A stretch of DNA of 64,000 nt from Nitrosopumilaceae archaeon (lineage in GTDB: Archaea > Thermoproteota > Nitrososphaeria > Nitrososphaerales > Nitrosopumilaceae), in assembly GCA_965208905.1 (NCBI GenBank), contig OZ242365.1, positions 448,001 to 512,000 on the forward strand, written 5' to 3'. Position numbers and translations under genes: made by a program. Below, one piece after another: positions 1 through 64,000 of this stretch. The notes under the pieces are model-generated. The model had not been told where the DNA came from. It worked only from the letters and a program-made list of their open reading frames with translations, and searched no databases. Numbering within the stretch: position 1 is the first letter of the stretch; each line of letters starts with the position of its first letter.

Positions 1-10
1 CGAGTTATTA

Positions 11-454
11 GTGAGACGGATCCCAGAAGGAACCGTAATTGATCATATTGATGCTGGAAGGGGACTCTTGGTACTAGAAGCTCTGGGCATAGATGGGGCC
101 GATGGTGGACAGGTGACCATAGCGTTGAATGTTCCCAGTGGTAAGTTCAGAAAGAAGGATATAGTCAAGATAGAGAACCGTTTTCTGGAGGAGGATGACA
201 CCAACAAACTGGCGGTCATAGCACCCAAAGCCACAATAAACAAGATTCGAAACTACAAATTGGTCGCAAAGCATCGTGTTGCACTACCAAATGAGATTGA
301 ACGAATATTTCGATGCCCCAACCCAGACTGTATAACCAATAGTACCGAAAAGATAGAGTCTGTGATGGCCGTGCTAGATAAGAGTGGCAACATACTACAG
401 TGCAAATACTGCAAAAGATTCCAAGATGTGGATCATCTAAAGTATAAAAAATAA
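11..454 (+). CDS. pyrI: Aspartate carbamoyltransferase regulatory subunit (true start may lie just upstream of the window)
   Basis: GTVIDHI motif, KKDIVKIE, and C-terminal Zn site CPNPDCIT...CKYC. Confidence 0.95.
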   Translation: MRRIPEGTVIDHIDAGRGLLVLEALGIDGADGGQVTIALNVPSGKFRKKDIVKIENRFLEEDDTNKLAVIAPKATINKIRNYKLVAKHRVALPNEIERIFRCPNPDCITNSTEKIESVMAVLDKSGNILQCKYCKRFQDVDHLKYKK

Positions 455-481
455 GTTTTTAATAAACTAATTTAAAAATGC

Positions 482-787
482 CTACTGCCCGAGTATGATG
501 AACATCATTACGATACCGTATATCGCGATTGATTCTACCATGCCGACAAATATGAACACCTTTGATTGTAATGCTGGATTTTCACTGATTACTGCAAGAC
601 CCGCCGCACCTACTTGACCGAGACCTATACCCGCACCAAACGCTGCTATACCAAATGCCAAACCGGCAGCCAGTATCTTGAACGAGTCAGAGCCACCGGC
701 GGAGCCTTCTTGCGCATAGGCGGTTCCTGCCATACTGACAGTCATTGCTAGTGTTGCTGCCAATAGTGCTAAGACAATGGGTTTCAT
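482..787 (-). CDS. atpK: A-type ATP synthase proteolipid subunit K (c)
   Basis: Signal-like N-terminus, Gly-rich hairpin GAGIGLGQVG, conserved Glu in GMVESIAIYG; lies with the other ATPase genes. Confidence 0.93.
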   Translation of the reverse strand: MKPIVLALLAATLAMTVSMAGTAYAQEGSAGGSDSFKILAAGLAFGIAAFGAGIGLGQVGAAGLAVISENPALQSKVFIFVGMVESIAIYGIVMMFIILGQ

Positions 788-1101
788 GTATGAAATTCGG
801 TCTTGTGACTCTAATTTAAACCATCATGGTTTGTCAACTGTACATGTTTAACTCCCTTCAATACAGATGTGTTAGGTCTTGTCTATACGGGAGGGGGCTC
901 AAAAATGTGGACTGTATGGTGGCAAAACGTATGATCTTTCCATCTGCCGCCAGACTATACGAAACCATCTACAGCCGTGGACACCCTCAATGGGTATGAC
1001 CAAAGAGAATACAGAGAAGCGTATGGCTAGGGCAGGAGCGACCTTTATGGCCTCCACTTTAGATTTACATAGATCACTTTTGGTTTAGCTGTCTGAAGAG
1101 C

Positions 1102-1233
1102 CTAGACCTTTGTGAGCGTATCTTTTTTGAACTTTTCCAAATCTTTTCGTATGGTGGTCACAAAGGCCTCACGTTTCTTGTTTAGTGCATCCTTGGACTC
1201 TTCGAATATTTTGTTTATATCTTCTTTGGCCAT
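1102..1233 (-). CDS. Small charged helical protein (43 aa) directly after atpD
   Basis: Hand-translated MAKEDINKIFEESKDALNKKREAFVTTIRKDLEKFKKDTLTKV; its ATG abuts the atpD stop. Confidence 0.5.
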   Translation of the reverse strand: MAKEDINKIFEESKDALNKKREAFVTTIRKDLEKFKKDTLTKV

Positions 1234-1866
1234 CTACTTTCTCTTCCCCATGGATTCTTTCAGTTTTTTTAACTTTGCGAATTCTTCGCGTTCTCGCTCC
1301 TCAAGTGTTGCTAGTATGAATCGGACCCGCTGCTTATACTGAGGTATTATGATGTTCTCCAAAGCGTTCAACAACTTTTGAGTCTTCTCTAAAGCTTTTG
1401 CCAGACTCAGTATGGTGTTCTCATATTCGGCCGCTTTGCATATCTGTGGTAAGAGAACCTTAATCTGCTTTGATGCCCTATCCACTGAAGAGTTGGTATC
1501 TGCAAAACCATAAGGCATGGACCTTGTGTCCTTCTCGGTCACTTCAAGTACAGGAACTTTGACGTCTACAACCCTTCGCACCTTCACATCCACCTCCATG
1601 ACCGGCGGCGTGGACTCAGCCACAGAGTCGACGGTGCTGGTACCCAGACTTAGATATGCCTCATTTACTGAAGAGTATATGTCTTGAAGCGGGTCCCATA
1701 TTCCTCCCCGGGCCTTTGAGGCCTCCTCGATCATCTCCTCTATATTCTTCAATAACACCTTGCGCTTGTCATCCAAAATCTTTTGGACCATCTCGGCAAC
1801 CTGGCTGGAACGTTTGTACTTTAACAGTTCAATCTTTGTGGCGACAACATTCTGTCCAAATGACAT
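1234..1866 (-). CDS. atpD: A-type ATP synthase subunit D
   Basis: ATKIELL..KR, ILDDKRKVL, KTQKLLNALENIIIP, LEEREREEFAKLK motifs. Confidence 0.93.
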   Translation of the reverse strand: MSFGQNVVATKIELLKYKRSSQVAEMVQKILDDKRKVLLKNIEEMIEEASKARGGIWDPLQDIYSSVNEAYLSLGTSTVDSVAESTPPVMEVDVKVRRVVDVKVPVLEVTEKDTRSMPYGFADTNSSVDRASKQIKVLLPQICKAAEYENTILSLAKALEKTQKLLNALENIIIPQYKQRVRFILATLEEREREEFAKLKKLKESMGKRK

Positions 1867-3258
1867 TTAGTCATCATTTCCCTGATAGAACTTTTCGACG
1901 TATCTGTCTTTCACTTTAGTTAACTCGTTGCGGGGCAGACTCGATACAGTCTTCCACAAGAGGGATAGTGATTCATCAAGGTTTCTATTCTCATCTATAT
2001 CCTGCGTCAGAAACTCCTTTTCAAATATGTCTCCAGTATCCATGTATTTCAGGTCGATATCTGTAAGGCCTGCCTTGCCTACTATGCCTGCCAACGCTCT
2101 CACTTCTTGAGCCCTAGAGTATGCATCATAGTTCTGATTTGATATCTCGCCATGATCTTCGCGGGTACGCCCCTCGCCTATCCCATCCTTCATCAGACGT
2201 GAGAGGCTCATCAGTATGTTGACTGGGGGATATATGCCCTGTCTGAACAAGTCGCGACCTAATACTATCTGACCTTCAGTTATGTATCCAGTTAAATCTG
2301 GTATGGGATGTGTGATATCATCTGAAGGCATAGACAGTATGGGAACCTGAGTAACACTACCGGTCTTTCCCACTAGTTTACCGGCCCGCTCGTATATTGT
2401 AGATAGGTCAGTGTACAGATAACCCGGATATCCCTTACGGCCAGGCACCTCTTCCCGGGCCGCACTTATCTCGCGCAGGGCTTCGGCATAGTTTGTCATA
2501 TCGGTTAGTATTACAAGTACGTGCATGCCAAGCTCAAAGGCCATATACTCGGCAACTGTAAGTGCAACTCGGGGCGTTATGATACGTTCGATGGCAGGAT
2601 CATCGGCTAGATTTAGAAACAGAACACTCCTCTTTAGGGCGCCCGACTCCTCTAATGTGCGCCGAAAGTATTCTGCCTCGCTGTACTGCACACCTATGGC
2701 CGCAAAGACCACGGCAAACTCTTCCTGAGTACCGATTACTGTAGCCTGGCGGGCTATCTGGGCTGCTACTATATTGTGGGACATGCCACTCCCCGAAAAG
2801 ATGGGCAGTTTCTGTCCCCGCACAAGTGTAATCATGCCGTCTATAACCGAGACTCCCGTCTGTATGAAGTCTTTAGGATACTCCCTCTGTTCGGGGTTCA
2901 TGGGTGCACCGTTTATGTCCAAGAATTTATCTGCAATTGGGTCTGGCAGATTATCCTTGGGTCGCCCCAATCCATCAAAGACCCTACCTAGTACCTCTTT
3001 TGAGACGGGCATCTCCATAACCTTTCCTACAAATCTGGTAGATGTATCAGATATGGACAAACCTGTAGTTCCCTCAAATACCTGTACTATGGCCTTACCG
3101 TTGCCGACCTCAAGAACCTTACCTAATCGCCGTTCGTTGTCAGAAGTCTCCACCTCGACTAGTTCATCAAATGCCGCATTCTCAACATCATCAACTATCA
3201 CTAATGGCCCCTTTATCTCGGCTATCTTACTGTACTCAACACCACCAACAGTAGCCAA
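1867..3258 (-). CDS. atpB: A-type ATP synthase subunit B (probable TTG start at 3258)
   Basis: [47 protein letters not shown]. Confidence 0.96.
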
Positions 3259-3259
3259 C

Positions 3260-5020
3260 TTATCTTCGCCCTCCCAAATCTTTGAACTGCTTCTGCATTG
3301 TGACACTTAACTCGTCTAGTTTTGCGAGCTCGTCATCTTTTACCTCCATTCTTGCCTTTAGTAGGGCGCCGATTATAGCCATGGTTCGTATATGCACCAA
3401 ATCTGTCCCCTCCTTTATGGCTTTTTGACCATGATTGTAAAAGTCCACCAACAACTTTAGTAGCTTGTACTGCTTTTCAGGACTACAGTATGTATCCACA
3501 TCATCAAAGGAGTTTTGTTGTAGTATACCAATCTTAATCATTCTGGCCACTTCAAGTATTATCTTCTCCTCGTCAGGTAGAGCTTCAGGACCCAAAAGCC
3601 TGACTATCTCTTTTAGTGTATCCTCTCTTTGTAGTACATTATACGCTTCGCGACGGACATTCAACCAATCATTACTGACATTTGAGTCCCACCATTTAGC
3701 TATATCTGCCAGATATCCTGAGTAACTATTCATCCAGTTTATGGAGGGGTAGTGTCGTGAATAGGCCAGTTTGGCATCTAGAGCCCAAAAGGTCTTGATG
3801 AACCGCATGGTATGTGTGGTTACGGGCTCGGTAAAGTCTCCACCTGATGGCGATACTGCACCCACCAAGGTAACCGAACCATCCCGGTCTGGACTGCCTT
3901 CTGCACGAACCCGACCTGCACGCTCATAGAACTCAGCCAGTCTGGATGCCAGATATGATGGATAACCCTCCTCAGCGGGCATCTCCTCTAACCTACCACT
4001 CATCTCCCGGAGGGCTTCTGCCCACCTACTGGTGGAGTCGGCTACCAAAACTACATCCTTACCCATATCTCTATAATACTCAGCTATTGTGACTCCTGTG
4101 TAGATACTTGCTTCCCGGGCCGCCACAGGCATGTTACTTGTATTGGCTACCAGCACGGTGCGGTCCATGAGGGGCTTGTTGGTACGAGGGTCTTTTAGAT
4201 GGGGGAACTCTACCAACACCTCGGTCATCTCGTTACCTCGCTCACCACACCCAATGTATATGACTACTTGTGAGTCGGCCCACTTTGCTATCTGGTGCAG
4301 TGTAACTGTCTTACCTGTACCAAACGCTCCGGGAATGGAGCCGGTACCGCCTTTGGCTATGGGGAAGAACGTATCTATGACTCGCTGGCCAGTGAGAAGA
4401 GGAATTGTAGGGTCGTATCGTGTCTTGTATGGACGCGGGCGACGTACTGGCCACCTGTGATACATCTTTAGTGGTGGCTGCCCATCCATCTTGGCTATCT
4501 CCGTCTCCAAATCATAATCTCCTTCAGAGACAACTTCCACAAGCTCGCCTCCAGCATGATCCGGAGGTACCAGTATGGAGTGTTCTATCAGATCTGTCTC
4601 CTGAACTGTACCCAGTATTGCACCTGGCCCCACAGTATCTCCCTTTTTAGCCAGAGGGATGTAATGGTACTTCTTTGACATGTCTACAGGTGTTGTGACT
4701 ATGCCCCTACCAATGTATGAACCAGACACCTTTGAGAGCTCTTTGAGGGGGCGTTGTATACCATCGTATATCTGCCCTATTATTCCTGGCCCTAGTAGAA
4801 CGCTGAGCGGATTCCCTGTCCCTATTACAGGCTCTCCTGGTTTTAGTCCACTGGTGGACTCGTATACCTGTATGAATGCCACATCGCCGGTGAGCCGTAT
4901 GACCTCACCTATCAGCTTTGCCTCGCCCACAGTTACAGTCTCGTACATCTTTGCAGATGCCATTCCATCAGCCTTTACTGCTGGTCCGCTTACCCATACG
5001 ATTCTACCTTCTGCTACCAT
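3260..5020 (-). CDS. atpA: A-type ATP synthase catalytic subunit A
   Basis: Walker [34 protein letters not shown]; no intein. Confidence 0.97.
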
Positions 5021-5620
5021 CTAACCACTTACTCCGAATTTAGCTGCAATATCTCTCCTAATTAAAGGCTTTAAACGTGATATTCTGGCGTCCAATGTAT
5101 TATCAAATGTCATGGCGCCATCTCGGGATTTTATTTGTATCCCTCCCAAACAGTCTATACTCTCTGAGGCCATCTCTGCATCTGGAAACTTTTCTAGAAC
5201 GGACTGCACTGTATCGCGCTCAGACTGGTTGGAGTATACGATTACATCTGTTGATCGAAGTACACTCATCGCCTCGCGTAATAGTGTATCTAAAAGACCA
5301 GAATACTCTTTATCTCTGGGCGCCTTTGCTATCTGTTCCAAAACCTCATTAAACACATTATCTACTGCCTCCCCCACAACTAGTAGCTGTTGATTTCGAG
5401 CTTCCAAATCTGAACTACCCACAATCTGCTTCTCTATCTTGTCTGCTTCCTTTTTACCATCTGAGATTATCTTGTCGTATTCTGCGTCCAACTCTGATCG
5501 CATGTCATCCAGCTGTTTCTGTGACTCAGCCAATGTCTCATCCAATGTAGAGACTACCCTCTTCTCGGTTTGAGATAGTATCTTGCTTATGGTCTGTTCT
5601 AGTGCATTTGTACTCAACAA
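5021..5620 (-). CDS. atpE: A-type ATP synthase subunit E
   Basis: N-terminal coiled coil, GGIQIKSRDG..TFDNTLDARI; directly upstream of atpA. Confidence 0.9.
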   Translation of the reverse strand: MLSTNALEQTISKILSQTEKRVVSTLDETLAESQKQLDDMRSELDAEYDKIISDGKKEADKIEKQIVGSSDLEARNQQLLVVGEAVDNVFNEVLEQIAKAPRDKEYSGLLDTLLREAMSVLRSTDVIVYSNQSERDTVQSVLEKFPDAEMASESIDCLGGIQIKSRDGAMTFDNTLDARISRLKPLIRRDIAAKFGVSG

Positions 5621-5943
5621 TTTTCATCATCTGATGAATGGATTTTAATGTTTGGAGTTTTTCTACGGAGGTTACGACAACATAGTTCGGATCATCGCTT
5701 TGAATGTGTGATACGTCCATGATTTTTACTTATTTTTACCGACGACATACATCCTGTGTACAGTGACGATCATTACTTATGAGTTATTGGACATCGAGCA
5801 CCCCATCATGTATAACGTATCTACAAAGACTCGACTACAAAACCGTACAATGATGCTGCGGGTGGAGCGCAAGGCGCCAGAGTTGAGGGTATTTACCTGT
5901 GGGACACGCCTTTAAAATCCAAAGGTATTAAACACGAAAAAGG

Positions 5944-8058
5944 ATGCAAAAAAGTAAATTGACACTGGCTGACTTGAAGATGGGTACCATAGTGCTACCC
6001 CGTAGTGACTCTCCTCGGGCGATCTCGCGTTTGGCTGAATTCAAGTGGTTCCACAAGGTCGACAGCGATGGGGACCTGGTAACACCTGAGATTGATGATC
6101 TACTATTGGAGGCGCAAAAGTTATTCCAGTCCATAGATGATGTGGTCAAGGGACTACAGATACCTCTTAGAGTGGGAATATTAGAGATACTCTTCAAGGG
6201 TACCGCCATTAAACCACAAAATTATGAGTTGGGACAAATCGAAGATATGATACGTGACATCTCAAGTCAGGCTCCTGATACAATAGGTGAGGCGAGCAGA
6301 CTGTTGGCCGAATCTGCCGACACTACTCGTTCACTGGACGAGTACCGCTCACTAAAAGAGACGATGGAGGTGGCCAAAAGACTGAACATGGATATAGCCG
6401 GCTTTGGGCTTTTGAAACATTTCTATATCAATCTATTCATTATAGACTCTTCTGACTATGATGAGATAAGTCGGGCCTTGCCTAATACTGCCATATACAA
6501 GTATGATCTGCAGTCAAAAGAGAAGGCTGCCATTCTAGTAATTGCAGGAGGTGATGACTCAGACAATACATTAAAGATACTTCGAGGGTTCAATGCCTCT
6601 ACATTTGCCATCCCGGAAGGTCTGCCTCAGGTTCCCAGCGAGGCGTACTCGCTTATAGATACAAAGATCAAAGAGCTTACCGCAACTAAATCTTCACTGG
6701 ACAAGAAGGCCGCCCGCCTGCAAAAGAGTCTCCGTCGGGATATACTAATTCTACATGAAAAGGCATACGTAGCTAAAGATATGTTAGAGACTCTCCGCAA
6801 ACCCGGTGGTACAAAAAACTTTGCCGTCATTCAGGGATATATACCCAAAAAGATGGAATCCAAGTTCAAAAAAGTGACCAAAGAGTGGACATCAGTGGTT
6901 GAGGATATAAGCGACCCAAAACACAAAGAGGAAGTGCCCACTCTATTTGACAACAAGCGGTTTGTAAGGACATTTGAGACCATCACAGAGAGTCAAGGGG
7001 TGCCCAAGAAAGGCGAGGCGGATCCAACTATTATGATTGCCATGATGTGGCCTATATTCTATGGTATAATGTTCGCGGATTTGGGACACGGCCTGTTACT
7101 GATGGGAATGGGTCTGCTCTTTAAAGTAAAAGGACAAGGAAATTTGGCCCGCTGGGGAATGCTTATTGCCATCTCGGGTGCCGCTGCTGCAATAGCGGGT
7201 GTGGGCACAGGAGAGATGTTTGGATACCACCTTGATCACATGCAACCCTTTGAGGCATTACTAGAGAAAGGCGGCCCCCTGCATGGTATATCGTGGATAG
7301 TGGGAATACTGAGCGTCGCTGAGCTGACCTTTGAACAAGTTATCGACATACTCAAAGTGTCCCTATTCTTGGGAATCGTACACTTGGTATGGGCCATGCT
7401 TCTTCGCATCAAACGTCACTTACAGGCAGGTCGCAAACTACTTGTATACATGGAGTACATCCCAAACCTCACACTATACGGCGGAATTGTGGTCATAATG
7501 ATGTGCGCAATAGGGTCTCAATATGATGTCATGAATATGTACTCCAGAGTGCATGATGAGCCTGTCCCGTGGGTGACTGTATTTTTAGGAGAGTGGGCTA
7601 CTGTCTGGATTGTCACCAGAATAGCGGTTATAGTGGTTATATCATCCATGGTAATGATGATAATTGGTGGTATACTGCACGCCAAGAGACACCCTGAAGA
7701 GGGTGGTAGTGCCGCCAATGTCATAATGGAGGTATTTTTGGGTAAGACCGTTGAATCCTTGGCGCATACAATAAGCTATGCGCGGTTGGGAATTATGCTT
7801 CTAGTTCATGCTGCACTATTACTTACCGTCAATAATGCCTTTACATCTTTGGGAGGCGCCAACTCTGCAGGTGCATGGGCTATGATCATAGGCGGCAATC
7901 TAGGTATAATGATGATTGAAGGGCTTATTGTATACATACAGTCGCTTCGGCTGCACCTGTACGAGTTCTTTACCAAATGGTATGATGGTGGTGCTGCACC
8001 ATTCCAATCGGTCCAACCCGAGTTGATATACAATAAATTCCGCTGGAAGACATCGTAG
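5944..8058 (+). CDS. atpI: A-type ATP synthase subunit I (a), divergently transcribed
   Basis: FYGIMFADLGHG, HTISYARL, LRLHLYEFFTKWY. Confidence 0.95.
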   Translation: MQKSKLTLADLKMGTIVLPRSDSPRAISRLAEFKWFHKVDSDGDLVTPEIDDLLLEAQKLFQSIDDVVKGLQIPLRVGILEILFKGTAIKPQNYELGQIEDMIRDISSQAPDTIGEASRLLAESADTTRSLDEYRSLKETMEVAKRLNMDIAGFGLLKHFYINLFIIDSSDYDEISRALPNTAIYKYDLQSKEKAAILVIAGGDDSDNTLKILRGFNASTFAIPEGLPQVPSEAYSLIDTKIKELTATKSSLDKKAARLQKSLRRDILILHEKAYVAKDMLETLRKPGGTKNFAVIQGYIPKKMESKFKKVTKEWTSVVEDISDPKHKEEVPTLFDNKRFVRTFETITESQGVPKKGEADPTIMIAMMWPIFYGIMFADLGHGLLLMGMGLLFKVKGQGNLARWGMLIAISGAAAAIAGVGTGEMFGYHLDHMQPFEALLEKGGPLHGISWIVGILSVAELTFEQVIDILKVSLFLGIVHLVWAMLLRIKRHLQAGRKLLVYMEYIPNLTLYGGIVVIMMCAIGSQYDVMNMYSRVHDEPVPWVTVFLGEWATVWIVTRIAVIVVISSMVMMIIGGILHAKRHPEEGGSAANVIMEVFLGKTVESLAHTISYARLGIMLLVHAALLLTVNNAFTSLGGANSAGAWAMIIGGNLGIMMIEGLIVYIQSLRLHLYEFFTKWYDGGAAPFQSVQPELIYNKFRWKTS

Positions 8059-8075
8059 TATCTTTAAAATGGGAA

Positions 8076-9428
8076 TTATATACAAAAGTACACAGTCTCG
8101 GCTGTACACTCATGCCTTTTCTGACGGCTTTTTTGTATACAGTGGAGCATGGCGGGTGTTGGCTTGTAGCCCTCCTTGTGCCCCGGCCGTCTTAGGACGA
8201 CGTTCCCCGCCGCCCGATACAGAATGTTCCAGGCGGCATTGACATCCGCGTGGAACACTCTGGTACAGTTAGTGCAAATGAACTTATCGCGTGATATACG
8301 CGACTCTGAGTCTACGTGACCACACACATGGCACGTCTGGCTCGTATATTTGGCCGATGCCCCCAACAGCGGTATGTTGTGCATCTCACACCACTGCGCA
8401 AGCTTGCGCAGGAACTCCCCAACACGGTTCTCCCGCATTGAACGGTTCATGGCGCATTTGTAATTCCCGCCATGGGTGGTCATATCCTTTACGGAGAGCG
8501 ATTCGACCACGACTGCGTCCATACCATTAGTTATCTGCGCAATCGTCTGATTTATGGTGTTCGCAGCTATGTTGTTGGCCTTCCTGTATAGCCGCTTTAT
8601 TTGGTCATTCAATATATGCCACTTCCGGCCATGCCGTGTCTTGCGGTCGCGCAAACTCTTTAGCGCGTCAATCTCCCGCAGGATTGCTCTATGGCGTGTG
8701 TTGTGTATTGTAACGTTGCCGTCCGTATCTACCGTGACGGCGAGATGCTTGCCGCCCACATCAACACCACGCATTACACCCGTAGTATGGTGCGGCTCGA
8801 CCGGTTCATGTATGGCAATATGCAGCTCAAACATGTGGTCTGATGGTTTGGTATGCTTGTCCACCCGTTTGGTGACATCAACTATCTTGAATGAGCGCAT
8901 GTCCCATGATACATCGATGGGCTTGGCGGTCTCCACCGTACCATATCCGGGGATATGTATGGTGTGCTCACCTTTTCGTACAGGCGGATTTACACTGTAT
9001 AGTATGATGCGGCCGTCTTTGCGGCGGTATGGCGCATGGCCGGAGTTGTCATCCATGACTCTCCTACATGCGACGGATGCATCTTGTATGGCGCCCCTGC
9101 CAAACACCATAGGCAAGTCAGATACCCATGCATGTTCAGCGCGCCACTCCGTAAGCTGCTTGAACATGCCGTACTTTAATGCCATCTTTGACGGCCCAAA
9201 ATCATATGTATGGTAGTCATCGTCCAGCATACCTGATGTAAAATCCAGCTTGCCCGGCAGTTTGAAGGGCTGCAGGATGTCCACTACCACCCTCTCCATA
9301 TATTCGCCACCAAACAAATACTCTGATACGGCGCGGTTGTACACATATCTTGACGCATGATTCGTGCGGTGCACCCACTCTGCAAACAACACAGCCCTCC
9401 GTAGTGGTACCTTAACTATCCGTACCAT
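8076..9428 (-). CDS. tnpB: TnpB RNA-guided endonuclease (450 aa), catalytic triad intact
   Basis: RuvC-I GVDVG, RuvC-II VVESL, Zn ribbon TSQTCHVC...FICTNC, RuvC-III HADVNAAWNI; stop codon lies inside the TIR. Confidence 0.93.
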   Translation of the reverse strand: MVRIVKVPLRRAVLFAEWVHRTNHASRYVYNRAVSEYLFGGEYMERVVVDILQPFKLPGKLDFTSGMLDDDYHTYDFGPSKMALKYGMFKQLTEWRAEHAWVSDLPMVFGRGAIQDASVACRRVMDDNSGHAPYRRKDGRIILYSVNPPVRKGEHTIHIPGYGTVETAKPIDVSWDMRSFKIVDVTKRVDKHTKPSDHMFELHIAIHEPVEPHHTTGVMRGVDVGGKHLAVTVDTDGNVTIHNTRHRAILREIDALKSLRDRKTRHGRKWHILNDQIKRLYRKANNIAANTINQTIAQITNGMDAVVVESLSVKDMTTHGGNYKCAMNRSMRENRVGEFLRKLAQWCEMHNIPLLGASAKYTSQTCHVCGHVDSESRISRDKFICTNCTRVFHADVNAAWNILYRAAGNVVLRRPGHKEGYKPTPAMLHCIQKSRQKRHECTAETVYFCI

Positions 9429-9450
9429 AATATATAATACGGTATGCTGG

Positions 9451-9458
9451 TATTTAAA
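9451..9458 (-). promoter_or_regulatory. TATA box for a probably leaderless tnpB transcript
   Basis: TTTAAATA on the minus strand 23-30 nt upstream of the ATG at 9428. Confidence 0.55.
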
Positions 9459-9845
9459 GGGAGTTGTATGGACGCGATTCGTGGTTCAGGCATTAACTCT
9501 CAGAATCGGGGTTGTGTACTTTTGTATATAATTCCCTTTAAAATCTATAACAAAATTATGTCCACCTTGGTATGTGGCTCATAATACAAAAACCATAAAC
9601 CCAAAGTCCAAGATCAGAGCCTGTCTTAACATGGGAGCAACGAAGCTGAACTTTCGATTCCAAATCTTCTGGACCATCTTGATTTGGTATACGACACTTG
9701 CATCTTTTTGGCATACACTTGATGGCGTGTCTCCAAGCATTTGCACTTACTACCAAGTCTGATGAATGTGTTTGCAATAACCACTATGTTGTCAATGAGC
9801 AGCCATACATTTCTTGATCAAATAAAATATGATAAATGGGAAGTT

Positions 9846-11390
9846 TTATTCGCTGACGTATGCTCGTTCGCCGTGTTGTGCAAGATCCAAGCCGATCTCC
9901 TCTTCTTTTGGTGTTACTCTAATACCACCCGGCCAAACAGCGTCCATCACCTTTAGGATGATGATTGTTAGACCGAAGGCGTAACCAATCGATATGGCTG
10001 CACCAACAATACTTATTGCTTGTGTCTCCATACCCTCAGGAGTGCCTGTCCATGCACCGATTCCGTCACCAGTATCCCAGATGTGCGGACTAGCCAGCGT
10101 ACCGGTCAATATAGCACCGGTCAAACCTCCTATTCCATGCACACCCCAGACATCTAATGCGTCATCCCACTTGCGGGCGTTCTTGAACGCAACTGCAGCA
10201 TAACATACAGTACCAGCTGCGATACCCATTATAATGGCCGCCATTGGTCCCACCCAGCCAGAAGCTGGTGTGATAGTGACTAATCCTGCCACTGCACCGG
10301 TAGCTGCACCGACAATACTCGGTTTACCGGTATGGGCCCAAGACATGAGCACCCATGACACAACGGCCATACCTGTTGCGATGTTGGTAACTACCCAAGC
10401 GCTTACAGTTACACCGTCTACCATTACTTGACTTCCAGCGTTAAAGCCGAACCAGCCAAACCATAGTATGGATGCACCAAGTACAACCAAGGGTATGTTG
10501 TGCGGCTCCATGGGAACTTTACCGTATCCAAGTCTGCGGCCCAACAATAGGGCTCCAGCCAAGGCCGAGAATCCTGAGGATATGTGCACAACTGTACCAC
10601 CTGCAAAGTCAAGTGCTCCAGCCGGCGATAAGTCTGGGTTGAAGTCGAGTTGGGCTATAATGCCGCCTCCCCATACCCAGTGGGCAATAGGGTCGTAGAC
10701 GAAGGTTGCCCATAGCAGAACGAATATTATCAGAGCACTGAATTTGATTCTGTCAATTAAGCCACCGATAATGAGTACCGGAGTAATAATTGCAAAGGTA
10801 CCTTGGAATGCCATGAAGAGTGCATGAGGTATTGTTCCAGGCCAAGCCAGACTGCATGTCTCATCTTCGTGTAACATCTGCATCTGATATGCTGCTGACC
10901 ATGTATCAGTACACGGTCCTGGCTCTCCTAAGGGGGCAAAATGCGATACTTGGTTCAGTCCAGCATAATCAAGACTGCCCATAAACGCATTATCACCAGG
11001 TCCAAATGCCAGTGAATAGCCAAACAGAACCCATTGTACAGATATGATTCCCATCACTATCAAGGTCATACCCAATACGTTGGTAACGTTCTTGGATCTA
11101 GCAAGACCGCCGTAGAAGAAAGCTACACCTGGACTCATAAAGAGTACCAAAGAGGATGCAGTCAACATCCAAGCCGTATCTCCTGTATCTATTCTACATG
11201 GCAACATACTACCGTCTTCTTCGAACCAACACTCGTTGTCGTTTCCAGTGTAAATGCCACTAGTTCCTAACACATAACCATCCATTCCATCGCTCACTTG
11301 TTGCGCAAATGCTTGTGACAATGCGCCAGTGGACGTAATGGTCACTGCGGCCACAAGTAATAAGGCATACTTGTGGTTCTTAACTTTCAT
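9846..11390 (-). CDS. amt: Ammonium transporter (Amt family)
   Basis: DTGDTAWML, DFAGGTVVHISSG, LWFGWFGFNAGS, DDALDVWGVHG, GLDLAQHGERAY. Confidence 0.96.
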   Translation of the reverse strand: MKVKNHKYALLLVAAVTITSTGALSQAFAQQVSDGMDGYVLGTSGIYTGNDNECWFEEDGSMLPCRIDTGDTAWMLTASSLVLFMSPGVAFFYGGLARSKNVTNVLGMTLIVMGIISVQWVLFGYSLAFGPGDNAFMGSLDYAGLNQVSHFAPLGEPGPCTDTWSAAYQMQMLHEDETCSLAWPGTIPHALFMAFQGTFAIITPVLIIGGLIDRIKFSALIIFVLLWATFVYDPIAHWVWGGGIIAQLDFNPDLSPAGALDFAGGTVVHISSGFSALAGALLLGRRLGYGKVPMEPHNIPLVVLGASILWFGWFGFNAGSQVMVDGVTVSAWVVTNIATGMAVVSWVLMSWAHTGKPSIVGAATGAVAGLVTITPASGWVGPMAAIIMGIAAGTVCYAAVAFKNARKWDDALDVWGVHGIGGLTGAILTGTLASPHIWDTGDGIGAWTGTPEGMETQAISIVGAAISIGYAFGLTIIILKVMDAVWPGGIRVTPKEEEIGLDLAQHGERAYVSE

Positions 11391-11518
11391 TAATCATTTC
11401 GACTTCTCAACTTATTTAAGTATAAAGTAAAATAATTGATATAAAAAAAAACTTAATATATATTATAATTAAAATATATTATAATGAAATATAGTTTTCA
11501 ATATATGGTGATGTAGAT

Positions 11519-12196
11519 ATGAACAAATTTGGTCTAGCAATATTCGAACGGTTAAAGACGCAAAGAGACAAGATGACAGTTAGGGCGTGGCGGCAGAGAT
11601 ATGTCATACGTATACTAGCGGAGAGTTCCGACCCTGCCAACAGAACACGCATTGGCCTAGCCAAGAATATAGCACAAGCCGACAATCTCCGATGGCAGAC
11701 CGTCTATCCTGGGATATTCAACGATATAGATAACATAATGAAACCATTAGAGTTGATTAAGGAGAGTGGTCGTCTACCCACAAAGCGGGGTCCCCGAATA
11801 GTTCAAGAACAGGGTAGTCCGTACTATGAACTCACAAAGAAGGGCGCAATAGTGGCACTGTCTGTCCGGGAGGTTACCGGACGCGAGTCACTGATGAGGC
11901 AGATACTCTCCGATGGTGATGTGGCAAACGAGAACGTATTAAAGATACTCTCAGAGCAGAGTCCTCTACTCCTGAGCTATATGATGGAGCGGTATGTAGA
12001 GGCGTGGTGTGAGCAGAAGATAGATCTCTTACCCCTTGATCTCAAGAAACTATCTCGCTTAAAAGATGAACCACTTTTAATCTGTTATAACCTACTAGAG
12101 GGTTTTGTAACTTTAGAGTACAGACCACGCAAAGAGATGTTACAATTTTTCTCTAATGTTGTTGATAGAGAGGGAACCTCTCCCAAAGTTGGATGA
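11519..12196 (+). CDS. Hypothetical protein, probably winged-helix, divergent from amt
   Basis: 225-aa ORF; PYYELTKKG wing-like motif. Confidence 0.6.
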   Translation: MNKFGLAIFERLKTQRDKMTVRAWRQRYVIRILAESSDPANRTRIGLAKNIAQADNLRWQTVYPGIFNDIDNIMKPLELIKESGRLPTKRGPRIVQEQGSPYYELTKKGAIVALSVREVTGRESLMRQILSDGDVANENVLKILSEQSPLLLSYMMERYVEAWCEQKIDLLPLDLKKLSRLKDEPLLICYNLLEGFVTLEYRPRKEMLQFFSNVVDREGTSPKVG

Positions 12197-12479
12197 TCTA
12201 AATTGCATAATATATACAACTAGCACAGGCACTTTGTACCAGCATAAAATTGGCGGAGATGAAACTGTAATACTGCGTCAAGCTGTATTCGTGGCAAAAC
12301 AGATGATATAACAGTCGACAAAATATAGGATCATTTCAGAATACTTCCTTTCATCCATCACGTATATCAGGGAAAGGAGTTCAACTCTATGATATGTGAA
12401 CTCTGACTTGCACAGATCACTTTTGGTTTGACGAATGGATATCAAACATTAAAATTAACTGAACCGCTCAGCGCAATAC

Positions 12480-13523
12480 ATGGGCAATGTCAAGAACGTT
12501 TACGCATCGGTCAAGTCATACAGTCAAAGAGGTAAATTACTTGGCAAAGAGGACTATCAGACACTGGCCGAATCACGAAATTTAGATGAACTGATAACCC
12601 GCTTAAGAAATACAAAGTATGAGTCAGTCATAACTGATACCCCAAAACCATACACTGCGCATGGTATAGAGTCGGTGATTCGCGGCCATCTAGCATCATT
12701 ACATTATGGTATAGCAAGGACTGCAGGTAAATCTCCCATATTAGATGCATACTATATGAGATTCATAGTTACGAATCTTAAGGCCATATTGAAGGGTAAG
12801 GTTTTGGGTAAGGCGCAGGAGGACATAGAGTCCTATATCAATCTGCGCGCCGAGGAGCTCTTGAAGCAACGCGACATTGTGATAAAAGCACTTGTGGCAA
12901 AGGATTTGGAGGAGGCTGTAGCCAGCTTGAGTTCAACAAAGTTTGGAGAGGATGTATCCCGCGCCGCCGCCGCGTATGCGGAGGTTGGGAATATACAGGT
13001 ATTTGACACATACTTTGACAAGATAGTCTATCAACACTTGGGTCGGGCATTACGGAAATCTCGAGACTGGAACGTGATAAAGATAGTATCTCCAGATATT
13101 GACTCTTATAATCTACTGAGCGTCATTAGAGGAAAGTTTTGGGGATTGGATGAGTCCATAATGGAAGATTTGGTGGTCACACCCACATCATCTGCCCCCA
13201 AAGATTTACTATCTAAAATGATGGTGGCCGGAACTGTACGCGATGCGCTCAACGAAGTGTCCAACTCCAGATATAAGCACCTGATACCACAAGTGGAGAA
13301 CGAGATGGATGCGGTAGCAGAGTTTGAGCGAGCACTGGAGAGAGAGATTTATGCAGCATCCATCAAGTCATTTACCAAGATGTTCAGTTTTGCCACTATA
13401 ATCGGCATAACCAAACTGACCGGTTACGAGATCAGAAATCTGGCAGCGATATCCTTTGCTGTGGAACAGAATATAGATCCCAAAATAGTGATGTCAAAAC
13501 TTATACTGTCTACCAAAGAATGA
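12480..13523 (+). CDS. atpC: A-type ATP synthase subunit C (AC39-like)
   Basis: Y..VK...GKLL..EDY..LAES, NLKAILKGK, YEIRNLAAI motifs. Confidence 0.85.
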   Translation: MGNVKNVYASVKSYSQRGKLLGKEDYQTLAESRNLDELITRLRNTKYESVITDTPKPYTAHGIESVIRGHLASLHYGIARTAGKSPILDAYYMRFIVTNLKAILKGKVLGKAQEDIESYINLRAEELLKQRDIVIKALVAKDLEEAVASLSSTKFGEDVSRAAAAYAEVGNIQVFDTYFDKIVYQHLGRALRKSRDWNVIKIVSPDIDSYNLLSVIRGKFWGLDESIMEDLVVTPTSSAPKDLLSKMMVAGTVRDALNEVSNSRYKHLIPQVENEMDAVAEFERALEREIYAASIKSFTKMFSFATIIGITKLTGYEIRNLAAISFAVEQNIDPKIVMSKLILSTKE

Positions 13524-13615
13524 TTCTTTCTAGGTATATCTGGACTCCGGGGGTTTTATACTAGTGGGCACACCCAACCACCAATAATATATTATAACAC
13601 AATCTTGCATTATAT

Positions 13616-14314
13616 GTGAACCAGCGCATACTGCCCATATTTCCAGTAAATGTAGTCTTGTTTCCCCGACAAGAACTATCATTGAACATATTTGAACCGC
13701 GCTATAAGCAGATGGTGGAAGACTGCATGTTGGGTGATGGACTCTTTGGTGTCTGTCTTGCTGATGAGGGGAATGTGGCCGGCTGGCAGTCTCCTTGTAG
13801 CGTGGGTACAATCACCAAGATAATTCGATGCAGAGACCCAAATCTGGACGGACTGAATATACATATAGACACGATGGGGCGGAGCAGGTTTCACATACAA
13901 AAGATAATTCCGCCCTCTGTTGCCCTACCTCCAGATTATGATCCAGATACGCTGGAGGGACATCAACGATTCTTTGAGACTTACGACTCTTCAAAGCCTG
14001 GCAAGATGTACATACAAGCCAGCGTCGATATTATACCGGATATAGATCAAAACATATCCGAGTCACAGTGGAAGCATATGGTAAAGTCCTGGAAGAAGAT
14101 GATTCAACACACCTCTGAAAAATGGGTGGACTTTCAATCATTAGATTTACTACTACAACATTATGATATGCTGACTGATATGCCTACATTAGAGTATGTA
14201 TATGCCCTAGCGGCGCTAGGCTCTTCGGGCCCCCAAGACTTACAACCCATACTAGAGGCCAGGACACTTGATGCATTGGTACAACGAGTAGAGGGTCTCT
14301 TGGAGGTCAAGTAG
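13616..14314 (+). CDS. LON peptidase substrate-binding domain protein
   Basis: LPIFPVNVVLFP...LNIFEPRYKQMVEDC...FGVC. Confidence 0.85.
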   Translation: MNQRILPIFPVNVVLFPRQELSLNIFEPRYKQMVEDCMLGDGLFGVCLADEGNVAGWQSPCSVGTITKIIRCRDPNLDGLNIHIDTMGRSRFHIQKIIPPSVALPPDYDPDTLEGHQRFFETYDSSKPGKMYIQASVDIIPDIDQNISESQWKHMVKSWKKMIQHTSEKWVDFQSLDLLLQHYDMLTDMPTLEYVYALAALGSSGPQDLQPILEARTLDALVQRVEGLLEVK

Positions 14315-15643
14315 TTGCACATTATACTCTTGGGACTGCTTGTTGTTGGTGTAGTTCCTCTAGCGTATGGCCACGGACTTGGTTTTGACAGTCTGACAGT
14401 AAATATTGATGGTACCTCGTATGATATGACCGCCGAGATGCCGACAGAACTTGATGATAATTCTGGACGTCTCACTATTACAATCAGTCATACATCTGAA
14501 GATGAAATATCTGATGCTGTACTGTGGCTGGGAATTATACACTCAGATCAATATGTCTTTCAAGATACATTTCAGGCCCACAATGGTGTAGCTACACTGG
14601 ACATCAGCCATACAACAGATGACACTGTTGTGGATGCGCAGCGCCGTGATGGTGTTGTATTGGCTGATGCAGATGGTGTTACAGTTCGTGGCCCACTATT
14701 TGATGTTGGTGGTTTATACACAATACATATCCGCCCAGTATCAATAGACGGACAAAACATAGTTGATGATACAATACATACTTTAGACCTACTAGTCCTT
14801 GATGAGGCAACCCATAACAGTGTAGGGGCAGATGATCAGAGTATACAATTCACCACAAAGTCATACTTTGATCGTATATCCAACTTCCAATATAATGCTG
14901 ATTTGGGAATAGTGACATTTGAGATGCCCTTTGATTGGTCAGCGTCTCGTATATCTCATATTCCGGTAATACATCAGGAGGTTCATTTTCCCAAAGATTT
15001 GGATGAATTTGTAACCCGGGGCTATATAGGAGAGATAAACAATGTCACGCTATTTCGTTCATCGGTTACCGTAGACGACTTTACCACTATTGGAGAGCGA
15101 ACAGTACACTTTGTCTTACTACAGGATCATATTAACATAATAAAATCACAGATGTCAAGGTCGCAGGACACACTTCCTAATACAATGATATTTACACTTG
15201 AAAAGACTCAGGATATTCGTAGCCAGCTAAGCGCCTTCTCTCGTAATGGTGACTTTCAAGTTGACATGACATGGGAGCCTGAAGTTGTACTCCCTGATCA
15301 GAAAACTAAATTCATCTTTACCATACGTGATGCCTACACGGGCGAGACCATTAGAAACTCTGCTTATGATTTTATGATAATACAAGATAATGACACACTA
15401 TACAAACAGTCAGGTGTGGCTCAGATTGGTGGTGACTTTCAAGAGTTCACATTCTCTGAAGAGCAGGGTGGTACCGCCACCATAAAGATAGATAATATTC
15501 GTGGGACTGATCAGAGTGTAGAGTTCTACTTTGTTGTAGCTCCTGAATTTGGTGTCTTCTTCGTATTGATTGTATCGATAATATCTCTGTTGATACTTAC
15601 ACGTGGTGTATTGCCATCTACTCAATTATCTAAAGTGCAATAA
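14315..15643 (+). CDS. Secreted PEFG-CTERM surface protein
   Basis: Signal peptide; C-terminal VAPEFG followed by a hydrophobic TM segment. Confidence 0.8.
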   Translation: MHIILLGLLVVGVVPLAYGHGLGFDSLTVNIDGTSYDMTAEMPTELDDNSGRLTITISHTSEDEISDAVLWLGIIHSDQYVFQDTFQAHNGVATLDISHTTDDTVVDAQRRDGVVLADADGVTVRGPLFDVGGLYTIHIRPVSIDGQNIVDDTIHTLDLLVLDEATHNSVGADDQSIQFTTKSYFDRISNFQYNADLGIVTFEMPFDWSASRISHIPVIHQEVHFPKDLDEFVTRGYIGEINNVTLFRSSVTVDDFTTIGERTVHFVLLQDHINIIKSQMSRSQDTLPNTMIFTLEKTQDIRSQLSAFSRNGDFQVDMTWEPEVVLPDQKTKFIFTIRDAYTGETIRNSAYDFMIIQDNDTLYKQSGVAQIGGDFQEFTFSEEQGGTATIKIDNIRGTDQSVEFYFVVAPEFGVFFVLIVSIISLLILTRGVLPSTQLSKVQ

Positions 15644-15999
15644 ATTTAGCAGAGGGCTATACGTAATAGCTGATTTATTGAATATGCCAGCATGGTCGGA
15701 GAATTACACTCCTTAACATCATGCGGCTGTTAGAGAGCCGTAGTGCAGATGCCGAATGGCATCTGTCGGGGGCGCACAAACTGGAACGCCAGAATTCCGT
15801 CGGCGGTGAACCGATGGGCTGTACCGGGGTGGGCGGTGCCGGCCAGAACGGGCCGGGACCACCCAATGCTGCCAAGTTGTGCAATTACGCATAAACTCTC
15901 ATTGAAGTTATGAAAGAACACACACTCAATCTTGCTGATCATCATCCAACTTTAAGTAAGTAACATTTCGAGAGAAGTCATATTAGGTGAGATATATCT

Positions 16000-16386
16000 A
16001 TGTGTACCATGCAATGGAGCATCAAACTACCAAAATATACCAAAGAACTATTTCCAGAGTGGTTTGAGGAGACTTGGATGGGTCATTTGAATGGCGCACA
16101 TAAACAGTATAGGTATGGTAAGATGCACATACTAGAGTACGAAGACCATTTTGATGTACATATTGATGCGGTCGACCCTCGTAGTAATCCTGTGAGACAT
16201 GCAATACAGGATGCACCCGAAGTTATAGTTGGAGCCAGTTGCGGCACCTTGGGTGGATTATACATGGGCAAGAAGATGTACCAGTATACCAACTCAAAAG
16301 TGGGTAGCGCAGTGCTAGGTTTGGCAGTGGGTGGTGCCTGCTTTGTGGCTGGCATGAAAGTTGCTAAATGGCTAGGTGAGAGATAG
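16000..16386 (+). CDS. Hypothetical membrane protein
   Basis: 128-aa ORF with His-rich N-half and two Gly-rich hydrophobic segments. Confidence 0.6.
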   Translation: MCTMQWSIKLPKYTKELFPEWFEETWMGHLNGAHKQYRYGKMHILEYEDHFDVHIDAVDPRSNPVRHAIQDAPEVIVGASCGTLGGLYMGKKMYQYTNSKVGSAVLGLAVGGACFVAGMKVAKWLGER

Positions 16387-17908
16387 ACTGCTCATCATTC
16401 GTACACTGGAAGTTTTATTCAAACTACTACCGGTAATTTTGTATTTAAGACGTGATCGAAAACAATGGTCTCGAGGAAAGAACAATCTAAACACATACAA
16501 AAGTCATGCCCGGCGAGCTCTCTTGGCATTTACGACACTAGGCCCGGTCTATATCAAACTAGGCCAATGGCTCTCTGCCCGGGCTGATATACTCCCACAG
16601 CCATACATGGAAGAGTTGGCAAAGCTGCAGGATGATGTACCCGCCGCCCCTTTTGATCAAGTCAAACCAATAATAGAAGAGAGTGTGGGTGTTATCCAGG
16701 ATACATTTGATGACTTTAATACGACTCCAATATCTGGAGCTTCGCTGGGCCAAGTGTATAGAGCCACATTGGATGGCAAAGAGGTAGCAGTCAAAGTACG
16801 TCGTCCTAAAATAGAACAGATTGTCGCCAAAGATGTTGCCGTACTAAAACGGGTACTGCCCGCCGTACTATCCTTTGTGGATCCAAACCTACGGTTCTCT
16901 GGTAAAGCCATGTTGGCTCAATTTATAGAGTCCATACACGAGGAGATGGACTACACATTAGAGTCCAAAAATCTATTGACCGTTCGAAGTAACATGGCCG
17001 AGAACAAAAAGGTGTTAATACCAACGGTATACCAGAACCACTCCACTGAGACTGTTCTGGTTATGGAGTATCTACCTGGAATCAAGATTACTGATATTGA
17101 GTCTTTGGATGCAGCGGGTATAGACCGTCATCGACTAGTCGCAGATATACATAGGGTCTTTTTTACAATGTTGCTGCGATACTCGGTCTTTCATGCAGAT
17201 CCACACCCTGGTAACATATCTGTTACTTCAGATGGCAGAATCATTCTATACGATTTTGGGATGATTGGCAGGCTAGACCCAAAGACCCGCCTGCGATTGA
17301 TTCGACTGTATCTGGCGCTGGTAGAGAGAGATCCTCCTAGAACCGTTAATGCCATGGATGACTTGGGCATGCTGGCTCCCGGATATAACAGAAGTATAAT
17401 GGAGAAGGCCATCAGAATGACCGTAGATGCCATGCACGGACAAAAGCCTGATGAGATGGAGGTTCGTAGCCTTCTGGAGCTGGCCAACCGTACAATGAGC
17501 AAATTTCCGTTTTTACTACCCAAGAACTTGGCATTATACATGAGAATGGCCTCTATAATAGAGGGCATATACAAGACACATAAGGTGGACTTTAGGTTTG
17601 TTCCGGTCCTTCGGGATATACTGCAACAAGAGAATCTGGCACAGGATGGCTACATGGAAGAAGTAAAGAACATGATACAGCGTATCATAAAATCTCTGGA
17701 TGCTGTCATATCATTGGGTCCAGACATACGACAATTCCTAGACGAGTACCAACCAAGACGGAGTAATGGACGCTTGATTGCTGGGAGTATATTTGCCTCT
17801 GTGGTGTTTTTTGGTTCCACACTAATCTATTTGGGCGGTAACAGTGAAGGCATGCTGGGAATGGCATTATCCATAATTATACTGTGGATCTTTGCAAGAA
17901 AGTCATGA
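16376..17908 (+). CDS. ABC1/UbiB/AarF family atypical kinase
   Basis: LGPVYIKLGQ, ASLGQVYRA, VAVKVRRP, FHADPHPGN, DFGMIG. Confidence 0.93.
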   Translation: MRDRLLIIRTLEVLFKLLPVILYLRRDRKQWSRGKNNLNTYKSHARRALLAFTTLGPVYIKLGQWLSARADILPQPYMEELAKLQDDVPAAPFDQVKPIIEESVGVIQDTFDDFNTTPISGASLGQVYRATLDGKEVAVKVRRPKIEQIVAKDVAVLKRVLPAVLSFVDPNLRFSGKAMLAQFIESIHEEMDYTLESKNLLTVRSNMAENKKVLIPTVYQNHSTETVLVMEYLPGIKITDIESLDAAGIDRHRLVADIHRVFFTMLLRYSVFHADPHPGNISVTSDGRIILYDFGMIGRLDPKTRLRLIRLYLALVERDPPRTVNAMDDLGMLAPGYNRSIMEKAIRMTVDAMHGQKPDEMEVRSLLELANRTMSKFPFLLPKNLALYMRMASIIEGIYKTHKVDFRFVPVLRDILQQENLAQDGYMEEVKNMIQRIIKSLDAVISLGPDIRQFLDEYQPRRSNGRLIAGSIFASVVFFGSTLIYLGGNSEGMLGMALSIIILWIFARKS

Positions 17909-18364
17909 TATTGTGATGTCTTTACCACTCTCAGGTATGGGTATATTCAACACTAATACTCCATCCTGCAGTGTGGTTGGACATTCGGGCTCTTCACCGG
18001 ATTTTATACTGGCAGGAATCTTTATGCGCGTCTCAACGCTATCGGGCCTCTGCCGATATATTGTAGTTGCACCTGCCTCTTTACGAGTCCTCTTGGCACT
18101 CACCTGTAATGTATTACCATCAAGCTTTACCTTGATGTCTTCTTTGTTAAATCCAGGCAGGTCAATACTAACCATTATGGTATTGTTCTCTTTCTGCATA
18201 TCTGTTGCTGGCATTACATACGAGTAGAACTCTTGCGCCTTGCTGCCAACTCCTTGCTCAAACTCTCTTCCCATAAACTTTACAATCTGGGGCAAGAAAC
18301 CACAACCTGTCTTCTTCTCCATATTATCTCCAGCCTCTTTGGCTGCCTCCTGTATGACTCCCAC
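17903..18364 (-). CDS. Small heat shock protein (Hsp20)
   Basis: IDLPGFNKEDIKV...LQDGVLVLNIP alpha-crystallin motifs. Confidence 0.88.
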   Translation of the reverse strand: MGVIQEAAKEAGDNMEKKTGCGFLPQIVKFMGREFEQGVGSKAQEFYSYVMPATDMQKENNTIMVSIDLPGFNKEDIKVKLDGNTLQVSAKRTRKEAGATTIYRQRPDSVETRIKIPASIKSGEEPECPTTLQDGVLVLNIPIPESGKDITIS

Positions 18365-18413
18365 GTTTAATATAGTATAATTTTTTGGTTATAAACCTGA
18401 CTATAATCGGTTT

Positions 18414-18447
18414 GGGAATTGTATACATAGTTTACAGAACTCTGTAT
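18414..18447 (+). mobile_element. Orphan transposon end (GGGAATT-type TIR) at the left edge of the accessory island
   Basis: 34 bp matching the reverse complement of 56869-56902 at 32/34; first 14 bp match the tnpB-element TIR at 13/14. Confidence 0.7.
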
Positions 18448-18604
18448 GCCTGCTTGAGTACACCTTCTACAACCCCATAAGCGATAGGTATGCCAAAATA
18501 CTAGGCTAGTTTGGAGGCTACTCTCTCAGATCTGAACAAGTACAATTTCAACCGGGTTTGATCTGTTCATATTACTATATATACTAGAATAACACCTGTA
18601 TGGC

Positions 18605-21600
18605 ATGTCGGCACTACCGTTGCCCACCTCAGTCATTATGTCCGCTGTGCTTGTCTTGCTTGCGGTGATGATGATGCCTACGGTTGCATTGGCCCAGTCG
18701 GAGGGCGTGGTAGACGTGCAGGCCACCTTTGATGCACTTGATGAACCAAGATGGATATCTACAACCACCACCGAATCGGGCAGTACGTACGCCTTGGTGG
18801 CAAGCTTTCTGGACAACGCCGTCCAAGTGATAGACGTGACAGATCCAACTAACCCGATACCAGTTGCCAGCCTGCGGGACGGAGAAGACGGCTTTGAGGC
18901 GCTTGCAGGTCCGTTCGATATAGATATTGTTACCTCATCTGGAACCACATATGTTCTAGTGGCAAGCTATCTGGATAACGCCGTCCAAGTGATAGATATG
19001 AGCGACCCGACCTCACCTATACCTGTGACTGCTATTCAAGATGGAGTGGACGGCTTTGAGGAGCTGGCAGCAGCAATTAGCCTAGCGATAGTCAACACAC
19101 AGAGCAACACATACGCCCTGGTGGCGAGCTTTGAAGACGATGGCATCCAGGTGATAGACATGACTAATCCGGCCGCTCCTTTGCCGGCTGGCGCCATAAT
19201 CGATGGCGAGAACGGCTTTGATCTGGTCAAACCATCACATATAGACATTACCACAATATCTGATCGCACCTATGCCTTGGTAACAAGTTATGCGAGAAGC
19301 TATGTCCAAATAATCGATGTGACCGACCCGAATGCCCCGTCATTGGTGGCCATCATACAAGATGACGAGGGCGGTTTTGAGGCCCTCCAAACCGTAAGCC
19401 GTGTAGAGGTTGTTGCCGCATCAGGCAGCACGTACGTACTGGCATCTGGCTATGCAGACAACGCCATCCAAGTGATAGACGTGACTAATCCGGCCAACCC
19501 CTTGCCGGCAGGTGTCCTAGCTGATGGCGAAGATGGCTTTGACGGACTTGAAGGTGCAAGCAGCATGACCACCATCACGGTGTCTGACCGCACTTATGTG
19601 CTGGTAGCGAGTTACTTGGATGATGCTATACAGGTAATCGATGTGACAGATCCATCGGCACCAGTAGCGGTAACCGTCATCTATGATGTACAGGATGCAC
19701 CGGCCGTAGACCTTGGTGTAATGGACTCAGCAGTGGACCCGCTCACTATCCCAGACAGGTTTGATATTAGCGACATTGAAGCAAGGGTGGTGTCCGCGGT
19801 GACGGACGCGGTTCTCCGATATAATGTCGGTGGGGAAGATTCCTTTGAGGCCATGGAGATGCAGGTCAGGCATGCTCCCAGTACATTCGTCTTTAGCGCC
19901 GATGCAGGCAGTGTAGTTGCCCACAACGTAGATTCTAGTCTGGAAGGCACCTTCCGAACCACCCTCAGCCAGGCAGACAGGCCGCTGGATGTTATTCTAA
20001 ATGATATCTCGGTAAACGGTGGCACTTGGGTGAATCACATGTTCCCACATCCGGATACTAGCATAACCCAGCAAAAGCGCTCTTGGCTATACGAGCACGA
20101 CGGGTACATCTTTGGTTCTGGCTACTACCTGCACGACACAAGGGTCCAGGAACTGGTGGAAGGTGCAGTAGATAGATACAAGTCGGATGGAGCGGCAGCC
20201 TTTGATGGAGCTGTCTTGGCAGACGGTCCATCCATATTCGTTCATGTGGATAATACCTCGGACACACTACTCCACAACGCTGTCCAGTCATATGAGCAGA
20301 TCATCGGCGAGTTGGAGGTATACGGACACGCCTGGATATCATACATCTCTCAGAACCCCGGTGCAAACACGCAACAGACAACGCGCATGTGGCTGGAGAT
20401 GCATGATGAACACATCTTTGGTTCCGGCTATTACCTGCCAGACTCGCGTATCCAATCCCAAGTCGAGGGTGCCCGTCTTCTGTATCAGTCCAACAGCGAG
20501 GCCGCCTTTGAGATCATCACCCCGGAGGTGCCTGCCCACACGGATGCCCTCTATCCATTCATACTGAACTTTAACGACTCTAGGACCGTGGCCCACGGTG
20601 CTTTTCCGGCCAAGCTGGATAAGATACCGGTTACGTCCCTCCACCAGGCCGATAGGCCGTGGCCCCAGATTCAGGAAGAGATGCTCGCGGACGGAGATGC
20701 ATGGGCATCCTACGTCTTTATAAATCCGGATACCAATACCTTTCAGCTCAAGCGAAGCTACTTGCAGCTGCACGATGGATACACCTTCGCATCCGGCTAC
20801 TACCTCCCTGATGCCCGGGTGCAGGCAGTGGTAGACTTGGCCGTCGCCAGCTACAGGTCCATAGGTGAAGACGCGTTTGAGGCAATCAACCAAGGTACAG
20901 GATCACACGACGACTCTCACTATGCTACCGTTCTGACACAGACGGGCACAGTAGTAGCCAGCGGTGCCCCGCCGGGTTTCGTGGAGGATGTCGACGGACT
21001 TCCGGTGAGCGGCGACAGGGATTCATTGGCAGTTTATGAGGATCTGGCCGAAGACGGAAGCGCGTGGTTTGAGCTGCCAGTCACAAACCCAGCAACCGGT
21101 ACAGAACAGATTAAGCGCTCGTGGCTGTACCTGTACGACGATCTCCTCTTTACGTCCGGCTATTACATTCCAGAATCTGAGGCCCAGTCGGTGGTAGACC
21201 GCACCGTGTTCCTGTACGTGAACGAGGGTGAGGCTGCATTCGACATGATAACCCCCGAGGTGTCGGCAAGTACGGATGCCCTCTATCCGTTCGTGATGGA
21301 CTTTGCCACCTCAGAGACCGTTGCCCATGGAGCCTATCCACATCTAGTGGAAAAAGTACCGGCCACATCCCTCCACCAGGGAGCAAAAACGTGGCCTCAA
21401 ATTCAGGAAGAACTGCTAGCCAACGGCGGCACCTGGACATCATACGTCTTTGCAAACCCTGACACGGACACTACCCAAGACAAGCGCACGTGGCTGTACC
21501 TGCACGATGGATATGTATTCGCAGCCGGCTATTACATCCGAGACTCCCAAGTTCAAGCCATTGTTCATAATGCAATACTGACGTACCAGGCAGATCCAGA

Positions 21601-21922
21601 TAACGCGTTTGCGGCCATCGATGCCCTCTCCGAGGGAGATCCCACGGATACCTATCCGTTCGTCCTCAACGCGGAAACCTACGTGATCGAGGCCCATGGT
21701 GCCAACCCGGCCAGGAATGGCGATATCGGAGTGGCGCTCACCGAGGCTGACAGGACAGCTGAGGATATCTTGGCAGATCTAGAGGCTAATAGGGGCACGT
21801 GGTCCCACTACACGTTCGTGAACCCACTTACTGGTGAGGAAGAGCAAAAGCGTACGTGGCTGTCGCTGCACGACGGATACATATTCGGATCAGGCTACTA
21901 CAACTTTAATGTCACCAGATAA
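18605..21922 (+). CDS. Secreted protein with about six LVIVD-like beta-propeller repeats and six tandem single-Cache-like domains
   Basis: Signal peptide; repeats YALVASF.DNAVQVIDVTDP; six units ending KR(S/T)WL.LHDGY.FGSGYY. Confidence 0.75.
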   Translation: MSALPLPTSVIMSAVLVLLAVMMMPTVALAQSEGVVDVQATFDALDEPRWISTTTTESGSTYALVASFLDNAVQVIDVTDPTNPIPVASLRDGEDGFEALAGPFDIDIVTSSGTTYVLVASYLDNAVQVIDMSDPTSPIPVTAIQDGVDGFEELAAAISLAIVNTQSNTYALVASFEDDGIQVIDMTNPAAPLPAGAIIDGENGFDLVKPSHIDITTISDRTYALVTSYARSYVQIIDVTDPNAPSLVAIIQDDEGGFEALQTVSRVEVVAASGSTYVLASGYADNAIQVIDVTNPANPLPAGVLADGEDGFDGLEGASSMTTITVSDRTYVLVASYLDDAIQVIDVTDPSAPVAVTVIYDVQDAPAVDLGVMDSAVDPLTIPDRFDISDIEARVVSAVTDAVLRYNVGGEDSFEAMEMQVRHAPSTFVFSADAGSVVAHNVDSSLEGTFRTTLSQADRPLDVILNDISVNGGTWVNHMFPHPDTSITQQKRSWLYEHDGYIFGSGYYLHDTRVQELVEGAVDRYKSDGAAAFDGAVLADGPSIFVHVDNTSDTLLHNAVQSYEQIIGELEVYGHAWISYISQNPGANTQQTTRMWLEMHDEHIFGSGYYLPDSRIQSQVEGARLLYQSNSEAAFEIITPEVPAHTDALYPFILNFNDSRTVAHGAFPAKLDKIPVTSLHQADRPWPQIQEEMLADGDAWASYVFINPDTNTFQLKRSYLQLHDGYTFASGYYLPDARVQAVVDLAVASYRSIGEDAFEAINQGTGSHDDSHYATVLTQTGTVVASGAPPGFVEDVDGLPVSGDRDSLAVYEDLAEDGSAWFELPVTNPATGTEQIKRSWLYLYDDLLFTSGYYIPESEAQSVVDRTVFLYVNEGEAAFDMITPEVSASTDALYPFVMDFATSETVAHGAYPHLVEKVPATSLHQGAKTWPQIQEELLANGGTWTSYVFANPDTDTTQDKRTWLYLHDGYVFAAGYYIRDSQVQAIVHNAILTYQADPDNAFAAIDALSEGDPTDTYPFVLNAETYVIEAHGANPARNGDIGVALTEADRTAEDILADLEANRGTWSHYTFVNPLTGEEEQKRTWLSLHDGYIFGSGYYNFNVTR

Positions 21923-22001
21923 CTGCAAGATACCAAGTGTCGTCTGAACGACCACGTATTTCCGGAATCCGCACCTGTCCTTACAAGAAGAACCCCTCAT
22001 A

Positions 22002-22172
22002 GGTTCTGGGAAATCAACGGGACATGACATGTAGTGGGAAATTAGGGACATAAAAAATGAGGGATTAAGATGTTGATTCTGCGGCTGCTCGAATGAGGGT
22101 TAGGTACTTGCTATTGCCCTCGATAGTGATACCTGCGGCTTCCATGTCATGTCCCGTTGATTTCCCAGAACC
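22002..22172 (+). mobile_element. MITE copy 1 (171 bp, 30-bp TIR)
   Basis: TIR ggttctgggaaatcaacgggacatgacatg; flanks ccctcata | aatattgc. Confidence 0.95.
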
Positions 22173-22397
22173 AATATTGCGTAGAGTTTATAACGTAGTG
22201 TTGTGTCTTAAAAATGGTGTCAAGCGTCGTCCGTGCCGGTCCCGTAATGTTAATCAGTTCATGTACCGTCAATTATTTTACTGGTTAACGGCACCAATCA
22301 TCTTATATACTACAAATGTGTATGATACACGACGGCACATGAAAAGATGTTATATAATTAGGGTTATCGTAAAATTTGCTTTGGGGTGGTGCGCGTA

Positions 22398-22544
22398 ATG
22401 CCGCGCCGGCCCAAGTGGATACATGGCATGTGTGATACGTGCAGAGTTGCTGTATGGGTATTTGTTCGGCGAACCGCACACGGATATATCGTACTGGACA
22501 GTTGCGGCACGTGTGGTCATGCCGAGAGGGGAATTTTACGATGA
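22398..22544 (+). CDS. 48-aa Zn-ribbon protein
   Basis: Hand-translated MPRRPKWIHGMCDTC...SCGTCGHAERGILR; TAATG and ATGA coupling at the two ends. Confidence 0.65.
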   Translation: MPRRPKWIHGMCDTCRVAVWVFVRRTAHGYIVLDSCGTCGHAERGILR

Positions 22545-22644
22545 CGCCGGCACAGCGACAACGATACAATGAGGAGCGCAGCAATACTATAAACACCAGG
22601 AACCGCAAACGATACGCCGAAAGAAGACAACAGGAGCCAACACT

Positions 22645-22806
22645 ATGAAGTGTGTAATGGACATATGCGTTAAGTGTGGTGTGTCCGAGAGAGTCGCGTA
22701 TGCGATACTATGGGAGATAATGGGAAGTGACGAGCCGGCACAGAAAATCAACGATACCGTATGCGGACTGCAAAGGGTGTTACATGAGATGGAGGGTGAG
22801 GTATGA
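22645..22806 (+). CDS. 53-aa small protein, possibly HTH-like
   Basis: MKCVMDICVKCGVSERVAYAILWE...; ATGA overlaps on both sides. Confidence 0.55.
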   Translation: MKCVMDICVKCGVSERVAYAILWEIMGSDEPAQKINDTVCGLQRVLHEMEGEV

Positions 22807-23227
22807 GTTTTGATTTTGGATGGTTCTGGGAAATCAACGGGACATGACATGTAGTGGGAAATTAGGGACATAAAAAATGAGGGATTAAGATGTTGATTCT
22901 GCGGCTGCTCGAATGAGGGTTAGGTACTTGCTATTGCCCTCGATAGTGATACCTGCGGCTTCCATGTCATGTCCCGTTGATTTCCCAGAACCTTTTGGAT
23001 ATCATGGCCGCATGATTGGGTTGAGGCCGTCCATGATCCATTATATCGAAAACACCGCAGAGATCTATAGGCGTGGCGTCATATGCTCACATGTAGGCCT
23101 TATGGCACCTGGCATGACACACTACAATAAGTATAGCCAGTTGGCCAGTATGTTATTAGATAGATTTTGGGCGTATGAGGAGCAGCGAAAGAGAGACGCC
23201 TCCCCATTATTGAGGGTGAGAGCATGA
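22803..23227 (+). pseudogene. 81-aa gene interrupted by MITE copy 2
   Basis: Removing 22822-23000 restores MSFDFGYHGRMIGLRP...RVRA, ATGA-coupled to both neighbours. Confidence 0.8.
22822..22992 (+). mobile_element. MITE copy 2 with intact 8-bp TSD
   Basis: ttttggat immediately on both sides (22814-22821 and 22993-23000). Confidence 0.96.
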
Positions 23228-23613
23228 CTACACTTACCAGATATCTTAGGCCGGCATGGATTACCTTCCATACGCCATACCGGCCTTATGACATCCCATC
23301 TTGTATATGTACACACTCCCTTTTTACTTTTCATGAAAAACTGACAACCCAGGAGGTATTAGTATGAGGGAGATCGAAAAACAGGTTATTCAGATGCAAA
23401 AGGATCTACTGTTGGAAAAACAAGTACGTATATTAGATCAAATCGAGGCAAGAAAGGCCGCCAAGAACCAGGAGGCAAGCGGTTAATGTCTTGTAGTATG
23501 TTTGATGCTTGTGTGATAGCAGGTTTATCGGAAAGAGAGTCATGGCGAGTACTCAAAATACTAAACAGTCCAAAACAAAACGACAACCCAACATCCAGGG
23601 AGGCAGTACATCA

Positions 23614-24210
23614 ATGACTGATTATACCCAATCCGATCTTCTAAAACGTGGTTGGAGTCTTGGATTAATTAAAAAATTACTAGGCGAGCCAGATCGGTTA
23701 GAGCGTAACCCATATCGCAGAACGGCACCACCAATGAAATTATACCTAACGGCCCGCGTGACCGAGGCGGAAAAAACACAGTCATTCATAGACAAGCAAG
23801 CCAAAAACAGTATACGACAAGAGGCGGCACGTAAGGCGATAGAGACAAAGAGATCTAACATACTGCAATACGCAAACTCGGTTAAGATAACGTACAGGTT
23901 CCCGGATTGCAGCGATGATGAGTTAAGAGATCTTGCCGTCAAGCATAGACAAGAACTTGATGGTGATTACTACGATAATCGTGATTATACATCAGCACCC
24001 GAAGATGTTACACAGCGTTGGATCGTAAACTATTTGCGGCACATATGCAGCACATACGACAATAGTCTTATTGACACATTCAAGAAAACTGGAAGGGATG
24101 AGGCGCACCACGTGATAAAGTGTAGGGTGTTAGATCATATCGCCGATGTATACCCTCAATTACGTAATGCGTGTAATAATCAAAGACACGATTGGAGAAG
24201 ATCGTTCTAA
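23614..24210 (+). CDS. Hypothetical mobile-element protein (probable start MTDYTQ at 23614)
   Basis: ATGA-coupled start; LLKRGWS...LGEPD...NPY...PMKLY phage-like motif. Confidence 0.65.
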   Translation: MTDYTQSDLLKRGWSLGLIKKLLGEPDRLERNPYRRTAPPMKLYLTARVTEAEKTQSFIDKQAKNSIRQEAARKAIETKRSNILQYANSVKITYRFPDCSDDELRDLAVKHRQELDGDYYDNRDYTSAPEDVTQRWIVNYLRHICSTYDNSLIDTFKKTGRDEAHHVIKCRVLDHIADVYPQLRNACNNQRHDWRRSF

Positions 24211-24285
24211 TGACGTCACTGACCACCAATATGTCATATGTAAAGGTGAGAATCAAATAGCCGACATTAAAGAGGCATTCCCTCT

Positions 24286-26403
24286 ATGTGGGGGAGGGGG
24301 AATGCAAAGGGGGAGGGGGAGATGAGTACAGAGTTCATATTCAATTTTCGGTATTACGGTGATGAGTGTGGTTTAACACCGTCAGAGATCGAAATAGTCA
24401 AGGACGGTATAACAGAGGAGAGGCAGCCCTCGATGATCATGCGTGATGTTGGCAGAGTGGCCATTATACAACATGGCCATGTATACGGAATAGAGCGAGC
24501 CGTCAAAACCCGTGAGTTGTTACAAAAATACTATGAAGAAATGTACAAACACACCGGAGAGCATTACAGTAATCCGCAACCCAAAAGCATGAACATACCG
24601 GCACTGACACAGGACGCATTAAAGGCCGAGGTGAACAAACCCGCATGGAAGCACAAACAAAAATGGAACAAACAGATTGACAATTATGAGGATACAGGGA
24701 AGGCTGATTATGATTATACGGCACGTGACATTGTGAGATATTTCAGAATTGGAAAATATAACAAGATCGGCGGAAAGTATAGATTCTACTTTCAACCCGA
24801 AGGATTCAAAAACTTACACATCCCTATCAATGCTGAGGGATTAAGACATCTTGTGTCATCATTACCGGACAGCGACACAATCGACATAACACCAAACACG
24901 ATCAAAGAGACCGCCAAAATGATTGAGTATAGGAGTCGTAATGTTGAAGGTTGGGATCTTGATACCAACTTAATCAACTTGAAAAATGGAATGTACAACG
25001 TAAAGGACGGATCGTTAACACCACATTATGAAGTCAAGAATCATTCGTTAATGCAATGCCCTGGCAATTACAACCCAGACGCCCCACAGCCAAAACGGTT
25101 TGATCAGTGGATGAATGATGTTACTCAGGGAGATAAGGAGACAAGACATGAGTTATTAGATGCGTTTGCCCAGGTTATAGATCCCAACGGCCATTTAGGT
25201 AAGTTGTATTTTTTGATAGGCGGACAAGGCACGGGTAAGAGTACGGCTCAGGACTTTTTAGAGTCGTTTGTTGGTGATACAGATAGAAAGACAAATTACC
25301 ATAGTGTGGAGACATTGCAGCAAACAGGGAGTCGTTTTGGCGGCTCCATGACAATAGACAAGTATCTTAATTCTGCACGTGACAACAGTTATGAGATTTC
25401 TGTTAAATCTGTTGAAAAACTCAAATTAATGGCAACGGATGAACCCACAAGTGTTGAGATAAAGGGTGTGAGTCTGGCCGATACAGGCCCGACCCCGCCG
25501 ACCAGGACGCTTAACGTTTACAGTCTAAACATGTGGCCAATATTCGAGAAGTCATCACTAGATGATAGTGGATTTATTGAGCGATTGAAATTCATTCAAT
25601 TTCATGTACAGTTCAGAGATACCAAACGGGAGAATAGAGACATTGCAAAGGAGATACTAGCCGAGGAGTTAGACGGGATTGTAACACATAGACTCATTCC
25701 ACGCATAATAGAAAACCGCAAACGTATGTTAAGACCAAAGTATCAAAAAACAGTGAGTGAGATCAGAGCCGAATTACAAGGTCTGTTATACGACCTGGGA
25801 GAATTTAAACAACATTGTATTTTTGATGCTGCACATGAGACCACATCCAAACTAATGTTAGAGCGGTACAAGACCCACTGCATAAACACACAAACAGAGT
25901 ACAATGAAAAGAAATTATCCAAATGGCTAAATTCCAATGGCGCATACAAGATAAGAGGTAACCGTAAAGGCAAACGTGTACAGATGTGGAAAGGAGTTAG
26001 TTTAATCAATGATGGTAATGGTAACAGTATAACAGAGTACACTGAGGACGCCCCGACAGTGGAGACCAAGACCAAGCCGACAGTGGAGACCAAGACCAAG
26101 CCGACAGTGGAGACCAAGACCAAGCCGACAGTGGAGACCAAGACCAAGCAAGGAGAGTACGACCCGACCAACTGGCCGGAGGGAAAGCCGACACCCGCCC
26201 AGGTAAGACGCCAGGCAAAAGATATGAGTATGCCGGCATATGTAACAGATGTAGTCATTCGTAATCTTGATGATCATGATTATGATGTGAACGCTACAAT
26301 CAACCATGCCGTCAAGTTTTGGGAGTCGAAGGATACCACAACCCAACTAAAACAGAAAGAGCAACTTGTTGCTATGTTATGTGACTGGTTTAATTCAAGT
26401 TAG
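24286..26403 (+). CDS. D5/P4-type superfamily 3 replicative helicase
   Basis: D5_N-like WDLDTNLINLKNGMYN..G.LTPH; Walker A GGQGTGKST; LKLMATDEP; C-terminal (PTVETKTK)x4. Confidence 0.85.
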   Translation: MWGRGNAKGEGEMSTEFIFNFRYYGDECGLTPSEIEIVKDGITEERQPSMIMRDVGRVAIIQHGHVYGIERAVKTRELLQKYYEEMYKHTGEHYSNPQPKSMNIPALTQDALKAEVNKPAWKHKQKWNKQIDNYEDTGKADYDYTARDIVRYFRIGKYNKIGGKYRFYFQPEGFKNLHIPINAEGLRHLVSSLPDSDTIDITPNTIKETAKMIEYRSRNVEGWDLDTNLINLKNGMYNVKDGSLTPHYEVKNHSLMQCPGNYNPDAPQPKRFDQWMNDVTQGDKETRHELLDAFAQVIDPNGHLGKLYFLIGGQGTGKSTAQDFLESFVGDTDRKTNYHSVETLQQTGSRFGGSMTIDKYLNSARDNSYEISVKSVEKLKLMATDEPTSVEIKGVSLADTGPTPPTRTLNVYSLNMWPIFEKSSLDDSGFIERLKFIQFHVQFRDTKRENRDIAKEILAEELDGIVTHRLIPRIIENRKRMLRPKYQKTVSEIRAELQGLLYDLGEFKQHCIFDAAHETTSKLMLERYKTHCINTQTEYNEKKLSKWLNSNGAYKIRGNRKGKRVQMWKGVSLINDGNGNSITEYTEDAPTVETKTKPTVETKTKPTVETKTKPTVETKTKQGEYDPTNWPEGKPTPAQVRRQAKDMSMPAYVTDVVIRNLDDHDYDVNATINHAVKFWESKDTTTQLKQKEQLVAMLCDWFNSS
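26053..26147 (+). repeat. 24-bp tandem repeat x4 inside the helicase gene
   Basis: ccgacagtggagaccaagaccaag repeated four times. Confidence 0.9.
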
Positions 26404-26486
26404 GTCAATCAAGCACGACTCTATGATCAATTTTACGATTTACAGGTATTAGATGTTAATATTTTTGATACATCATAACCCATCCG

Positions 26487-26569
26487 GAGTTATCAACGTT
26501 GGTTAATGGTTATGATCATACTGGAATTGAGTTATCAACGTTGGTTAATGGTTATGATCATACTGGAAT
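26487..26569 (+). repeat. 41-bp direct repeat x2 (period 42), part of the candidate origin
   Basis: gagttatcaacgttggttaatggttatgatcatactggaat at 26487 and 26529. Confidence 0.9.
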
Positions 26570-26680
26570 CATATGTATATTAATATCATATTATATGAAT
26601 ATATGGTCATACTAGTCATACTAAAATGCACATGAAAAGTATTGAAAAATGGTAATATGATAAAAGTATTGTGGAGATAT

Positions 26681-26851
26681 GGTTCTGGGAAATCAACGGG
26701 ACATGACATGGAAGCCGCAGGTATCACTATCGAGGGCAATAGCAAGTACCTAACCCTCATTCGAGCAGCCGCAGAATCAACATCTTAATCCCTCATTTTT
26801 TATGTCCCTAATTTCCCACTACATGTCATGTCCCGTTGATTTCCCAGAACC
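26681..26851 (-). mobile_element. MITE copy 3 (inverted)
   Basis: Reverse complement of copy 1; flanks ggagatat | gcaatatt. Confidence 0.95.
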
Positions 26852-26896
26852 GCAATATTCTATTGGACAAGACATCCAATGATATTGCATCGCTAA

Positions 26897-27100
26897 CTAG
26901 CACTCCAGCCGCCTCCGCACAATCTTTGACGGTCGGACACACAACCTTGATTTACAGCATACACACCTTGATCTATTGGTCTTGAAAACGGCATTGCATA
27001 TGATGCACACCTTGAAGGTATCGTAACGCCACCATAGTTTTGGCGGCGGCATGGCCGCTGATGTGATGCAAGCGCCACAGCAAACATAACATATTGTCAT
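26897..27100 (-). CDS. Cys-rich Zn-finger protein (67 aa)
   Basis: CYVCCGAC, CIICN, CVCC motifs. Confidence 0.6.
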   Translation of the reverse strand: MTICYVCCGACITSAAMPPPKLWWRYDTFKVCIICNAVFKTNRSRCVCCKSRLCVRPSKIVRRRLEC

Positions 27101-27631
27101 GGTGTAAACACCACGTTTTTAAAATCTAATTCGTCTCACCTAGACTCATGGCAATAATACTAATCGGTACTTAGTATAAAAAGGATTGCGTGTATTAATC
27201 GATTTTTAACTGCCATGAATCCAATCGATTAACAGACCGACACGCCCGGCATGGTAAACACATTATAGTGGTATATTATATCAATTTTTTGATTTGCGAT
27301 TCTCGTAGTCATGTGCTTATATTGTATACAATATAATTATATATAAACTCATCAATATAAGACTAGAAATAAAATACAAAATGGTTTATCTGCTGAATCG
27401 TTGTTTTATCTTTGTTATTATGTTGGGTTTAATGTTGCTTGTTGGTATACTATCGGCTGGCTGTGTGATTGGTGTTACGTCTGTGAGTTGGGGCGCCTTA
27501 TCACGTTGTACAAAATGGAACTGTTAAGATAGCGTGTGATGGTTAGCGCTGTCAAAAACGTGTGATAAGCACACACTGATGTATCGTAAAACACATGATT
27601 ACATGTGCATACAGGTAAAAAATAAAAAATA

Positions 27632-28090
27632 TTATTTTGATTTATTCCTACTCAACCAATCTTGTATCATCTCATCGACACATACCCATAGATGTTTACC
27701 TTGACTCTTGGCGGTCGATCTTACCTGGTTCCATAATATTGGGTTTACTTTTGGTCGTCTTTCTTTCAGTTCGTCGCGTTTTGACTGTATGATGTTTGGT
27801 CGCGCTGGCAGACTCGGCATGTTACTCTTGGTCTCTATACGTCTGATTATTGCATCGGTTATCGTATTGATGTATACATCCGCTTGGCGTGGCGTCACCT
27901 GTGTTACATCGTGTAATACAGGCGTTCCGTTCAACTCGGCAAGATATTTTTCTATGCCTTTTACCATTATATCGTTAATGGACGTCTTTGTTGTCTCTGA
28001 TAGTTTGCTCGCCTGTACGTGTAGCGGTCTAGGCATGCGGATCGTGTGTGATACTCTATCTCCTTTCTTTGCGGTCATACCTGTATACAC
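27632..28090 (-). CDS. Ribbon-helix-helix DNA-binding protein, possibly two RHH units
   Basis: SHTIRMPRPLHVQASKLSETTKTSINDIMVKGIEKYL; second unit PKVNPILWNQVRSTAKSQGKHLWVCVDEMIQDWL. Confidence 0.75.
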   Translation of the reverse strand: MYTGMTAKKGDRVSHTIRMPRPLHVQASKLSETTKTSINDIMVKGIEKYLAELNGTPVLHDVTQVTPRQADVYINTITDAIIRRIETKSNMPSLPARPNIIQSKRDELKERRPKVNPILWNQVRSTAKSQGKHLWVCVDEMIQDWLSRNKSK

Positions 28091-28118
28091 ATGATTACAG
28101 GTATTTTAGTGATTGCAA

Positions 28119-29243
28119 ATGATTACGGGTGTTTTGTTGCTTTGATGTATGATGTATGGTTACACATGTTTACAGGTGTTTTATGGTTGTTTACCATGCA
28201 CCAGGACCTAGACGGCCGGCCACACCGCATGACGTCATGACCAGTGGCCACACTGGTAACAACATGCAGCATGACCCGACTCCGGACTAAGACGCATGCC
28301 GGCCATACAGTCATGCAGGAACCTAAAACGCCATGCTGCATGATGTATGGTTACACATGATTACGGGTGTTTTGTTGCTTTGATGTATGATGTATGGTTA
28401 CACATGTTTACAGGTGTTTTATGGTTGTTTACCATGCACCAGGACCTAGACGGCCGGCCACACCGCATGACGTCATGACCAGTGGCCACACTGGTAACAA
28501 CATGCAGCATGACCCGACTCCGGACTAAGACGCATGCCGGCCATACAGTCATGCAGGAACCTAAAACGCCATGCTGCATGATGTATGGTTACACATGATT
28601 ACGGGTGTTTTGTTGCTTTGATGTATGATGTATGGTTACACATGTTTACAGGTGTTTTATGGTTGTTTACCATGCACCAGGACCTAGACGGCCGGCCACA
28701 CCGCATGACGTCATGACCAGTGGCCACACTGGTAACAACATGCAGCATGACCCGACTCCGGACTAAGACGCATGCCGGCCATACAGTCATGCAGGAACCT
28801 AAAACGCCATGCTGCATGATGTATGGTTACACATGATTACGGGTGTTTTGTTGCTTTGATGTATGATGTATGGTTACACATGTTTACAGGTGTTTTATGG
28901 TTGTTTACCATGCACCAGGACCTAGACGGCCGGCCACACCGCATGACGTCATGACCAGTGGCCACACTGGTAACAACATGCAGCATGACCCGACTCCGGA
29001 CTAAGACGCATGCCGGCCATACAGTCATGCAGGAACCTAAAACGCCATGCTGCATGATGTATGGTTACACATGATTACGGGTGTTTTGTTGCTTTGATGT
29101 ATGATGTATGGTTACACATGTTTACAGGTGTTTTATGGTTGTTTACCATGCACCAGGACCTAGACGGCCGGCCATACAGTCATGCAGGAACCTAAAACGC
29201 CATACTGCATGATGTATGGTTACACATGATTACGGGTGTTTTG
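28119..29243. repeat. 238-bp tandem array: four identical units, one internally deleted unit and a stub
   Basis: Unit starts at 28119, 28357, 28595, 28833 and 29071; fifth unit deleted between two gccggcca microhomologies. Confidence 0.95.
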
Positions 29244-29254
29244 GTATCATGATA

Positions 29255-29491
29255 TCACGTGGTGATATCAGATACAATACGTGCGGCATCTATGCGCCAA
29301 CCATCGGATACGGATGTATCGGACGCCATATCATGGAGCATTAGGTATGTTTCATATGACATTCCTGTTGATATCATATCCCACTCGGCGGCCGCCACCA
29401 TATGTGTCAATTCAGTGGCGGCATACATACCGCCTAATACAACAACACCCAGTACACACCACCCAACAGGGTGATCATACAACCACCTCAC
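29255..29491 (-). CDS. Small membrane protein (78 aa)
   Basis: GTGA-coupled to the upstream gene; N-terminal TM segment. Confidence 0.5.
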   Translation of the reverse strand: MRWLYDHPVGWCVLGVVVLGGMYAATELTHMVAAAEWDMISTGMSYETYLMLHDMASDTSVSDGWRIDAARIVSDITT

Positions 29492-30252
29492 GATCCAAAC
29501 ACACTCCTCGTGACATATCCAGGTACATCGAACCCATATATGATCAGACCAAAACCTGCCGCCATCATCCCTAATCCCGCCATCATACCATACCAAAACT
29601 TTGGGGTGGCCGGAAGGCAGTATGTCTTTTTGAGTTGTATCGGATTGTATGGCCGTGCGCTCTGTGCGGCGTCAATGAGTATGGCCGGGTTGGGAGCGGC
29701 GACCGTGGATGTAAGCCATATGAGCATCTCGGTTAGGTGTGGGTCCTGTATCGTCTGCGTCTTACAATACATTAGTCTGTTGTTCCATTTTTGGATTATA
29801 GTCCTATCGTCTATTTTGGTCAAGATCTCTAGTAGGTTCAGTTTACCGCTTGAGACATCTACCAACTGTATTGCTGCTGTAAGGATATTCAGTAGTGTAT
29901 TGTCCAGGACCGTAACGCCAAGTTGGCCTAGTATTTTTTGCAGTGTTATCTGATGTATACTTTCCGGAAACATTGAACTTGTCGAGTACATCGTTATTGA
30001 CATCATTTTAACACCACCGGCCCACCGTCGAGCGGCCCACCGCCACCGCTCTCCAGGTCCAGGACTCACAAACAGGTAAGGCTCGCCGTCTATATCCGCA
30101 TGATAAGTGTGATTACCCAGGCGCTTCTTTATTGGCATAAGCCACGTCTTTCCAGTGGTCGCATCTGTGATGTATCCGGACACAAAGTTTAGTTGGTGTA
30201 AATTGGTCAAGATAAAAGACGTGGTGTGTATGAATACTCTAAGCAGTGACAA
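29488..30252 (-). CDS. Hypothetical protein with C-terminal TM helix
   Basis: 254-aa ORF in a coupled operon; FWYGMMAGLGMMAAGFGLIIYG. Confidence 0.65.
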   Translation of the reverse strand: MSLLRVFIHTTSFILTNLHQLNFVSGYITDATTGKTWLMPIKKRLGNHTYHADIDGEPYLFVSPGPGERWRWAARRWAGGVKMMSITMYSTSSMFPESIHQITLQKILGQLGVTVLDNTLLNILTAAIQLVDVSSGKLNLLEILTKIDDRTIIQKWNNRLMYCKTQTIQDPHLTEMLIWLTSTVAAPNPAILIDAAQSARPYNPIQLKKTYCLPATPKFWYGMMAGLGMMAAGFGLIIYGFDVPGYVTRSVFGS

Positions 30253-30738
30253 CTAGACGTCCTCCTCACGGCGCCGGAACATACCAGATATTTTCTTCGC
30301 TGCGTCATTGTCGGCCGAGTAAATATGTTCGGTCGTTGTCTTGGCAACTTTATCTATTAGTGGGCTTACTGCAGCTGGCATCCCAATTAATCCCATAGTC
30401 GGCCTCATACTCTCGCTGTGCTTTGAGGCGACGGCGGTCCGTATTTCCTCTTGTATGTCGTCCATGATTATCTCAGTTGCTTTTGCTAATGTCTCCGGCA
30501 TCGTAACTCTGGCTCGGTGTACCTCCCCCGCCAACTCGGCATCATATGCACCCACCGCCGAAAATTGGCTTGACGATACGGCCTGGGACATATAGAACTT
30601 TGCTCTATGATGCGGTATTGCGGTCTCCTCAGTACCGACACCGTCGGCAGCGGGCATACGGACCGTGTTTTTGATGTTGTCCGTAATGAACCTCATCAAG
30701 TCGGCGTTGTTGCTGCCTGGATCAGGATAAGCGCTCAT
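30253..30738 (-). CDS. Hypothetical protein
   Basis: 161-aa ORF, ATGA-coupled. Confidence 0.65.
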   Translation of the reverse strand: MSAYPDPGSNNADLMRFITDNIKNTVRMPAADGVGTEETAIPHHRAKFYMSQAVSSSQFSAVGAYDAELAGEVHRARVTMPETLAKATEIIMDDIQEEIRTAVASKHSESMRPTMGLIGMPAAVSPLIDKVAKTTTEHIYSADNDAAKKISGMFRRREEDV

Positions 30739-31130
30739 TGTTTGCGACTCCCTGTGACTGTTCTGCCTGCGGTCTCAAGCACGGATAATACACACATCAA
30801 GAATGATATCATTGCAAGGCCGTAATGCCATACGCCCCATATACCAGGTTCGGGTAACTCGACACCATATATCTCTCGTATTTGCCCTGTATCATCGTAT
30901 ACGGTGTACAGTATTCCAGTGCTGTTGGTTGCATTGGTCCAACCCGTATATACTACGGGTGTTATACTGGTGGCTCCGGACATGGCCACCATCAAAAAGC
31001 ATGTCGCTGCCAACAACCATAACAGTGCGGCCATCCATGTGCTTGACCAACCACCGGCCACCGCCCTATAGCCCAGCGCCAACAGTAGTATGTATGCCAC
31101 GCCAAGACATATCCAAGATAGTAGGTCCAT
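30735..31130 (-). CDS. Three-TM membrane protein with N-glycosylation sequons
   Basis: Three hydrophobic segments; NAT/NST in the loop; coupled overlaps. Confidence 0.7.
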   Translation of the reverse strand: MDLLSWICLGVAYILLLALGYRAVAGGWSSTWMAALLWLLAATCFLMVAMSGATSITPVVYTGWTNATNSTGILYTVYDDTGQIREIYGVELPEPGIWGVWHYGLAMISFLMCVLSVLETAGRTVTGSRKQ

Positions 31131-32254
31131 TAAGGTATCAACTCCTTTCTCAGGTCGTCGAGTTCTGGACTTATCGTCGGCATACTTACATCATCATCTG
31201 ACAGTGGCGGTATTTGTACGATGTCGCCATCTTGGCCGATGATACAAGTATAGTCTGCGGGTGCGTCTGCAGGACATGGCACCTTATCCCCTGGTTGCAG
31301 TGCTGCTATCCTGGCGGCCTCATCGGCTGCGGCCTTGTCTGCATAGTGTTTGTCTATCATTATTTGCAGTCCATGTTTATCGGGATTGTCCAGTATGCCC
31401 TTGACTATGGCGCCTGTCTGGCCGCGTAACTGGTCACGGGTACAATGCAACTCGCCTACGGAAATTGCGACGGCAGCACTACGACCATCAGGATAAGCGG
31501 CTTGTAGTGATTCGGAGGTGCATTGGGGTGGTATGTTGGGGGCTAGACCTAAGACTGATAAGTCCAACTGGCCACTATCGGCGAGATATAGTATGGCTAA
31601 CCCCATGCCGAGTAGGCCGACTATTAGTATAATGGCGGTGAGTTGCGCCGTTGAGCGCTGGTCTTTCTTTCCGCGCAGTCTGTTTAGTTCTGTGTGGCGT
31701 CTAGCCTGGACGGCTAGCGTCGAGGCGGCCTGCCGTGGGGATGGTAGTTTGATATCGTTAGATAATAGTGAGGAGAGTTGTGGGACCGGTCGGACTGGCT
31801 CTATATCATCTAATGTATTGGCGGCGAATCGTTCCCAGTCCGTGTATGGGTTTATGTCTGCGCGCACATGCGCTACATATTTTTCAAAGTTTGTCGGGGG
31901 GAGTTTATCGCCAAACACGCCATCAAATATGCGGCCGAATGTGCCACACTCCTTTGATATTATCACCTCGGGGTCATTGGCTACATAGTCTTGTAAGGCT
32001 TGTATGGCATCGTCGGGGATTGGTGTTGCATGTGTGATATCATACCATGTATAGCGTATGGCCGGCAATGCCTTTACCTTGAGTGTATGGCTTAGTTCCG
32101 GCGGCGAGGCGAATAGGTACCATTTGCTTCTGGTGTAGCCTAACCACCGATCATGTGAAACATACATGACTGCTGGGACATATCGGGCGGTTCCGTCTGC
32201 ATGGGTTATGACGGCGGTTGTGGGTCCCATTGATAAGACGGTTGGTGCGATCAT
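31130..32254 (-). CDS. Bitopic membrane protein (374 aa; probable start MIAP at 32254)
   Basis: ATGA overlap with the ATPase stop; single TM LTAIILIVGLLGMGLAILY; Cys pairs in the C-terminal part. Confidence 0.7.
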   Translation of the reverse strand: MIAPTVLSMGPTTAVITHADGTARYVPAVMYVSHDRWLGYTRSKWYLFASPPELSHTLKVKALPAIRYTWYDITHATPIPDDAIQALQDYVANDPEVIISKECGTFGRIFDGVFGDKLPPTNFEKYVAHVRADINPYTDWERFAANTLDDIEPVRPVPQLSSLLSNDIKLPSPRQAASTLAVQARRHTELNRLRGKKDQRSTAQLTAIILIVGLLGMGLAILYLADSGQLDLSVLGLAPNIPPQCTSESLQAAYPDGRSAAVAISVGELHCTRDQLRGQTGAIVKGILDNPDKHGLQIMIDKHYADKAAADEAARIAALQPGDKVPCPADAPADYTCIIGQDGDIVQIPPLSDDDVSMPTISPELDDLRKELIP

Positions 32255-33366
32255 ATGGTGATCTCCCTGTTGTCGCCACGGCGGCGGTCTGGCTGCTCGT
32301 CCAGGTATCGCGCGACATGCTGTGTGGTTAGACCGGCTGATTCGAGTTTGTTTAGTTTGTTTAGGACCGCTCGAGCGTTGGTTGACACGTGCGACTTGTC
32401 GCCACGCATGGCGCACCACCACCGCATAGTAGGTATTGCGTTTTTGACGTAGTTTGATTTTATGCCGTCTAACTGCTGATGCATGGCGGTATTTACGTCG
32501 GGACTCCCATCGGGTGTTAATGGTGTATCATCCGGCCCAAAACCACAAACGCCACAACCATTAGGACTTAACCAGTCTCGTCGAGGGAATACGATATATC
32601 TTATGCCGTCTGCCATTGCGTATAAGGCGGGCATAAACGGCTTCTTTGCCAAGTACATCTCTTTTCCGGCGTCCCTACCGCTTGGTATTGGCGGACCCCA
32701 TCTACCGCCCAATTTGCGGGCCCTGGCTCTTATCCTTGCAAAGTCGCGCATGCGCTGCGGGGTGGCTCCGGGGACGACTTTGGCGAAGTTTGCGATTTCC
32801 TCGTTCAAAACACCAGTGATCCACGTATTTTGAGCGCCGAGGCCACGGACAAAAGGAGAGAGTGATTTACTGTATTGAATCGAAAACCACAAAATCAGTC
32901 TGACATCGCCAACAACGCCTTCACGGTGACGTATGCGTGTTAATTCGGCGAGTACGGTCTTGTATTGTTTTGGAGTTAAATCCGACTCCAAATAGGCAAC
33001 ATCGTCAAACATTATGATACTGTCCGTTGTTATCTCTTTGAGCTTCTCTTTGATGTTTGCCATGTCATACCGGTTTAACTCGTGATATTGTAGGTTTATG
33101 TTATATTTTGCGGTAAGCGTAGTGTGCAGCATATGAGAGACCGAACGGCCCAGGGTGGTTTTGCCCGTCCCCATTGAGCCGACAAGCAAGTGAGCCTGTA
33201 TGTCGTTGGCGACGGCATCCTCGGCCAACTCGTCTATAATTGGCTGAATTGCATTGCGCCTGTCCATCCATACATCTTGCCATTTTGTATACGGTATTTG
33301 TGTGCGTGTGTTTGTGCCAAGGTCCCTCTCGTCTACAACCACACCGTTTACGATTTTTATGCCCAT
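32251..33366 (-). CDS. P-loop ATPase resembling A32/pI(Zot)/FtsK-HerA packaging or extrusion ATPases
   Basis: Walker A GSMGTGKT, Walker B IIMFDD, RIRHR, hhhhhQ motif ILWFSIQY, LSPFVR. Confidence 0.75.
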   Translation of the reverse strand: MGIKIVNGVVVDERDLGTNTRTQIPYTKWQDVWMDRRNAIQPIIDELAEDAVANDIQAHLLVGSMGTGKTTLGRSVSHMLHTTLTAKYNINLQYHELNRYDMANIKEKLKEITTDSIIMFDDVAYLESDLTPKQYKTVLAELTRIRHREGVVGDVRLILWFSIQYSKSLSPFVRGLGAQNTWITGVLNEEIANFAKVVPGATPQRMRDFARIRARARKLGGRWGPPIPSGRDAGKEMYLAKKPFMPALYAMADGIRYIVFPRRDWLSPNGCGVCGFGPDDTPLTPDGSPDVNTAMHQQLDGIKSNYVKNAIPTMRWWCAMRGDKSHVSTNARAVLNKLNKLESAGLTTQHVARYLDEQPDRRRGDNREITI

Positions 33367-33367
33367 A

Positions 33368-34078
33368 TTACGTCACACCACCTGAGCCGCCAAAATCGCC
33401 CACATCCTCCATCAAACCGTCTGCTATCATATTTCGTCTGTACTCGGCCAAGCCGGCCATTAACTCGACATTGTATTTCCCGAGCCATCGCAGCATCTGC
33501 CTTTCCCATCGATGGGTTGCATCGGATCCCTCCATGTCCTTGAGCAACGGCGGTCTTGGCACTACGCGCAGGCGTCTGGGTTCCACCTGCTCAATTTTAT
33601 GAATGTCTAAAACACGGCGGCCACGCAGATCGTGAGTATCGACTACATTACCGCATTTCCTTGCCGGACATGTCCAGGTATTCATGATCGTGAGGTGATC
33701 CTGTGGTGCGATATCCGAACGTCCCACATATTCAACAGGTAATACGGCCCTCTTGCCCAGTTGATCATCGCTATATTGTACAATACTACCACATTCCGGA
33801 CACTGTACTGTGTACACATCCTTGGTTTCACGCCTGTATGTATCGTCATGTATGATGACTTGGTAGCGTTTTAGCGGCGCCTTGTCCGGGTCCTCGTGCG
33901 GGTCGTCCGGCAACGTCCAACAGATGGCGTCCAACGCCTCAAAAGCGGACATCATATCGTTACGCTCCCTTGCCGCATGATAAGCGCGTATGTTCGCGCC
34001 GACCAAACGGGCAATATCGCCAACCTTCCTACCGTGGCCAACACCTGGAACTAAAGGCATGTCACTATATTGTAGCAT
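33368..34078 (-). CDS. Zn-ribbon-containing hypothetical protein
   Basis: CPECG ... WTCPARKCG. Confidence 0.65.
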   Translation of the reverse strand: MLQYSDMPLVPGVGHGRKVGDIARLVGANIRAYHAARERNDMMSAFEALDAICWTLPDDPHEDPDKAPLKRYQVIIHDDTYRRETKDVYTVQCPECGSIVQYSDDQLGKRAVLPVEYVGRSDIAPQDHLTIMNTWTCPARKCGNVVDTHDLRGRRVLDIHKIEQVEPRRLRVVPRPPLLKDMEGSDATHRWERQMLRWLGKYNVELMAGLAEYRRNMIADGLMEDVGDFGGSGGVT

Positions 34079-34350
34079 GTGTGATATAAACGATTTTTTC
34101 CAAAAGTGTGGGCCTGCACTATGTTGTATATTTGATACAGAGAAAATTGCTCACATATGTAGCAAAAAAATACAGGTATAAAGTAAGAGTTTTACGCTTG
34201 ACGTCTGATAAGACATAAGAAAAAACATCTTACTTTACATGCGTGGATGTTGGGTGTTTTAGTGTGAGGGTGCGTCAAAAAAGGTGGTATCTCTTACTTT
34301 ATGATGGGGTGTGGGGAGGTATATCGGCGTGATACCCTAGGGGTATTGGG

Positions 34351-34911
34351 CTAGATATTGCTGCGTCGGGTCCAACGTCGTATCGTAGACTCAGACCGGG
34401 TGGCCCTGTCTATTAAGGCGTGGTTGGTTAAATGGGCGGTCATACGCTCGGCCGGACCTGGGACTCCTGCAAAATACCTGTCCTGGTTGCGGCTACGTCG
34501 TGTGTGGTTTCGGTCTATACGGTTGAGTATGCGTTTTAGATCCCAATCATCGGGGTTGTGTTGTACAGGTGCGCCTCTGGGCGGGTCGGGGACACGGCCT
34601 ATCGTTATACACGCACATACAGCACACTGGTTATCTATCAGTGGGAGTCGTATAATGCTATGACATTTCGGGCATTGCGCGAGTGGCCAACGATATAGCC
34701 CAGTAGCGACGTTGAGTATGGGCGGTGCTGGACTCCAATTACACCATGCACCGCAAACACACACAGGGCATCTATTACCGAGTTTTTTGGCGGTGTCATA
34801 CGTAATGTCGCTGTGGCAGTGATTGCAGTGGGTATATTTTTCTGGCATGCTAGAATGATCCGTCCAGGGATGATCTGCGGGCTGTGGGGCGCCATCCATC
34901 CCTATACCCAT
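34351..34911 (-). CDS. Multi-CxxC Zn-finger protein
   Basis: CNHC, CPVCVCGAWC, CPKC, CAVC. Confidence 0.6.
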   Translation of the reverse strand: MGIGMDGAPQPADHPWTDHSSMPEKYTHCNHCHSDITYDTAKKLGNRCPVCVCGAWCNWSPAPPILNVATGLYRWPLAQCPKCHSIIRLPLIDNQCAVCACITIGRVPDPPRGAPVQHNPDDWDLKRILNRIDRNHTRRSRNQDRYFAGVPGPAERMTAHLTNHALIDRATRSESTIRRWTRRSNI

Positions 34912-35252
34912 ACGGGTATTGGTTGGGCTTGGGGGTGTACATCTGGGCGGGCGTCATGCCGGCGATTTTCGGCTGTTTTTGCGGGGCAGCTGACATCATA
35001 TAGTCTTGGTTATATTTTGACATTATGCGCGTGGTGTTTGGCGGGGCAAAACCATCACGGAATAACGGCGGTGTATTGCCGCCATACGGCCAGTTGGCCA
35101 AATCACCAAGACGGCCCATAACTACCGACCTCGCTTCCTGGGATCTGCCGCCGGCCCGAACCGGCTTGGTCCGTACTGCGCGTCTGGATCGCGTGATATT
35201 TTGGCTAAGTGTCTGACTTGCTCATCTCGGCGGTATTTATCGTAAATGCTGG

Positions 35253-35513
35253 TCATGTCTCTAACCTCGATATAATGACGTCCAGTTTGGACTCCATCCT
35301 ATCCATGCGCTTATCCATACCATCCATGCGCTTGGTTAGGTTTGCCTCAACAGAATCAATGCGCTTGGTTAGGTTTGCCTCAACAGAATCAATGCGCTTG
35401 GTTAACAGGTCGGCGGTCTTTGTTATTGAGGCTTGGATCTCCTTCACGCGAATATCCAGTATATCCTCTGTGATTGTGATATTACTCATGATGTACGTTA
35501 AACGAACATACAA
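35253..35513 (-). CDS. Coiled-coil protein with 11-aa repeats
   Basis: LTKRIDSVEAN repeats (33-bp DNA repeat). Confidence 0.65.
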   Translation of the reverse strand: MYVRLTYIMSNITITEDILDIRVKEIQASITKTADLLTKRIDSVEANLTKRIDSVEANLTKRMDGMDKRMDRMESKLDVIISRLET

Positions 35514-35590
35514 AAAAATGTTATGTCACATACGCACCTAGTCAAGCCTGGGTATTGGGGGTGTGGGGAGTGCAGAGGGGAGAGGGGGTG

Positions 35591-36091
35591 TTACCTTCCC
35601 AGTCCACCGAACGCACCACCGGCCGCACGAACCGCATTTATTCCGGTGTGGCCGGCCTGCACTAAGGCGCGTATTGCTCCGGATATGGCCGGCATGTATG
35701 CTATCAAGCCGCGAATTAGTAGTATCGTATAGACGCCTTGTATAATTGCGGTTATGGGCCATGGGACTCCAAACACGGTTAGTATCTCAAAAGCCATTGT
35801 ACCGGACGCTAGTTTCAACATTTCTACTGACATCGACAACCATAACTCTAGTGATTGTATCGTTAATTGTAGAGAGTCGCCTTCTATTTCGCCTAAGGCT
35901 ATCATTTGTTGTTGTATGGTGTTATCCTGCATGGCTGCCCATATTGCAGAGATTTGCGGGCCGGCGGGGGTGATTCCGTCCATAGTCGTTATCGTAATGT
36001 TTAGTGGGCCGGCTATCAGTATGTCCACTGCGGCCAGCGAACCGGATAGAATATACATAAAAAGAAATACCCTTAACCAATTATCTTTCAT
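35591..36091 (-). CDS. Hydrophobic membrane protein, candidate virion or envelope protein
   Basis: Hydrophobic segments at both ends, NIT sequon, ATGA-coupled. Confidence 0.65.
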   Translation of the reverse strand: MKDNWLRVFLFMYILSGSLAAVDILIAGPLNITITTMDGITPAGPQISAIWAAMQDNTIQQQMIALGEIEGDSLQLTIQSLELWLSMSVEMLKLASGTMAFEILTVFGVPWPITAIIQGVYTILLIRGLIAYMPAISGAIRALVQAGHTGINAVRAAGGAFGGLGR

Positions 36092-36258
36092 TGGCCGGCC
36101 TCCTGCATAGATACATGTTCCTGGTAATTATGCACGGCCTCAAGTATTCGGCGGTTATAGCCTTCTGCGTGATAATCATTCATTCTGCGTTTTGTATCTA
36201 TGCGCTCCTCTAGGTATTGCTCATAGTCTTTGAGGGTGGGTTCTATATGTTTGCTCAT
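36088..36258 (-). CDS. 56-aa hypothetical protein
   Basis: Hand-translated MSKHIEPTLKDYEQYLEE...; ATGA overlaps at both ends. Confidence 0.55.
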   Translation of the reverse strand: MSKHIEPTLKDYEQYLEERIDTKRRMNDYHAEGYNRRILEAVHNYQEHVSMQEAGQ

Positions 36259-36497
36259 GGTAACATACCTCTTACCTCATCTCTTAGTTGAGTTGACGTT
36301 AATGGCTTGAGTATTTTTTTGTATTTTATGGGGCGTCCATTAGATATACCTGATTTGGCCATCTCTATGACTGCGTATGATTGTAGTATGCTATCATGGT
36401 CTGATCTTGTACTGTCTGCGAGTGCATCAATGTATAATGCTTGTATCTTTTCGAGTTTTGTTAAGTCTCCATATATCTTGTCTGTTAGTTGTATCAT
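36255..36497 (-). CDS. 80-aa hypothetical protein
   Basis: ATGA-coupled ORF. Confidence 0.6.
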   Translation of the reverse strand: MIQLTDKIYGDLTKLEKIQALYIDALADSTRSDHDSILQSYAVIEMAKSGISNGRPIKYKKILKPLTSTQLRDEVRGMLP

Positions 36498-36673
36498 GAT
36501 GTATTATCCTGTTTTGTGAGTGTGTTACTCTTTGGGGTTGTGAGTATGTCTAGATATTCAGTCATGGATATATCACGTTTTAATTCTACCGATTTCTCAC
36601 GGCGTCCTTGATTGAGTTTCTCGGACATTTGTTTTGTTACTCGGATTGTTGTTATTTCGTTTTTCTCTGTCAT
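36494..36673 (-). CDS. 59-aa RHH-like regulator, first gene of its operon
   Basis: Hand-translated MTEKNEITTIRVTKQMSEKL...SMTEYLDIL; AT-rich TATA-like region upstream. Confidence 0.6.
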   Translation of the reverse strand: MTEKNEITTIRVTKQMSEKLNQGRREKSVELKRDISMTEYLDILTTPKSNTLTKQDNTS

Positions 36674-36769
36674 TGTATAATGTGTAATATATGCCGTATA
36701 TAAAATATATTCTATATTAATAAGAAGGTGTGGGTTTTGGAGTTTTCATGCCGTATTTGTGGCCGATAT

Positions 36770-36838
36770 GGGGGGGGGTATTTGGGGCATATTCGGCCTC
36801 GGCGCCATTACATGCCATGCTGCATGTTGCGGGTCTTG
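36770..36838 (+). repeat. About 69-bp direct repeat, left copy, flanking the adhesin gene
   Basis: G-run + tatttggggcatattcggcctcggcgccattacatgccRtgctgcatgttgcgggtcttg; one mismatch to 39733-39801. Confidence 0.9.
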
Positions 36839-36895
36839 GGCTGTTCTGCATGATTTGATGTTCACCTTTACGGTTCTGGATAAATGAATGAATTA

Positions 36896-39649
36896 TTATT
36901 CCCTGGCCGCCAGTACTTCGGCTATCTGCGGCCACAGCGGGCTGCTGTATGTATTGGCGTTTGTTCTGGCCTCGGCTGCGGTCATTGGGTTGTCGTGTGT
37001 GGCTTCACCAAAGGCGGCCAGTACCCTGGTCCAGCGGTCGACATGGTCTGCGCCGTGCTGCGTCTGGGACGCCAACTCTTTGACGCTTGCAACAAGCGCG
37101 GGGTCTATTGTGGATTCTGTGGGCGGGTCCTGCGGCGGGTCCTGCGGCGGGTCCTGCGGCGGGTCCTGCGGCGGGTCCTGCGGCGGGTCCTGCGGCGGGT
37201 CCAGTTGCGGGGGGTCCTGTTCTGCCGCCGCTTCAAGTAGTGTCAATATGTCGGCTATCTGCGGCCACAGCGGGCTGCTGTATGTATTGGCGTTTGTTCT
37301 GGCCTCGGCTGCGGTCATTGGGTTGTCGTGTGTGGCTTCACCAAAGGCGGCCAGTACCCTGGTCCAGCGGTCGACATGGTCTGCGCCGTGCTGCGTCTGG
37401 GCGGCCAATGCGGTCACGTTGGCGACAAGCGCGGGGTCTACTGTGGGCGGGTCCTGCTTCAACGAGTTGGCGGTTAATTTCTGTGCGGCTCCGGCGTCCT
37501 GCACGTCTACGGTCCAGGTGGAGAACAGGCCTAACGTGTAGCCGTCGCCGGGGTTTATCGTGAGCGTTACGTTGTTGACGTCTATGATGTTGTCGTTTAT
37601 GGTCGGGACCTCAAGGGTGTACGAACCGATTGGGGGTATCTGTATGATGCGCCAGCCCATATCGGTGGCGTTTAGTATATCTCCAGTACCGGACAGCGTG
37701 ACGTTGACGGGTAGGGGCGCCTGTGGCGCCGGGGATGCGTTTATGCCGAATGATACGGGGTCGCCTTCCGAGCCGCCGCCGGATATGCCGATTGATACGG
37801 TTGGCGGCGGGGGCGGTGAATTGTTGGTGTGGGGACTGTCCGCTACCGTGATTGTCACGGTATCTGCGGATCCGACCCGGTAGCCGGTGCCCGGTTTTAG
37901 AGTCAGCGTGATGGTACCGGCTGGGTTGTCGTCGTTGCCGTTGGTCTGTGTGACGACGTTGCCTCCCGTATTCTGATAACCATCCTGTAAAATTTGCTTG
38001 TTGGAAACGAGGGTAATAGGATTACTGCTGAGGACACCTCCCGTGACGCTTATGCCTACGCCGGGATGGAGTGTAGTACAGGCCAAGTATTCTGATTTGA
38101 TCAGTCCGGCCAAGTTGACCGTGTCGCCTTCCGTCACCGTATCGGGAATGATGCTTTTGTCCAACCACAAGATAGGGCCGTCCGGATGCGGGCGGTGCTC
38201 GTTCGGCTGCATACGCTTGGTGGTCGGGGTGTTCTCCTTTATCTGGTAGCCGGGGCCGTCAATCAGCGTGACGTCTATCCAGTGGTTGCTGGCGGGGTCG
38301 CAGTCCCGTACCGTGTCCATTACGTAGAAGCCGGCACTGCCGGTCATGGCGAATGTTCTATCGTGTCTGTTGGGGCTGCTGAGTATGTGGCCGCTGTCGC
38401 TGGTGCGGAACTTTATTTTCAGAAAACTACCCGTATCCGCTGTCAGGAGGGTTTCTCCAGGCCTCAATGTCGATGCACCGGTATGCGGCGGGTCCACGTG
38501 CACCGAGACCATCACCTGGCGGCCCTCAAAGTTGTTAACCAGCTCACCCAGGGACACGCACGGGTTGTCTTTTGTGCATTCCTGGGGCGGTGGCGGTGGC
38601 GGTGGCGTGTCATGCGGGCCGGGGTCGTCGTCTTGGATTATGTGGGTGATTATCGACGGCTCGCCTATAATGTAGTCGTCGCCCGGCAGCAACTCAATGG
38701 TAAAGACGCCGTCGGGCTCGTCGTGCGAGTCGTCGTTCGTTAATATGTTGAACACAAAGGGTGGGTATACCCACTGCACACCAGAGGGCTTAAAGGCGCT
38801 GAATGACTCAATATAGCCTTGGGTTATGGTGGCGTTGTAGTCTACTCTAGGGAAGCCTCCGTAGGGTACGCCGGGGGATGCGAGTAACATATCAACACGG
38901 AAAAACCCACCCTCCGGCCCCAGATCGCCTGCCAGTTTGAGGTAGACAAGCGGCTTGAAACGTACGTCCGTGTCCGCTGCGGCGACCTCGAATATGGGGG
39001 ATATGCCGTAAGAATACCTGGCGGTCGGTTCGCCCTGGCCGTGCTCGTTTCTGCTGCCGGCAAGTTCACCCGGTATGTCGCCGGCGTAAAAGTCGTTATA
39101 GTTGTCGGCAATGCGGTCACCGCCAACCCAATATATGGGAATTCCCGTCCCCTCCGTATAGGTGTGGCTCCGGACGCCTTCGCGGTCAGAGGCGCTCCAT
39201 TTCAGTACACGGAAGTGATCAGCCATAGGGCGCAGCGGCGACTCCTCATTTATGGGATAATAACCCCTTGTGGTAGATAACGAAAAACAGTCAGTGCCAT
39301 CGGTATTCTGAATCTCGTTTTTCTTATCAAAGGTGACAAGTTGAAGGCGGTAATCAATCCCATTAACTATGCAGTTCCCATCTTCAAAATTATACATTCT
39401 GTACAGGGTTTGCAGCTTGTACTCGATCCGGATGGCATTTTTGATCATATCCTGTATGTCACCATCGTTAGGAAAACCACCCACGTCCGGCGTGAACAGC
39501 AGCCTAAACTGATCCCCAACATTCAGATCTGCCGGGGCATACTCCCAATCCTCCGGCACAGACCACACGTTATAGGCGTGCGCTTCATGGGGGGCCCATA
39601 CAGCAAGCGCCGCGATCGCCACAATAACCGTACATACAACGGCTTTCAT
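36896..39649 (-). CDS. 917-aa secreted adhesin-like protein (Calx-beta-like Ig domains, Pro-rich linkers, duplicated C-terminal domain)
   Basis: Signal peptide; T.DD..DEPDG.FTIELLPG.DY.IG-type units; (PPQD)n linker; two near-identical QTQHGADHVDRWTRVLAAFG repeats. Confidence 0.8.
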   Translation of the reverse strand: MKAVVCTVIVAIAALAVWAPHEAHAYNVWSVPEDWEYAPADLNVGDQFRLLFTPDVGGFPNDGDIQDMIKNAIRIEYKLQTLYRMYNFEDGNCIVNGIDYRLQLVTFDKKNEIQNTDGTDCFSLSTTRGYYPINEESPLRPMADHFRVLKWSASDREGVRSHTYTEGTGIPIYWVGGDRIADNYNDFYAGDIPGELAGSRNEHGQGEPTARYSYGISPIFEVAAADTDVRFKPLVYLKLAGDLGPEGGFFRVDMLLASPGVPYGGFPRVDYNATITQGYIESFSAFKPSGVQWVYPPFVFNILTNDDSHDEPDGVFTIELLPGDDYIIGEPSIITHIIQDDDPGPHDTPPPPPPPQECTKDNPCVSLGELVNNFEGRQVMVSVHVDPPHTGASTLRPGETLLTADTGSFLKIKFRTSDSGHILSSPNRHDRTFAMTGSAGFYVMDTVRDCDPASNHWIDVTLIDGPGYQIKENTPTTKRMQPNEHRPHPDGPILWLDKSIIPDTVTEGDTVNLAGLIKSEYLACTTLHPGVGISVTGGVLSSNPITLVSNKQILQDGYQNTGGNVVTQTNGNDDNPAGTITLTLKPGTGYRVGSADTVTITVADSPHTNNSPPPPPTVSIGISGGGSEGDPVSFGINASPAPQAPLPVNVTLSGTGDILNATDMGWRIIQIPPIGSYTLEVPTINDNIIDVNNVTLTINPGDGYTLGLFSTWTVDVQDAGAAQKLTANSLKQDPPTVDPALVANVTALAAQTQHGADHVDRWTRVLAAFGEATHDNPMTAAEARTNANTYSSPLWPQIADILTLLEAAAEQDPPQLDPPQDPPQDPPQDPPQDPPQDPPQDPPTESTIDPALVASVKELASQTQHGADHVDRWTRVLAAFGEATHDNPMTAAEARTNANTYSSPLWPQIAEVLAARE

Positions 39650-39732
39650 GTTTCATGGGGGGGGGGGCAACTATTTTAGTTTATCGGTTTACCGGTTTAG
39701 TATGCCATGCGTTGATCTGGCGTCAAATAGGG

Positions 39733-39801
39733 GGGGGGGGGTATTTGGGGCATATTCGGCCTCGGCGCCATTACATGCCGTGCTGCATGTTGCGGGTCTT
39801 G
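39733..39801 (+). repeat. About 69-bp direct repeat, right copy
   Basis: Matches 36770-36838; G-run is longer (G12). Confidence 0.9.
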
Positions 39802-40075
39802 ATGTATCGGCCTCGGCGGCCTGTGTTGTATCTTGTCGAGTTGGGATTGTGCAGGACGCGCCTTAGTGTCATCCTGACACACTCTCTGTATGCATCGGCT
39901 GACTTGTGTACCGGGTTGGGTCGTATGACGTTTTGTGTTTGGAGTACGTTTAGGACGTGGAAAATATACGACATGTATAGAACCGTATAATGAATACTAA
40001 TTTAGGTATGTCGTTGGCGTCATGAGTACGATTTGACCAAAAGTGATAATTACATTAGATTGCATATGACATGTC

Positions 40076-40309
40076 ATGCTTTCAATAGTTGAGCTTGTCA
40101 TACTGGGTGGGTTGTTGAGTGTGGGCAGTATCGAGGATCGCGATAAGGCGTTAAATGAATGTCAAAGTCTCGGACATATGCGATATAAGACAATCATAGA
40201 TATTGTACCTGGGAAGGGTAAAATTACAAAACGGACCGAGTTAGAAATAATACAGTATCGACTCGACACAATCCGAAAGGAGATAAAAGATTATCAAAAA
40301 TCAAAATGA
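40076..40309 (+). CDS. 77-aa hypothetical protein; the only clear ORF opposing the others after reconstruction
   Basis: ORF with hydrophobic N-terminus. Confidence 0.45.
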   Translation: MLSIVELVILGGLLSVGSIEDRDKALNECQSLGHMRYKTIIDIVPGKGKITKRTELEIIQYRLDTIRKEIKDYQKSK

Positions 40310-40560
40310 AAGTTGAGTCGTGATCTGGCTGGCTTATGGTCTCTTAATAGTTGGTCATGGCGCTTAGGCCGGGTCTGTTCTCTGTGCATTCTGTAATAAG
40401 CGTGCATGTCCTGGTTATATTCGTCAATATATGAATCCGGCAATTACTCTCCGTCTCCAGTCTTACGCTTCTTCATACTGTTTTTGGCTCGAATGTATGG
40501 GTCGATCACTGCGGCCATGATTATGTTAGGATTGATTATGTATGTTTGATTTGTGGTTCT

Positions 40561-41244
40561 TTATGCGTGGGGGAGGGGGAGTGCAGAGGGGAGAGGGGGG
40601 ATTTCCTCGAATAATTCTACATACCTAAGATTTGTTGGGATTTTTACTGATATACCATCTAACTTATAATTATTACAAAAACCTAATCGCCGTCCTTCAT
40701 CCACACATTTGAAGCATCTTTTCCGTCTGTTTGGGTTTGGTAAGAATAACTTCCCACATATGTTATATCTATCTCCCACTCTGGCACCAATACACCGACG
40801 TGGTGTCACTATGAAGATGTTGGTAACGGTGTCTCTTTTCATACCTATTCTACAATTACACATTAATGCAGCCGCAACCATAACACCATTAGGCACATAC
40901 CTTGACTTAAAACCATCAACGCTTAACGACTCCGCCAGATGTTTTAACGTGTGGCTACCTATGCTACGTTTTGAGTGTTTACATAAAGCCAAAAATCTTA
41001 AAGCCGCACCTAAGGGACTGGTTGACATGTCTTCCTTTACATAACCCATCATTACGTTTTTTCTCTTTGTTGGTGTACCTAAGTATCCATAATTATTATA
41101 TGATACACCCTGCGGAAATATTCCTTCATAACATATGTTATACTTGTAAAGTACTAACCTCATAGACTTAAACCTCATATCAAAATCCACTAGTAACTCC
41201 TTAGCCATTATAGAAAGGTCGTACGGGTCTAACTCAATTCCCAT
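40561..41244 (-). CDS. Hypothetical phage-like protein
   Basis: SHTLKHLAE...YVPNGVMVAAA motif; C-terminal Cys cluster. Confidence 0.6.
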   Translation of the reverse strand: MGIELDPYDLSIMAKELLVDFDMRFKSMRLVLYKYNICYEGIFPQGVSYNNYGYLGTPTKRKNVMMGYVKEDMSTSPLGAALRFLALCKHSKRSIGSHTLKHLAESLSVDGFKSRYVPNGVMVAAALMCNCRIGMKRDTVTNIFIVTPRRCIGARVGDRYNICGKLFLPNPNRRKRCFKCVDEGRRLGFCNNYKLDGISVKIPTNLRYVELFEEIPPLPSALPLPHA

Positions 41245-41409
41245 ATGTTACACATACATCATTCTTATTTTTATAGTTGGTGAATTGGGATTCTAGATTT
41301 TCCTGGGTTGTGGTTGTTAAATTATATATTTTACATGGTAATAAAATATAGATGGTCATGCTAGTCATACCATACTAACTCTATTTATATTATATTTTTT
41401 TATATCTCC

Positions 41410-41580
41410 GGTTCTGGGAAATCAACGGGACATGACATGTAGTGGGAAATTAGGGACATAAAAAATGAGGGATTAAGATGTTGATTCTGCGGCTGCTCGA
41501 ATGAGGGTTAGGTACTTGCTATTGCCCTCGATAGTGATACCTGCGGCTTCCATGTCATGTCCCGTTGATTTCCCAGAACC
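41410..41580 (+). mobile_element. MITE copy 4
   Basis: Same sequence as copy 1; flanks atatctcc | taacgaac. Confidence 0.95.
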
Positions 41581-41643
41581 TAACGAACATAATTTTCATA
41601 TAAAACAGAATACTATTCAATACAAAAAATTTTTAGGTGTCTA

Positions 41644-43929
41644 TTGGATAGTAATCAAATGCAAGTAGTTTGGATGCTACCCTTCATTGCGCTGTCTATC
41701 TTTGCTGTGAGTATAACCATGAATCCTGTGGCGTTTGCCGATGATACAGTTACCGAGGTTACCACTGCCCAGGGAGCTTCGGTAGTTGGCTGCGATGCCA
41801 CCAATACATGCTTTATGCCACATACAGTTACCATAAACATGGGGGACACTGTCAAATGGCCTAACAATGACACAACCATACACACTGCTGTCAGTGGGGT
41901 GCTGACCGAAGGCGGGCCGGATGGACGATTCCACAGTGGAGAGATAAGATCAAATCAAAGTTTCTCGTATACCTTTGAAGAAGCAGGAGAGTATCCATAC
42001 TACTGTGTCTTGCACACCTGGATGTCCGGACTTGTTATTGTCCAAGAAGCTGCAGGGGACGGTGGGGGGATTGAGCCGCATACGAAAAATGGGGATACAG
42101 TTATGCCTGCAGATGAGAGTTTGCAAGCGCAGATAGACGAGCTGACAGCTAAAATTGAAGAGCTAAAGGCGCAGATGCAGGAGGCAGATGACAGTATACA
42201 GTATGATGATGACCGCTTTGTCACCATATGGCAGACACAATCCCCTGGCGAGTCAATCACCATACCCGTAGGAGGGGCAACTGGCCAGTATACAGTAGAT
42301 TGGGGAGATGGTAGCATTACCACGCATGCAGAAGACGCCACTCATGTATATGGAACTCCTGGAAATCACACTGTGCAGATATATGGTAACTTTACCAGAA
42401 TACATTTGGGGGAAGATCACATTAGCGCTTCCAAGATACTCTCCATAGAGCAGTGGGGCACTACAAAGTGGGCCACAATGGAGTCGGCGTTTAAGGGCGC
42501 AGTTAGGATGGGATACAATGCAGAAGACGCACCTGACCTCTCGGAAGTCACAGATACATCCTCCATGTTCTCCAGTGCTTTTGCATTCAATGGGGATATT
42601 TCATCCTGGGATGTTTCATCTGTGACGGACATGTCATCTATGTTCCGCTTTGCCGTCGTGTTCAACCAGCCTCTGAATTCATGGGATGTGTCGTCGGTGA
42701 CGGACATGAACAACATGTTTACGGGCGCTGCCTCGTTCAACCAGCCTCTGAATTCATGGGATGTTTCATCTGTAAAAGATATGTCGTTCATGTTCTTTCG
42801 CGCCACATTCTTCAACGGTGATGTTTCAACCTGGGATACATCTTCTGTGACAGATATGGCATATACGTTTACTTATGCCTCCACATTCAACCAGCCTCTG
42901 GATTCATGGGATGTTTCATCTGTAAACGACATGTTCATTATGTTCAGTGGAGCATCGTCGTTCAACCAGCCTCTGAATTCATGGGATGTGTCGTCTGTGA
43001 CAAGTATGGAGCGCATGTTCAGCCATGCACACGCTTTCAACCAACCGCTCGATAACTGGGATGTCTCATCGGTGACAAGTATGGGGCGCATGTTTGGTGA
43101 TGCGCCCTCGTTCAACCAGCCTCTGAATTCCTGGGACACCTCGTCGGTGAGGGATATGGAGCGCATGTTCAATGGTGCTTCCTCGTTCAACCAACCCATT
43201 GATTCATGGGATGTGTCGTCGGTGACAGATATGGCGCGCATGTTCCATAACGCCGCCTCGTTCAACCAACCCATTGATTCATGGGATGTGTCGTCGGTGA
43301 CAGATATGGAGCGCATGTTCTTGTTTGCTGCAGCTTTCAATCAGCCTTTGGATTCATGGGATGTGTCGTCGGTGACAGATATGGAGCATATGTTTGCGCA
43401 TACAAATATCTTCAACCAACCTCTTAACTCTTGGGACACCTCGTCGGTGAGGGATATGAACAATATGTTTGCACTGGCATTATTCTTTAACCAACCTCTT
43501 GATTCCTGGGATGTGTCGTCGGTGAGGGATATGAACAATATGTTTGCGCATGCTTCCTTCTTCAACCAACCTCTTGATTCCTGGGATGTGTCGTCGGTGA
43601 GGGATATGTCGTATATGTTCCTCAGCGCCGATGCCTTCAACCAGCCTCTGAATTCATGGGATGTGTCGTCGGTGAGGGATATGGCATCCATGTTCTGGTT
43701 TGCCCACGCATTCAACCAACCTCTTGATTCCTGGGATGTGTCGTCGGTGACAGATATGGAGCGCATGTTTAATCATGCCTCCTCGTTCAACCAGCCTCTG
43801 GACTCATGGGATGTATCATCTGTGACCAACATGGAACGAATGTTCGACTTTGCTCATGCTTTTAACCAAGACCTGAGCAGTTGGTATACCACATCTAATG
43901 GTGATGAGTCCGGTAGCGACGACACGTAG
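41644..43929 (+). CDS. Secreted cupredoxin + PKD-like + DUF285/BspA-type 25-aa repeat surface protein
   Basis: Type-1 Cu ligands H...YYCVLHTWM; YTVDWGDG; about 18 [16 protein letters not shown] repeats (75-bp period). Confidence 0.85.
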
Positions 43930-43989
43930 ATGCACATTATGACTCAATATAGTGAGAATGTAACTGTCTGGTCCCAATGTGACCTTGTG

Positions 43990-44835
43990 TTCCAGCACTA
44001 CCATCATCGCCAGTTATGCTATTGATGATATCGATTATTGCAGTTGTCTGTTCAGCAACCACCGATGGGGCTCCCTGTTGATTATACGCCGCATTAAGGG
44101 ACTTGTAGTGGCGGCTTAGATCATTGGAATCTTCTATATCCGACTTTATCTCATCAAATATCTCCCGAGACCGAATGACAAAGGCAGTGCCATCTTGTAG
44201 TTCGGCAAGATTAGTCAAGGAGCCGCCCTCAAAGGCCACACCATACTCCACTATGGATGTCTCAAGGAGTGACTTTATCAAGAGTAGTTTGAAGTTTGGA
44301 TCATTACTAAGAGTATCGCCGACCACCAAAGTACGCGCCTCCTCGACTAGCTCTATTGCATCATCAATCGCGGCCTGAGCTTGTGCTTTGGACACAGTAA
44401 CGGTTGCTTCATCTTTGAGATCACTGAGTGTATTAAAGAATCATTGATCAAATGCAGGGTCTGCGGCCTGCAGTTGGGGCTTCATGACATCATACAACTC
44501 GGCTATCGGGTGGGTTGCGTGAGTTACTGCCAGCTCGGCGTTATTCTCGTCTAGATTGAGCTCCAATGCCCAAAAGTGTCCGAGTGCCTCTTCAAGTCCA
44601 GCAGCAAAGGCCAAGTTTTCTTGAGTTATACCTCCTGTTATGATATCAATTCTGTCAATAAATCCATTTGTGAGATCTGCAACCGTAGCTGGTGAGACTG
44701 TGTTGGCGCATGCTGGCCAAAGACTTGCATAGATGCTTTCAATGTTGCTAGCATCACCGTCGCTAATCTCTGAGCTTATCTCGTTGAATATCTGTTGCGA
44801 CCTCCAGACAAAGGCAGAACCATCTTGGTCAGTCT
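43990..44835 (-). pseudogene. Frameshifted, truncated helical secreted protein
   Basis: Protein-like fragments in different frames (LEEALGHFWALELNLDENN...THATHPIAELY; LQDGTAFVIRSREIF). Confidence 0.55.
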
Positions 44836-45324
44836 CATCTTCAAGTCAAGTCATTACTTTGTGTTTGGCGCGCACATTATAGAAAAACGGTTGCTGGTTA
44901 AGAGGAAGAAGCACAAAATTGTGGTACTTGATATGTTCGGCAGATCAAAGGTCTCATTGGATCATGGGGAGGTCCTTTGTGTGAACAAGACAACTGTTAC
45001 TGACACTCTAGATGGGTTCTTTAACTCGAAGCATTTTGGCATAATGTCCGAGTTTCCGGTAGCGGTGATGATGGCCGCATAGGCGCCCGGTCGGTGGACG
45101 CTGAGACTATGCTTATCTGGGTACCGTCGTTTATGGCAAACCGGTGCGAGTCGCCGTCGAACTTTATCAGATAGGCGAGGTTCTGTCCGTCCAAGAAGGC
45201 GTTCCGGGCGGACATGACTTGAATTGATGCAGATACGCAGCGGAGTGGAAAACCCCCAACGACTCACCGCAAGGAGGAGTCAATCCAAATTCTAATAGGT
45301 GGGAACATACCAACTGTTAGCTAC

Positions 45325-48183
45325 TTGCCCACAGACAGAGTTACTTTTCAGGTCCCACAGAAGAACCCACATGATAAAAGACTTTTACCTAATCAGTACG
45401 GGATACTGACATTGGGCTCTGTGCTCATGCTTGTGGCGGCCCTAGTCTTGATGGTGTCTATTGCAAGCCAAGCATATGCCCAATCAGACGAAAAATTGGT
45501 CAGGTTGGAGACAAGCCAGGGTGAGATAATCATAGAGCTCTTCGTACAAGACGCTCCCAATCACGTGGACAACTTTGTGTATTTGGTCGAGTCTGGGTTT
45601 TATGACGGAACAGTCTTTCACAGGGTGATCAACAATTTTTTGATCCAGGGAGGGGATCCGAATACAATTAGTGGCGATACTACAACTTGGGGAACAGGTG
45701 GCAGTGCAGAGACGATAGAATCCGAGTTTAACGACATCCGGCACCACCGCGGTATAGTTTCCATGACAAGGGCTGGCGACCCGAACAGCGCCAGTTCCCA
45801 GTTCTTTATAGTCCTGAAGGACGCAAACTTCCTCAACGGGCAGTATACGGTCTTTGGGAGGGTTGCTACCGAGGGAAGTTTCCAGACCTTAGAGGGCATA
45901 GCCACCACTCCGATAGGCGCCGAGGCCATACCGCTGGATCCGGAGCAGGCCAGAATCATAAGCGCTTCGGTCGTAAGCCGCTCTGAGGTGTCCGGTTTAC
46001 TTGATCTGCCTGAGCCCGAACGCACCCACTCGGTCATGGGCCCGCTCACTGATCGCCAGATACTTGAGAGCATCCCGTATGGTCTGGACTTTGATGCCAC
46101 CTCCCCCCAGTACCCAGGCTTGGGCGTGAAGGTGGAGGTTGTGGCAGAGAATCTAATCGTTCCTTGGAGCATCGACTGGACGCCGGACGGAACGGTGCTA
46201 TTCACTGAGAGGGGCGGCAACCTGCGGTACATCCAGAACGGAGTACTGGTACCAGAACCGTTACTGACCATCTCTGCCAATACCGTTGAGGGCGGACTGC
46301 TGGGGATCGCCGTGGATCCCAACTTCCAAGACAACAACTACATCTACCTCTACTACACATATGACAAGCCTGACTCTAACACCAACGCCAACAAGATCGT
46401 TCGCTACACGTTCATTGATGAGAATGTTGTCGAGAGTTTGGTGCTGATAGAAGATATTCCCGGGGGAGCCTTCCATGATGGAGGCCGCATACAGTTTGGG
46501 CCAGATGGCAAGCTCTACATAGCCACTGGAGATGGGGGCCATCCTGACTTGGCGCAGGATATAGACTCGCTGGCCGGAAAGATCCTCCGAATCAACCCGG
46601 ACGGGACGATTCCTGAGGACAACCCATTTGAGGGCTCACCGGTCTGGTCGCTGGGGCACAGGAATCCGCAGGGGATGGACTGGGACGAGTCAGGTAACTT
46701 AGTCATAACCGAGCATGGTCCCTCCGGATGGAAGGGGGTAGCTCACGACGAACTTAACCTGATAACCCCGGGTGCCAACTATGGCTGGCCGACCATCATC
46801 GGAGATGAGGCGGCTGCGGGCATGCAAACAGCCATCTTCAACACCGGCAATGACACTTGGGCGCCGTCGGGAGCCGAATTCTATGAGGGGGACAAGATAC
46901 CCCAGTGGACTGGCAAGTACTTTGTCGCCACCCTCCGGGGAAGCCACCTACATATGATCGACTTTGACCTGCAAGAGAATACCGTGGTCTCTCACTCAAG
47001 GCTCTTTCAGGACGAGTTCGGGCGGCTGCGGGATGTGCAGACAGGGCCGGACGGATACTTGTATCTCCTCACCAGCAACCGTGACGGCAGGGGAACTGCA
47101 AGCCCCACCGACGACAGGATTCTCAGGATAGTTCCGCTCTCAGAGTCGGATGTGTCCGGGGATATCTTTGAGGGCGGCATTGCCTCTTACGAGAGGACTA
47201 TAGTCGTGGACGGTACTGAATACTACATCGGGTACGAGATGACAGGAGGCGAATTGTTAGGGATAGTACCAGATGCCGATGCCAAGTCACTGATTGTCAG
47301 TGTTGATGCAACCTCCCATGGCTCGCTTACCTTGGCCATACCCAGAACGGTGGCCGATTCCAAGGTAGCAAGCGAGTACGGCGACTACCGTGTACCAGAA
47401 GGAATGCTGCAGTTTGGCCGCGACAGCGCCAGCCTCCTCAATGACCTTGACTATGTCATATTGGTGGACGACGAGATAGCCGACTTTGAGGAGACTGTAT
47501 CAGCAACGACGCGGACACTAACCATAGAGTTCTCTCCGAAGACAAAAGTCATCGAAATAGTTGGTACCTTCGTGCAGGCACCAGCTGACATCCTTGATGG
47601 TGAGAGTAGTCCTAGCGATACTGTCTCACTAATAATAGGCGGCGTGGATCTGAGTCAAGCATCGCCACGGCTTGGTAGCGCCGATGCATCCGTTACTATA
47701 ATCGAGTTTGGCGACTACCAATGTCCCAGATGCAAATCGTGGTTTGACAGCACAAAGCCTCAGATAGACTCCAACTATATCGACACCGGGATGGTCAACC
47801 TATACTATGTGGATGTCAAGTACATCGGAGGCGATTCTCATACTGCATCAATAGCTACCTATTGCGCCCAGGATCAGGGCAGGTACTGGGAGTACCACGA
47901 CATCCTATTCGAAAATCAAAGAGGCGTTCACAGTGGTTGGGCCAGTGCCAGCAACCTAGTAGGATTCGCTGAGGATATCGGCCTTGATACTACTGTGTTT
48001 GAGTCATGCCTACAGTCCAGTGAGCAGAGGGAACGGTTAGACTTCAATGCGGAACAGGGAACGGCACACGGAGTACGCGGCACCCCACACTTCATCATAG
48101 TAGGTCCAGAAGACTCGGTTCACATAAGAGGACCTCAGCCGTATAGCTCGTTTGATGCCACTATTCAAGAACTTTTGAACTGA
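45325..48183 (+). CDS. Secreted fusion: cyclophilin PPIase + PQQ glucose/sorbosone dehydrogenase + Ig-like domain + DsbA-like thioredoxin
   Basis: FYDGTVFHRVI..F.IQGGDP; HDGGRIQFGPDGKLY, GHRNPQG; EFGDYQCPRC...GTPHF. Confidence 0.85.
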   Translation: MPTDRVTFQVPQKNPHDKRLLPNQYGILTLGSVLMLVAALVLMVSIASQAYAQSDEKLVRLETSQGEIIIELFVQDAPNHVDNFVYLVESGFYDGTVFHRVINNFLIQGGDPNTISGDTTTWGTGGSAETIESEFNDIRHHRGIVSMTRAGDPNSASSQFFIVLKDANFLNGQYTVFGRVATEGSFQTLEGIATTPIGAEAIPLDPEQARIISASVVSRSEVSGLLDLPEPERTHSVMGPLTDRQILESIPYGLDFDATSPQYPGLGVKVEVVAENLIVPWSIDWTPDGTVLFTERGGNLRYIQNGVLVPEPLLTISANTVEGGLLGIAVDPNFQDNNYIYLYYTYDKPDSNTNANKIVRYTFIDENVVESLVLIEDIPGGAFHDGGRIQFGPDGKLYIATGDGGHPDLAQDIDSLAGKILRINPDGTIPEDNPFEGSPVWSLGHRNPQGMDWDESGNLVITEHGPSGWKGVAHDELNLITPGANYGWPTIIGDEAAAGMQTAIFNTGNDTWAPSGAEFYEGDKIPQWTGKYFVATLRGSHLHMIDFDLQENTVVSHSRLFQDEFGRLRDVQTGPDGYLYLLTSNRDGRGTASPTDDRILRIVPLSESDVSGDIFEGGIASYERTIVVDGTEYYIGYEMTGGELLGIVPDADAKSLIVSVDATSHGSLTLAIPRTVADSKVASEYGDYRVPEGMLQFGRDSASLLNDLDYVILVDDEIADFEETVSATTRTLTIEFSPKTKVIEIVGTFVQAPADILDGESSPSDTVSLIIGGVDLSQASPRLGSADASVTIIEFGDYQCPRCKSWFDSTKPQIDSNYIDTGMVNLYYVDVKYIGGDSHTASIATYCAQDQGRYWEYHDILFENQRGVHSGWASASNLVGFAEDIGLDTTVFESCLQSSEQRERLDFNAEQGTAHGVRGTPHFIIVGPEDSVHIRGPQPYSSFDATIQELLN

Positions 48184-48487
48184 ACCGGATAGTCTACAGG
48201 CTCAAAGATATCTGTCGATACCAGATAATGCACCGAACAGGTAGATTCTTGTGATGGTATGTAATAGTTCGGCCACTAACATGAAGCACCTGACAGGCAG
48301 TGGCAGACTGTTGGTTCTGCGTGTCTTGCCCAGGATGGGGTGACGCACACTTCTTCCCGGTGATGGGAAGGTGCGGCAGATCTGCTTCGGGTATGTGACC
48401 ACAAATCCGCATACGGTAAAGATTAGCAATAATCTCTGATCAAACCAACGTGTCTATAGATAGGTCCCAATAAAGTTGATTGTTAGA

Positions 48488-48561
48488 CGGGTCTAGAGGG
48501 ATTCGAACCCTCGACAGCCGGATTAAAAGTCCGGTGCGCTACCTGGCTGCGCTATAGACCC
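48488..48561 (-). tRNA. tRNA-Lys(UUU)
   Basis: GGGTCTA/TAGACCC acceptor stem, anticodon arm CCGGA-CTTTTAA-TCCGG, GGTTCGAATCC T-loop; no CCA, no intron. Confidence 0.96.
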
Positions 48562-48865
48562 TACCAAAAAAATGTATTGTGCGCAATTTAGTCTTTTAGA
48601 GAGGAGTATGACAATCGTTCAATATTTCCACAGTATGACATTGTCAGAGTGTATTTACCTATCCAAGGTGTATATGCCGTATATTACATAATTTGCACTG
48701 CCAAAGTAGAAGCCGATGGTTCCAAAGACAAGGACAACCTTCAGGACTAAAGGCCAGGTTAAAGTAGTATTATCTTTGGAGAGAACAACAACACGAAAAT
48801 AAAAGATTTGGTTCACTGGATAATTTTTCACAAAGATATAAAAATCGTGTATACTTATTTGACTC

Positions 48866-51052
48866 ATGGCAGGGCAGTCGCTGAATCTAAAGGTATTGGA
48901 GGCATACACACGAGATGTAGGAAGGGGAGTAGCCCGTATAGACTATGACTCCATGGATACGCTGAATGCGTCCACCGGAGATGTTATTGAGATTAAAGGA
49001 AAACGCAGAACGGTAGCCAAATGTCTTCCGTTATACCCATCAGATGAGGGTAAGGGTATAATACGTATTGATGGTTTGGGTAGAAACAACTCTGGAATAG
49101 CCATAGGTGATACCATATCGGTACGCAAGATAAAGGCAGTTCCCGCAGAAAAGGTAGCCGTAGCTCCTCTAGAGGCAATACCACCAATTGATGAGAGGTA
49201 TCTGGCCGATGCACTGGAGAGTGTTCCTCTTATAAAGGGAGACAATGTTATGGTGCCCTACTTTGGAGGCAGGCTAACATTTCAGGTTATTGGAGTAACG
49301 CCTGGATCAGATGCAGTCTTGGTGATGCAAAAGACAGTATTTCATATAGCTGAAAAGGGTGAGACGCTTCGTGGCGTGCCACAAGTAACATATGAGGATA
49401 TTGGTGGGCTGACTGATGAGATTAAAAAGGTTCGGGAGATGATCGAACTACCACTAAGACATCCTGAGATATTTGAAAAGTTAGGGATAGAGGCTCCCAA
49501 GGGCGTGCTGCTGTACGGCCCGCCAGGAACTGGTAAGACGCTACTAGCAAAGGCTGTAGCCAACGAGTCTAACGCTCACTTTATATCAATATCTGGTCCA
49601 GAGATAATGTCAAAGTTTTACGGCGAATCCGAAGCCCGACTGCGAGAGATATTCAAGGAGGCTAGAGAGAAGGCGCCCTCCATAATATTTATAGATGAGA
49701 TTGACTCTATAGCACCAAAACGTGAAGAGGTCACCGGTGAGGTAGAGAGACGTGTAGTATCTCAGATGCTCTCGTTGATGGATGGGCTTGAAGCTCGGGG
49801 CAAAGTTATAGTGATATCTGCCACCAACCGACCCAATGCCATAGATCCGGCCTTGAGACGTCCAGGACGATTCGACCGCGAGATCGAGATTCGAGTGCCT
49901 GATAAGAAGGGGCGCAAGGATATACTATCAATCCATACACGCAACATGCCTCTACTCTTGGACAAAGAGAGTAATGAGTTTGTGCAGCTGGACAGGGTGG
50001 CGGCGGTCAGTCACGGATATGTGGGTGCTGACTTAGAGTATCTCTGTAAAGAGGCTGCCATGAAATGCCTAAGGAGGCTTCTGCCAGAACTAAACTTGGA
50101 AGATGAAAAGATACCCAGCGAAACACTAGACAAACTTGTTGTTAACAACTCGGACTTTCAAAAGGCCCTAATTGAGGTGACCGCTTCGGGAATGCGGGAG
50201 GTATTCATTGAGAATCCTGATGTCAAATGGGACGATGTGGGCGGCCTGACCGATGTCAAGCGTGAACTACAAGAGGCAGTAGAGTGGCCCATGAAGCATC
50301 CTGGATTATACGATAAGTTAGGCCACCGTATGCCAAAAGGAATTCTATTACACGGTCCTAGTGGTACTGGCAAGACACTATTGGCAAAGGCAGTGGCTAC
50401 CGAGAGTGAGGCCAACTTTGTCTCAGTGCGCGGTCCAGAGTTGCTATCAAAATGGGTTGGTGAATCCGAGAGGGGTATTCGTGAGATATTTCGTCGTGCC
50501 CGACAAGGCTCCCCCTGTGTCATATTCTTTGATGAGATTGACTCGATAGCTCCTGTGCGCGGAGCCGGTGGTGAGACGGCAGTGACCGAGAGGGTGGTGA
50601 GTCAACTACTTACTGAACTAGACGGTATGGAGAATATGCATGGTGTTATTGTTTTGGCGGCCACCAACAGAGCAGACATAATAGATACCGCACTGTTGCG
50701 ACCCGGCAGATTTGATAAAATAATACAGATACCACTACCTGACAAGGATAGCCGGCGAAGCATCATAGAGATTCACTCCAAAGATATTGCAGCTGCCGAT
50801 GATGTCGATTTTGAAAAGTTATCAGAGATAACCGATGGCATGAGTGGGGCCGATACCGCCTCCATAGCCAACACTGCCGTATCATTAGTCATACATGAAT
50901 TCTTAGATGAGGACGTTGATGTCAAGGAGATTGAAAAGCGCTCTGCCGGTGCAAAAGTTACAATGAGTCACTTTGAAGAAGCAGTAAGAAAAGTTCGTGA
51001 ACAGAAAGACCTGAAACTACAAGAGACATTGGTGGCTCCATACTACCGTTAA
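48866..51052 (+). CDS. cdc48: CDC48/VAT AAA+ ATPase
   Basis: Two AAA modules ([16 protein letters not shown]), RPGRFD arginine fingers, C-terminal YYR. Confidence 0.96.
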
Positions 51053-51056
51053 CACC

Positions 51057-52334
51057 ATGTCATCCCGATTACTGGGATATCGTGGTCGAGCAGCAGAACT
51101 ATTACAAAAGTTCAATATATCTGTGGGCGACTACATAACCATAAAGTCTGATGCATCCCATATCGGAGTACTTATGCCCCGGTATCACTACTCGGATGAT
51201 ACACACATCATACTAAAGCTAGACAGTGGGTATAACGTGGGTATATCCATACAAAATGTTGATACTATAACACAGCATGACACGCCAAGCTTGCCAAAAG
51301 ATGACACAACATGCCCAAAGGCAGATGCCAGCCTGCCCAACATACTACTACTCTCTACAGGTGGCACGATTGCTAGCCGTATAGACTACAGAACAGGTGC
51401 AGTAACCCCCACACTAGATGCAGCAGACCTGAGTCAGTCAGTTCCCGAACTATACCGTATGGCAAACATACACCCCCAAGAGATACTATCCGAATACTCT
51501 GAGAACATAACTCCCGAAGACTGGTTGAAGGTGGCCATTCACATACACAATACAGGCGCCAAATACGATGGTGTCGTGGTGGCCCATGGTACAGATACAA
51601 TGCATTACACATCAGCCTTTCTCTCCTTTGCGTTGGCGGGATTTCCCGCCCCCATAATACTGACCGGCTCGCAACGGTCATCAGATAGAGCATCCTCGGA
51701 CGCAACACTAAACCTGATGGGAGCAGTCTCGGCGATACATAACAAAATACCCCGGGGAGTATACATTGCAATGCACAGTGGCACCAGTGATGATATAATA
51801 TCAGTACATGCAGGAACGCGTGTCAGAAAGCATCATACCAGCTCCCGGGGGGCATTCCGTACTATTGGTGGTGCGCCATTATACAGTGTACAGGAGAATC
51901 AAATATACGGAGATACACAGCACGACTATTACCATGATGTCTCGTATACGCCTAGAATAAACATCAGCAGGGATGTAGCTCTGATAAAGTATCATCCTGG
52001 ATTTGATGTATCCATACTGGAGAATTTAATCAGTTCATCATGTCGCGCTGTAATATTTGAGGGTACCGGTTTGGGGCATGTGGGCAGAGAGGCATATGAT
52101 ATAATAAAAAAGATGCGCCAGAGTAACATGTTTGTGGGAATGACATCTCAGTGTATAGATGGTCGTGTGGGCATGACCGTATATGAGAGTGGGCGAGACC
52201 TGTTGCAGTTGGGCATCACACCATTATACGATATGCTCGCAGAGACGGCTTTAGTAAAGATGATGTGGGTGTTAGGAAATGAGTTATCTTGGGATATAAT
52301 GAGTAGGCCGATAGCCTCGGAGATGAAGATATAA
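51057..52334 (+). CDS. gatD: Glu-tRNA(Gln) amidotransferase subunit D
   Basis: KLDSGYNVG, STGGTIASRIDYRTG, HGTDT, GSQRSSDR. Confidence 0.94.
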   Translation: MSSRLLGYRGRAAELLQKFNISVGDYITIKSDASHIGVLMPRYHYSDDTHIILKLDSGYNVGISIQNVDTITQHDTPSLPKDDTTCPKADASLPNILLLSTGGTIASRIDYRTGAVTPTLDAADLSQSVPELYRMANIHPQEILSEYSENITPEDWLKVAIHIHNTGAKYDGVVVAHGTDTMHYTSAFLSFALAGFPAPIILTGSQRSSDRASSDATLNLMGAVSAIHNKIPRGVYIAMHSGTSDDIISVHAGTRVRKHHTSSRGAFRTIGGAPLYSVQENQIYGDTQHDYYHDVSYTPRINISRDVALIKYHPGFDVSILENLISSSCRAVIFEGTGLGHVGREAYDIIKKMRQSNMFVGMTSQCIDGRVGMTVYESGRDLLQLGITPLYDMLAETALVKMMWVLGNELSWDIMSRPIASEMKI

Positions 52335-54235
52335 TGGAGTTTTGCTTTGGTGATGCAGGTGTTCGGGTGGGTTTGGAGATACACCAACAACTAGACACCG
52401 GTCGAAAGCTCTTTTGTAGTTGTAGTGGCACGGCTCCACCTGGCAAGATGCAACAATTCACACGTAAACTTCGGCCTGTAAAGAGTGAGATGGGCAGGTA
52501 TGATCCAGCTGCGATCTTTGAAGGTAATAGAGACATGGAGATACTGTATCATGCAGATGCCAACAACAGTTGTCTAGTAGAGTGTGATGAGGAGCCGCCA
52601 CATGCGGTGGATACCAACTCCAAAGAGATATCACTGGTGGTGTCTGCCGCACTAAAGTCTACAATATATGAGGAAGTATACACCATGCGCAAGACTGTAA
52701 TAGATGGCTCCAACACCAGTGGTTTTCAGAGAACCATGCTGGTCTCTAGAGGCGGCGCTCTGAATGTAGGGGATATGTCAGTGGGCGTACAGTCGATCTG
52801 CCTTGAGGAAGACTCGGCGCGTGTACTTGGTGAAAGAGATGGCATAAAGGAGTATAATCTAGATAGACTAGGTATTCCACTGATAGAGATAGCACTAGAA
52901 CCCATATCTGGCACACCACGTCAGGTTCGTGTAGCCGCTGAAGGTTTAGGGCGATTACTACGGGGAATAAAGATGGTTGCCCGGGGCATAGGGACAATAC
53001 GTCAGGATGTCAACATATCCGTAAAAGATGGCATGGGGGTTGTAGAAATAAAAGGTTTGCAGCAGTTGGATCAATTGGAACATGTAGTGGAGTATGAGGC
53101 CCGTCGTCAGGCCGGATTGGTCCACATAGCTAAAATGTTAGGCGAGCGGGATATTAAAAGAATAACAGATAATGATATATTTGATATAACAAGTATTGCA
53201 AAAAAATATCAGTCTAAAATCATACAAAAGGCGATAAAACAGGGTCACACAATATCATGTATACGCATACGTAATTTTGCAGGTATTTTGGGATATGAGC
53301 CATACGAGGAGATACGTCTAGGTCGTGAGATAGGACAGTTGGTAAAATATTATGGTGTGGGGGGAATATTCCATACTGATGAGTTACCCAACTATGGTAT
53401 TACAGGGGAAGATGTCAAATTATTGTACAAACATATGGACATGACTACACAGGATGCATTTATCATGGTGGCAGCACCTGCCAAAAAGATGGCCCATGTT
53501 TTGGATTTTATATCGGATAGGATACATACAGCAACCAAAGGAGTCCCGTCTGAGACCAGACTTGCTGTGCCACACGGAAAGACGGTATTTCTGCGGCCTC
53601 GTCCTGGCTCATCGCGCATGTATCCAGAGACCGATATTCCGCCAATTATCATATCACAGGATGACATAATTAAAGCAGAAAAAAATATTCCAGAACCGTG
53701 GGAGCGCATACTGTCAGATACCGCCTCAAAATATCAGATAAACATACAACTGGCAGAACAGTTACTGGACTCGGATTATATGGATGTATTTACTGATATA
53801 ATAAAAGATACAGGCGTCTCACCTGTATTTGTGGCATCCACACTCTGCTCTACAATTACCGAATTAAGCCGAGAAGGACTAAATCCCAAATTATTAAATA
53901 ATAATATAATACTGGAGACGTTCAAACTGCTGCATTCTGGTACAATATCCAAAGAGTCTATTTTAATAATATTTCGTGATATTATGGCGGGTAACTCTAC
54001 TGATGTGCATACAGCAATTCAAAATACAGACACATCTTCACTGTCCGATACTGAAATAAATAATACTTTACAACGTATAATAGACGAAAATTCCTCCCTT
54101 ATACAGAACCAAAGGGAGCGCGCAATACGACCATTAATGGGAATGGCCATGTCAAAACTACGGGGTAAGGCATCTGGTCAAAAGATAAACAGCACACTAG
54201 TAAAGATGCTCAATGATATTATACATGATATCTAA
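52334..54235 (+). CDS. gatE: Glu-tRNA(Gln) amidotransferase subunit E
   Basis: GLEIHQQL, RKTVIDGSNTSGFQRT, LDRLGIPLIEI, RPRPGSSRMYPETD. Confidence 0.95.
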   Translation: MEFCFGDAGVRVGLEIHQQLDTGRKLFCSCSGTAPPGKMQQFTRKLRPVKSEMGRYDPAAIFEGNRDMEILYHADANNSCLVECDEEPPHAVDTNSKEISLVVSAALKSTIYEEVYTMRKTVIDGSNTSGFQRTMLVSRGGALNVGDMSVGVQSICLEEDSARVLGERDGIKEYNLDRLGIPLIEIALEPISGTPRQVRVAAEGLGRLLRGIKMVARGIGTIRQDVNISVKDGMGVVEIKGLQQLDQLEHVVEYEARRQAGLVHIAKMLGERDIKRITDNDIFDITSIAKKYQSKIIQKAIKQGHTISCIRIRNFAGILGYEPYEEIRLGREIGQLVKYYGVGGIFHTDELPNYGITGEDVKLLYKHMDMTTQDAFIMVAAPAKKMAHVLDFISDRIHTATKGVPSETRLAVPHGKTVFLRPRPGSSRMYPETDIPPIIISQDDIIKAEKNIPEPWERILSDTASKYQINIQLAEQLLDSDYMDVFTDIIKDTGVSPVFVASTLCSTITELSREGLNPKLLNNNIILETFKLLHSGTISKESILIIFRDIMAGNSTDVHTAIQNTDTSSLSDTEINNTLQRIIDENSSLIQNQRERAIRPLMGMAMSKLRGKASGQKINSTLVKMLNDIIHDI

Positions 54236-54574
54236 TCATGAAATATTATTATAATCTTCATCAAATGTACTTACGACCCTCTACATTAAAGAGTATACAT
54301 AATGTGTAGGTTTAATTAATTTACAAAATAATTATACAAAATTACTCTATATATGACATACACATGTGATATAGACTAAAGCATAATTATGTACAAATTT
54401 TGTTATTGTCATCTTGGCACTGTATTGGCATTAAAATTCATCAATAATACAATACGTCAGGGATGATTTTGAGTGTGTTTTTTTGTGATTAAAATTACAC
54501 ATAACGGTCACAATAGTAGAGTCGAAAAAGTCACAATATACAATTACATTTGTGTATAATGGAGATAATTGAAT

Positions 54575-56239
54575 TTACATTACAGCTTGTGATGCCTGGT
54601 GGAACATCTGAGACTTGGCACATCCTGCAGCCAACTCGTCTCCAGCGCCACGTCTCATAAGGCCACGGTACAGGCCGTCTTCTAGTTTTACGCCTTCACG
54701 CTCTTCCCACTCTTCGACAGTGATAGAGTACTTTTTCTGTATGCGGTCTCTGTACCATTCGGGTATCACATTAAATGCGCAGAATGGTATTATACGTAAA
54801 TCTGGTGTCAAGTAATGAATGTCACATCTTTGTAGTCGTTCCAAATCCTCGTTGTACTTGTCCTGAAAGTGCATCATACCCAAGAATAGTCCCTTTACGT
54901 GCCATGAGCCCACTGAATCAAATGAGCGCTTCATCAGTATATTGGTAAACATCTTTGCCAAGTCTAAGCCTGCAGGTTGTTTCTTGGTGTCTACAAATGA
55001 CTTTAGTTTGCGGACCACCTCTAACATGGTATAGTACTTGTTCTTGCCAGAGCGAATCTCCTCTGACTTGTCTTCGAATAGTTCTAGCATGCCCTGTATG
55101 TCACAGAATTTTGTAATGGGAACAAACTTCTTTGTGTCTTGGTCCTCAAAGACGTATGTTCCGGCACCACATGCAAAGTGTATTGAGAGTTCATACTTTG
55201 GCTTGCTGGAGAACGCCTCTATTACGTTGGTAAGAGGCATGCAAGATGGCACTGGGAACCAATCATCTATGGTTACCTCACCATTTGTCTGCTCTTCAAT
55301 ACGCTGAATACAATCAGGAATGGTAATACGATACTTCTCTCTTTCTTGCTTGCCCATTCGGCCAGTTAGAGAGACAGGTTGAAAGTTTACTGCATGTACA
55401 ACGTCCATGTTCTTTTGGGCGTATCGTATAATGCCGCCTAGTTCATGATCGTTGATTGATTTTATTACTGTGGGAACAAACACAACTGTAGTTCCTGTCT
55501 TACGACAACTATCCAGTGCATATGGAATCTCCCAGTGGTTCTTTGGGTTTGTACGGGGTGTTACACCATCAAAACTCAAATACAGATTATTGCAGCCTGC
55601 AAGTCTGACCTCTCGGGCAGCTTCTGGGTCCATGGCGTGTCGTATTCCGTTGGTGTTCATTTGTATGTGATCTACACCCTCTTCTTTCATGATTTTAATG
55701 ACATCTGTAATGTCTTCTCTAAGCATGGGTTCGCCGCCCGTTATTTGTATGGAGTTACCGGCAATGGGCCTCTCTGCCTTTAATGTCTTCATCATTGCCC
55801 GTACTTGGTCGTGCTCTGGTTCGTACATGTAAGCACCCTCTAATCCTTTCTTGACGTAAAAGAAGCAATACCAGCATGTCAAGTCACATCTATTTGTAAC
55901 AATCATGTTGGCCAGACCACTATGTGAGAGGTGGTTGGAGCATAAGCCACAATTGTTTGGACAAGCGCACTTTTCAATCATTACATTGGGCGCATGTGCA
56001 CCCTTGCCATCCATCCAATACGTAGAGAACTTGTTATACATCTCATATGACCCAAAATACAGCTCTTCGCATTCACCATGACTGGGGCATGTCTTTGTCA
56101 TGTAGACGCGACCATCCCTTTCAAAGATCTCGGCATCAAGTATCATGTTACAGTCTGGACAAATGCTCTGTGTAAACCGAATAGTTGACTTCTTTGCCAG
56201 ATTCTTTACACTTTGATTGGATATCTGTATTAGAGACAT
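54575..56239 (-). CDS. tes: Tetraether (GDGT) lipid synthase, radical SAM, MJ0619-like
   Basis: N-terminal CPDC...KTCPSHG, CPNNCGLCSNH, radical SAM motif CDLTCWYC, C-terminal RCDIHY...PFC. Confidence 0.85.
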   Translation of the reverse strand: MSLIQISNQSVKNLAKKSTIRFTQSICPDCNMILDAEIFERDGRVYMTKTCPSHGECEELYFGSYEMYNKFSTYWMDGKGAHAPNVMIEKCACPNNCGLCSNHLSHSGLANMIVTNRCDLTCWYCFFYVKKGLEGAYMYEPEHDQVRAMMKTLKAERPIAGNSIQITGGEPMLREDITDVIKIMKEEGVDHIQMNTNGIRHAMDPEAAREVRLAGCNNLYLSFDGVTPRTNPKNHWEIPYALDSCRKTGTTVVFVPTVIKSINDHELGGIIRYAQKNMDVVHAVNFQPVSLTGRMGKQEREKYRITIPDCIQRIEEQTNGEVTIDDWFPVPSCMPLTNVIEAFSSKPKYELSIHFACGAGTYVFEDQDTKKFVPITKFCDIQGMLELFEDKSEEIRSGKNKYYTMLEVVRKLKSFVDTKKQPAGLDLAKMFTNILMKRSFDSVGSWHVKGLFLGMMHFQDKYNEDLERLQRCDIHYLTPDLRIIPFCAFNVIPEWYRDRIQKKYSITVEEWEEREGVKLEDGLYRGLMRRGAGDELAAGCAKSQMFHQASQAVM

Positions 56240-56302
56240 TAATCAAATAACATGTTGATTTGATATATAAGAAATATCCAACTTATAACACTCTGAAAAG
56301 TG

Positions 56303-56316
56303 GGTTCTGTCGCAAA
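56303..56316 (+). mobile_element. Orphan IS6-like terminal repeat
   Basis: ggttctgtcgcaaa, one mismatch to the IS257/IS1216 end GGTTCTGTTGCAAA. Confidence 0.55.
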
Positions 56317-56519
56317 CGCCGTTGATGTGACATCATACACATCACCCTAAAGTTGAACTACACGTACCCTTACAGACACCACACCTTTGACTTTGGTCCA
56401 TGTTTGACGCTTTGCAGGATGTCCACCGATGACCGTACGGCTAACCATACGGTCAGTGGTGAGGCCACCCTCCACGTCCTGCTGCCCAATATCTGTGGCC
56501 GTGCCGATATAATCTGGCA

Positions 56520-56825
56520 ATGTCTATAAACTCTTGATAAAACGTCGCGGTAGGCCGAGCTCCTTTCGACCTCGTTTTCGATATTGCGTTCCGCGTTGAT
56601 ATCTGCATGATGAATGAATCCGCATGAGATGCATCAGAATAGTCTACCACACCGACTATTCTAGTCTATATTGCAGACACAACGAACACATCTGGCTCGT
56701 GTATACCGGGTTGACACGTATCACCCCCACCCACCAACATGTATAAAGTATGGCGGCAAGCATACCCCAGCCCTGGTTCAGGATAGACTTGTTCAAGCCG
56801 CGCCTTTGCGCGACGTTTGTACCAG
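56520..56825 (-). pseudogene. tnpB: Degenerate tnpB 3' fragment
   Basis: Hand translation GTNVAQRRGLNKSILNQGWG...VNPVYTSQMCSLC, frameshift, then LF*CISCGFIHHADINAERNI. Confidence 0.85.
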
Positions 56826-56868
56826 CCCAGTGACATCATAATACTGAATAGCAAACTCACCAATGAGT

Positions 56869-56902
56869 ATACAGAGTTCTATAAACTATGTATATAATTC
56901 CC
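56869..56902 (-). mobile_element. GGGAATT-type transposon end on the 5' side of the tnpB remnant
   Basis: Reverse complement gggaattatatacatagtttatagaactctgtat; first 14 bp identical to the TIR at 8071. Confidence 0.75.
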
Positions 56903-56930
56903 CCTTAAATATACAATATACGATATCATC

Positions 56931-57707
56931 ATGTTGAGCTTTTCAGATAAGACTTACAAAGCATTAAGCCAGGTGGGGTTGACCGACTCGGAGATTCGAG
57001 CGTATGCCGCACTGCTAAAGATAAAAGAGCCTACAGCTTCGGAGCTCAGTAAAAGTGCAAATATTCCATACTCAAAAGTGTACGATGTCCTATCATCACT
57101 GGAAGAGAAGGGGTGGGTGAGCTCCAACAATACCCGACCCACCAGATATATTGCCAAATCTCCATCTACTGGACTTGATACTACAAGACAGAGAAATGAT
57201 GATCGTTTTACCAAACAGCAGGCCATAATACTAAACGAGATAGGGCCACTGTATGAGTCCAGTGACTCCAGCGAGAAGCCAGATATACTGGTGTTGTCCG
57301 GTAGCGCAATTGAGGCCAAGATGTTAGAGGTGGCTCACTCATGTAGGCGCGAGGTTATGATTGCCATACCAGAGACAGGTCAAATGTTAGTACCTCGGGC
57401 CATGCCACGCCTCCAGGCGCTACATGACCGCGGAGTCAACATACGTGTTCTGGCACCTCAAAGTATGAATACAGAGTTTTTAAAGTCATTATCGCGTGTA
57501 TCAACCACAGTCAGGATAAAAAAAGATCTCTTTGGGGGCGGCATAATTTCGGATAATCAATACGTCATGATACTATTGGCGCCTGAACATGTGGGTGCAG
57601 AGGTATCAGATACTGTGGCCATCTGGGCGGATCATGCTGGACTGGCCAAGTTTGCCACCATGTACTTTGAATACTTATTTGAAGGCTCAGAGGCTATACA
57701 ATTATGA
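56931..57707 (+). CDS. TrmB-family transcriptional regulator
   Basis: GLTDSEIRAY..L, IPYSKVYDVLSSLEEKGWV...PTRY. Confidence 0.9.
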   Translation: MLSFSDKTYKALSQVGLTDSEIRAYAALLKIKEPTASELSKSANIPYSKVYDVLSSLEEKGWVSSNNTRPTRYIAKSPSTGLDTTRQRNDDRFTKQQAIILNEIGPLYESSDSSEKPDILVLSGSAIEAKMLEVAHSCRREVMIAIPETGQMLVPRAMPRLQALHDRGVNIRVLAPQSMNTEFLKSLSRVSTTVRIKKDLFGGGIISDNQYVMILLAPEHVGAEVSDTVAIWADHAGLAKFATMYFEYLFEGSEAIQL

Positions 57708-58141
57708 CTGATGAGAAGTTATTTGTCGGGACTGCAGAGGCCGAACATGTGGAGATGTACATCAAAGCCATTTGGCACATAACGGAGGCCGGTGAGGAGG
57801 TCAAAGTCAACAGTATTGCCAAAAAACTGAACGTTCGGCAACCAAGTGTTGTTCAGATGCTAAAGAAGTTAAAGGGCATGAATCTAGTTAACTACTCCAA
57901 GGTAGGCGTCAGCCTGACAGATGAGGGCAAAAAAATAGGCTCCAAGATGGTCAGAAATAGCCGTCTCTTGGAGGTGTTGATGGATAGCGCTTTGCGTATC
58001 GATATTGACGAGGAGATGGTGTGTGGTGTTGAACACCACATGAAGGCACAATTCACTGATGCCCTATGTACACTATTAAAACATCCTCGAGTGAGTCCGC
58101 ACGGAAAGATGATACCTCCGGGCAAGTGCTGCCCCAAATAA
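57704..58141 (+). CDS. DtxR/MntR-family metal-dependent repressor
   Basis: EMYIKAIW, IAKKLNVRQPSVVQMLKKL, CGVEHH, SPHGKMIP. Confidence 0.9.
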   Translation: MTDEKLFVGTAEAEHVEMYIKAIWHITEAGEEVKVNSIAKKLNVRQPSVVQMLKKLKGMNLVNYSKVGVSLTDEGKKIGSKMVRNSRLLEVLMDSALRIDIDEEMVCGVEHHMKAQFTDALCTLLKHPRVSPHGKMIPPGKCCPK

Positions 58142-58635
58142 ATCGCAGGCTGGCCCACAAGGGTATATCATTAAGGATGTCATCAGGTTGTACTTGATGT
58201 TGTACTTGAGAGTTAATGCAAGAGTCCTCCAGACTTTTAGCATTGGTGCCCAGGAATTTTAACTGCAACATCCCAGATGGAGTGCAGCCTAAAACATAGA
58301 AAAGGTATAATGGGGAGTTATCGACATTATACAACATGGCCTGCTTTTGTGGATGTGACAAATACGTAAAGAATCCAGATGGTTACAGACTTGCCTGTGT
58401 TAATTGTGGTCATGGTCCCCAAAACCATGAAGATGAGTTCCGCATGTCTGCCCGAAAGAATGAGTCTGGTAGCCAAAAACGCGATGTCGATTTTGGCTGA
58501 TGGAGAATCATCCACAAATGTGGGAGGGCTCTGTACTCAAGATCCACATCATCACATCAGTGGGTAGCGTCATCATTGCCCGGTATACACTACACACAAT
58601 AAGCTTGATAAATGGCGCTCTGATATTTCTCAGAA

Positions 58636-59055
58636 ATGGTTGAAGTAGATGTGTCGTGTAGTTTGGAAAGTTTTAGGAGATTTGCCTTTGCCAGTACTTG
58701 TAGATCTTTTGCACCCAGAGTATACTTGAAAGATCCTCAAGTGTTTCCCGAGCGGGATGTGGGCGGCGTCATATACGTTGAGGCAGTGGACAAGGTCACC
58801 TTAAAGAAGATACGTACAATAACATTTGTGAACGTAGTGGATGTGTTAGGCGTCATATACAACTCAAATAGTGGCAGTACATCCATCAAATGGCGACAGA
58901 CTAAAGACTCTACGGGTCGAGCTACAGGGGAGGCATCTACCAACTCACTCAAACATTTGGCCGAGTCTGGCGTCTTGTCCATAGCAGAAGTAGAGACCTA
59001 CGTGGAGAAGTTGGCACAGGCCAAAAACCAGAGAGATGAAGACGCGCAAGATTGA
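58636..59055 (+). CDS. Hypothetical protein
   Basis: 139-aa ORF overlapping the pelota start. Confidence 0.65.
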   Translation: MVEVDVSCSLESFRRFAFASTCRSFAPRVYLKDPQVFPERDVGGVIYVEAVDKVTLKKIRTITFVNVVDVLGVIYNSNSGSTSIKWRQTKDSTGRATGEASTNSLKHLAESGVLSIAEVETYVEKLAQAKNQRDEDAQD

Positions 59056-60061
59056 CGCGGACTCAGTAGCGGTTGTTCCTCAAGATGCACATGATATAAT
59101 GATCCTACGCCGAATAATAAGCAAGGGGGACCACATATCTGGCCATACACATTGGGTACTAAAACAAGATCGTGAATACTCTCGTCCCGACAAGGGTGAG
59201 CGTATCAAAGTTATGATGTCCATACATGTAGAGAGGCTATCCTTGGATGATACATTAGATCGACTTAGGATACACGGCCTTGTACATGAGTCTGATAATG
59301 AACACATACCACATGGCACTCACCATTCGTTGTTGGTAAGTATTGGTGATGCCATACGCATAACAAAAAAGATGTGGACACGTACGCACAGAGAGATGCT
59401 AAAGCCGTTGAATCGAGAGGGCTTTGTGTTGGTGGCGATCGATCGGACAGAGTGTGGAGTGGCTAGGTTGTATGGGACACATATACAACATACAGCCAAT
59501 ATAAGATCAGGATTTGGTGGTAAACAGTACCGGACCACATCTGATACCAAGCGATACTTTGGCGATATAGTACAAGCCATCAACACAGTATATCAAAAGG
59601 ATGATAGGGTGATACTGCTGGGACCTGGCCAAACAAAGAACCAGCTCTCCACATATATGAAAATCACCACAGTAATAATCGAGGGAGTTGATACTGGAGG
59701 TGCGGATGGCATACACCTATTCGCCAGATCAGAGTCCTTTAAAGATACGATGGCCGAGTCGCAACTAGTTCAGGCATTAAACATTCTAGATGAAGTGATG
59801 GTCATGGCCGGGCGGAGTAGCCGCCGCTTTACCACCGGTTTTAAGGAGACTGCTGCTGCGGTTAAACTGGGAGCCGTCAAGTCTTTGGCTTACTCCAATG
59901 GCATATTTGGCTCTGTGGATGAGGACTCGGTGGTGTCGCTCTTGAATGAGGCCGAACAGTCTGGCGTCCGGATATATGGTGTGGATTCCAGTACTGATGT
60001 GGGGTTGCGCATAAGCAACTTGGGCGGGGTCATCTCCATACTACGATATGCATTAAATTAA
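59036..60061 (+). CDS. pelA: Pelota ribosome rescue factor
   Basis: DRLRIHG, GTHHSL, GFGGKQY, LGGVISILRY. Confidence 0.9.
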   Translation: MKTRKIDADSVAVVPQDAHDIMILRRIISKGDHISGHTHWVLKQDREYSRPDKGERIKVMMSIHVERLSLDDTLDRLRIHGLVHESDNEHIPHGTHHSLLVSIGDAIRITKKMWTRTHREMLKPLNREGFVLVAIDRTECGVARLYGTHIQHTANIRSGFGGKQYRTTSDTKRYFGDIVQAINTVYQKDDRVILLGPGQTKNQLSTYMKITTVIIEGVDTGGADGIHLFARSESFKDTMAESQLVQALNILDEVMVMAGRSSRRFTTGFKETAAAVKLGAVKSLAYSNGIFGSVDEDSVVSLLNEAEQSGVRIYGVDSSTDVGLRISNLGGVISILRYALN

Positions 60062-60387
60062 CGCGTCACATCAAGGAGCCATTCTGTGTAAGAGTCATTC
60101 ACAGACTCGGCGGGTATCTGCAGTATTTCAGGGGTCTCATATGGGTGATGTCTTTTTATATACTGTACCAAGTGGTCAACGCTCTCTGTGGTGGTTTTGT
60201 ATAGTACCATAAACTCTTGTGTATCCTCAACGTCTCCCTTCCACATGTATATGGATGAGACCTGCGTCACACTGGCACAGGCGGCCAGCTTCTCTTGTAT
60301 TATATCTGTAGAGATACTCTTGGCGGCACCCATATCAGAGAATGTGGATATCACTATAACCATATTGGCTCTGTTCTTTGCTGCCAT
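60058..60387 (-). CDS. cutA: CutA divalent-cation tolerance protein
   Basis: EKLAAC, SIYMWKG, HHPYETPEI. Confidence 0.92.
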   Translation of the reverse strand: MAAKNRANMVIVISTFSDMGAAKSISTDIIQEKLAACASVTQVSSIYMWKGDVEDTQEFMVLYKTTTESVDHLVQYIKRHHPYETPEILQIPAESVNDSYTEWLLDVTR

Positions 60388-60463
60388 TCTGTGTTAAATT
60401 GTCTCATCCCATATATTTACATGGAAACTGATAAATGGCCTTTCATTAAAAATTCTACATATT

Positions 60464-61666
60464 GTGGAACTAGACTTTATCACCGAAAATGCCATCATAT
60501 ACGTACTGTTAGCCTGGGTCGTCATATTGGGGGCGGCAAAAGCGCTCAAACTGGAGAACCGGGGTGTGGAGTTGAAATTTTATAGCTTGGTATACAAAAA
60601 TAAAGGCATACAAGATGTCTTAGTTCGCATGTTGGCTAGGACCCGACGGGGCATAAGCGTCTTTGCCAACGTCAGTGTGGTGGCTGGCTTTCTAATGATG
60701 GGATTTGCCTTTTGGTTTTTGCTGAATAATGTAGCAAACTTCTTTGTTCAGCCTCAAAGTTTTGCCGAACTTACCGTATTGATACCTGGAGTCACGCTGA
60801 CCTCCTCGCACTCTATAATGTACTTTTTGCTCTCCATACCCATAGTGTTGGTGATGCATGAAGGTGCCCACGGCATAGTGGCGGCTCTGGAAAAAATAAG
60901 AATAAAGACTGGGGGTTTTGCCATCTTTATAGCAATGTTTGCTGGTTTTGTTGAGCCAGATGAGGATGAGTTCAACAAGGCCAAAAAGATATCCCGCTTA
61001 CGGGTTATAGGTGCGGGTGCCACATCAAATGTCATATTTGCACTGGCTTTAGGGCTCATACTACTCACAAATCCTCTGTTTGCTTTGGTGATGCCCGAGC
61101 CGCTCCTGGGTGTCTTCTATGAGACGCCTGATGGTGTCTTGGTGTTGTCAGTGATAGAGGGATCCGGGGCCGAGTTTGCTGGCATACAGGCAAATGATCT
61201 CATTACGCATGTGAATGGAGTGAGGACGTTCACCGTCATCGACTTTGCCACGTTGAATTTGGCGCCCGGAGATATCGTGCCCGTATCTGTTCTTCGAGAT
61301 GACCAGCCTATGGACTTTGTAGTCGAAATAATGGAGTCGCCAGATGAGCCGGGTCGCGGCCTGATTGGAATTATGCGGGATACAGCACTCTCATACAAAC
61401 CTGTCCTGAACTTTATCACATGGGATAATCATCAACTTTCGATGTTCTTGTTGTGGCTTTGGATGATATCCTTCTTTATTGGCATAATCAATATGCTACC
61501 GCTTCCCATACTAGATGGTGGAAAGTTTATTCATACCATAATTGAAGGACGAATCTCTGAGCAGGCGGTAACAGGAGTCATGTATGGCGTGTACATATTT
61601 ACATTCATACTCTTTGGACTAAATATAGCACTGTCATATCTCAAATCTGGCTGGTTCACCATATGA
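60464..61666 (+). CDS. Site-2 protease (M50) with PDZ domain
   Basis: HEGAH, NMLPLPILDGG, PDZ segment. Confidence 0.92.
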   Translation: MELDFITENAIIYVLLAWVVILGAAKALKLENRGVELKFYSLVYKNKGIQDVLVRMLARTRRGISVFANVSVVAGFLMMGFAFWFLLNNVANFFVQPQSFAELTVLIPGVTLTSSHSIMYFLLSIPIVLVMHEGAHGIVAALEKIRIKTGGFAIFIAMFAGFVEPDEDEFNKAKKISRLRVIGAGATSNVIFALALGLILLTNPLFALVMPEPLLGVFYETPDGVLVLSVIEGSGAEFAGIQANDLITHVNGVRTFTVIDFATLNLAPGDIVPVSVLRDDQPMDFVVEIMESPDEPGRGLIGIMRDTALSYKPVLNFITWDNHQLSMFLLWLWMISFFIGIINMLPLPILDGGKFIHTIIEGRISEQAVTGVMYGVYIFTFILFGLNIALSYLKSGWFTI

Positions 61667-62277
61667 TGTATAATGTACCAGCATGACAATTACTATACTG
61701 GCCGCATGTAAGGCACGGTCCAACTCTTTGGTGGCTTGAGATACATATGCTGTTTCCTGACTTTGTTGTTGGTTTTTTGTGTACCTTGCGCATTGCGATG
61801 CCTGCTGTTTCGCGTACCCCTATCTTTTCGATTGCTGCATTGTGTCTCTCCTTGATGGCCGCCTTTCGTGCAGTACACTCCTTAACTACCGCCTTTTCTG
61901 TTGTTGATTTCACGGCAGCGCGCCTCTCAGTATCGTTCTTCTTTATCTCCACTTTCTGCGCGCGCTCCAATCGCGCAATGTCGCGCCCCCATCTGGTTCG
62001 GGTTGTGCATTCTCGTCTCCACACCGGCTCTCTTGTTGCGGAAGGCGTCACTGGTATCTCGCAGCTGTCCAATATTTGGCAAGTGCAGCTAGCCGGCGTT
62101 ATGCTCTTCTGCAGGATTGGTACGTGTTGGTTTGTGGCGCCGGCCTACCAGTTCTCACTGCGGCGGGTCACATGCTGCCCTGCACTCTGGTGCGGTCCGA
62201 CCATATGGGTGGATGCGCCGTGTGACGCTGCCCCGTTCTTGCAAGAGAACACATAAAGTGAAACGGTTTCATAGTGC

Positions 62278-62625
62278 TTGGTTTCATTTGCAAATCAGGA
62301 GAGGGTGAGATTGAACAGCTACGATCCAATCAAAAAGAAGGTTGAATCCATGGAGCAAGTAACGGCTAGGCCTATGTTTGGCTATCAATGTTTTTTGATA
62401 AAAAGGAAGTTTTTTGTTGGGTTTAGTAGCAAGAATAACCAGCAGATCATCGTTAGGCTTCCTAAGGTCCAGCAGGAAGTTGCAATAAAATCAAATGCAA
62501 TCAAACCGTTCTCGCACGGCGCCAAGATGGGGTGGATTGAGATCGACCCAAAGCTGACTACGATCGCCGACGCCATGAAGTGGATTCTCATAGGATATGA
62601 CAATGCTGCCAAGCTAGCCAAATAG
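62278..62625 (+). CDS. TfoX N-terminal domain-like protein
   Basis: RPMFGYQCF....FFVG....IVRL...MGWIEI. Confidence 0.65.
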   Translation: MVSFANQERVRLNSYDPIKKKVESMEQVTARPMFGYQCFLIKRKFFVGFSSKNNQQIIVRLPKVQQEVAIKSNAIKPFSHGAKMGWIEIDPKLTTIADAMKWILIGYDNAAKLAK

Positions 62626-62870
62626 AAAGGAACTGTATCTCACTCATATTTCAAGTGTCGGGTGTAACTGATCGGGTAGTGTGCGGCACCAACGACTGGG
62701 CTATCCGGAGATCATATCGCTTAGACGAAACTAATAACGCGCGGCGAGACTACAGCAGGCTACATGAATCGCACGAAAAGATGAAGCAGAAGCTTACGGG
62801 CAGGCTTAAGTGTTGGATTCTCGGTAACAACACAAGGATGTAGCCAAGATTAAATTACACGTAACATCCT

Positions 62871-63674
62871 GTGTATATTATGTTAGATGATGTAGAGTTT
62901 CCCGCACCTGGAGAAGTCGTACTAGCAACCGTCGTCAAGATAATAGACCAGGGAGCATACGTCACTTTAGATGAGTACAACAACATACAAGGCTTTCTTC
63001 ACACACAAGAAATAGCTCCTGGCTGGATTAAGGCCATAAATCGCTACGTCAAAAAGGGTGAAAAGAAGGTACTTCGTGTCAAAAAAATTAATCCCGGGCG
63101 GGGAGATATAGATTTATCATTAAAGCAGATCACCAACGACCAACGAAAGAAGAAGCTTCGTGAGATAAAACGGTACGAAAAGGGGCAGACATTGCTAGCT
63201 AATGTGGCGGAGAGGGCATCCCTGACCGATGACCAAGTTGTAGAACTAGAGAACAGACTGTACAAGAGGTTCGACGCCATATATGATGCATTTTTGAATG
63301 TGGCCCAACAGGGTACTGATGCATTACAGGGTACAGAGATATCAAAAGACATTATTGATGCCATACAAGATGTATGCTCAAAGATAAAACTGCCAACAGT
63401 GGAGATTCGGGGAGTCATGGAGTTGACCTGTAACAAGTCTGATGGTGTGGTCAGAATCAAAGAGATACTTACAGATTTAGATAAACGATATGCTGGTAGT
63501 AATATCACATATCTGGGGGCTCCCAAGTACAGGGTGGCCATCACCGCGGGTGATTTTAAATTTGCCGAGAAGATGCTAAAGCCCATTATATCCGAGATAA
63601 AGGGCGGGATTGAAAAGAGTGGGGGAACTTTCTCATTCGCCCGCGAAGAGTCAAAGAAGAATCGGGAGGACTAA
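62871..63674 (+). CDS. eif2a: Translation initiation factor 2 subunit alpha
   Basis: S1 domain GAYVTLDEY, IDLSLK, YLGAPKYR. Confidence 0.94.
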   Translation: MYIMLDDVEFPAPGEVVLATVVKIIDQGAYVTLDEYNNIQGFLHTQEIAPGWIKAINRYVKKGEKKVLRVKKINPGRGDIDLSLKQITNDQRKKKLREIKRYEKGQTLLANVAERASLTDDQVVELENRLYKRFDAIYDAFLNVAQQGTDALQGTEISKDIIDAIQDVCSKIKLPTVEIRGVMELTCNKSDGVVRIKEILTDLDKRYAGSNITYLGAPKYRVAITAGDFKFAEKMLKPIISEIKGGIEKSGGTFSFAREESKKNRED

Positions 63675-63675
63675 G

Positions 63676-63837
63676 ATGCGGTTTCAGCTCAGGCGATGTA
63701 TTGAATGCTACATGTACACGATTAGAGGGAGCTGTTGCAACTGTGGGGGCGATGCGCCTCTTGCGCATCCTGCCAAATTCTCTCCTGATGACAAGTATCG
63801 TCGATACAGACTACCGTCTAGATACGATGATAGTTAG
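63676..63837 (+). CDS. nop10: Nop10 H/ACA RNP protein
   Basis: CIEC..YT...C..CGG...AHPAKFSPDDKYRRYR, directly downstream of eIF2-alpha. Confidence 0.92.
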   Translation: MRFQLRRCIECYMYTIRGSCCNCGGDAPLAHPAKFSPDDKYRRYRLPSRYDDS

Positions 63838-63839
63838 TG

Positions 63840-64000
63840 TTATTCAGGGATATAGTCCTGATTTACCTCATAGATGAGAATTCCAAAGACTATACGGTCC
63901 ATGTCATTCTCAAAACTAGGTGACGCATAGGCCAATCTGAGGGGACCATCCCCATCTGCCGGATACTTTATGTTCTTTGTGTATATGGTGATTGTCCCGT
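63840..64000 (-). CDS. 3' end of a gene entering from outside the window, possibly AglB/STT3 oligosaccharyltransferase
   Basis: Open frame ...NIKYPADGDGPLRLAYASPSF...ILIYEVNQDYIPE*; family call from memory only. Confidence 0.45.
   Translation of the reverse strand, partial: GTITIYTKNIKYPADGDGPLRLAYASPSFENDMDRIVFGILIYEVNQDYIPE

What the first reader, a model, noticed from the sequence alone, without database searches (positions are those of the whole stretch)
22173..41409. Candidate new ~18.9-kb plasmid or enveloped-virus-like element of ammonia-oxidising archaea
Seen: a D5-type SF3 helicase with no recognisable primase domain, RHH regulators, several Zn-finger proteins, a packaging-like ATPase with membrane proteins, a large adhesin and tight translational coupling. 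I recognise no integrase, terminase, HK97 or jelly-roll capsid, protein-primed PolB, relaxase or VirB4. Inference: a circular extrachromosomal replicon unlike the pPolB-encoding Nitrosopumilus spindle-shaped viruses or tailed proviruses.
Basis: inference. Interest (0 to 1): 0.8.

Follow-up and report, generated by a model that had tools for sequence, protein, structure and literature searches.

The report
Capsid-less spindle-virus relative trapped by transposons
An 18.9-kb once-circular mobile replicon, a distant and capsid-gene-less relative of the putative spindle-shaped viruses of ammonia-oxidising archaea, sits in this archaeon's chromosome, where it was fused in by a miniature IS6-type transposon instead of an integrase.

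Summary
The region is not a free plasmid in this assembly. It lies inside a 2.21-Mb single-contig chromosome of an amoA-bearing archaeon, and none of 30 relatives carries it, including one whose flanks are 95-99% identical.

Its borders are two direct copies of a 171-nt IS6-family MITE. Two more copies lie inside. The 8-bp flanks of four MITE copies pair up exactly as expected for a cointegrate (a-MITE-b...b-MITE-a) followed by two MITE-MITE inversions, one of 4.5 kb inside the element and one of 155 kb in the chromosome. Removing the MITEs gives an 18,871-bp circle with nearly all genes on one strand. Public-run contigs from one sample contain the predicted MITE-free junction.

The element is not without kin. 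Six gene families match profiles of the Nipumfusiviridae, the putative spindle-shaped viruses of Nitrosopumilaceae. They are the AAA+ ATPase, the zinc-binding protein next to it, the D5_N/DUF5906 helicase and three unknown proteins. Identity is only 23-28%, and I found no capsid gene and no integrase.

Its ATPase belongs to a separate clade. That clade includes a 12.2-kb circular element that does carry the capsid gene.

Verdict: a new, probably plasmid-like or satellite, variant of a known virus group with an unusual route of integration.

The parts
22002..22172 (+). MITE copy M1, the left border. It is 171 nt with 30-nt terminal inverted repeats and derives from an IS6-family element. Left flank CCCTCATA, right flank AATATTGC.
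   Evidence: one of 8 full copies in the genome, all 100% identical; the relative G005 has the empty site with a single copy of the 8-mer.
22439..22806 (+). Two small overlapping ORFs of 69 and 53 aa, cysteine-rich. It is uncertain whether they are coding.
   Evidence: no family hit.
22822..22992 (+). MITE copy 2, a simple insertion inside the element with a perfect 8-bp target duplication (TTTTGGAT).
   Evidence: run contigs cross both of its junctions (table 8).
23509..24210 (+). 233-aa ORF upstream of the helicase; no known family.
   Evidence: no hits.
24286..26403 (+). SF3 helicase (D5_N + DUF5906) with an unassigned N-terminal 200 aa and a TVETKTKP repeat. Likely the replication protein.
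   Evidence: Pfam; PHROGs; viral helicase family f15 at 9.1e-21; a 96%-identical variant P0151 lies on a 31,482-bp ENA contig.
26681..26851 (-). MITE copy Mi, in inverted orientation. Its flanks are the reverse complements of the inner flanks of M1 and M3.
   Evidence: The insertion is polymorphic in the sample, because a junction without it is present.
26897..27100 (-). 67-aa cysteine-rich ORF.
   Evidence: BLASTP 31% identity, E 7e-05, to an ORF of virus NYM1.
27521..27568 (.). Solo 48-nt end of another host IS6-family transposon.
   Evidence: 96% identical to the inverted ends of the transposon at genome 18699-22050.
27632..28090 (-). 152-aa Arc/ribbon-helix-helix-like protein next to the repeat array.
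   Evidence: phrog_582 Arc-like repressor, 2.1e-05; no Pfam hit.
28086..29249 (.). About 4.6 tandem copies of a 238-nt unit, 99-100% identical, each with 29-nt sub-repeats and a palindromic CATGCTGCATG-type motif. Candidate origin, iteron or operator array. The 72-aa ORFs in it are probably not genes.
   Evidence: families D2, D5, D8, D11; 9 of 11 genome-wide copies of the two motif variants lie in the element. The function is inferred.
29488..30252 (-). 254-aa protein with a C-terminal membrane segment; second, weaker member of viral family f7.
   Evidence: hmmsearch 3.6e-05; hydrophobic segment.
30253..30738 (-). 161-aa soluble protein, homologue of viral core family f8 (present in 9 of 9 viruses).
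   Evidence: hmmsearch 1.1e-11.
30735..31130 (-). 131-aa protein with three hydrophobic helices and an NATNST loop. It is the only weak candidate for a substitute capsid or membrane protein.
   Evidence: Family f9 scores E 0.018 by HMM, but hhalign gives 1.4%. AF2 model pLDDT 65, too poor to search with.
31130..32422 (-). Protein of viral core family f7 with a single membrane segment two thirds along, as in the viruses. The likely start is at 32254, overlapping the ATPase stop.
   Evidence: hmmsearch 1.5e-08; BLASTP 21-22% identity to 6 viruses; topology.
32251..33366 (-). AAA+ ATPase, the hallmark gene shared with the Nipumfusiviridae and structurally closest to a Nitrosopumilus spindle-shaped virus protein.
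   Evidence: 10 of 10 phage-collection hits are Nitrosopumilaceae spindle-shaped viruses; 1.3e-47.
33368..34078 (-). 236-aa zinc-ribbon protein immediately upstream of the ATPase, homologue of the viral zinc-binding core protein (f2).
   Evidence: hmmsearch 5.4e-15; 1.5e-30 to the protein of the 12.2-kb circle U.
34351..34911 (-). 186-aa protein with several CxxC pairs.
   Evidence: no family hit.
35253..35513 (-). 86-aa coiled-coil protein.
   Evidence: only weak coiled-coil matches.
35591..36091 (-). 166-aa membrane protein, homologue of viral core family f4. In the viruses f4 follows the giant protein gene.
   Evidence: hmmsearch 9.1e-09; hhalign 96.6%, E 4.9e-10.
36088..36673 (-). Three small ORFs of 59, 80 and 56 aa joined by 4-nt overlaps. 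The first looks ribbon-helix-helix-like by eye only.
   Evidence: no family hits.
36770..36838 (.). 69-nt direct repeat. Its second copy is at 39733-39801, and the pair brackets the 917-aa gene like a cassette.
   Evidence: D17, 99%. Run contigs diverge from the window just left of 36843.
36896..39649 (-). 917-aa secreted-looking protein with proline-rich linkers and a duplicated C-terminal domain. It belongs to a surface-protein family common in chromosomes of related archaea and was probably acquired as cargo.
   Evidence: full-length homologues at 48-53% identity on 2.3-2.5-Mb contigs; 57.6% GC against 45.6%; Calx-beta-like lead only, score 0.85.
39733..39801 (.). Second copy of the 69-nt direct repeat.
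   Evidence: D17.
40561..41244 (-). 227-aa cysteine-rich protein; no known family.
41410..41580 (+). MITE copy M3, the right border, a direct repeat of M1. Left flank ATATCTCC, right flank TAACGAAC.
   Evidence: Its right flank is the small end of an IS copy whose remainder lies 155 kb away beside another MITE.

Best explanation
The segment 22002-41580 is the captured genome of a small circular double-stranded DNA replicon. Without its three MITE insertions it measures 18,871 bp. It belongs to the same broad group as the Nipumfusiviridae, the putative spindle-shaped viruses of Nitrosopumilaceae.

Shown:
- It carries a replication and core set: a D5_N/DUF5906 helicase, a zinc-ribbon protein and an AAA+ ATPase.
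- It carries three further families that lie in the structural gene block of those viruses (f4, f7, f8).
- It carries one host-type surface protein gene.
- It lacks the family's capsid gene and integrase.

Inferred:
- It lived as an episome in this host lineage. Its G+C equals the host's, and host IS6-type elements landed in it three or four times.
- It entered the chromosome when an IS6-family MITE, moved in trans by a host IS6 transposase, fused the two replicons. Equivalently, two MITE copies may have recombined. Either route gives MITE-element-MITE flanked by one 8-bp target duplication.
- A further MITE insertion and two recombinations between inverted MITE copies then flipped the 4.5-kb helicase module and a 155-kb piece of chromosome.
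- Because the capsid gene is absent here but present in its nearest circular relative, it most likely persists as a plasmid-like or helper-dependent (satellite) derivative of a virus and not as an autonomous virus.
For: 1. Strain-specific insertion. No part of 22000-41600 other than MITE or transposon ends and weak repeat matches was found in 30 relatives. In G005 (flanks 95-99% identical) the left flank abuts genome position 644881 directly, with one copy of the 8-mer.

2. MITE of the IS6 family.
- 8 full copies at 100% identity.
- 8-bp duplications at the two simple insertions.
- Its first 138 nt are 98.5% identical to the end of an IS whose 417-aa transposase matches DDE_Tnp_IS240.
- IS6 elements make 8-bp repeats and replicon fusions bounded by direct IS copies (PMC7986276, passages).

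3. Flank bookkeeping.
- M1 has flanks a|b, Mi has c'|b', M3 has c|d, and the copy at genome 644882 has a'|d'.
- Each 8-mer occurs exactly twice, as reverse complements.
- Undoing two inversions gives a-M-b[element]b-M-a.
- The d site lies inside an IS copy that is intact at 6 other places and split here.

4. The healed circle has its main genes on one strand and no large ORF broken by a MITE.

5. Contigs of 4 runs (one sample) join 26674 to 41405 on opposite strands with no letters between, inside the two c copies. This is the predicted MITE-free junction.

6. Kinship.
- ATPase tblastn hits are 10 of 10 Nitrosopumilaceae spindle-shaped viruses, and there are no plasmid hits.
- Profile hits: f0 1.3e-47, f2 5.4e-15, f15 9.1e-21, f8 1.1e-11, f4 9.1e-09 (hhalign 96.6%), f7 1.5e-08.
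- NMH1's helicase has the same Pfam architecture.

7. A 12,247-bp circular relative (contig of about 2 unit copies) shares the ATPase (2.6e-39), the zinc protein (1.5e-30), f7 and the helicase. It has the capsid gene (f5, 6e-20) and shows no integrase.

8. G+C is 45.6% without the cargo gene, the same as the genome's 45.6%.
Against: - No capsid homologue (f5, f10) was found in any frame. The best E-values are 1.2-1.4, even after adding the nearest relative's capsid protein to the profile. Short capsid proteins diverge fast, so absence is not proven.
- The functions of f4, f7 and f8 are unknown. Their place in a structural block is positional inference.
- The run contigs come from one sample, probably the source of the assembly, and are short k-mer contigs. 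They cannot tell a free circle from an integrated form that lacks the third MITE. I could not see the letters of the junction contig; its reported coordinates imply about 2 nt fewer than predicted.
- Contig depths are not copy numbers.
- Cointegration by transposition and homologous recombination between two MITE copies give the same product and cannot be told apart.
- The 12.2-kb relative is filed under a bacterial (Paracoccaceae) MAG, so its host is unknown.
- The element's ATPase sits on a long branch (1.76) in the tree.
Confidence: 0.7

Rival explanations
1. It is a complete temperate virus of a new family. Its capsid protein is simply too divergent to recognise, for example the 131-aa three-helix protein at 30735-31130 after N-terminal processing, or the f4-like membrane protein. 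It can loop out through its direct MITE repeats and form particles on its own.
For: - It keeps three families from the viral structural block (f4, f7, f8).
- It has a membrane protein with N-glycosylation sequons in the position where the viruses have small membrane proteins.
- The ORFs are intact and tightly coupled.
- Variants exist in the sample, including a cassette-like surface protein gene.
- Ni et al. could identify the family's own capsid only by structure (PMC10866085, Results read in full).
Against: - The capsid profile does recognise the 12.2-kb relative at 6e-20 and a provirus in G060 at 1e-3, yet finds nothing here.
- hhalign gives 0.2-1.4% for 30735-31130 against f5, f10, f6 and f9.
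- The AF2 model of 30735-31130 is poor, pLDDT 65.
Confidence: 0.17
2. It is an assembly artefact: a free circular replicon that carries MITE copies was threaded into the chromosome at identical MITE repeats, and the apparent inversions are wrong paths through collapsed repeats.
For: - All borders are 100%-identical 171-nt repeats.
- Short-read contigs break at every MITE (table 8).
- A MITE-free form coexists in the sample.
Against: - The genome is one 2.21-Mb contig although it holds at least 21 near-full IS copies of about 1 kb. That is hard to achieve without reads far longer than 171 nt.
- The arrangement is internally consistent. An IS copy is split exactly at the MITE insertion site, with its two parts at the two ends of the 155-kb inverted segment.
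- A second MITE pair 148.6 kb apart shows the same swapped-flank pattern.
Confidence: 0.06
3. It is a decaying remnant or an ordinary variable chromosomal island of orphan genes with no present mobility. The viral genes are relics.
For: - The neighbourhood is variable between G000 and G005.
- The element has been rearranged by an internal inversion.
- The large protein is of a host type.
Against: - It is absent from all 30 relatives searched.
- Its proteins have no paralogues in the own genome, apart from one 31% partial match.
- No MITE interrupts a large ORF.
- Genes are intact and coupled.
- A 96%-identical helicase variant lies on another contig, and an alternative junction is present in the sample.
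Confidence: 0.07

Closest known systems
Nipumfusiviridae (Nitrosopumilaceae spindle-shaped viruses NYM1, NMH1 and others; Ni et al. 2024, PMC10866085; ICTV 2025, PMC12451623)
   Same: - The adjacent zinc-binding protein and AAA+ ATPase genes.
- A D5_N/DUF5906 helicase.
- Three further conserved unknown families (f4, f7, f8).
- Small RHH-type regulators and a large surface protein gene followed by an f4 gene.
- No pPolB.
   Different: - Identity is 23-28% over only 2-5 BLASTP-detectable proteins per virus.
- No capsid genes f5/f10, no f6, no giant protein f1 and no tyrosine integrase f11.
- 18.9 kb against 27-38 kb; 45.6% G+C.
- The ATPase falls in a separate clade.
12,247-bp circular element on contig CBDCSF010000011.1 (uncharacterised; found here)
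   Same: - Same ATPase clade (70% identical to the sister group P0004).
- Zinc protein (1.5e-30), two f7 genes and the helicase are shared.
- No integrase found.
- Small circular genome.
   Different: - It has a clear f5-type capsid gene (6e-20).
- It has no f4, no f8 and no large surface protein.
- It is filed under a bacterial MAG; 42.9% G+C.
Thaspiviridae (Nitrosopumilus spindle-shaped viruses NSV1-3)
   Same: The best viral structural neighbour of the ATPase model is an NSV protein (E 2.3e-07, TM 0.46/0.54). The host group is the same.
   Different: NSVs have linear genomes with a protein-primed PolB (recalled, and stated in PMC10866085). No PolB was found here, and tblastn gave no sequence-level hit to NSV.
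IS6/IS26-family cointegrates and pseudo-compound transposons (Varani et al. 2021, PMC7986276)
   Same: Direct repeats of the element at both ends of the captured replicon, one 8-bp target duplication outside, ends starting GGTTCTG, and later inversions between inverted copies.
   Different: The agent is a 171-nt non-autonomous MITE acting in an archaeon. The captured DNA is a whole virus-like replicon, not resistance genes.
Cryptic integrated elements of Thaumarchaeota (Krupovic et al. 2019, PMC6563490)
   Same: Similar size (their median is 17 kb), mostly orphan genes, SF3 helicase replication proteins in some, and possibly novel viruses or plasmids.
   Different: Those elements were found through, and are defined by, an integrase and att sites (passages read). 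This one has neither and would escape such a search.
Plasmid-virus hybrids such as pSSVx/pSSVi of Sulfolobus (recalled, not checked here)
   Same: Small circular elements that share some genes with spindle-shaped viruses, lack the capsid gene and depend on a helper virus for packaging.
   Different: There is no sequence relation. Helper dependence is only a hypothesis here.

Membership tests
Nipumfusiviridae | Homologue of the family's ATPase | tested here: met
   tblastn: 10 of 10 hits, E 1e-18 to 7e-24, 25-30% identity. Profile hit 1.3e-47. The ATPase lies in a separate clade.
Nipumfusiviridae | Homologue of the zinc-binding protein | tested here: met
   33368-34078 against family f2, 5.4e-15; same position directly upstream of the ATPase.
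Nipumfusiviridae | Major capsid protein (~89 aa, two hydrophobic helices) | tested here: not met
   Profiles f5 and f10 against all ORFs and all six-frame pieces of 25 aa or more: best E 1.2-1.4. hhalign at most 0.5%. Still no hit after adding the capsid of the 12.2-kb relative.
Nipumfusiviridae | Three conserved proteins of unknown function | tested here: inconclusive
   Three families present in 9 of 9 viruses (f4, f7, f8) have homologues here. The text I read does not say which three the authors mean, and figures and supplements were not available.
Nipumfusiviridae | [quoted passage not shown] | tested here: not met
   2-5 shared proteins per virus by BLASTP, mean identity 23.0-27.6%.
IS6 family (for the border repeats) | 8-bp target duplication | tested here: met
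   Perfect 8-bp repeats at the 2 simple insertions. The other 6 full copies have flanks that pair as reverse complements.
IS6 family (for the border repeats) | Ends shared with an element that encodes an IS6-type DDE transposase | tested here: met
   The first 138 nt are 98.5% identical to the end of the IS at genome 2095793. Its 417-aa transposase matches PF13610 DDE_Tnp_IS240 at 1.3e-14. That IS copy lacks a recognisable second end.
IS6 family (for the border repeats) | Replicon fusion bounded by direct copies | tested here: met
   M1 and M3 are direct repeats. The outer 8-mers are identical once the 155-kb inversion is undone.
Thaspiviridae | Protein-primed family B DNA polymerase, linear genome with terminal repeats | tested here: not met
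   No polymerase family in 26 ORFs (Pfam) or 20 ORFs (PHROGs). The element reconstructs as a circle.
Integrase-bearing provirus or cryptic integrated element | Tyrosine or serine recombinase and att repeats | tested here: not met
   No recombinase by Pfam or PHROGs. The viral integrase family f11 gives best E 0.89. The only tRNA in the window is 7 kb away. The border repeats are MITE copies.
D5-like primase-helicase | D5_N plus SF3 helicase core; primase domain at the N-terminus | tested here: inconclusive
   D5_N and DUF5906 are present. Residues 1-205 match nothing. No structure was predicted for this part.
Pleolipoviridae-like enveloped element | Spike protein, small membrane protein and NTPase cluster homologous to pleolipovirus core genes | tested here: inconclusive
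   No PHROG hit of that kind among 20 ORFs. The ATPase instead matches spindle-virus proteins. I did not check whether the PHROG library covers the pleolipovirus core genes.

The most novel reading that the evidence does not exclude
The element and the 12.2-kb circle mark a new family-level lineage of small (12-19 kb), integrase-less circular relatives of the spindle-shaped viruses of ammonia oxidisers. This member has lost its capsid gene and lives as a plasmid or satellite of a larger sibling, the 31.5-kb contig that carries a 96%-identical helicase. It achieves a form of lysogeny by riding host IS6-type MITEs into the chromosome. The same MITEs then reshape the host genome through 150-kb inversions.
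Probability: 0.3. Interest if true: 0.75.

Novelty: new variant of a known kind. Interest (0 to 1): 0.6.

Why it matters
- **Host link.** The Nipumfusiviridae are known only from metagenomes. Their authors found no tRNA or CRISPR link to a host, and their host prediction had limited confidence (PMC10866085). A relative physically inside a complete amoA-bearing genome ties this virus group to ammonia-oxidising archaea. So do integrase-bearing relatives in other Nitrosopumilaceae genomes.
- **Missed by standard searches.** Integrase-based or marker-based provirus mining would miss this element. A 2026 survey reports five proviruses in 1078 Nitrosopumilaceae genomes (PMC13573593, passage).
- **A new example in archaea.** A transposon-bounded segment carrying passenger genes was reported in 2019 as not yet detected in archaea (PMC6563490, passage). 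Here the passenger is a whole replicon.
- **A testable case.** The capsid-less state offers a test of virus-to-plasmid or satellite evolution in a globally important group of nitrifiers.

Tried and rejected
**Att sites.** The long border repeats looked like att sites. I rejected this because the same 171 nt occurs at 8 places in the genome.

**tRNA-Lys at 48488 as an integration target.** Rejected. It is 7 kb outside the element, and G005 has the intervening genes.

**The IS next to the distant MITE as the missing integrase.** The 331-aa rve-type protein at genome 645058-646053 was considered. Rejected because it is a 7-copy IS.

**The 48-nt match at 27521-27568 as a tRNA fragment or origin box.** Rejected. 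It is the end of a host transposon.

**Searches that led nowhere.**
- The word-based protein search for the ATPase found only the protein itself.
- PDB sequence search gave nothing below E 0.1.
- Scans of viral contigs with the ATPase, the helicase, P0004 and P0002 found no relative.
- Two metagenome scans found none. The first genome-contig scan found none.
- The ESM Atlas gave no usable lead for 30735-31130 and only a weak Calx-beta lead for the 917-aa protein.

**30735-31130.** The link to family f9 (HMM E 0.018) was dropped after hhalign gave 1.4%. Its AF2 model (pLDDT 65) was not searched, because a poor model gives meaningless matches.

**RNA.** No RNA holder was listed among the sequencing runs, so nothing can be said on expression.

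**Run contigs.** Their depths were not used as copy numbers. Two further joints inside the 917-aa gene (37816>39575 and 37893>38175, side 28-30) are too short to trust.

- Supplementary tables of PMC10866085 and PMC6563490 could not be seen. They may list related contigs or this genome.
A description in the genome's own paper is not excluded.

**Literature searches on prior description.** Searches for Nipumfusiviridae, for archaeal virus + insertion sequence + cointegrate, and for AOA + plasmid + MITE + IS6 found no report of such an integration.

Full report
**Setting**

The window is positions 448001-512000 of a single 2,214,775-bp contig. The genome encodes an archaeal amoA (PF12942, 1.7e-116), so the host is an ammonia-oxidising archaeon. 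By the anonymous taxonomy of the genome search it belongs to the family that holds most of the relatives searched. The finding's region therefore lies inside a chromosome in this assembly.

**The observation**

- Pfam recognises only two proteins among 26 ORFs of the region: the 705-aa D5_N + DUF5906 helicase and the 371-aa AAA-type ATPase.
- PHROGs adds an Arc-like hit for the 152-aa protein at 27632-28090, and 'DNA primase' families that align only to the helicase part.
- No integrase, terminase, capsid, polymerase, relaxase or VirB4 family was found.
- Gene junctions are tight: 7 of 13 are -4 to +1 nt.
- The only tRNA in the window is 7 kb to the right.

**The borders are transposon copies, not att sites**

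- A 171-nt unit with 30-nt terminal inverted repeats occurs three times in direct orientation (22002, 22822, 41410) and once inverted (26681).
- The genome holds 8 full copies, all 100% identical, plus fragments. It is therefore a MITE.
- Its first 138 nt are 98.5% identical to the end of an IS at genome 2095793. That IS encodes a 417-aa transposase matching DDE_Tnp_IS240, as does a 420-aa paralogue. There are about a dozen such genes in the genome.
- This is the IS6 family. According to passages of Varani et al. (PMC7986276), IS6 elements make 8-bp target repeats, have known MITE derivatives, and are found as flanking direct repeats because of their transposition mechanism.

**Absent from relatives**

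- The 19.6 kb matched nothing in 30 relatives, apart from MITE or transposon ends and low-identity repeats of the surface-protein gene.
- G005 shares the flanks at 95-99% identity. There the left flank runs straight into the sequence that in this genome ends at 644881, with a single copy of the 8-mer TATGAGGG. The right flank is joined to the sequence around 646508.
- Relative to G005, this genome therefore has the element, a 155-kb inversion (489.6-644.9 kb), and a MITE copy at each breakpoint.

**Flank bookkeeping**

Two MITE copies (genome 347829 and window 22822) have perfect 8-bp duplications. The other flanks are as follows.

| MITE copy | Left flank | Right flank |
|---|---|---|
| M1 (window 22002) | CCCTCATA | AATATTGC |
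| Mi (window 26681) | GGAGATAT | GCAATATT |
| M3 (window 41410) | ATATCTCC | TAACGAAC |
| copy at genome 644882 | TATGAGGG | GTTCGTTA |

- Each 8-mer appears twice, as reverse complements.
- Undoing the inversion between M3 and the 644882 copy gives that copy its own duplication. It also places CCCTCATA on both outer sides of M1...M3.
- Undoing one inversion inside the element gives the inner MITE its own duplication and puts the same 8-mer on both inner sides.
- The result, a-MITE-x[element]x-MITE-a, is the product expected of an IS6-type replicon fusion. It is equally the product of homologous recombination between a chromosomal and an element-borne MITE.
- GTTCGTTA lies inside an rve-type IS that is intact at 6 other sites. 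Here the IS is split, with its two parts at the two ends of the inverted 155 kb. This independently confirms the large inversion.

**The healed circle**

Removing the three MITEs and one duplication copy each gives 18,871 bp. The helicase module and the long operon then lie on the same strand (only the 77-aa ORF at 40076-40309 lies on the other), and no large ORF is restored or broken at the insertion sites.

**Test with public runs**

- Four runs of one sample hold the region.
- Their contigs contain a joint between 26674 and 41405 on opposite strands, with no letters between. It appears in all four runs, and both coordinates lie inside the two copies of the c 8-mer. This is the junction predicted for the arrangement without the third MITE.
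- The contigs also cross the MITE junctions at the b site and at MITE 2.
- The insertion at c is therefore polymorphic and probably the youngest. The fusion probably used the MITE at b.
- Limits: one sample, probably the assembly's own; short contigs that break at each MITE; I could not see the contig letters; such data cannot tell a free circle from an integrated copy.
- The same contigs show a 2%-diverged version of the helicase region with a 6-nt insertion. This matches protein P0151 (699 aa, 96% identical), recorded on a 31,482-bp ENA contig.
- They also show a contig that leaves the window sequence just left of 36843, at one of two 69-nt direct repeats that bracket the 917-aa gene.
- At least one sibling element with a different central module therefore exists in the sample.

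**Kinship**

- The ATPase has no close relative: the word-based search found only the protein itself. An exhaustive HMMER search found 185 representatives at E <= 0.001, of similar length and 23-35% identical.
- Against the phage collection, all 10 hits are 'Nitrosopumilaceae spindle-shaped virus' records. Against plasmids there were none.
- These records are the Nipumfusiviridae (Ni et al. 2024, Results read in full; ICTV summary, passages).
- I fetched 9 of the genomes and clustered their ORFs, together with five related chromosomal loci, into 28 families. I then searched the element with their profiles.

| Viral family | Element ORF | hmmsearch E-value |
|---|---|---|
| f0, ATPase | 32251-33366 | 1.3e-47 |
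| f15, helicase | 24286-26403 | 9.1e-21 |
| f2, zinc-binding protein | 33368-34078 | 5.4e-15 |
| f8 | 30253-30738 | 1.1e-11 |
| f4 | 35591-36091 | 9.1e-09 (hhalign 96.6%) |
| f7 | 31130-32422 | 1.5e-08 |
| f7 | 29488-30252 | 3.6e-05 |

- Not found: both capsid families (f5, f10), f6, the giant protein f1, f3, f12 and the integrase f11. The integrase assignment rests on the PF00589 match in NMH1.
- BLASTP detects only 2-5 shared proteins per virus, at a mean identity of 23-28%. This is below the 30% the ICTV proposal asks for.
- An AlphaFold model of the ATPase built on 40 homologues (pLDDT 84.6) resembles classic AAA+ proteins such as Vps4, p97 and ORC/Cdc6 (TM about 0.3).
- Among viral models it is closest to an uncharacterised protein of a Nitrosopumilus spindle-shaped virus (E 2.3e-07, TM 0.46/0.54).

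**A separate clade with a circular member**

- In a maximum-likelihood tree of 54 ATPases, the element falls in a 100/100-supported clade with 15 metagenomic representatives. This clade is apart from the one that holds 8 of the 9 viruses. The element's own branch is long, 1.76.
- A scan of species-representative genomes with four clade members found one contig of 24,250 bp. It is two 100%-identical copies of a 12,247-bp unit, that is, a circular or tandem element.
- That unit encodes the ATPase, the zinc protein, two f7 genes, the helicase and a clear f5-type capsid protein of 93 aa with two hydrophobic helices (6e-20). No integrase was found among its ten largest ORFs.
- It matches the element much better than the viruses do (ATPase 2.6e-39, zinc protein 1.5e-30).
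- Adding its capsid protein to the profile still found nothing in the element.
- The record is filed under a Paracoccaceae MAG. With 42.9% G+C and no host genes on the contig, this says little about its host.

**Distribution**

- The ATPase family was found in 8 of 400 other genomes of the class and in 9 of 400 of the family. It was found in 0 of 9 genomes of the host's own genus.
- Some of these loci are integrase-bearing small elements with only helicase, zinc protein and ATPase (G136, next to the topoisomerase VI genes). Others carry membrane and large surface proteins (G060, G109).

**The 917-aa protein**

- It has full-length homologues at 48-53% identity, several per genome, on 2.3-2.5-Mb contigs of related archaea.
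- In this genome there is only one partial 31% match.
- Its gene has 57.6% G+C, while the rest of the element and the genome both have 45.6%.
- It is bracketed by 69-nt repeats. I read it as acquired cargo of a host type, perhaps used for attachment. That use is an inference.

**Reading**

The evidence supports a once-circular replicon of the nipumfusivirus-like group, adapted to this host and fused into the chromosome through an IS6-type MITE. It lacks the capsid gene that both the described family and its nearest circular relative carry.

- The most likely state is a plasmid-like or helper-dependent derivative of a virus.
- An autonomous virus with an unrecognised capsid protein remains possible.
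- The direct MITE repeats would still allow excision by recombination.

**What remains open**

- Whether a free form exists now.
- Which protein, if any, builds a particle.
- What the 238-nt repeat array beside the Arc-like gene does. An origin or operator is my guess.
- Whether the sibling on the 31.5-kb contig is a helper.

Noticed in passing
outside the window: genome 18699-22050 (L068 100-3451): A 3.35-kb IS6-family transposon with 46-48-nt inverted ends. It carries a 420-aa DDE_Tnp_IS240 transposase plus a DNA methyltransferase-like and a restriction-endonuclease-like ORF, inserted next to ribosomal protein genes. This is a cargo-carrying transposon in an archaeon. The methyltransferase and endonuclease labels are by eye only.
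   Followed up: partly
outside the window: genome 1779678-1779848 and 1928312-1928482: A second pair of inverted MITE copies whose 8-bp flanks are swapped as reverse complements. This implies another MITE-mediated inversion of about 148.6 kb. It was not compared with G005.
   Followed up: no
window 41582-41606 and genome 645054-646500: An rve-type IS (331-aa transposase, 7 identical copies; a second family at 55% identity with about 14 copies) is split by the 155-kb inversion, and a MITE is inserted in its end. The genome is very rich in IS elements.
   Followed up: yes
window 24290-24328, 35558-35596, 40569-40607: A 39-nt G-rich motif (runs of 4-6 G) occurs three times in the element, all in the same DNA orientation. 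Its function is unknown.
   Followed up: no
window 15690-15914: A repeat of about 210 nt between two genes recurs at 5 or more other places in this genome (80-98% identity) and in same-genus relatives (76-84%). It is probably another MITE family.
   Followed up: no
window 41644-43929: The flanking 761-aa protein combines a cupredoxin domain with seven DUF285 repeats, encoded by sixteen 75-nt DNA repeats. The left flank gene (18605-21922, 1105 aa) has dCache and LVIVD repeats.
   Followed up: no
window 43980-48183 compared with G005: The right flank is itself variable. G005 lacks the 952-aa cyclophilin-GSDH-thioredoxin fusion gene (45325-48183) at this place and has insertions between the shared pieces.
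   Followed up: no
L040 (G136:C22:110000-129999): A small integrated element sits next to the topoisomerase VI genes. It has a tyrosine integrase, a 362-aa DUF5906 helicase, a zinc protein and an ATPase of the same family, followed by a type I restriction-modification system.
   Followed up: partly
L042 (G060:C1:1125600-1145599) and L044 (G109:C18:1-15000): Provirus-like loci with the ATPase followed by small membrane proteins and large signal-peptide proteins. In G060 there are weak matches to f4, f5 (capsid, 1e-3) and f6. In G109 there are matches to f1, f3 and f7.
   Followed up: partly
window 37098-37223: Seven or more 12-nt repeats encode a PQDP repeat linker in the 917-aa protein. Run contigs show length or sequence variants here.
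   Followed up: no
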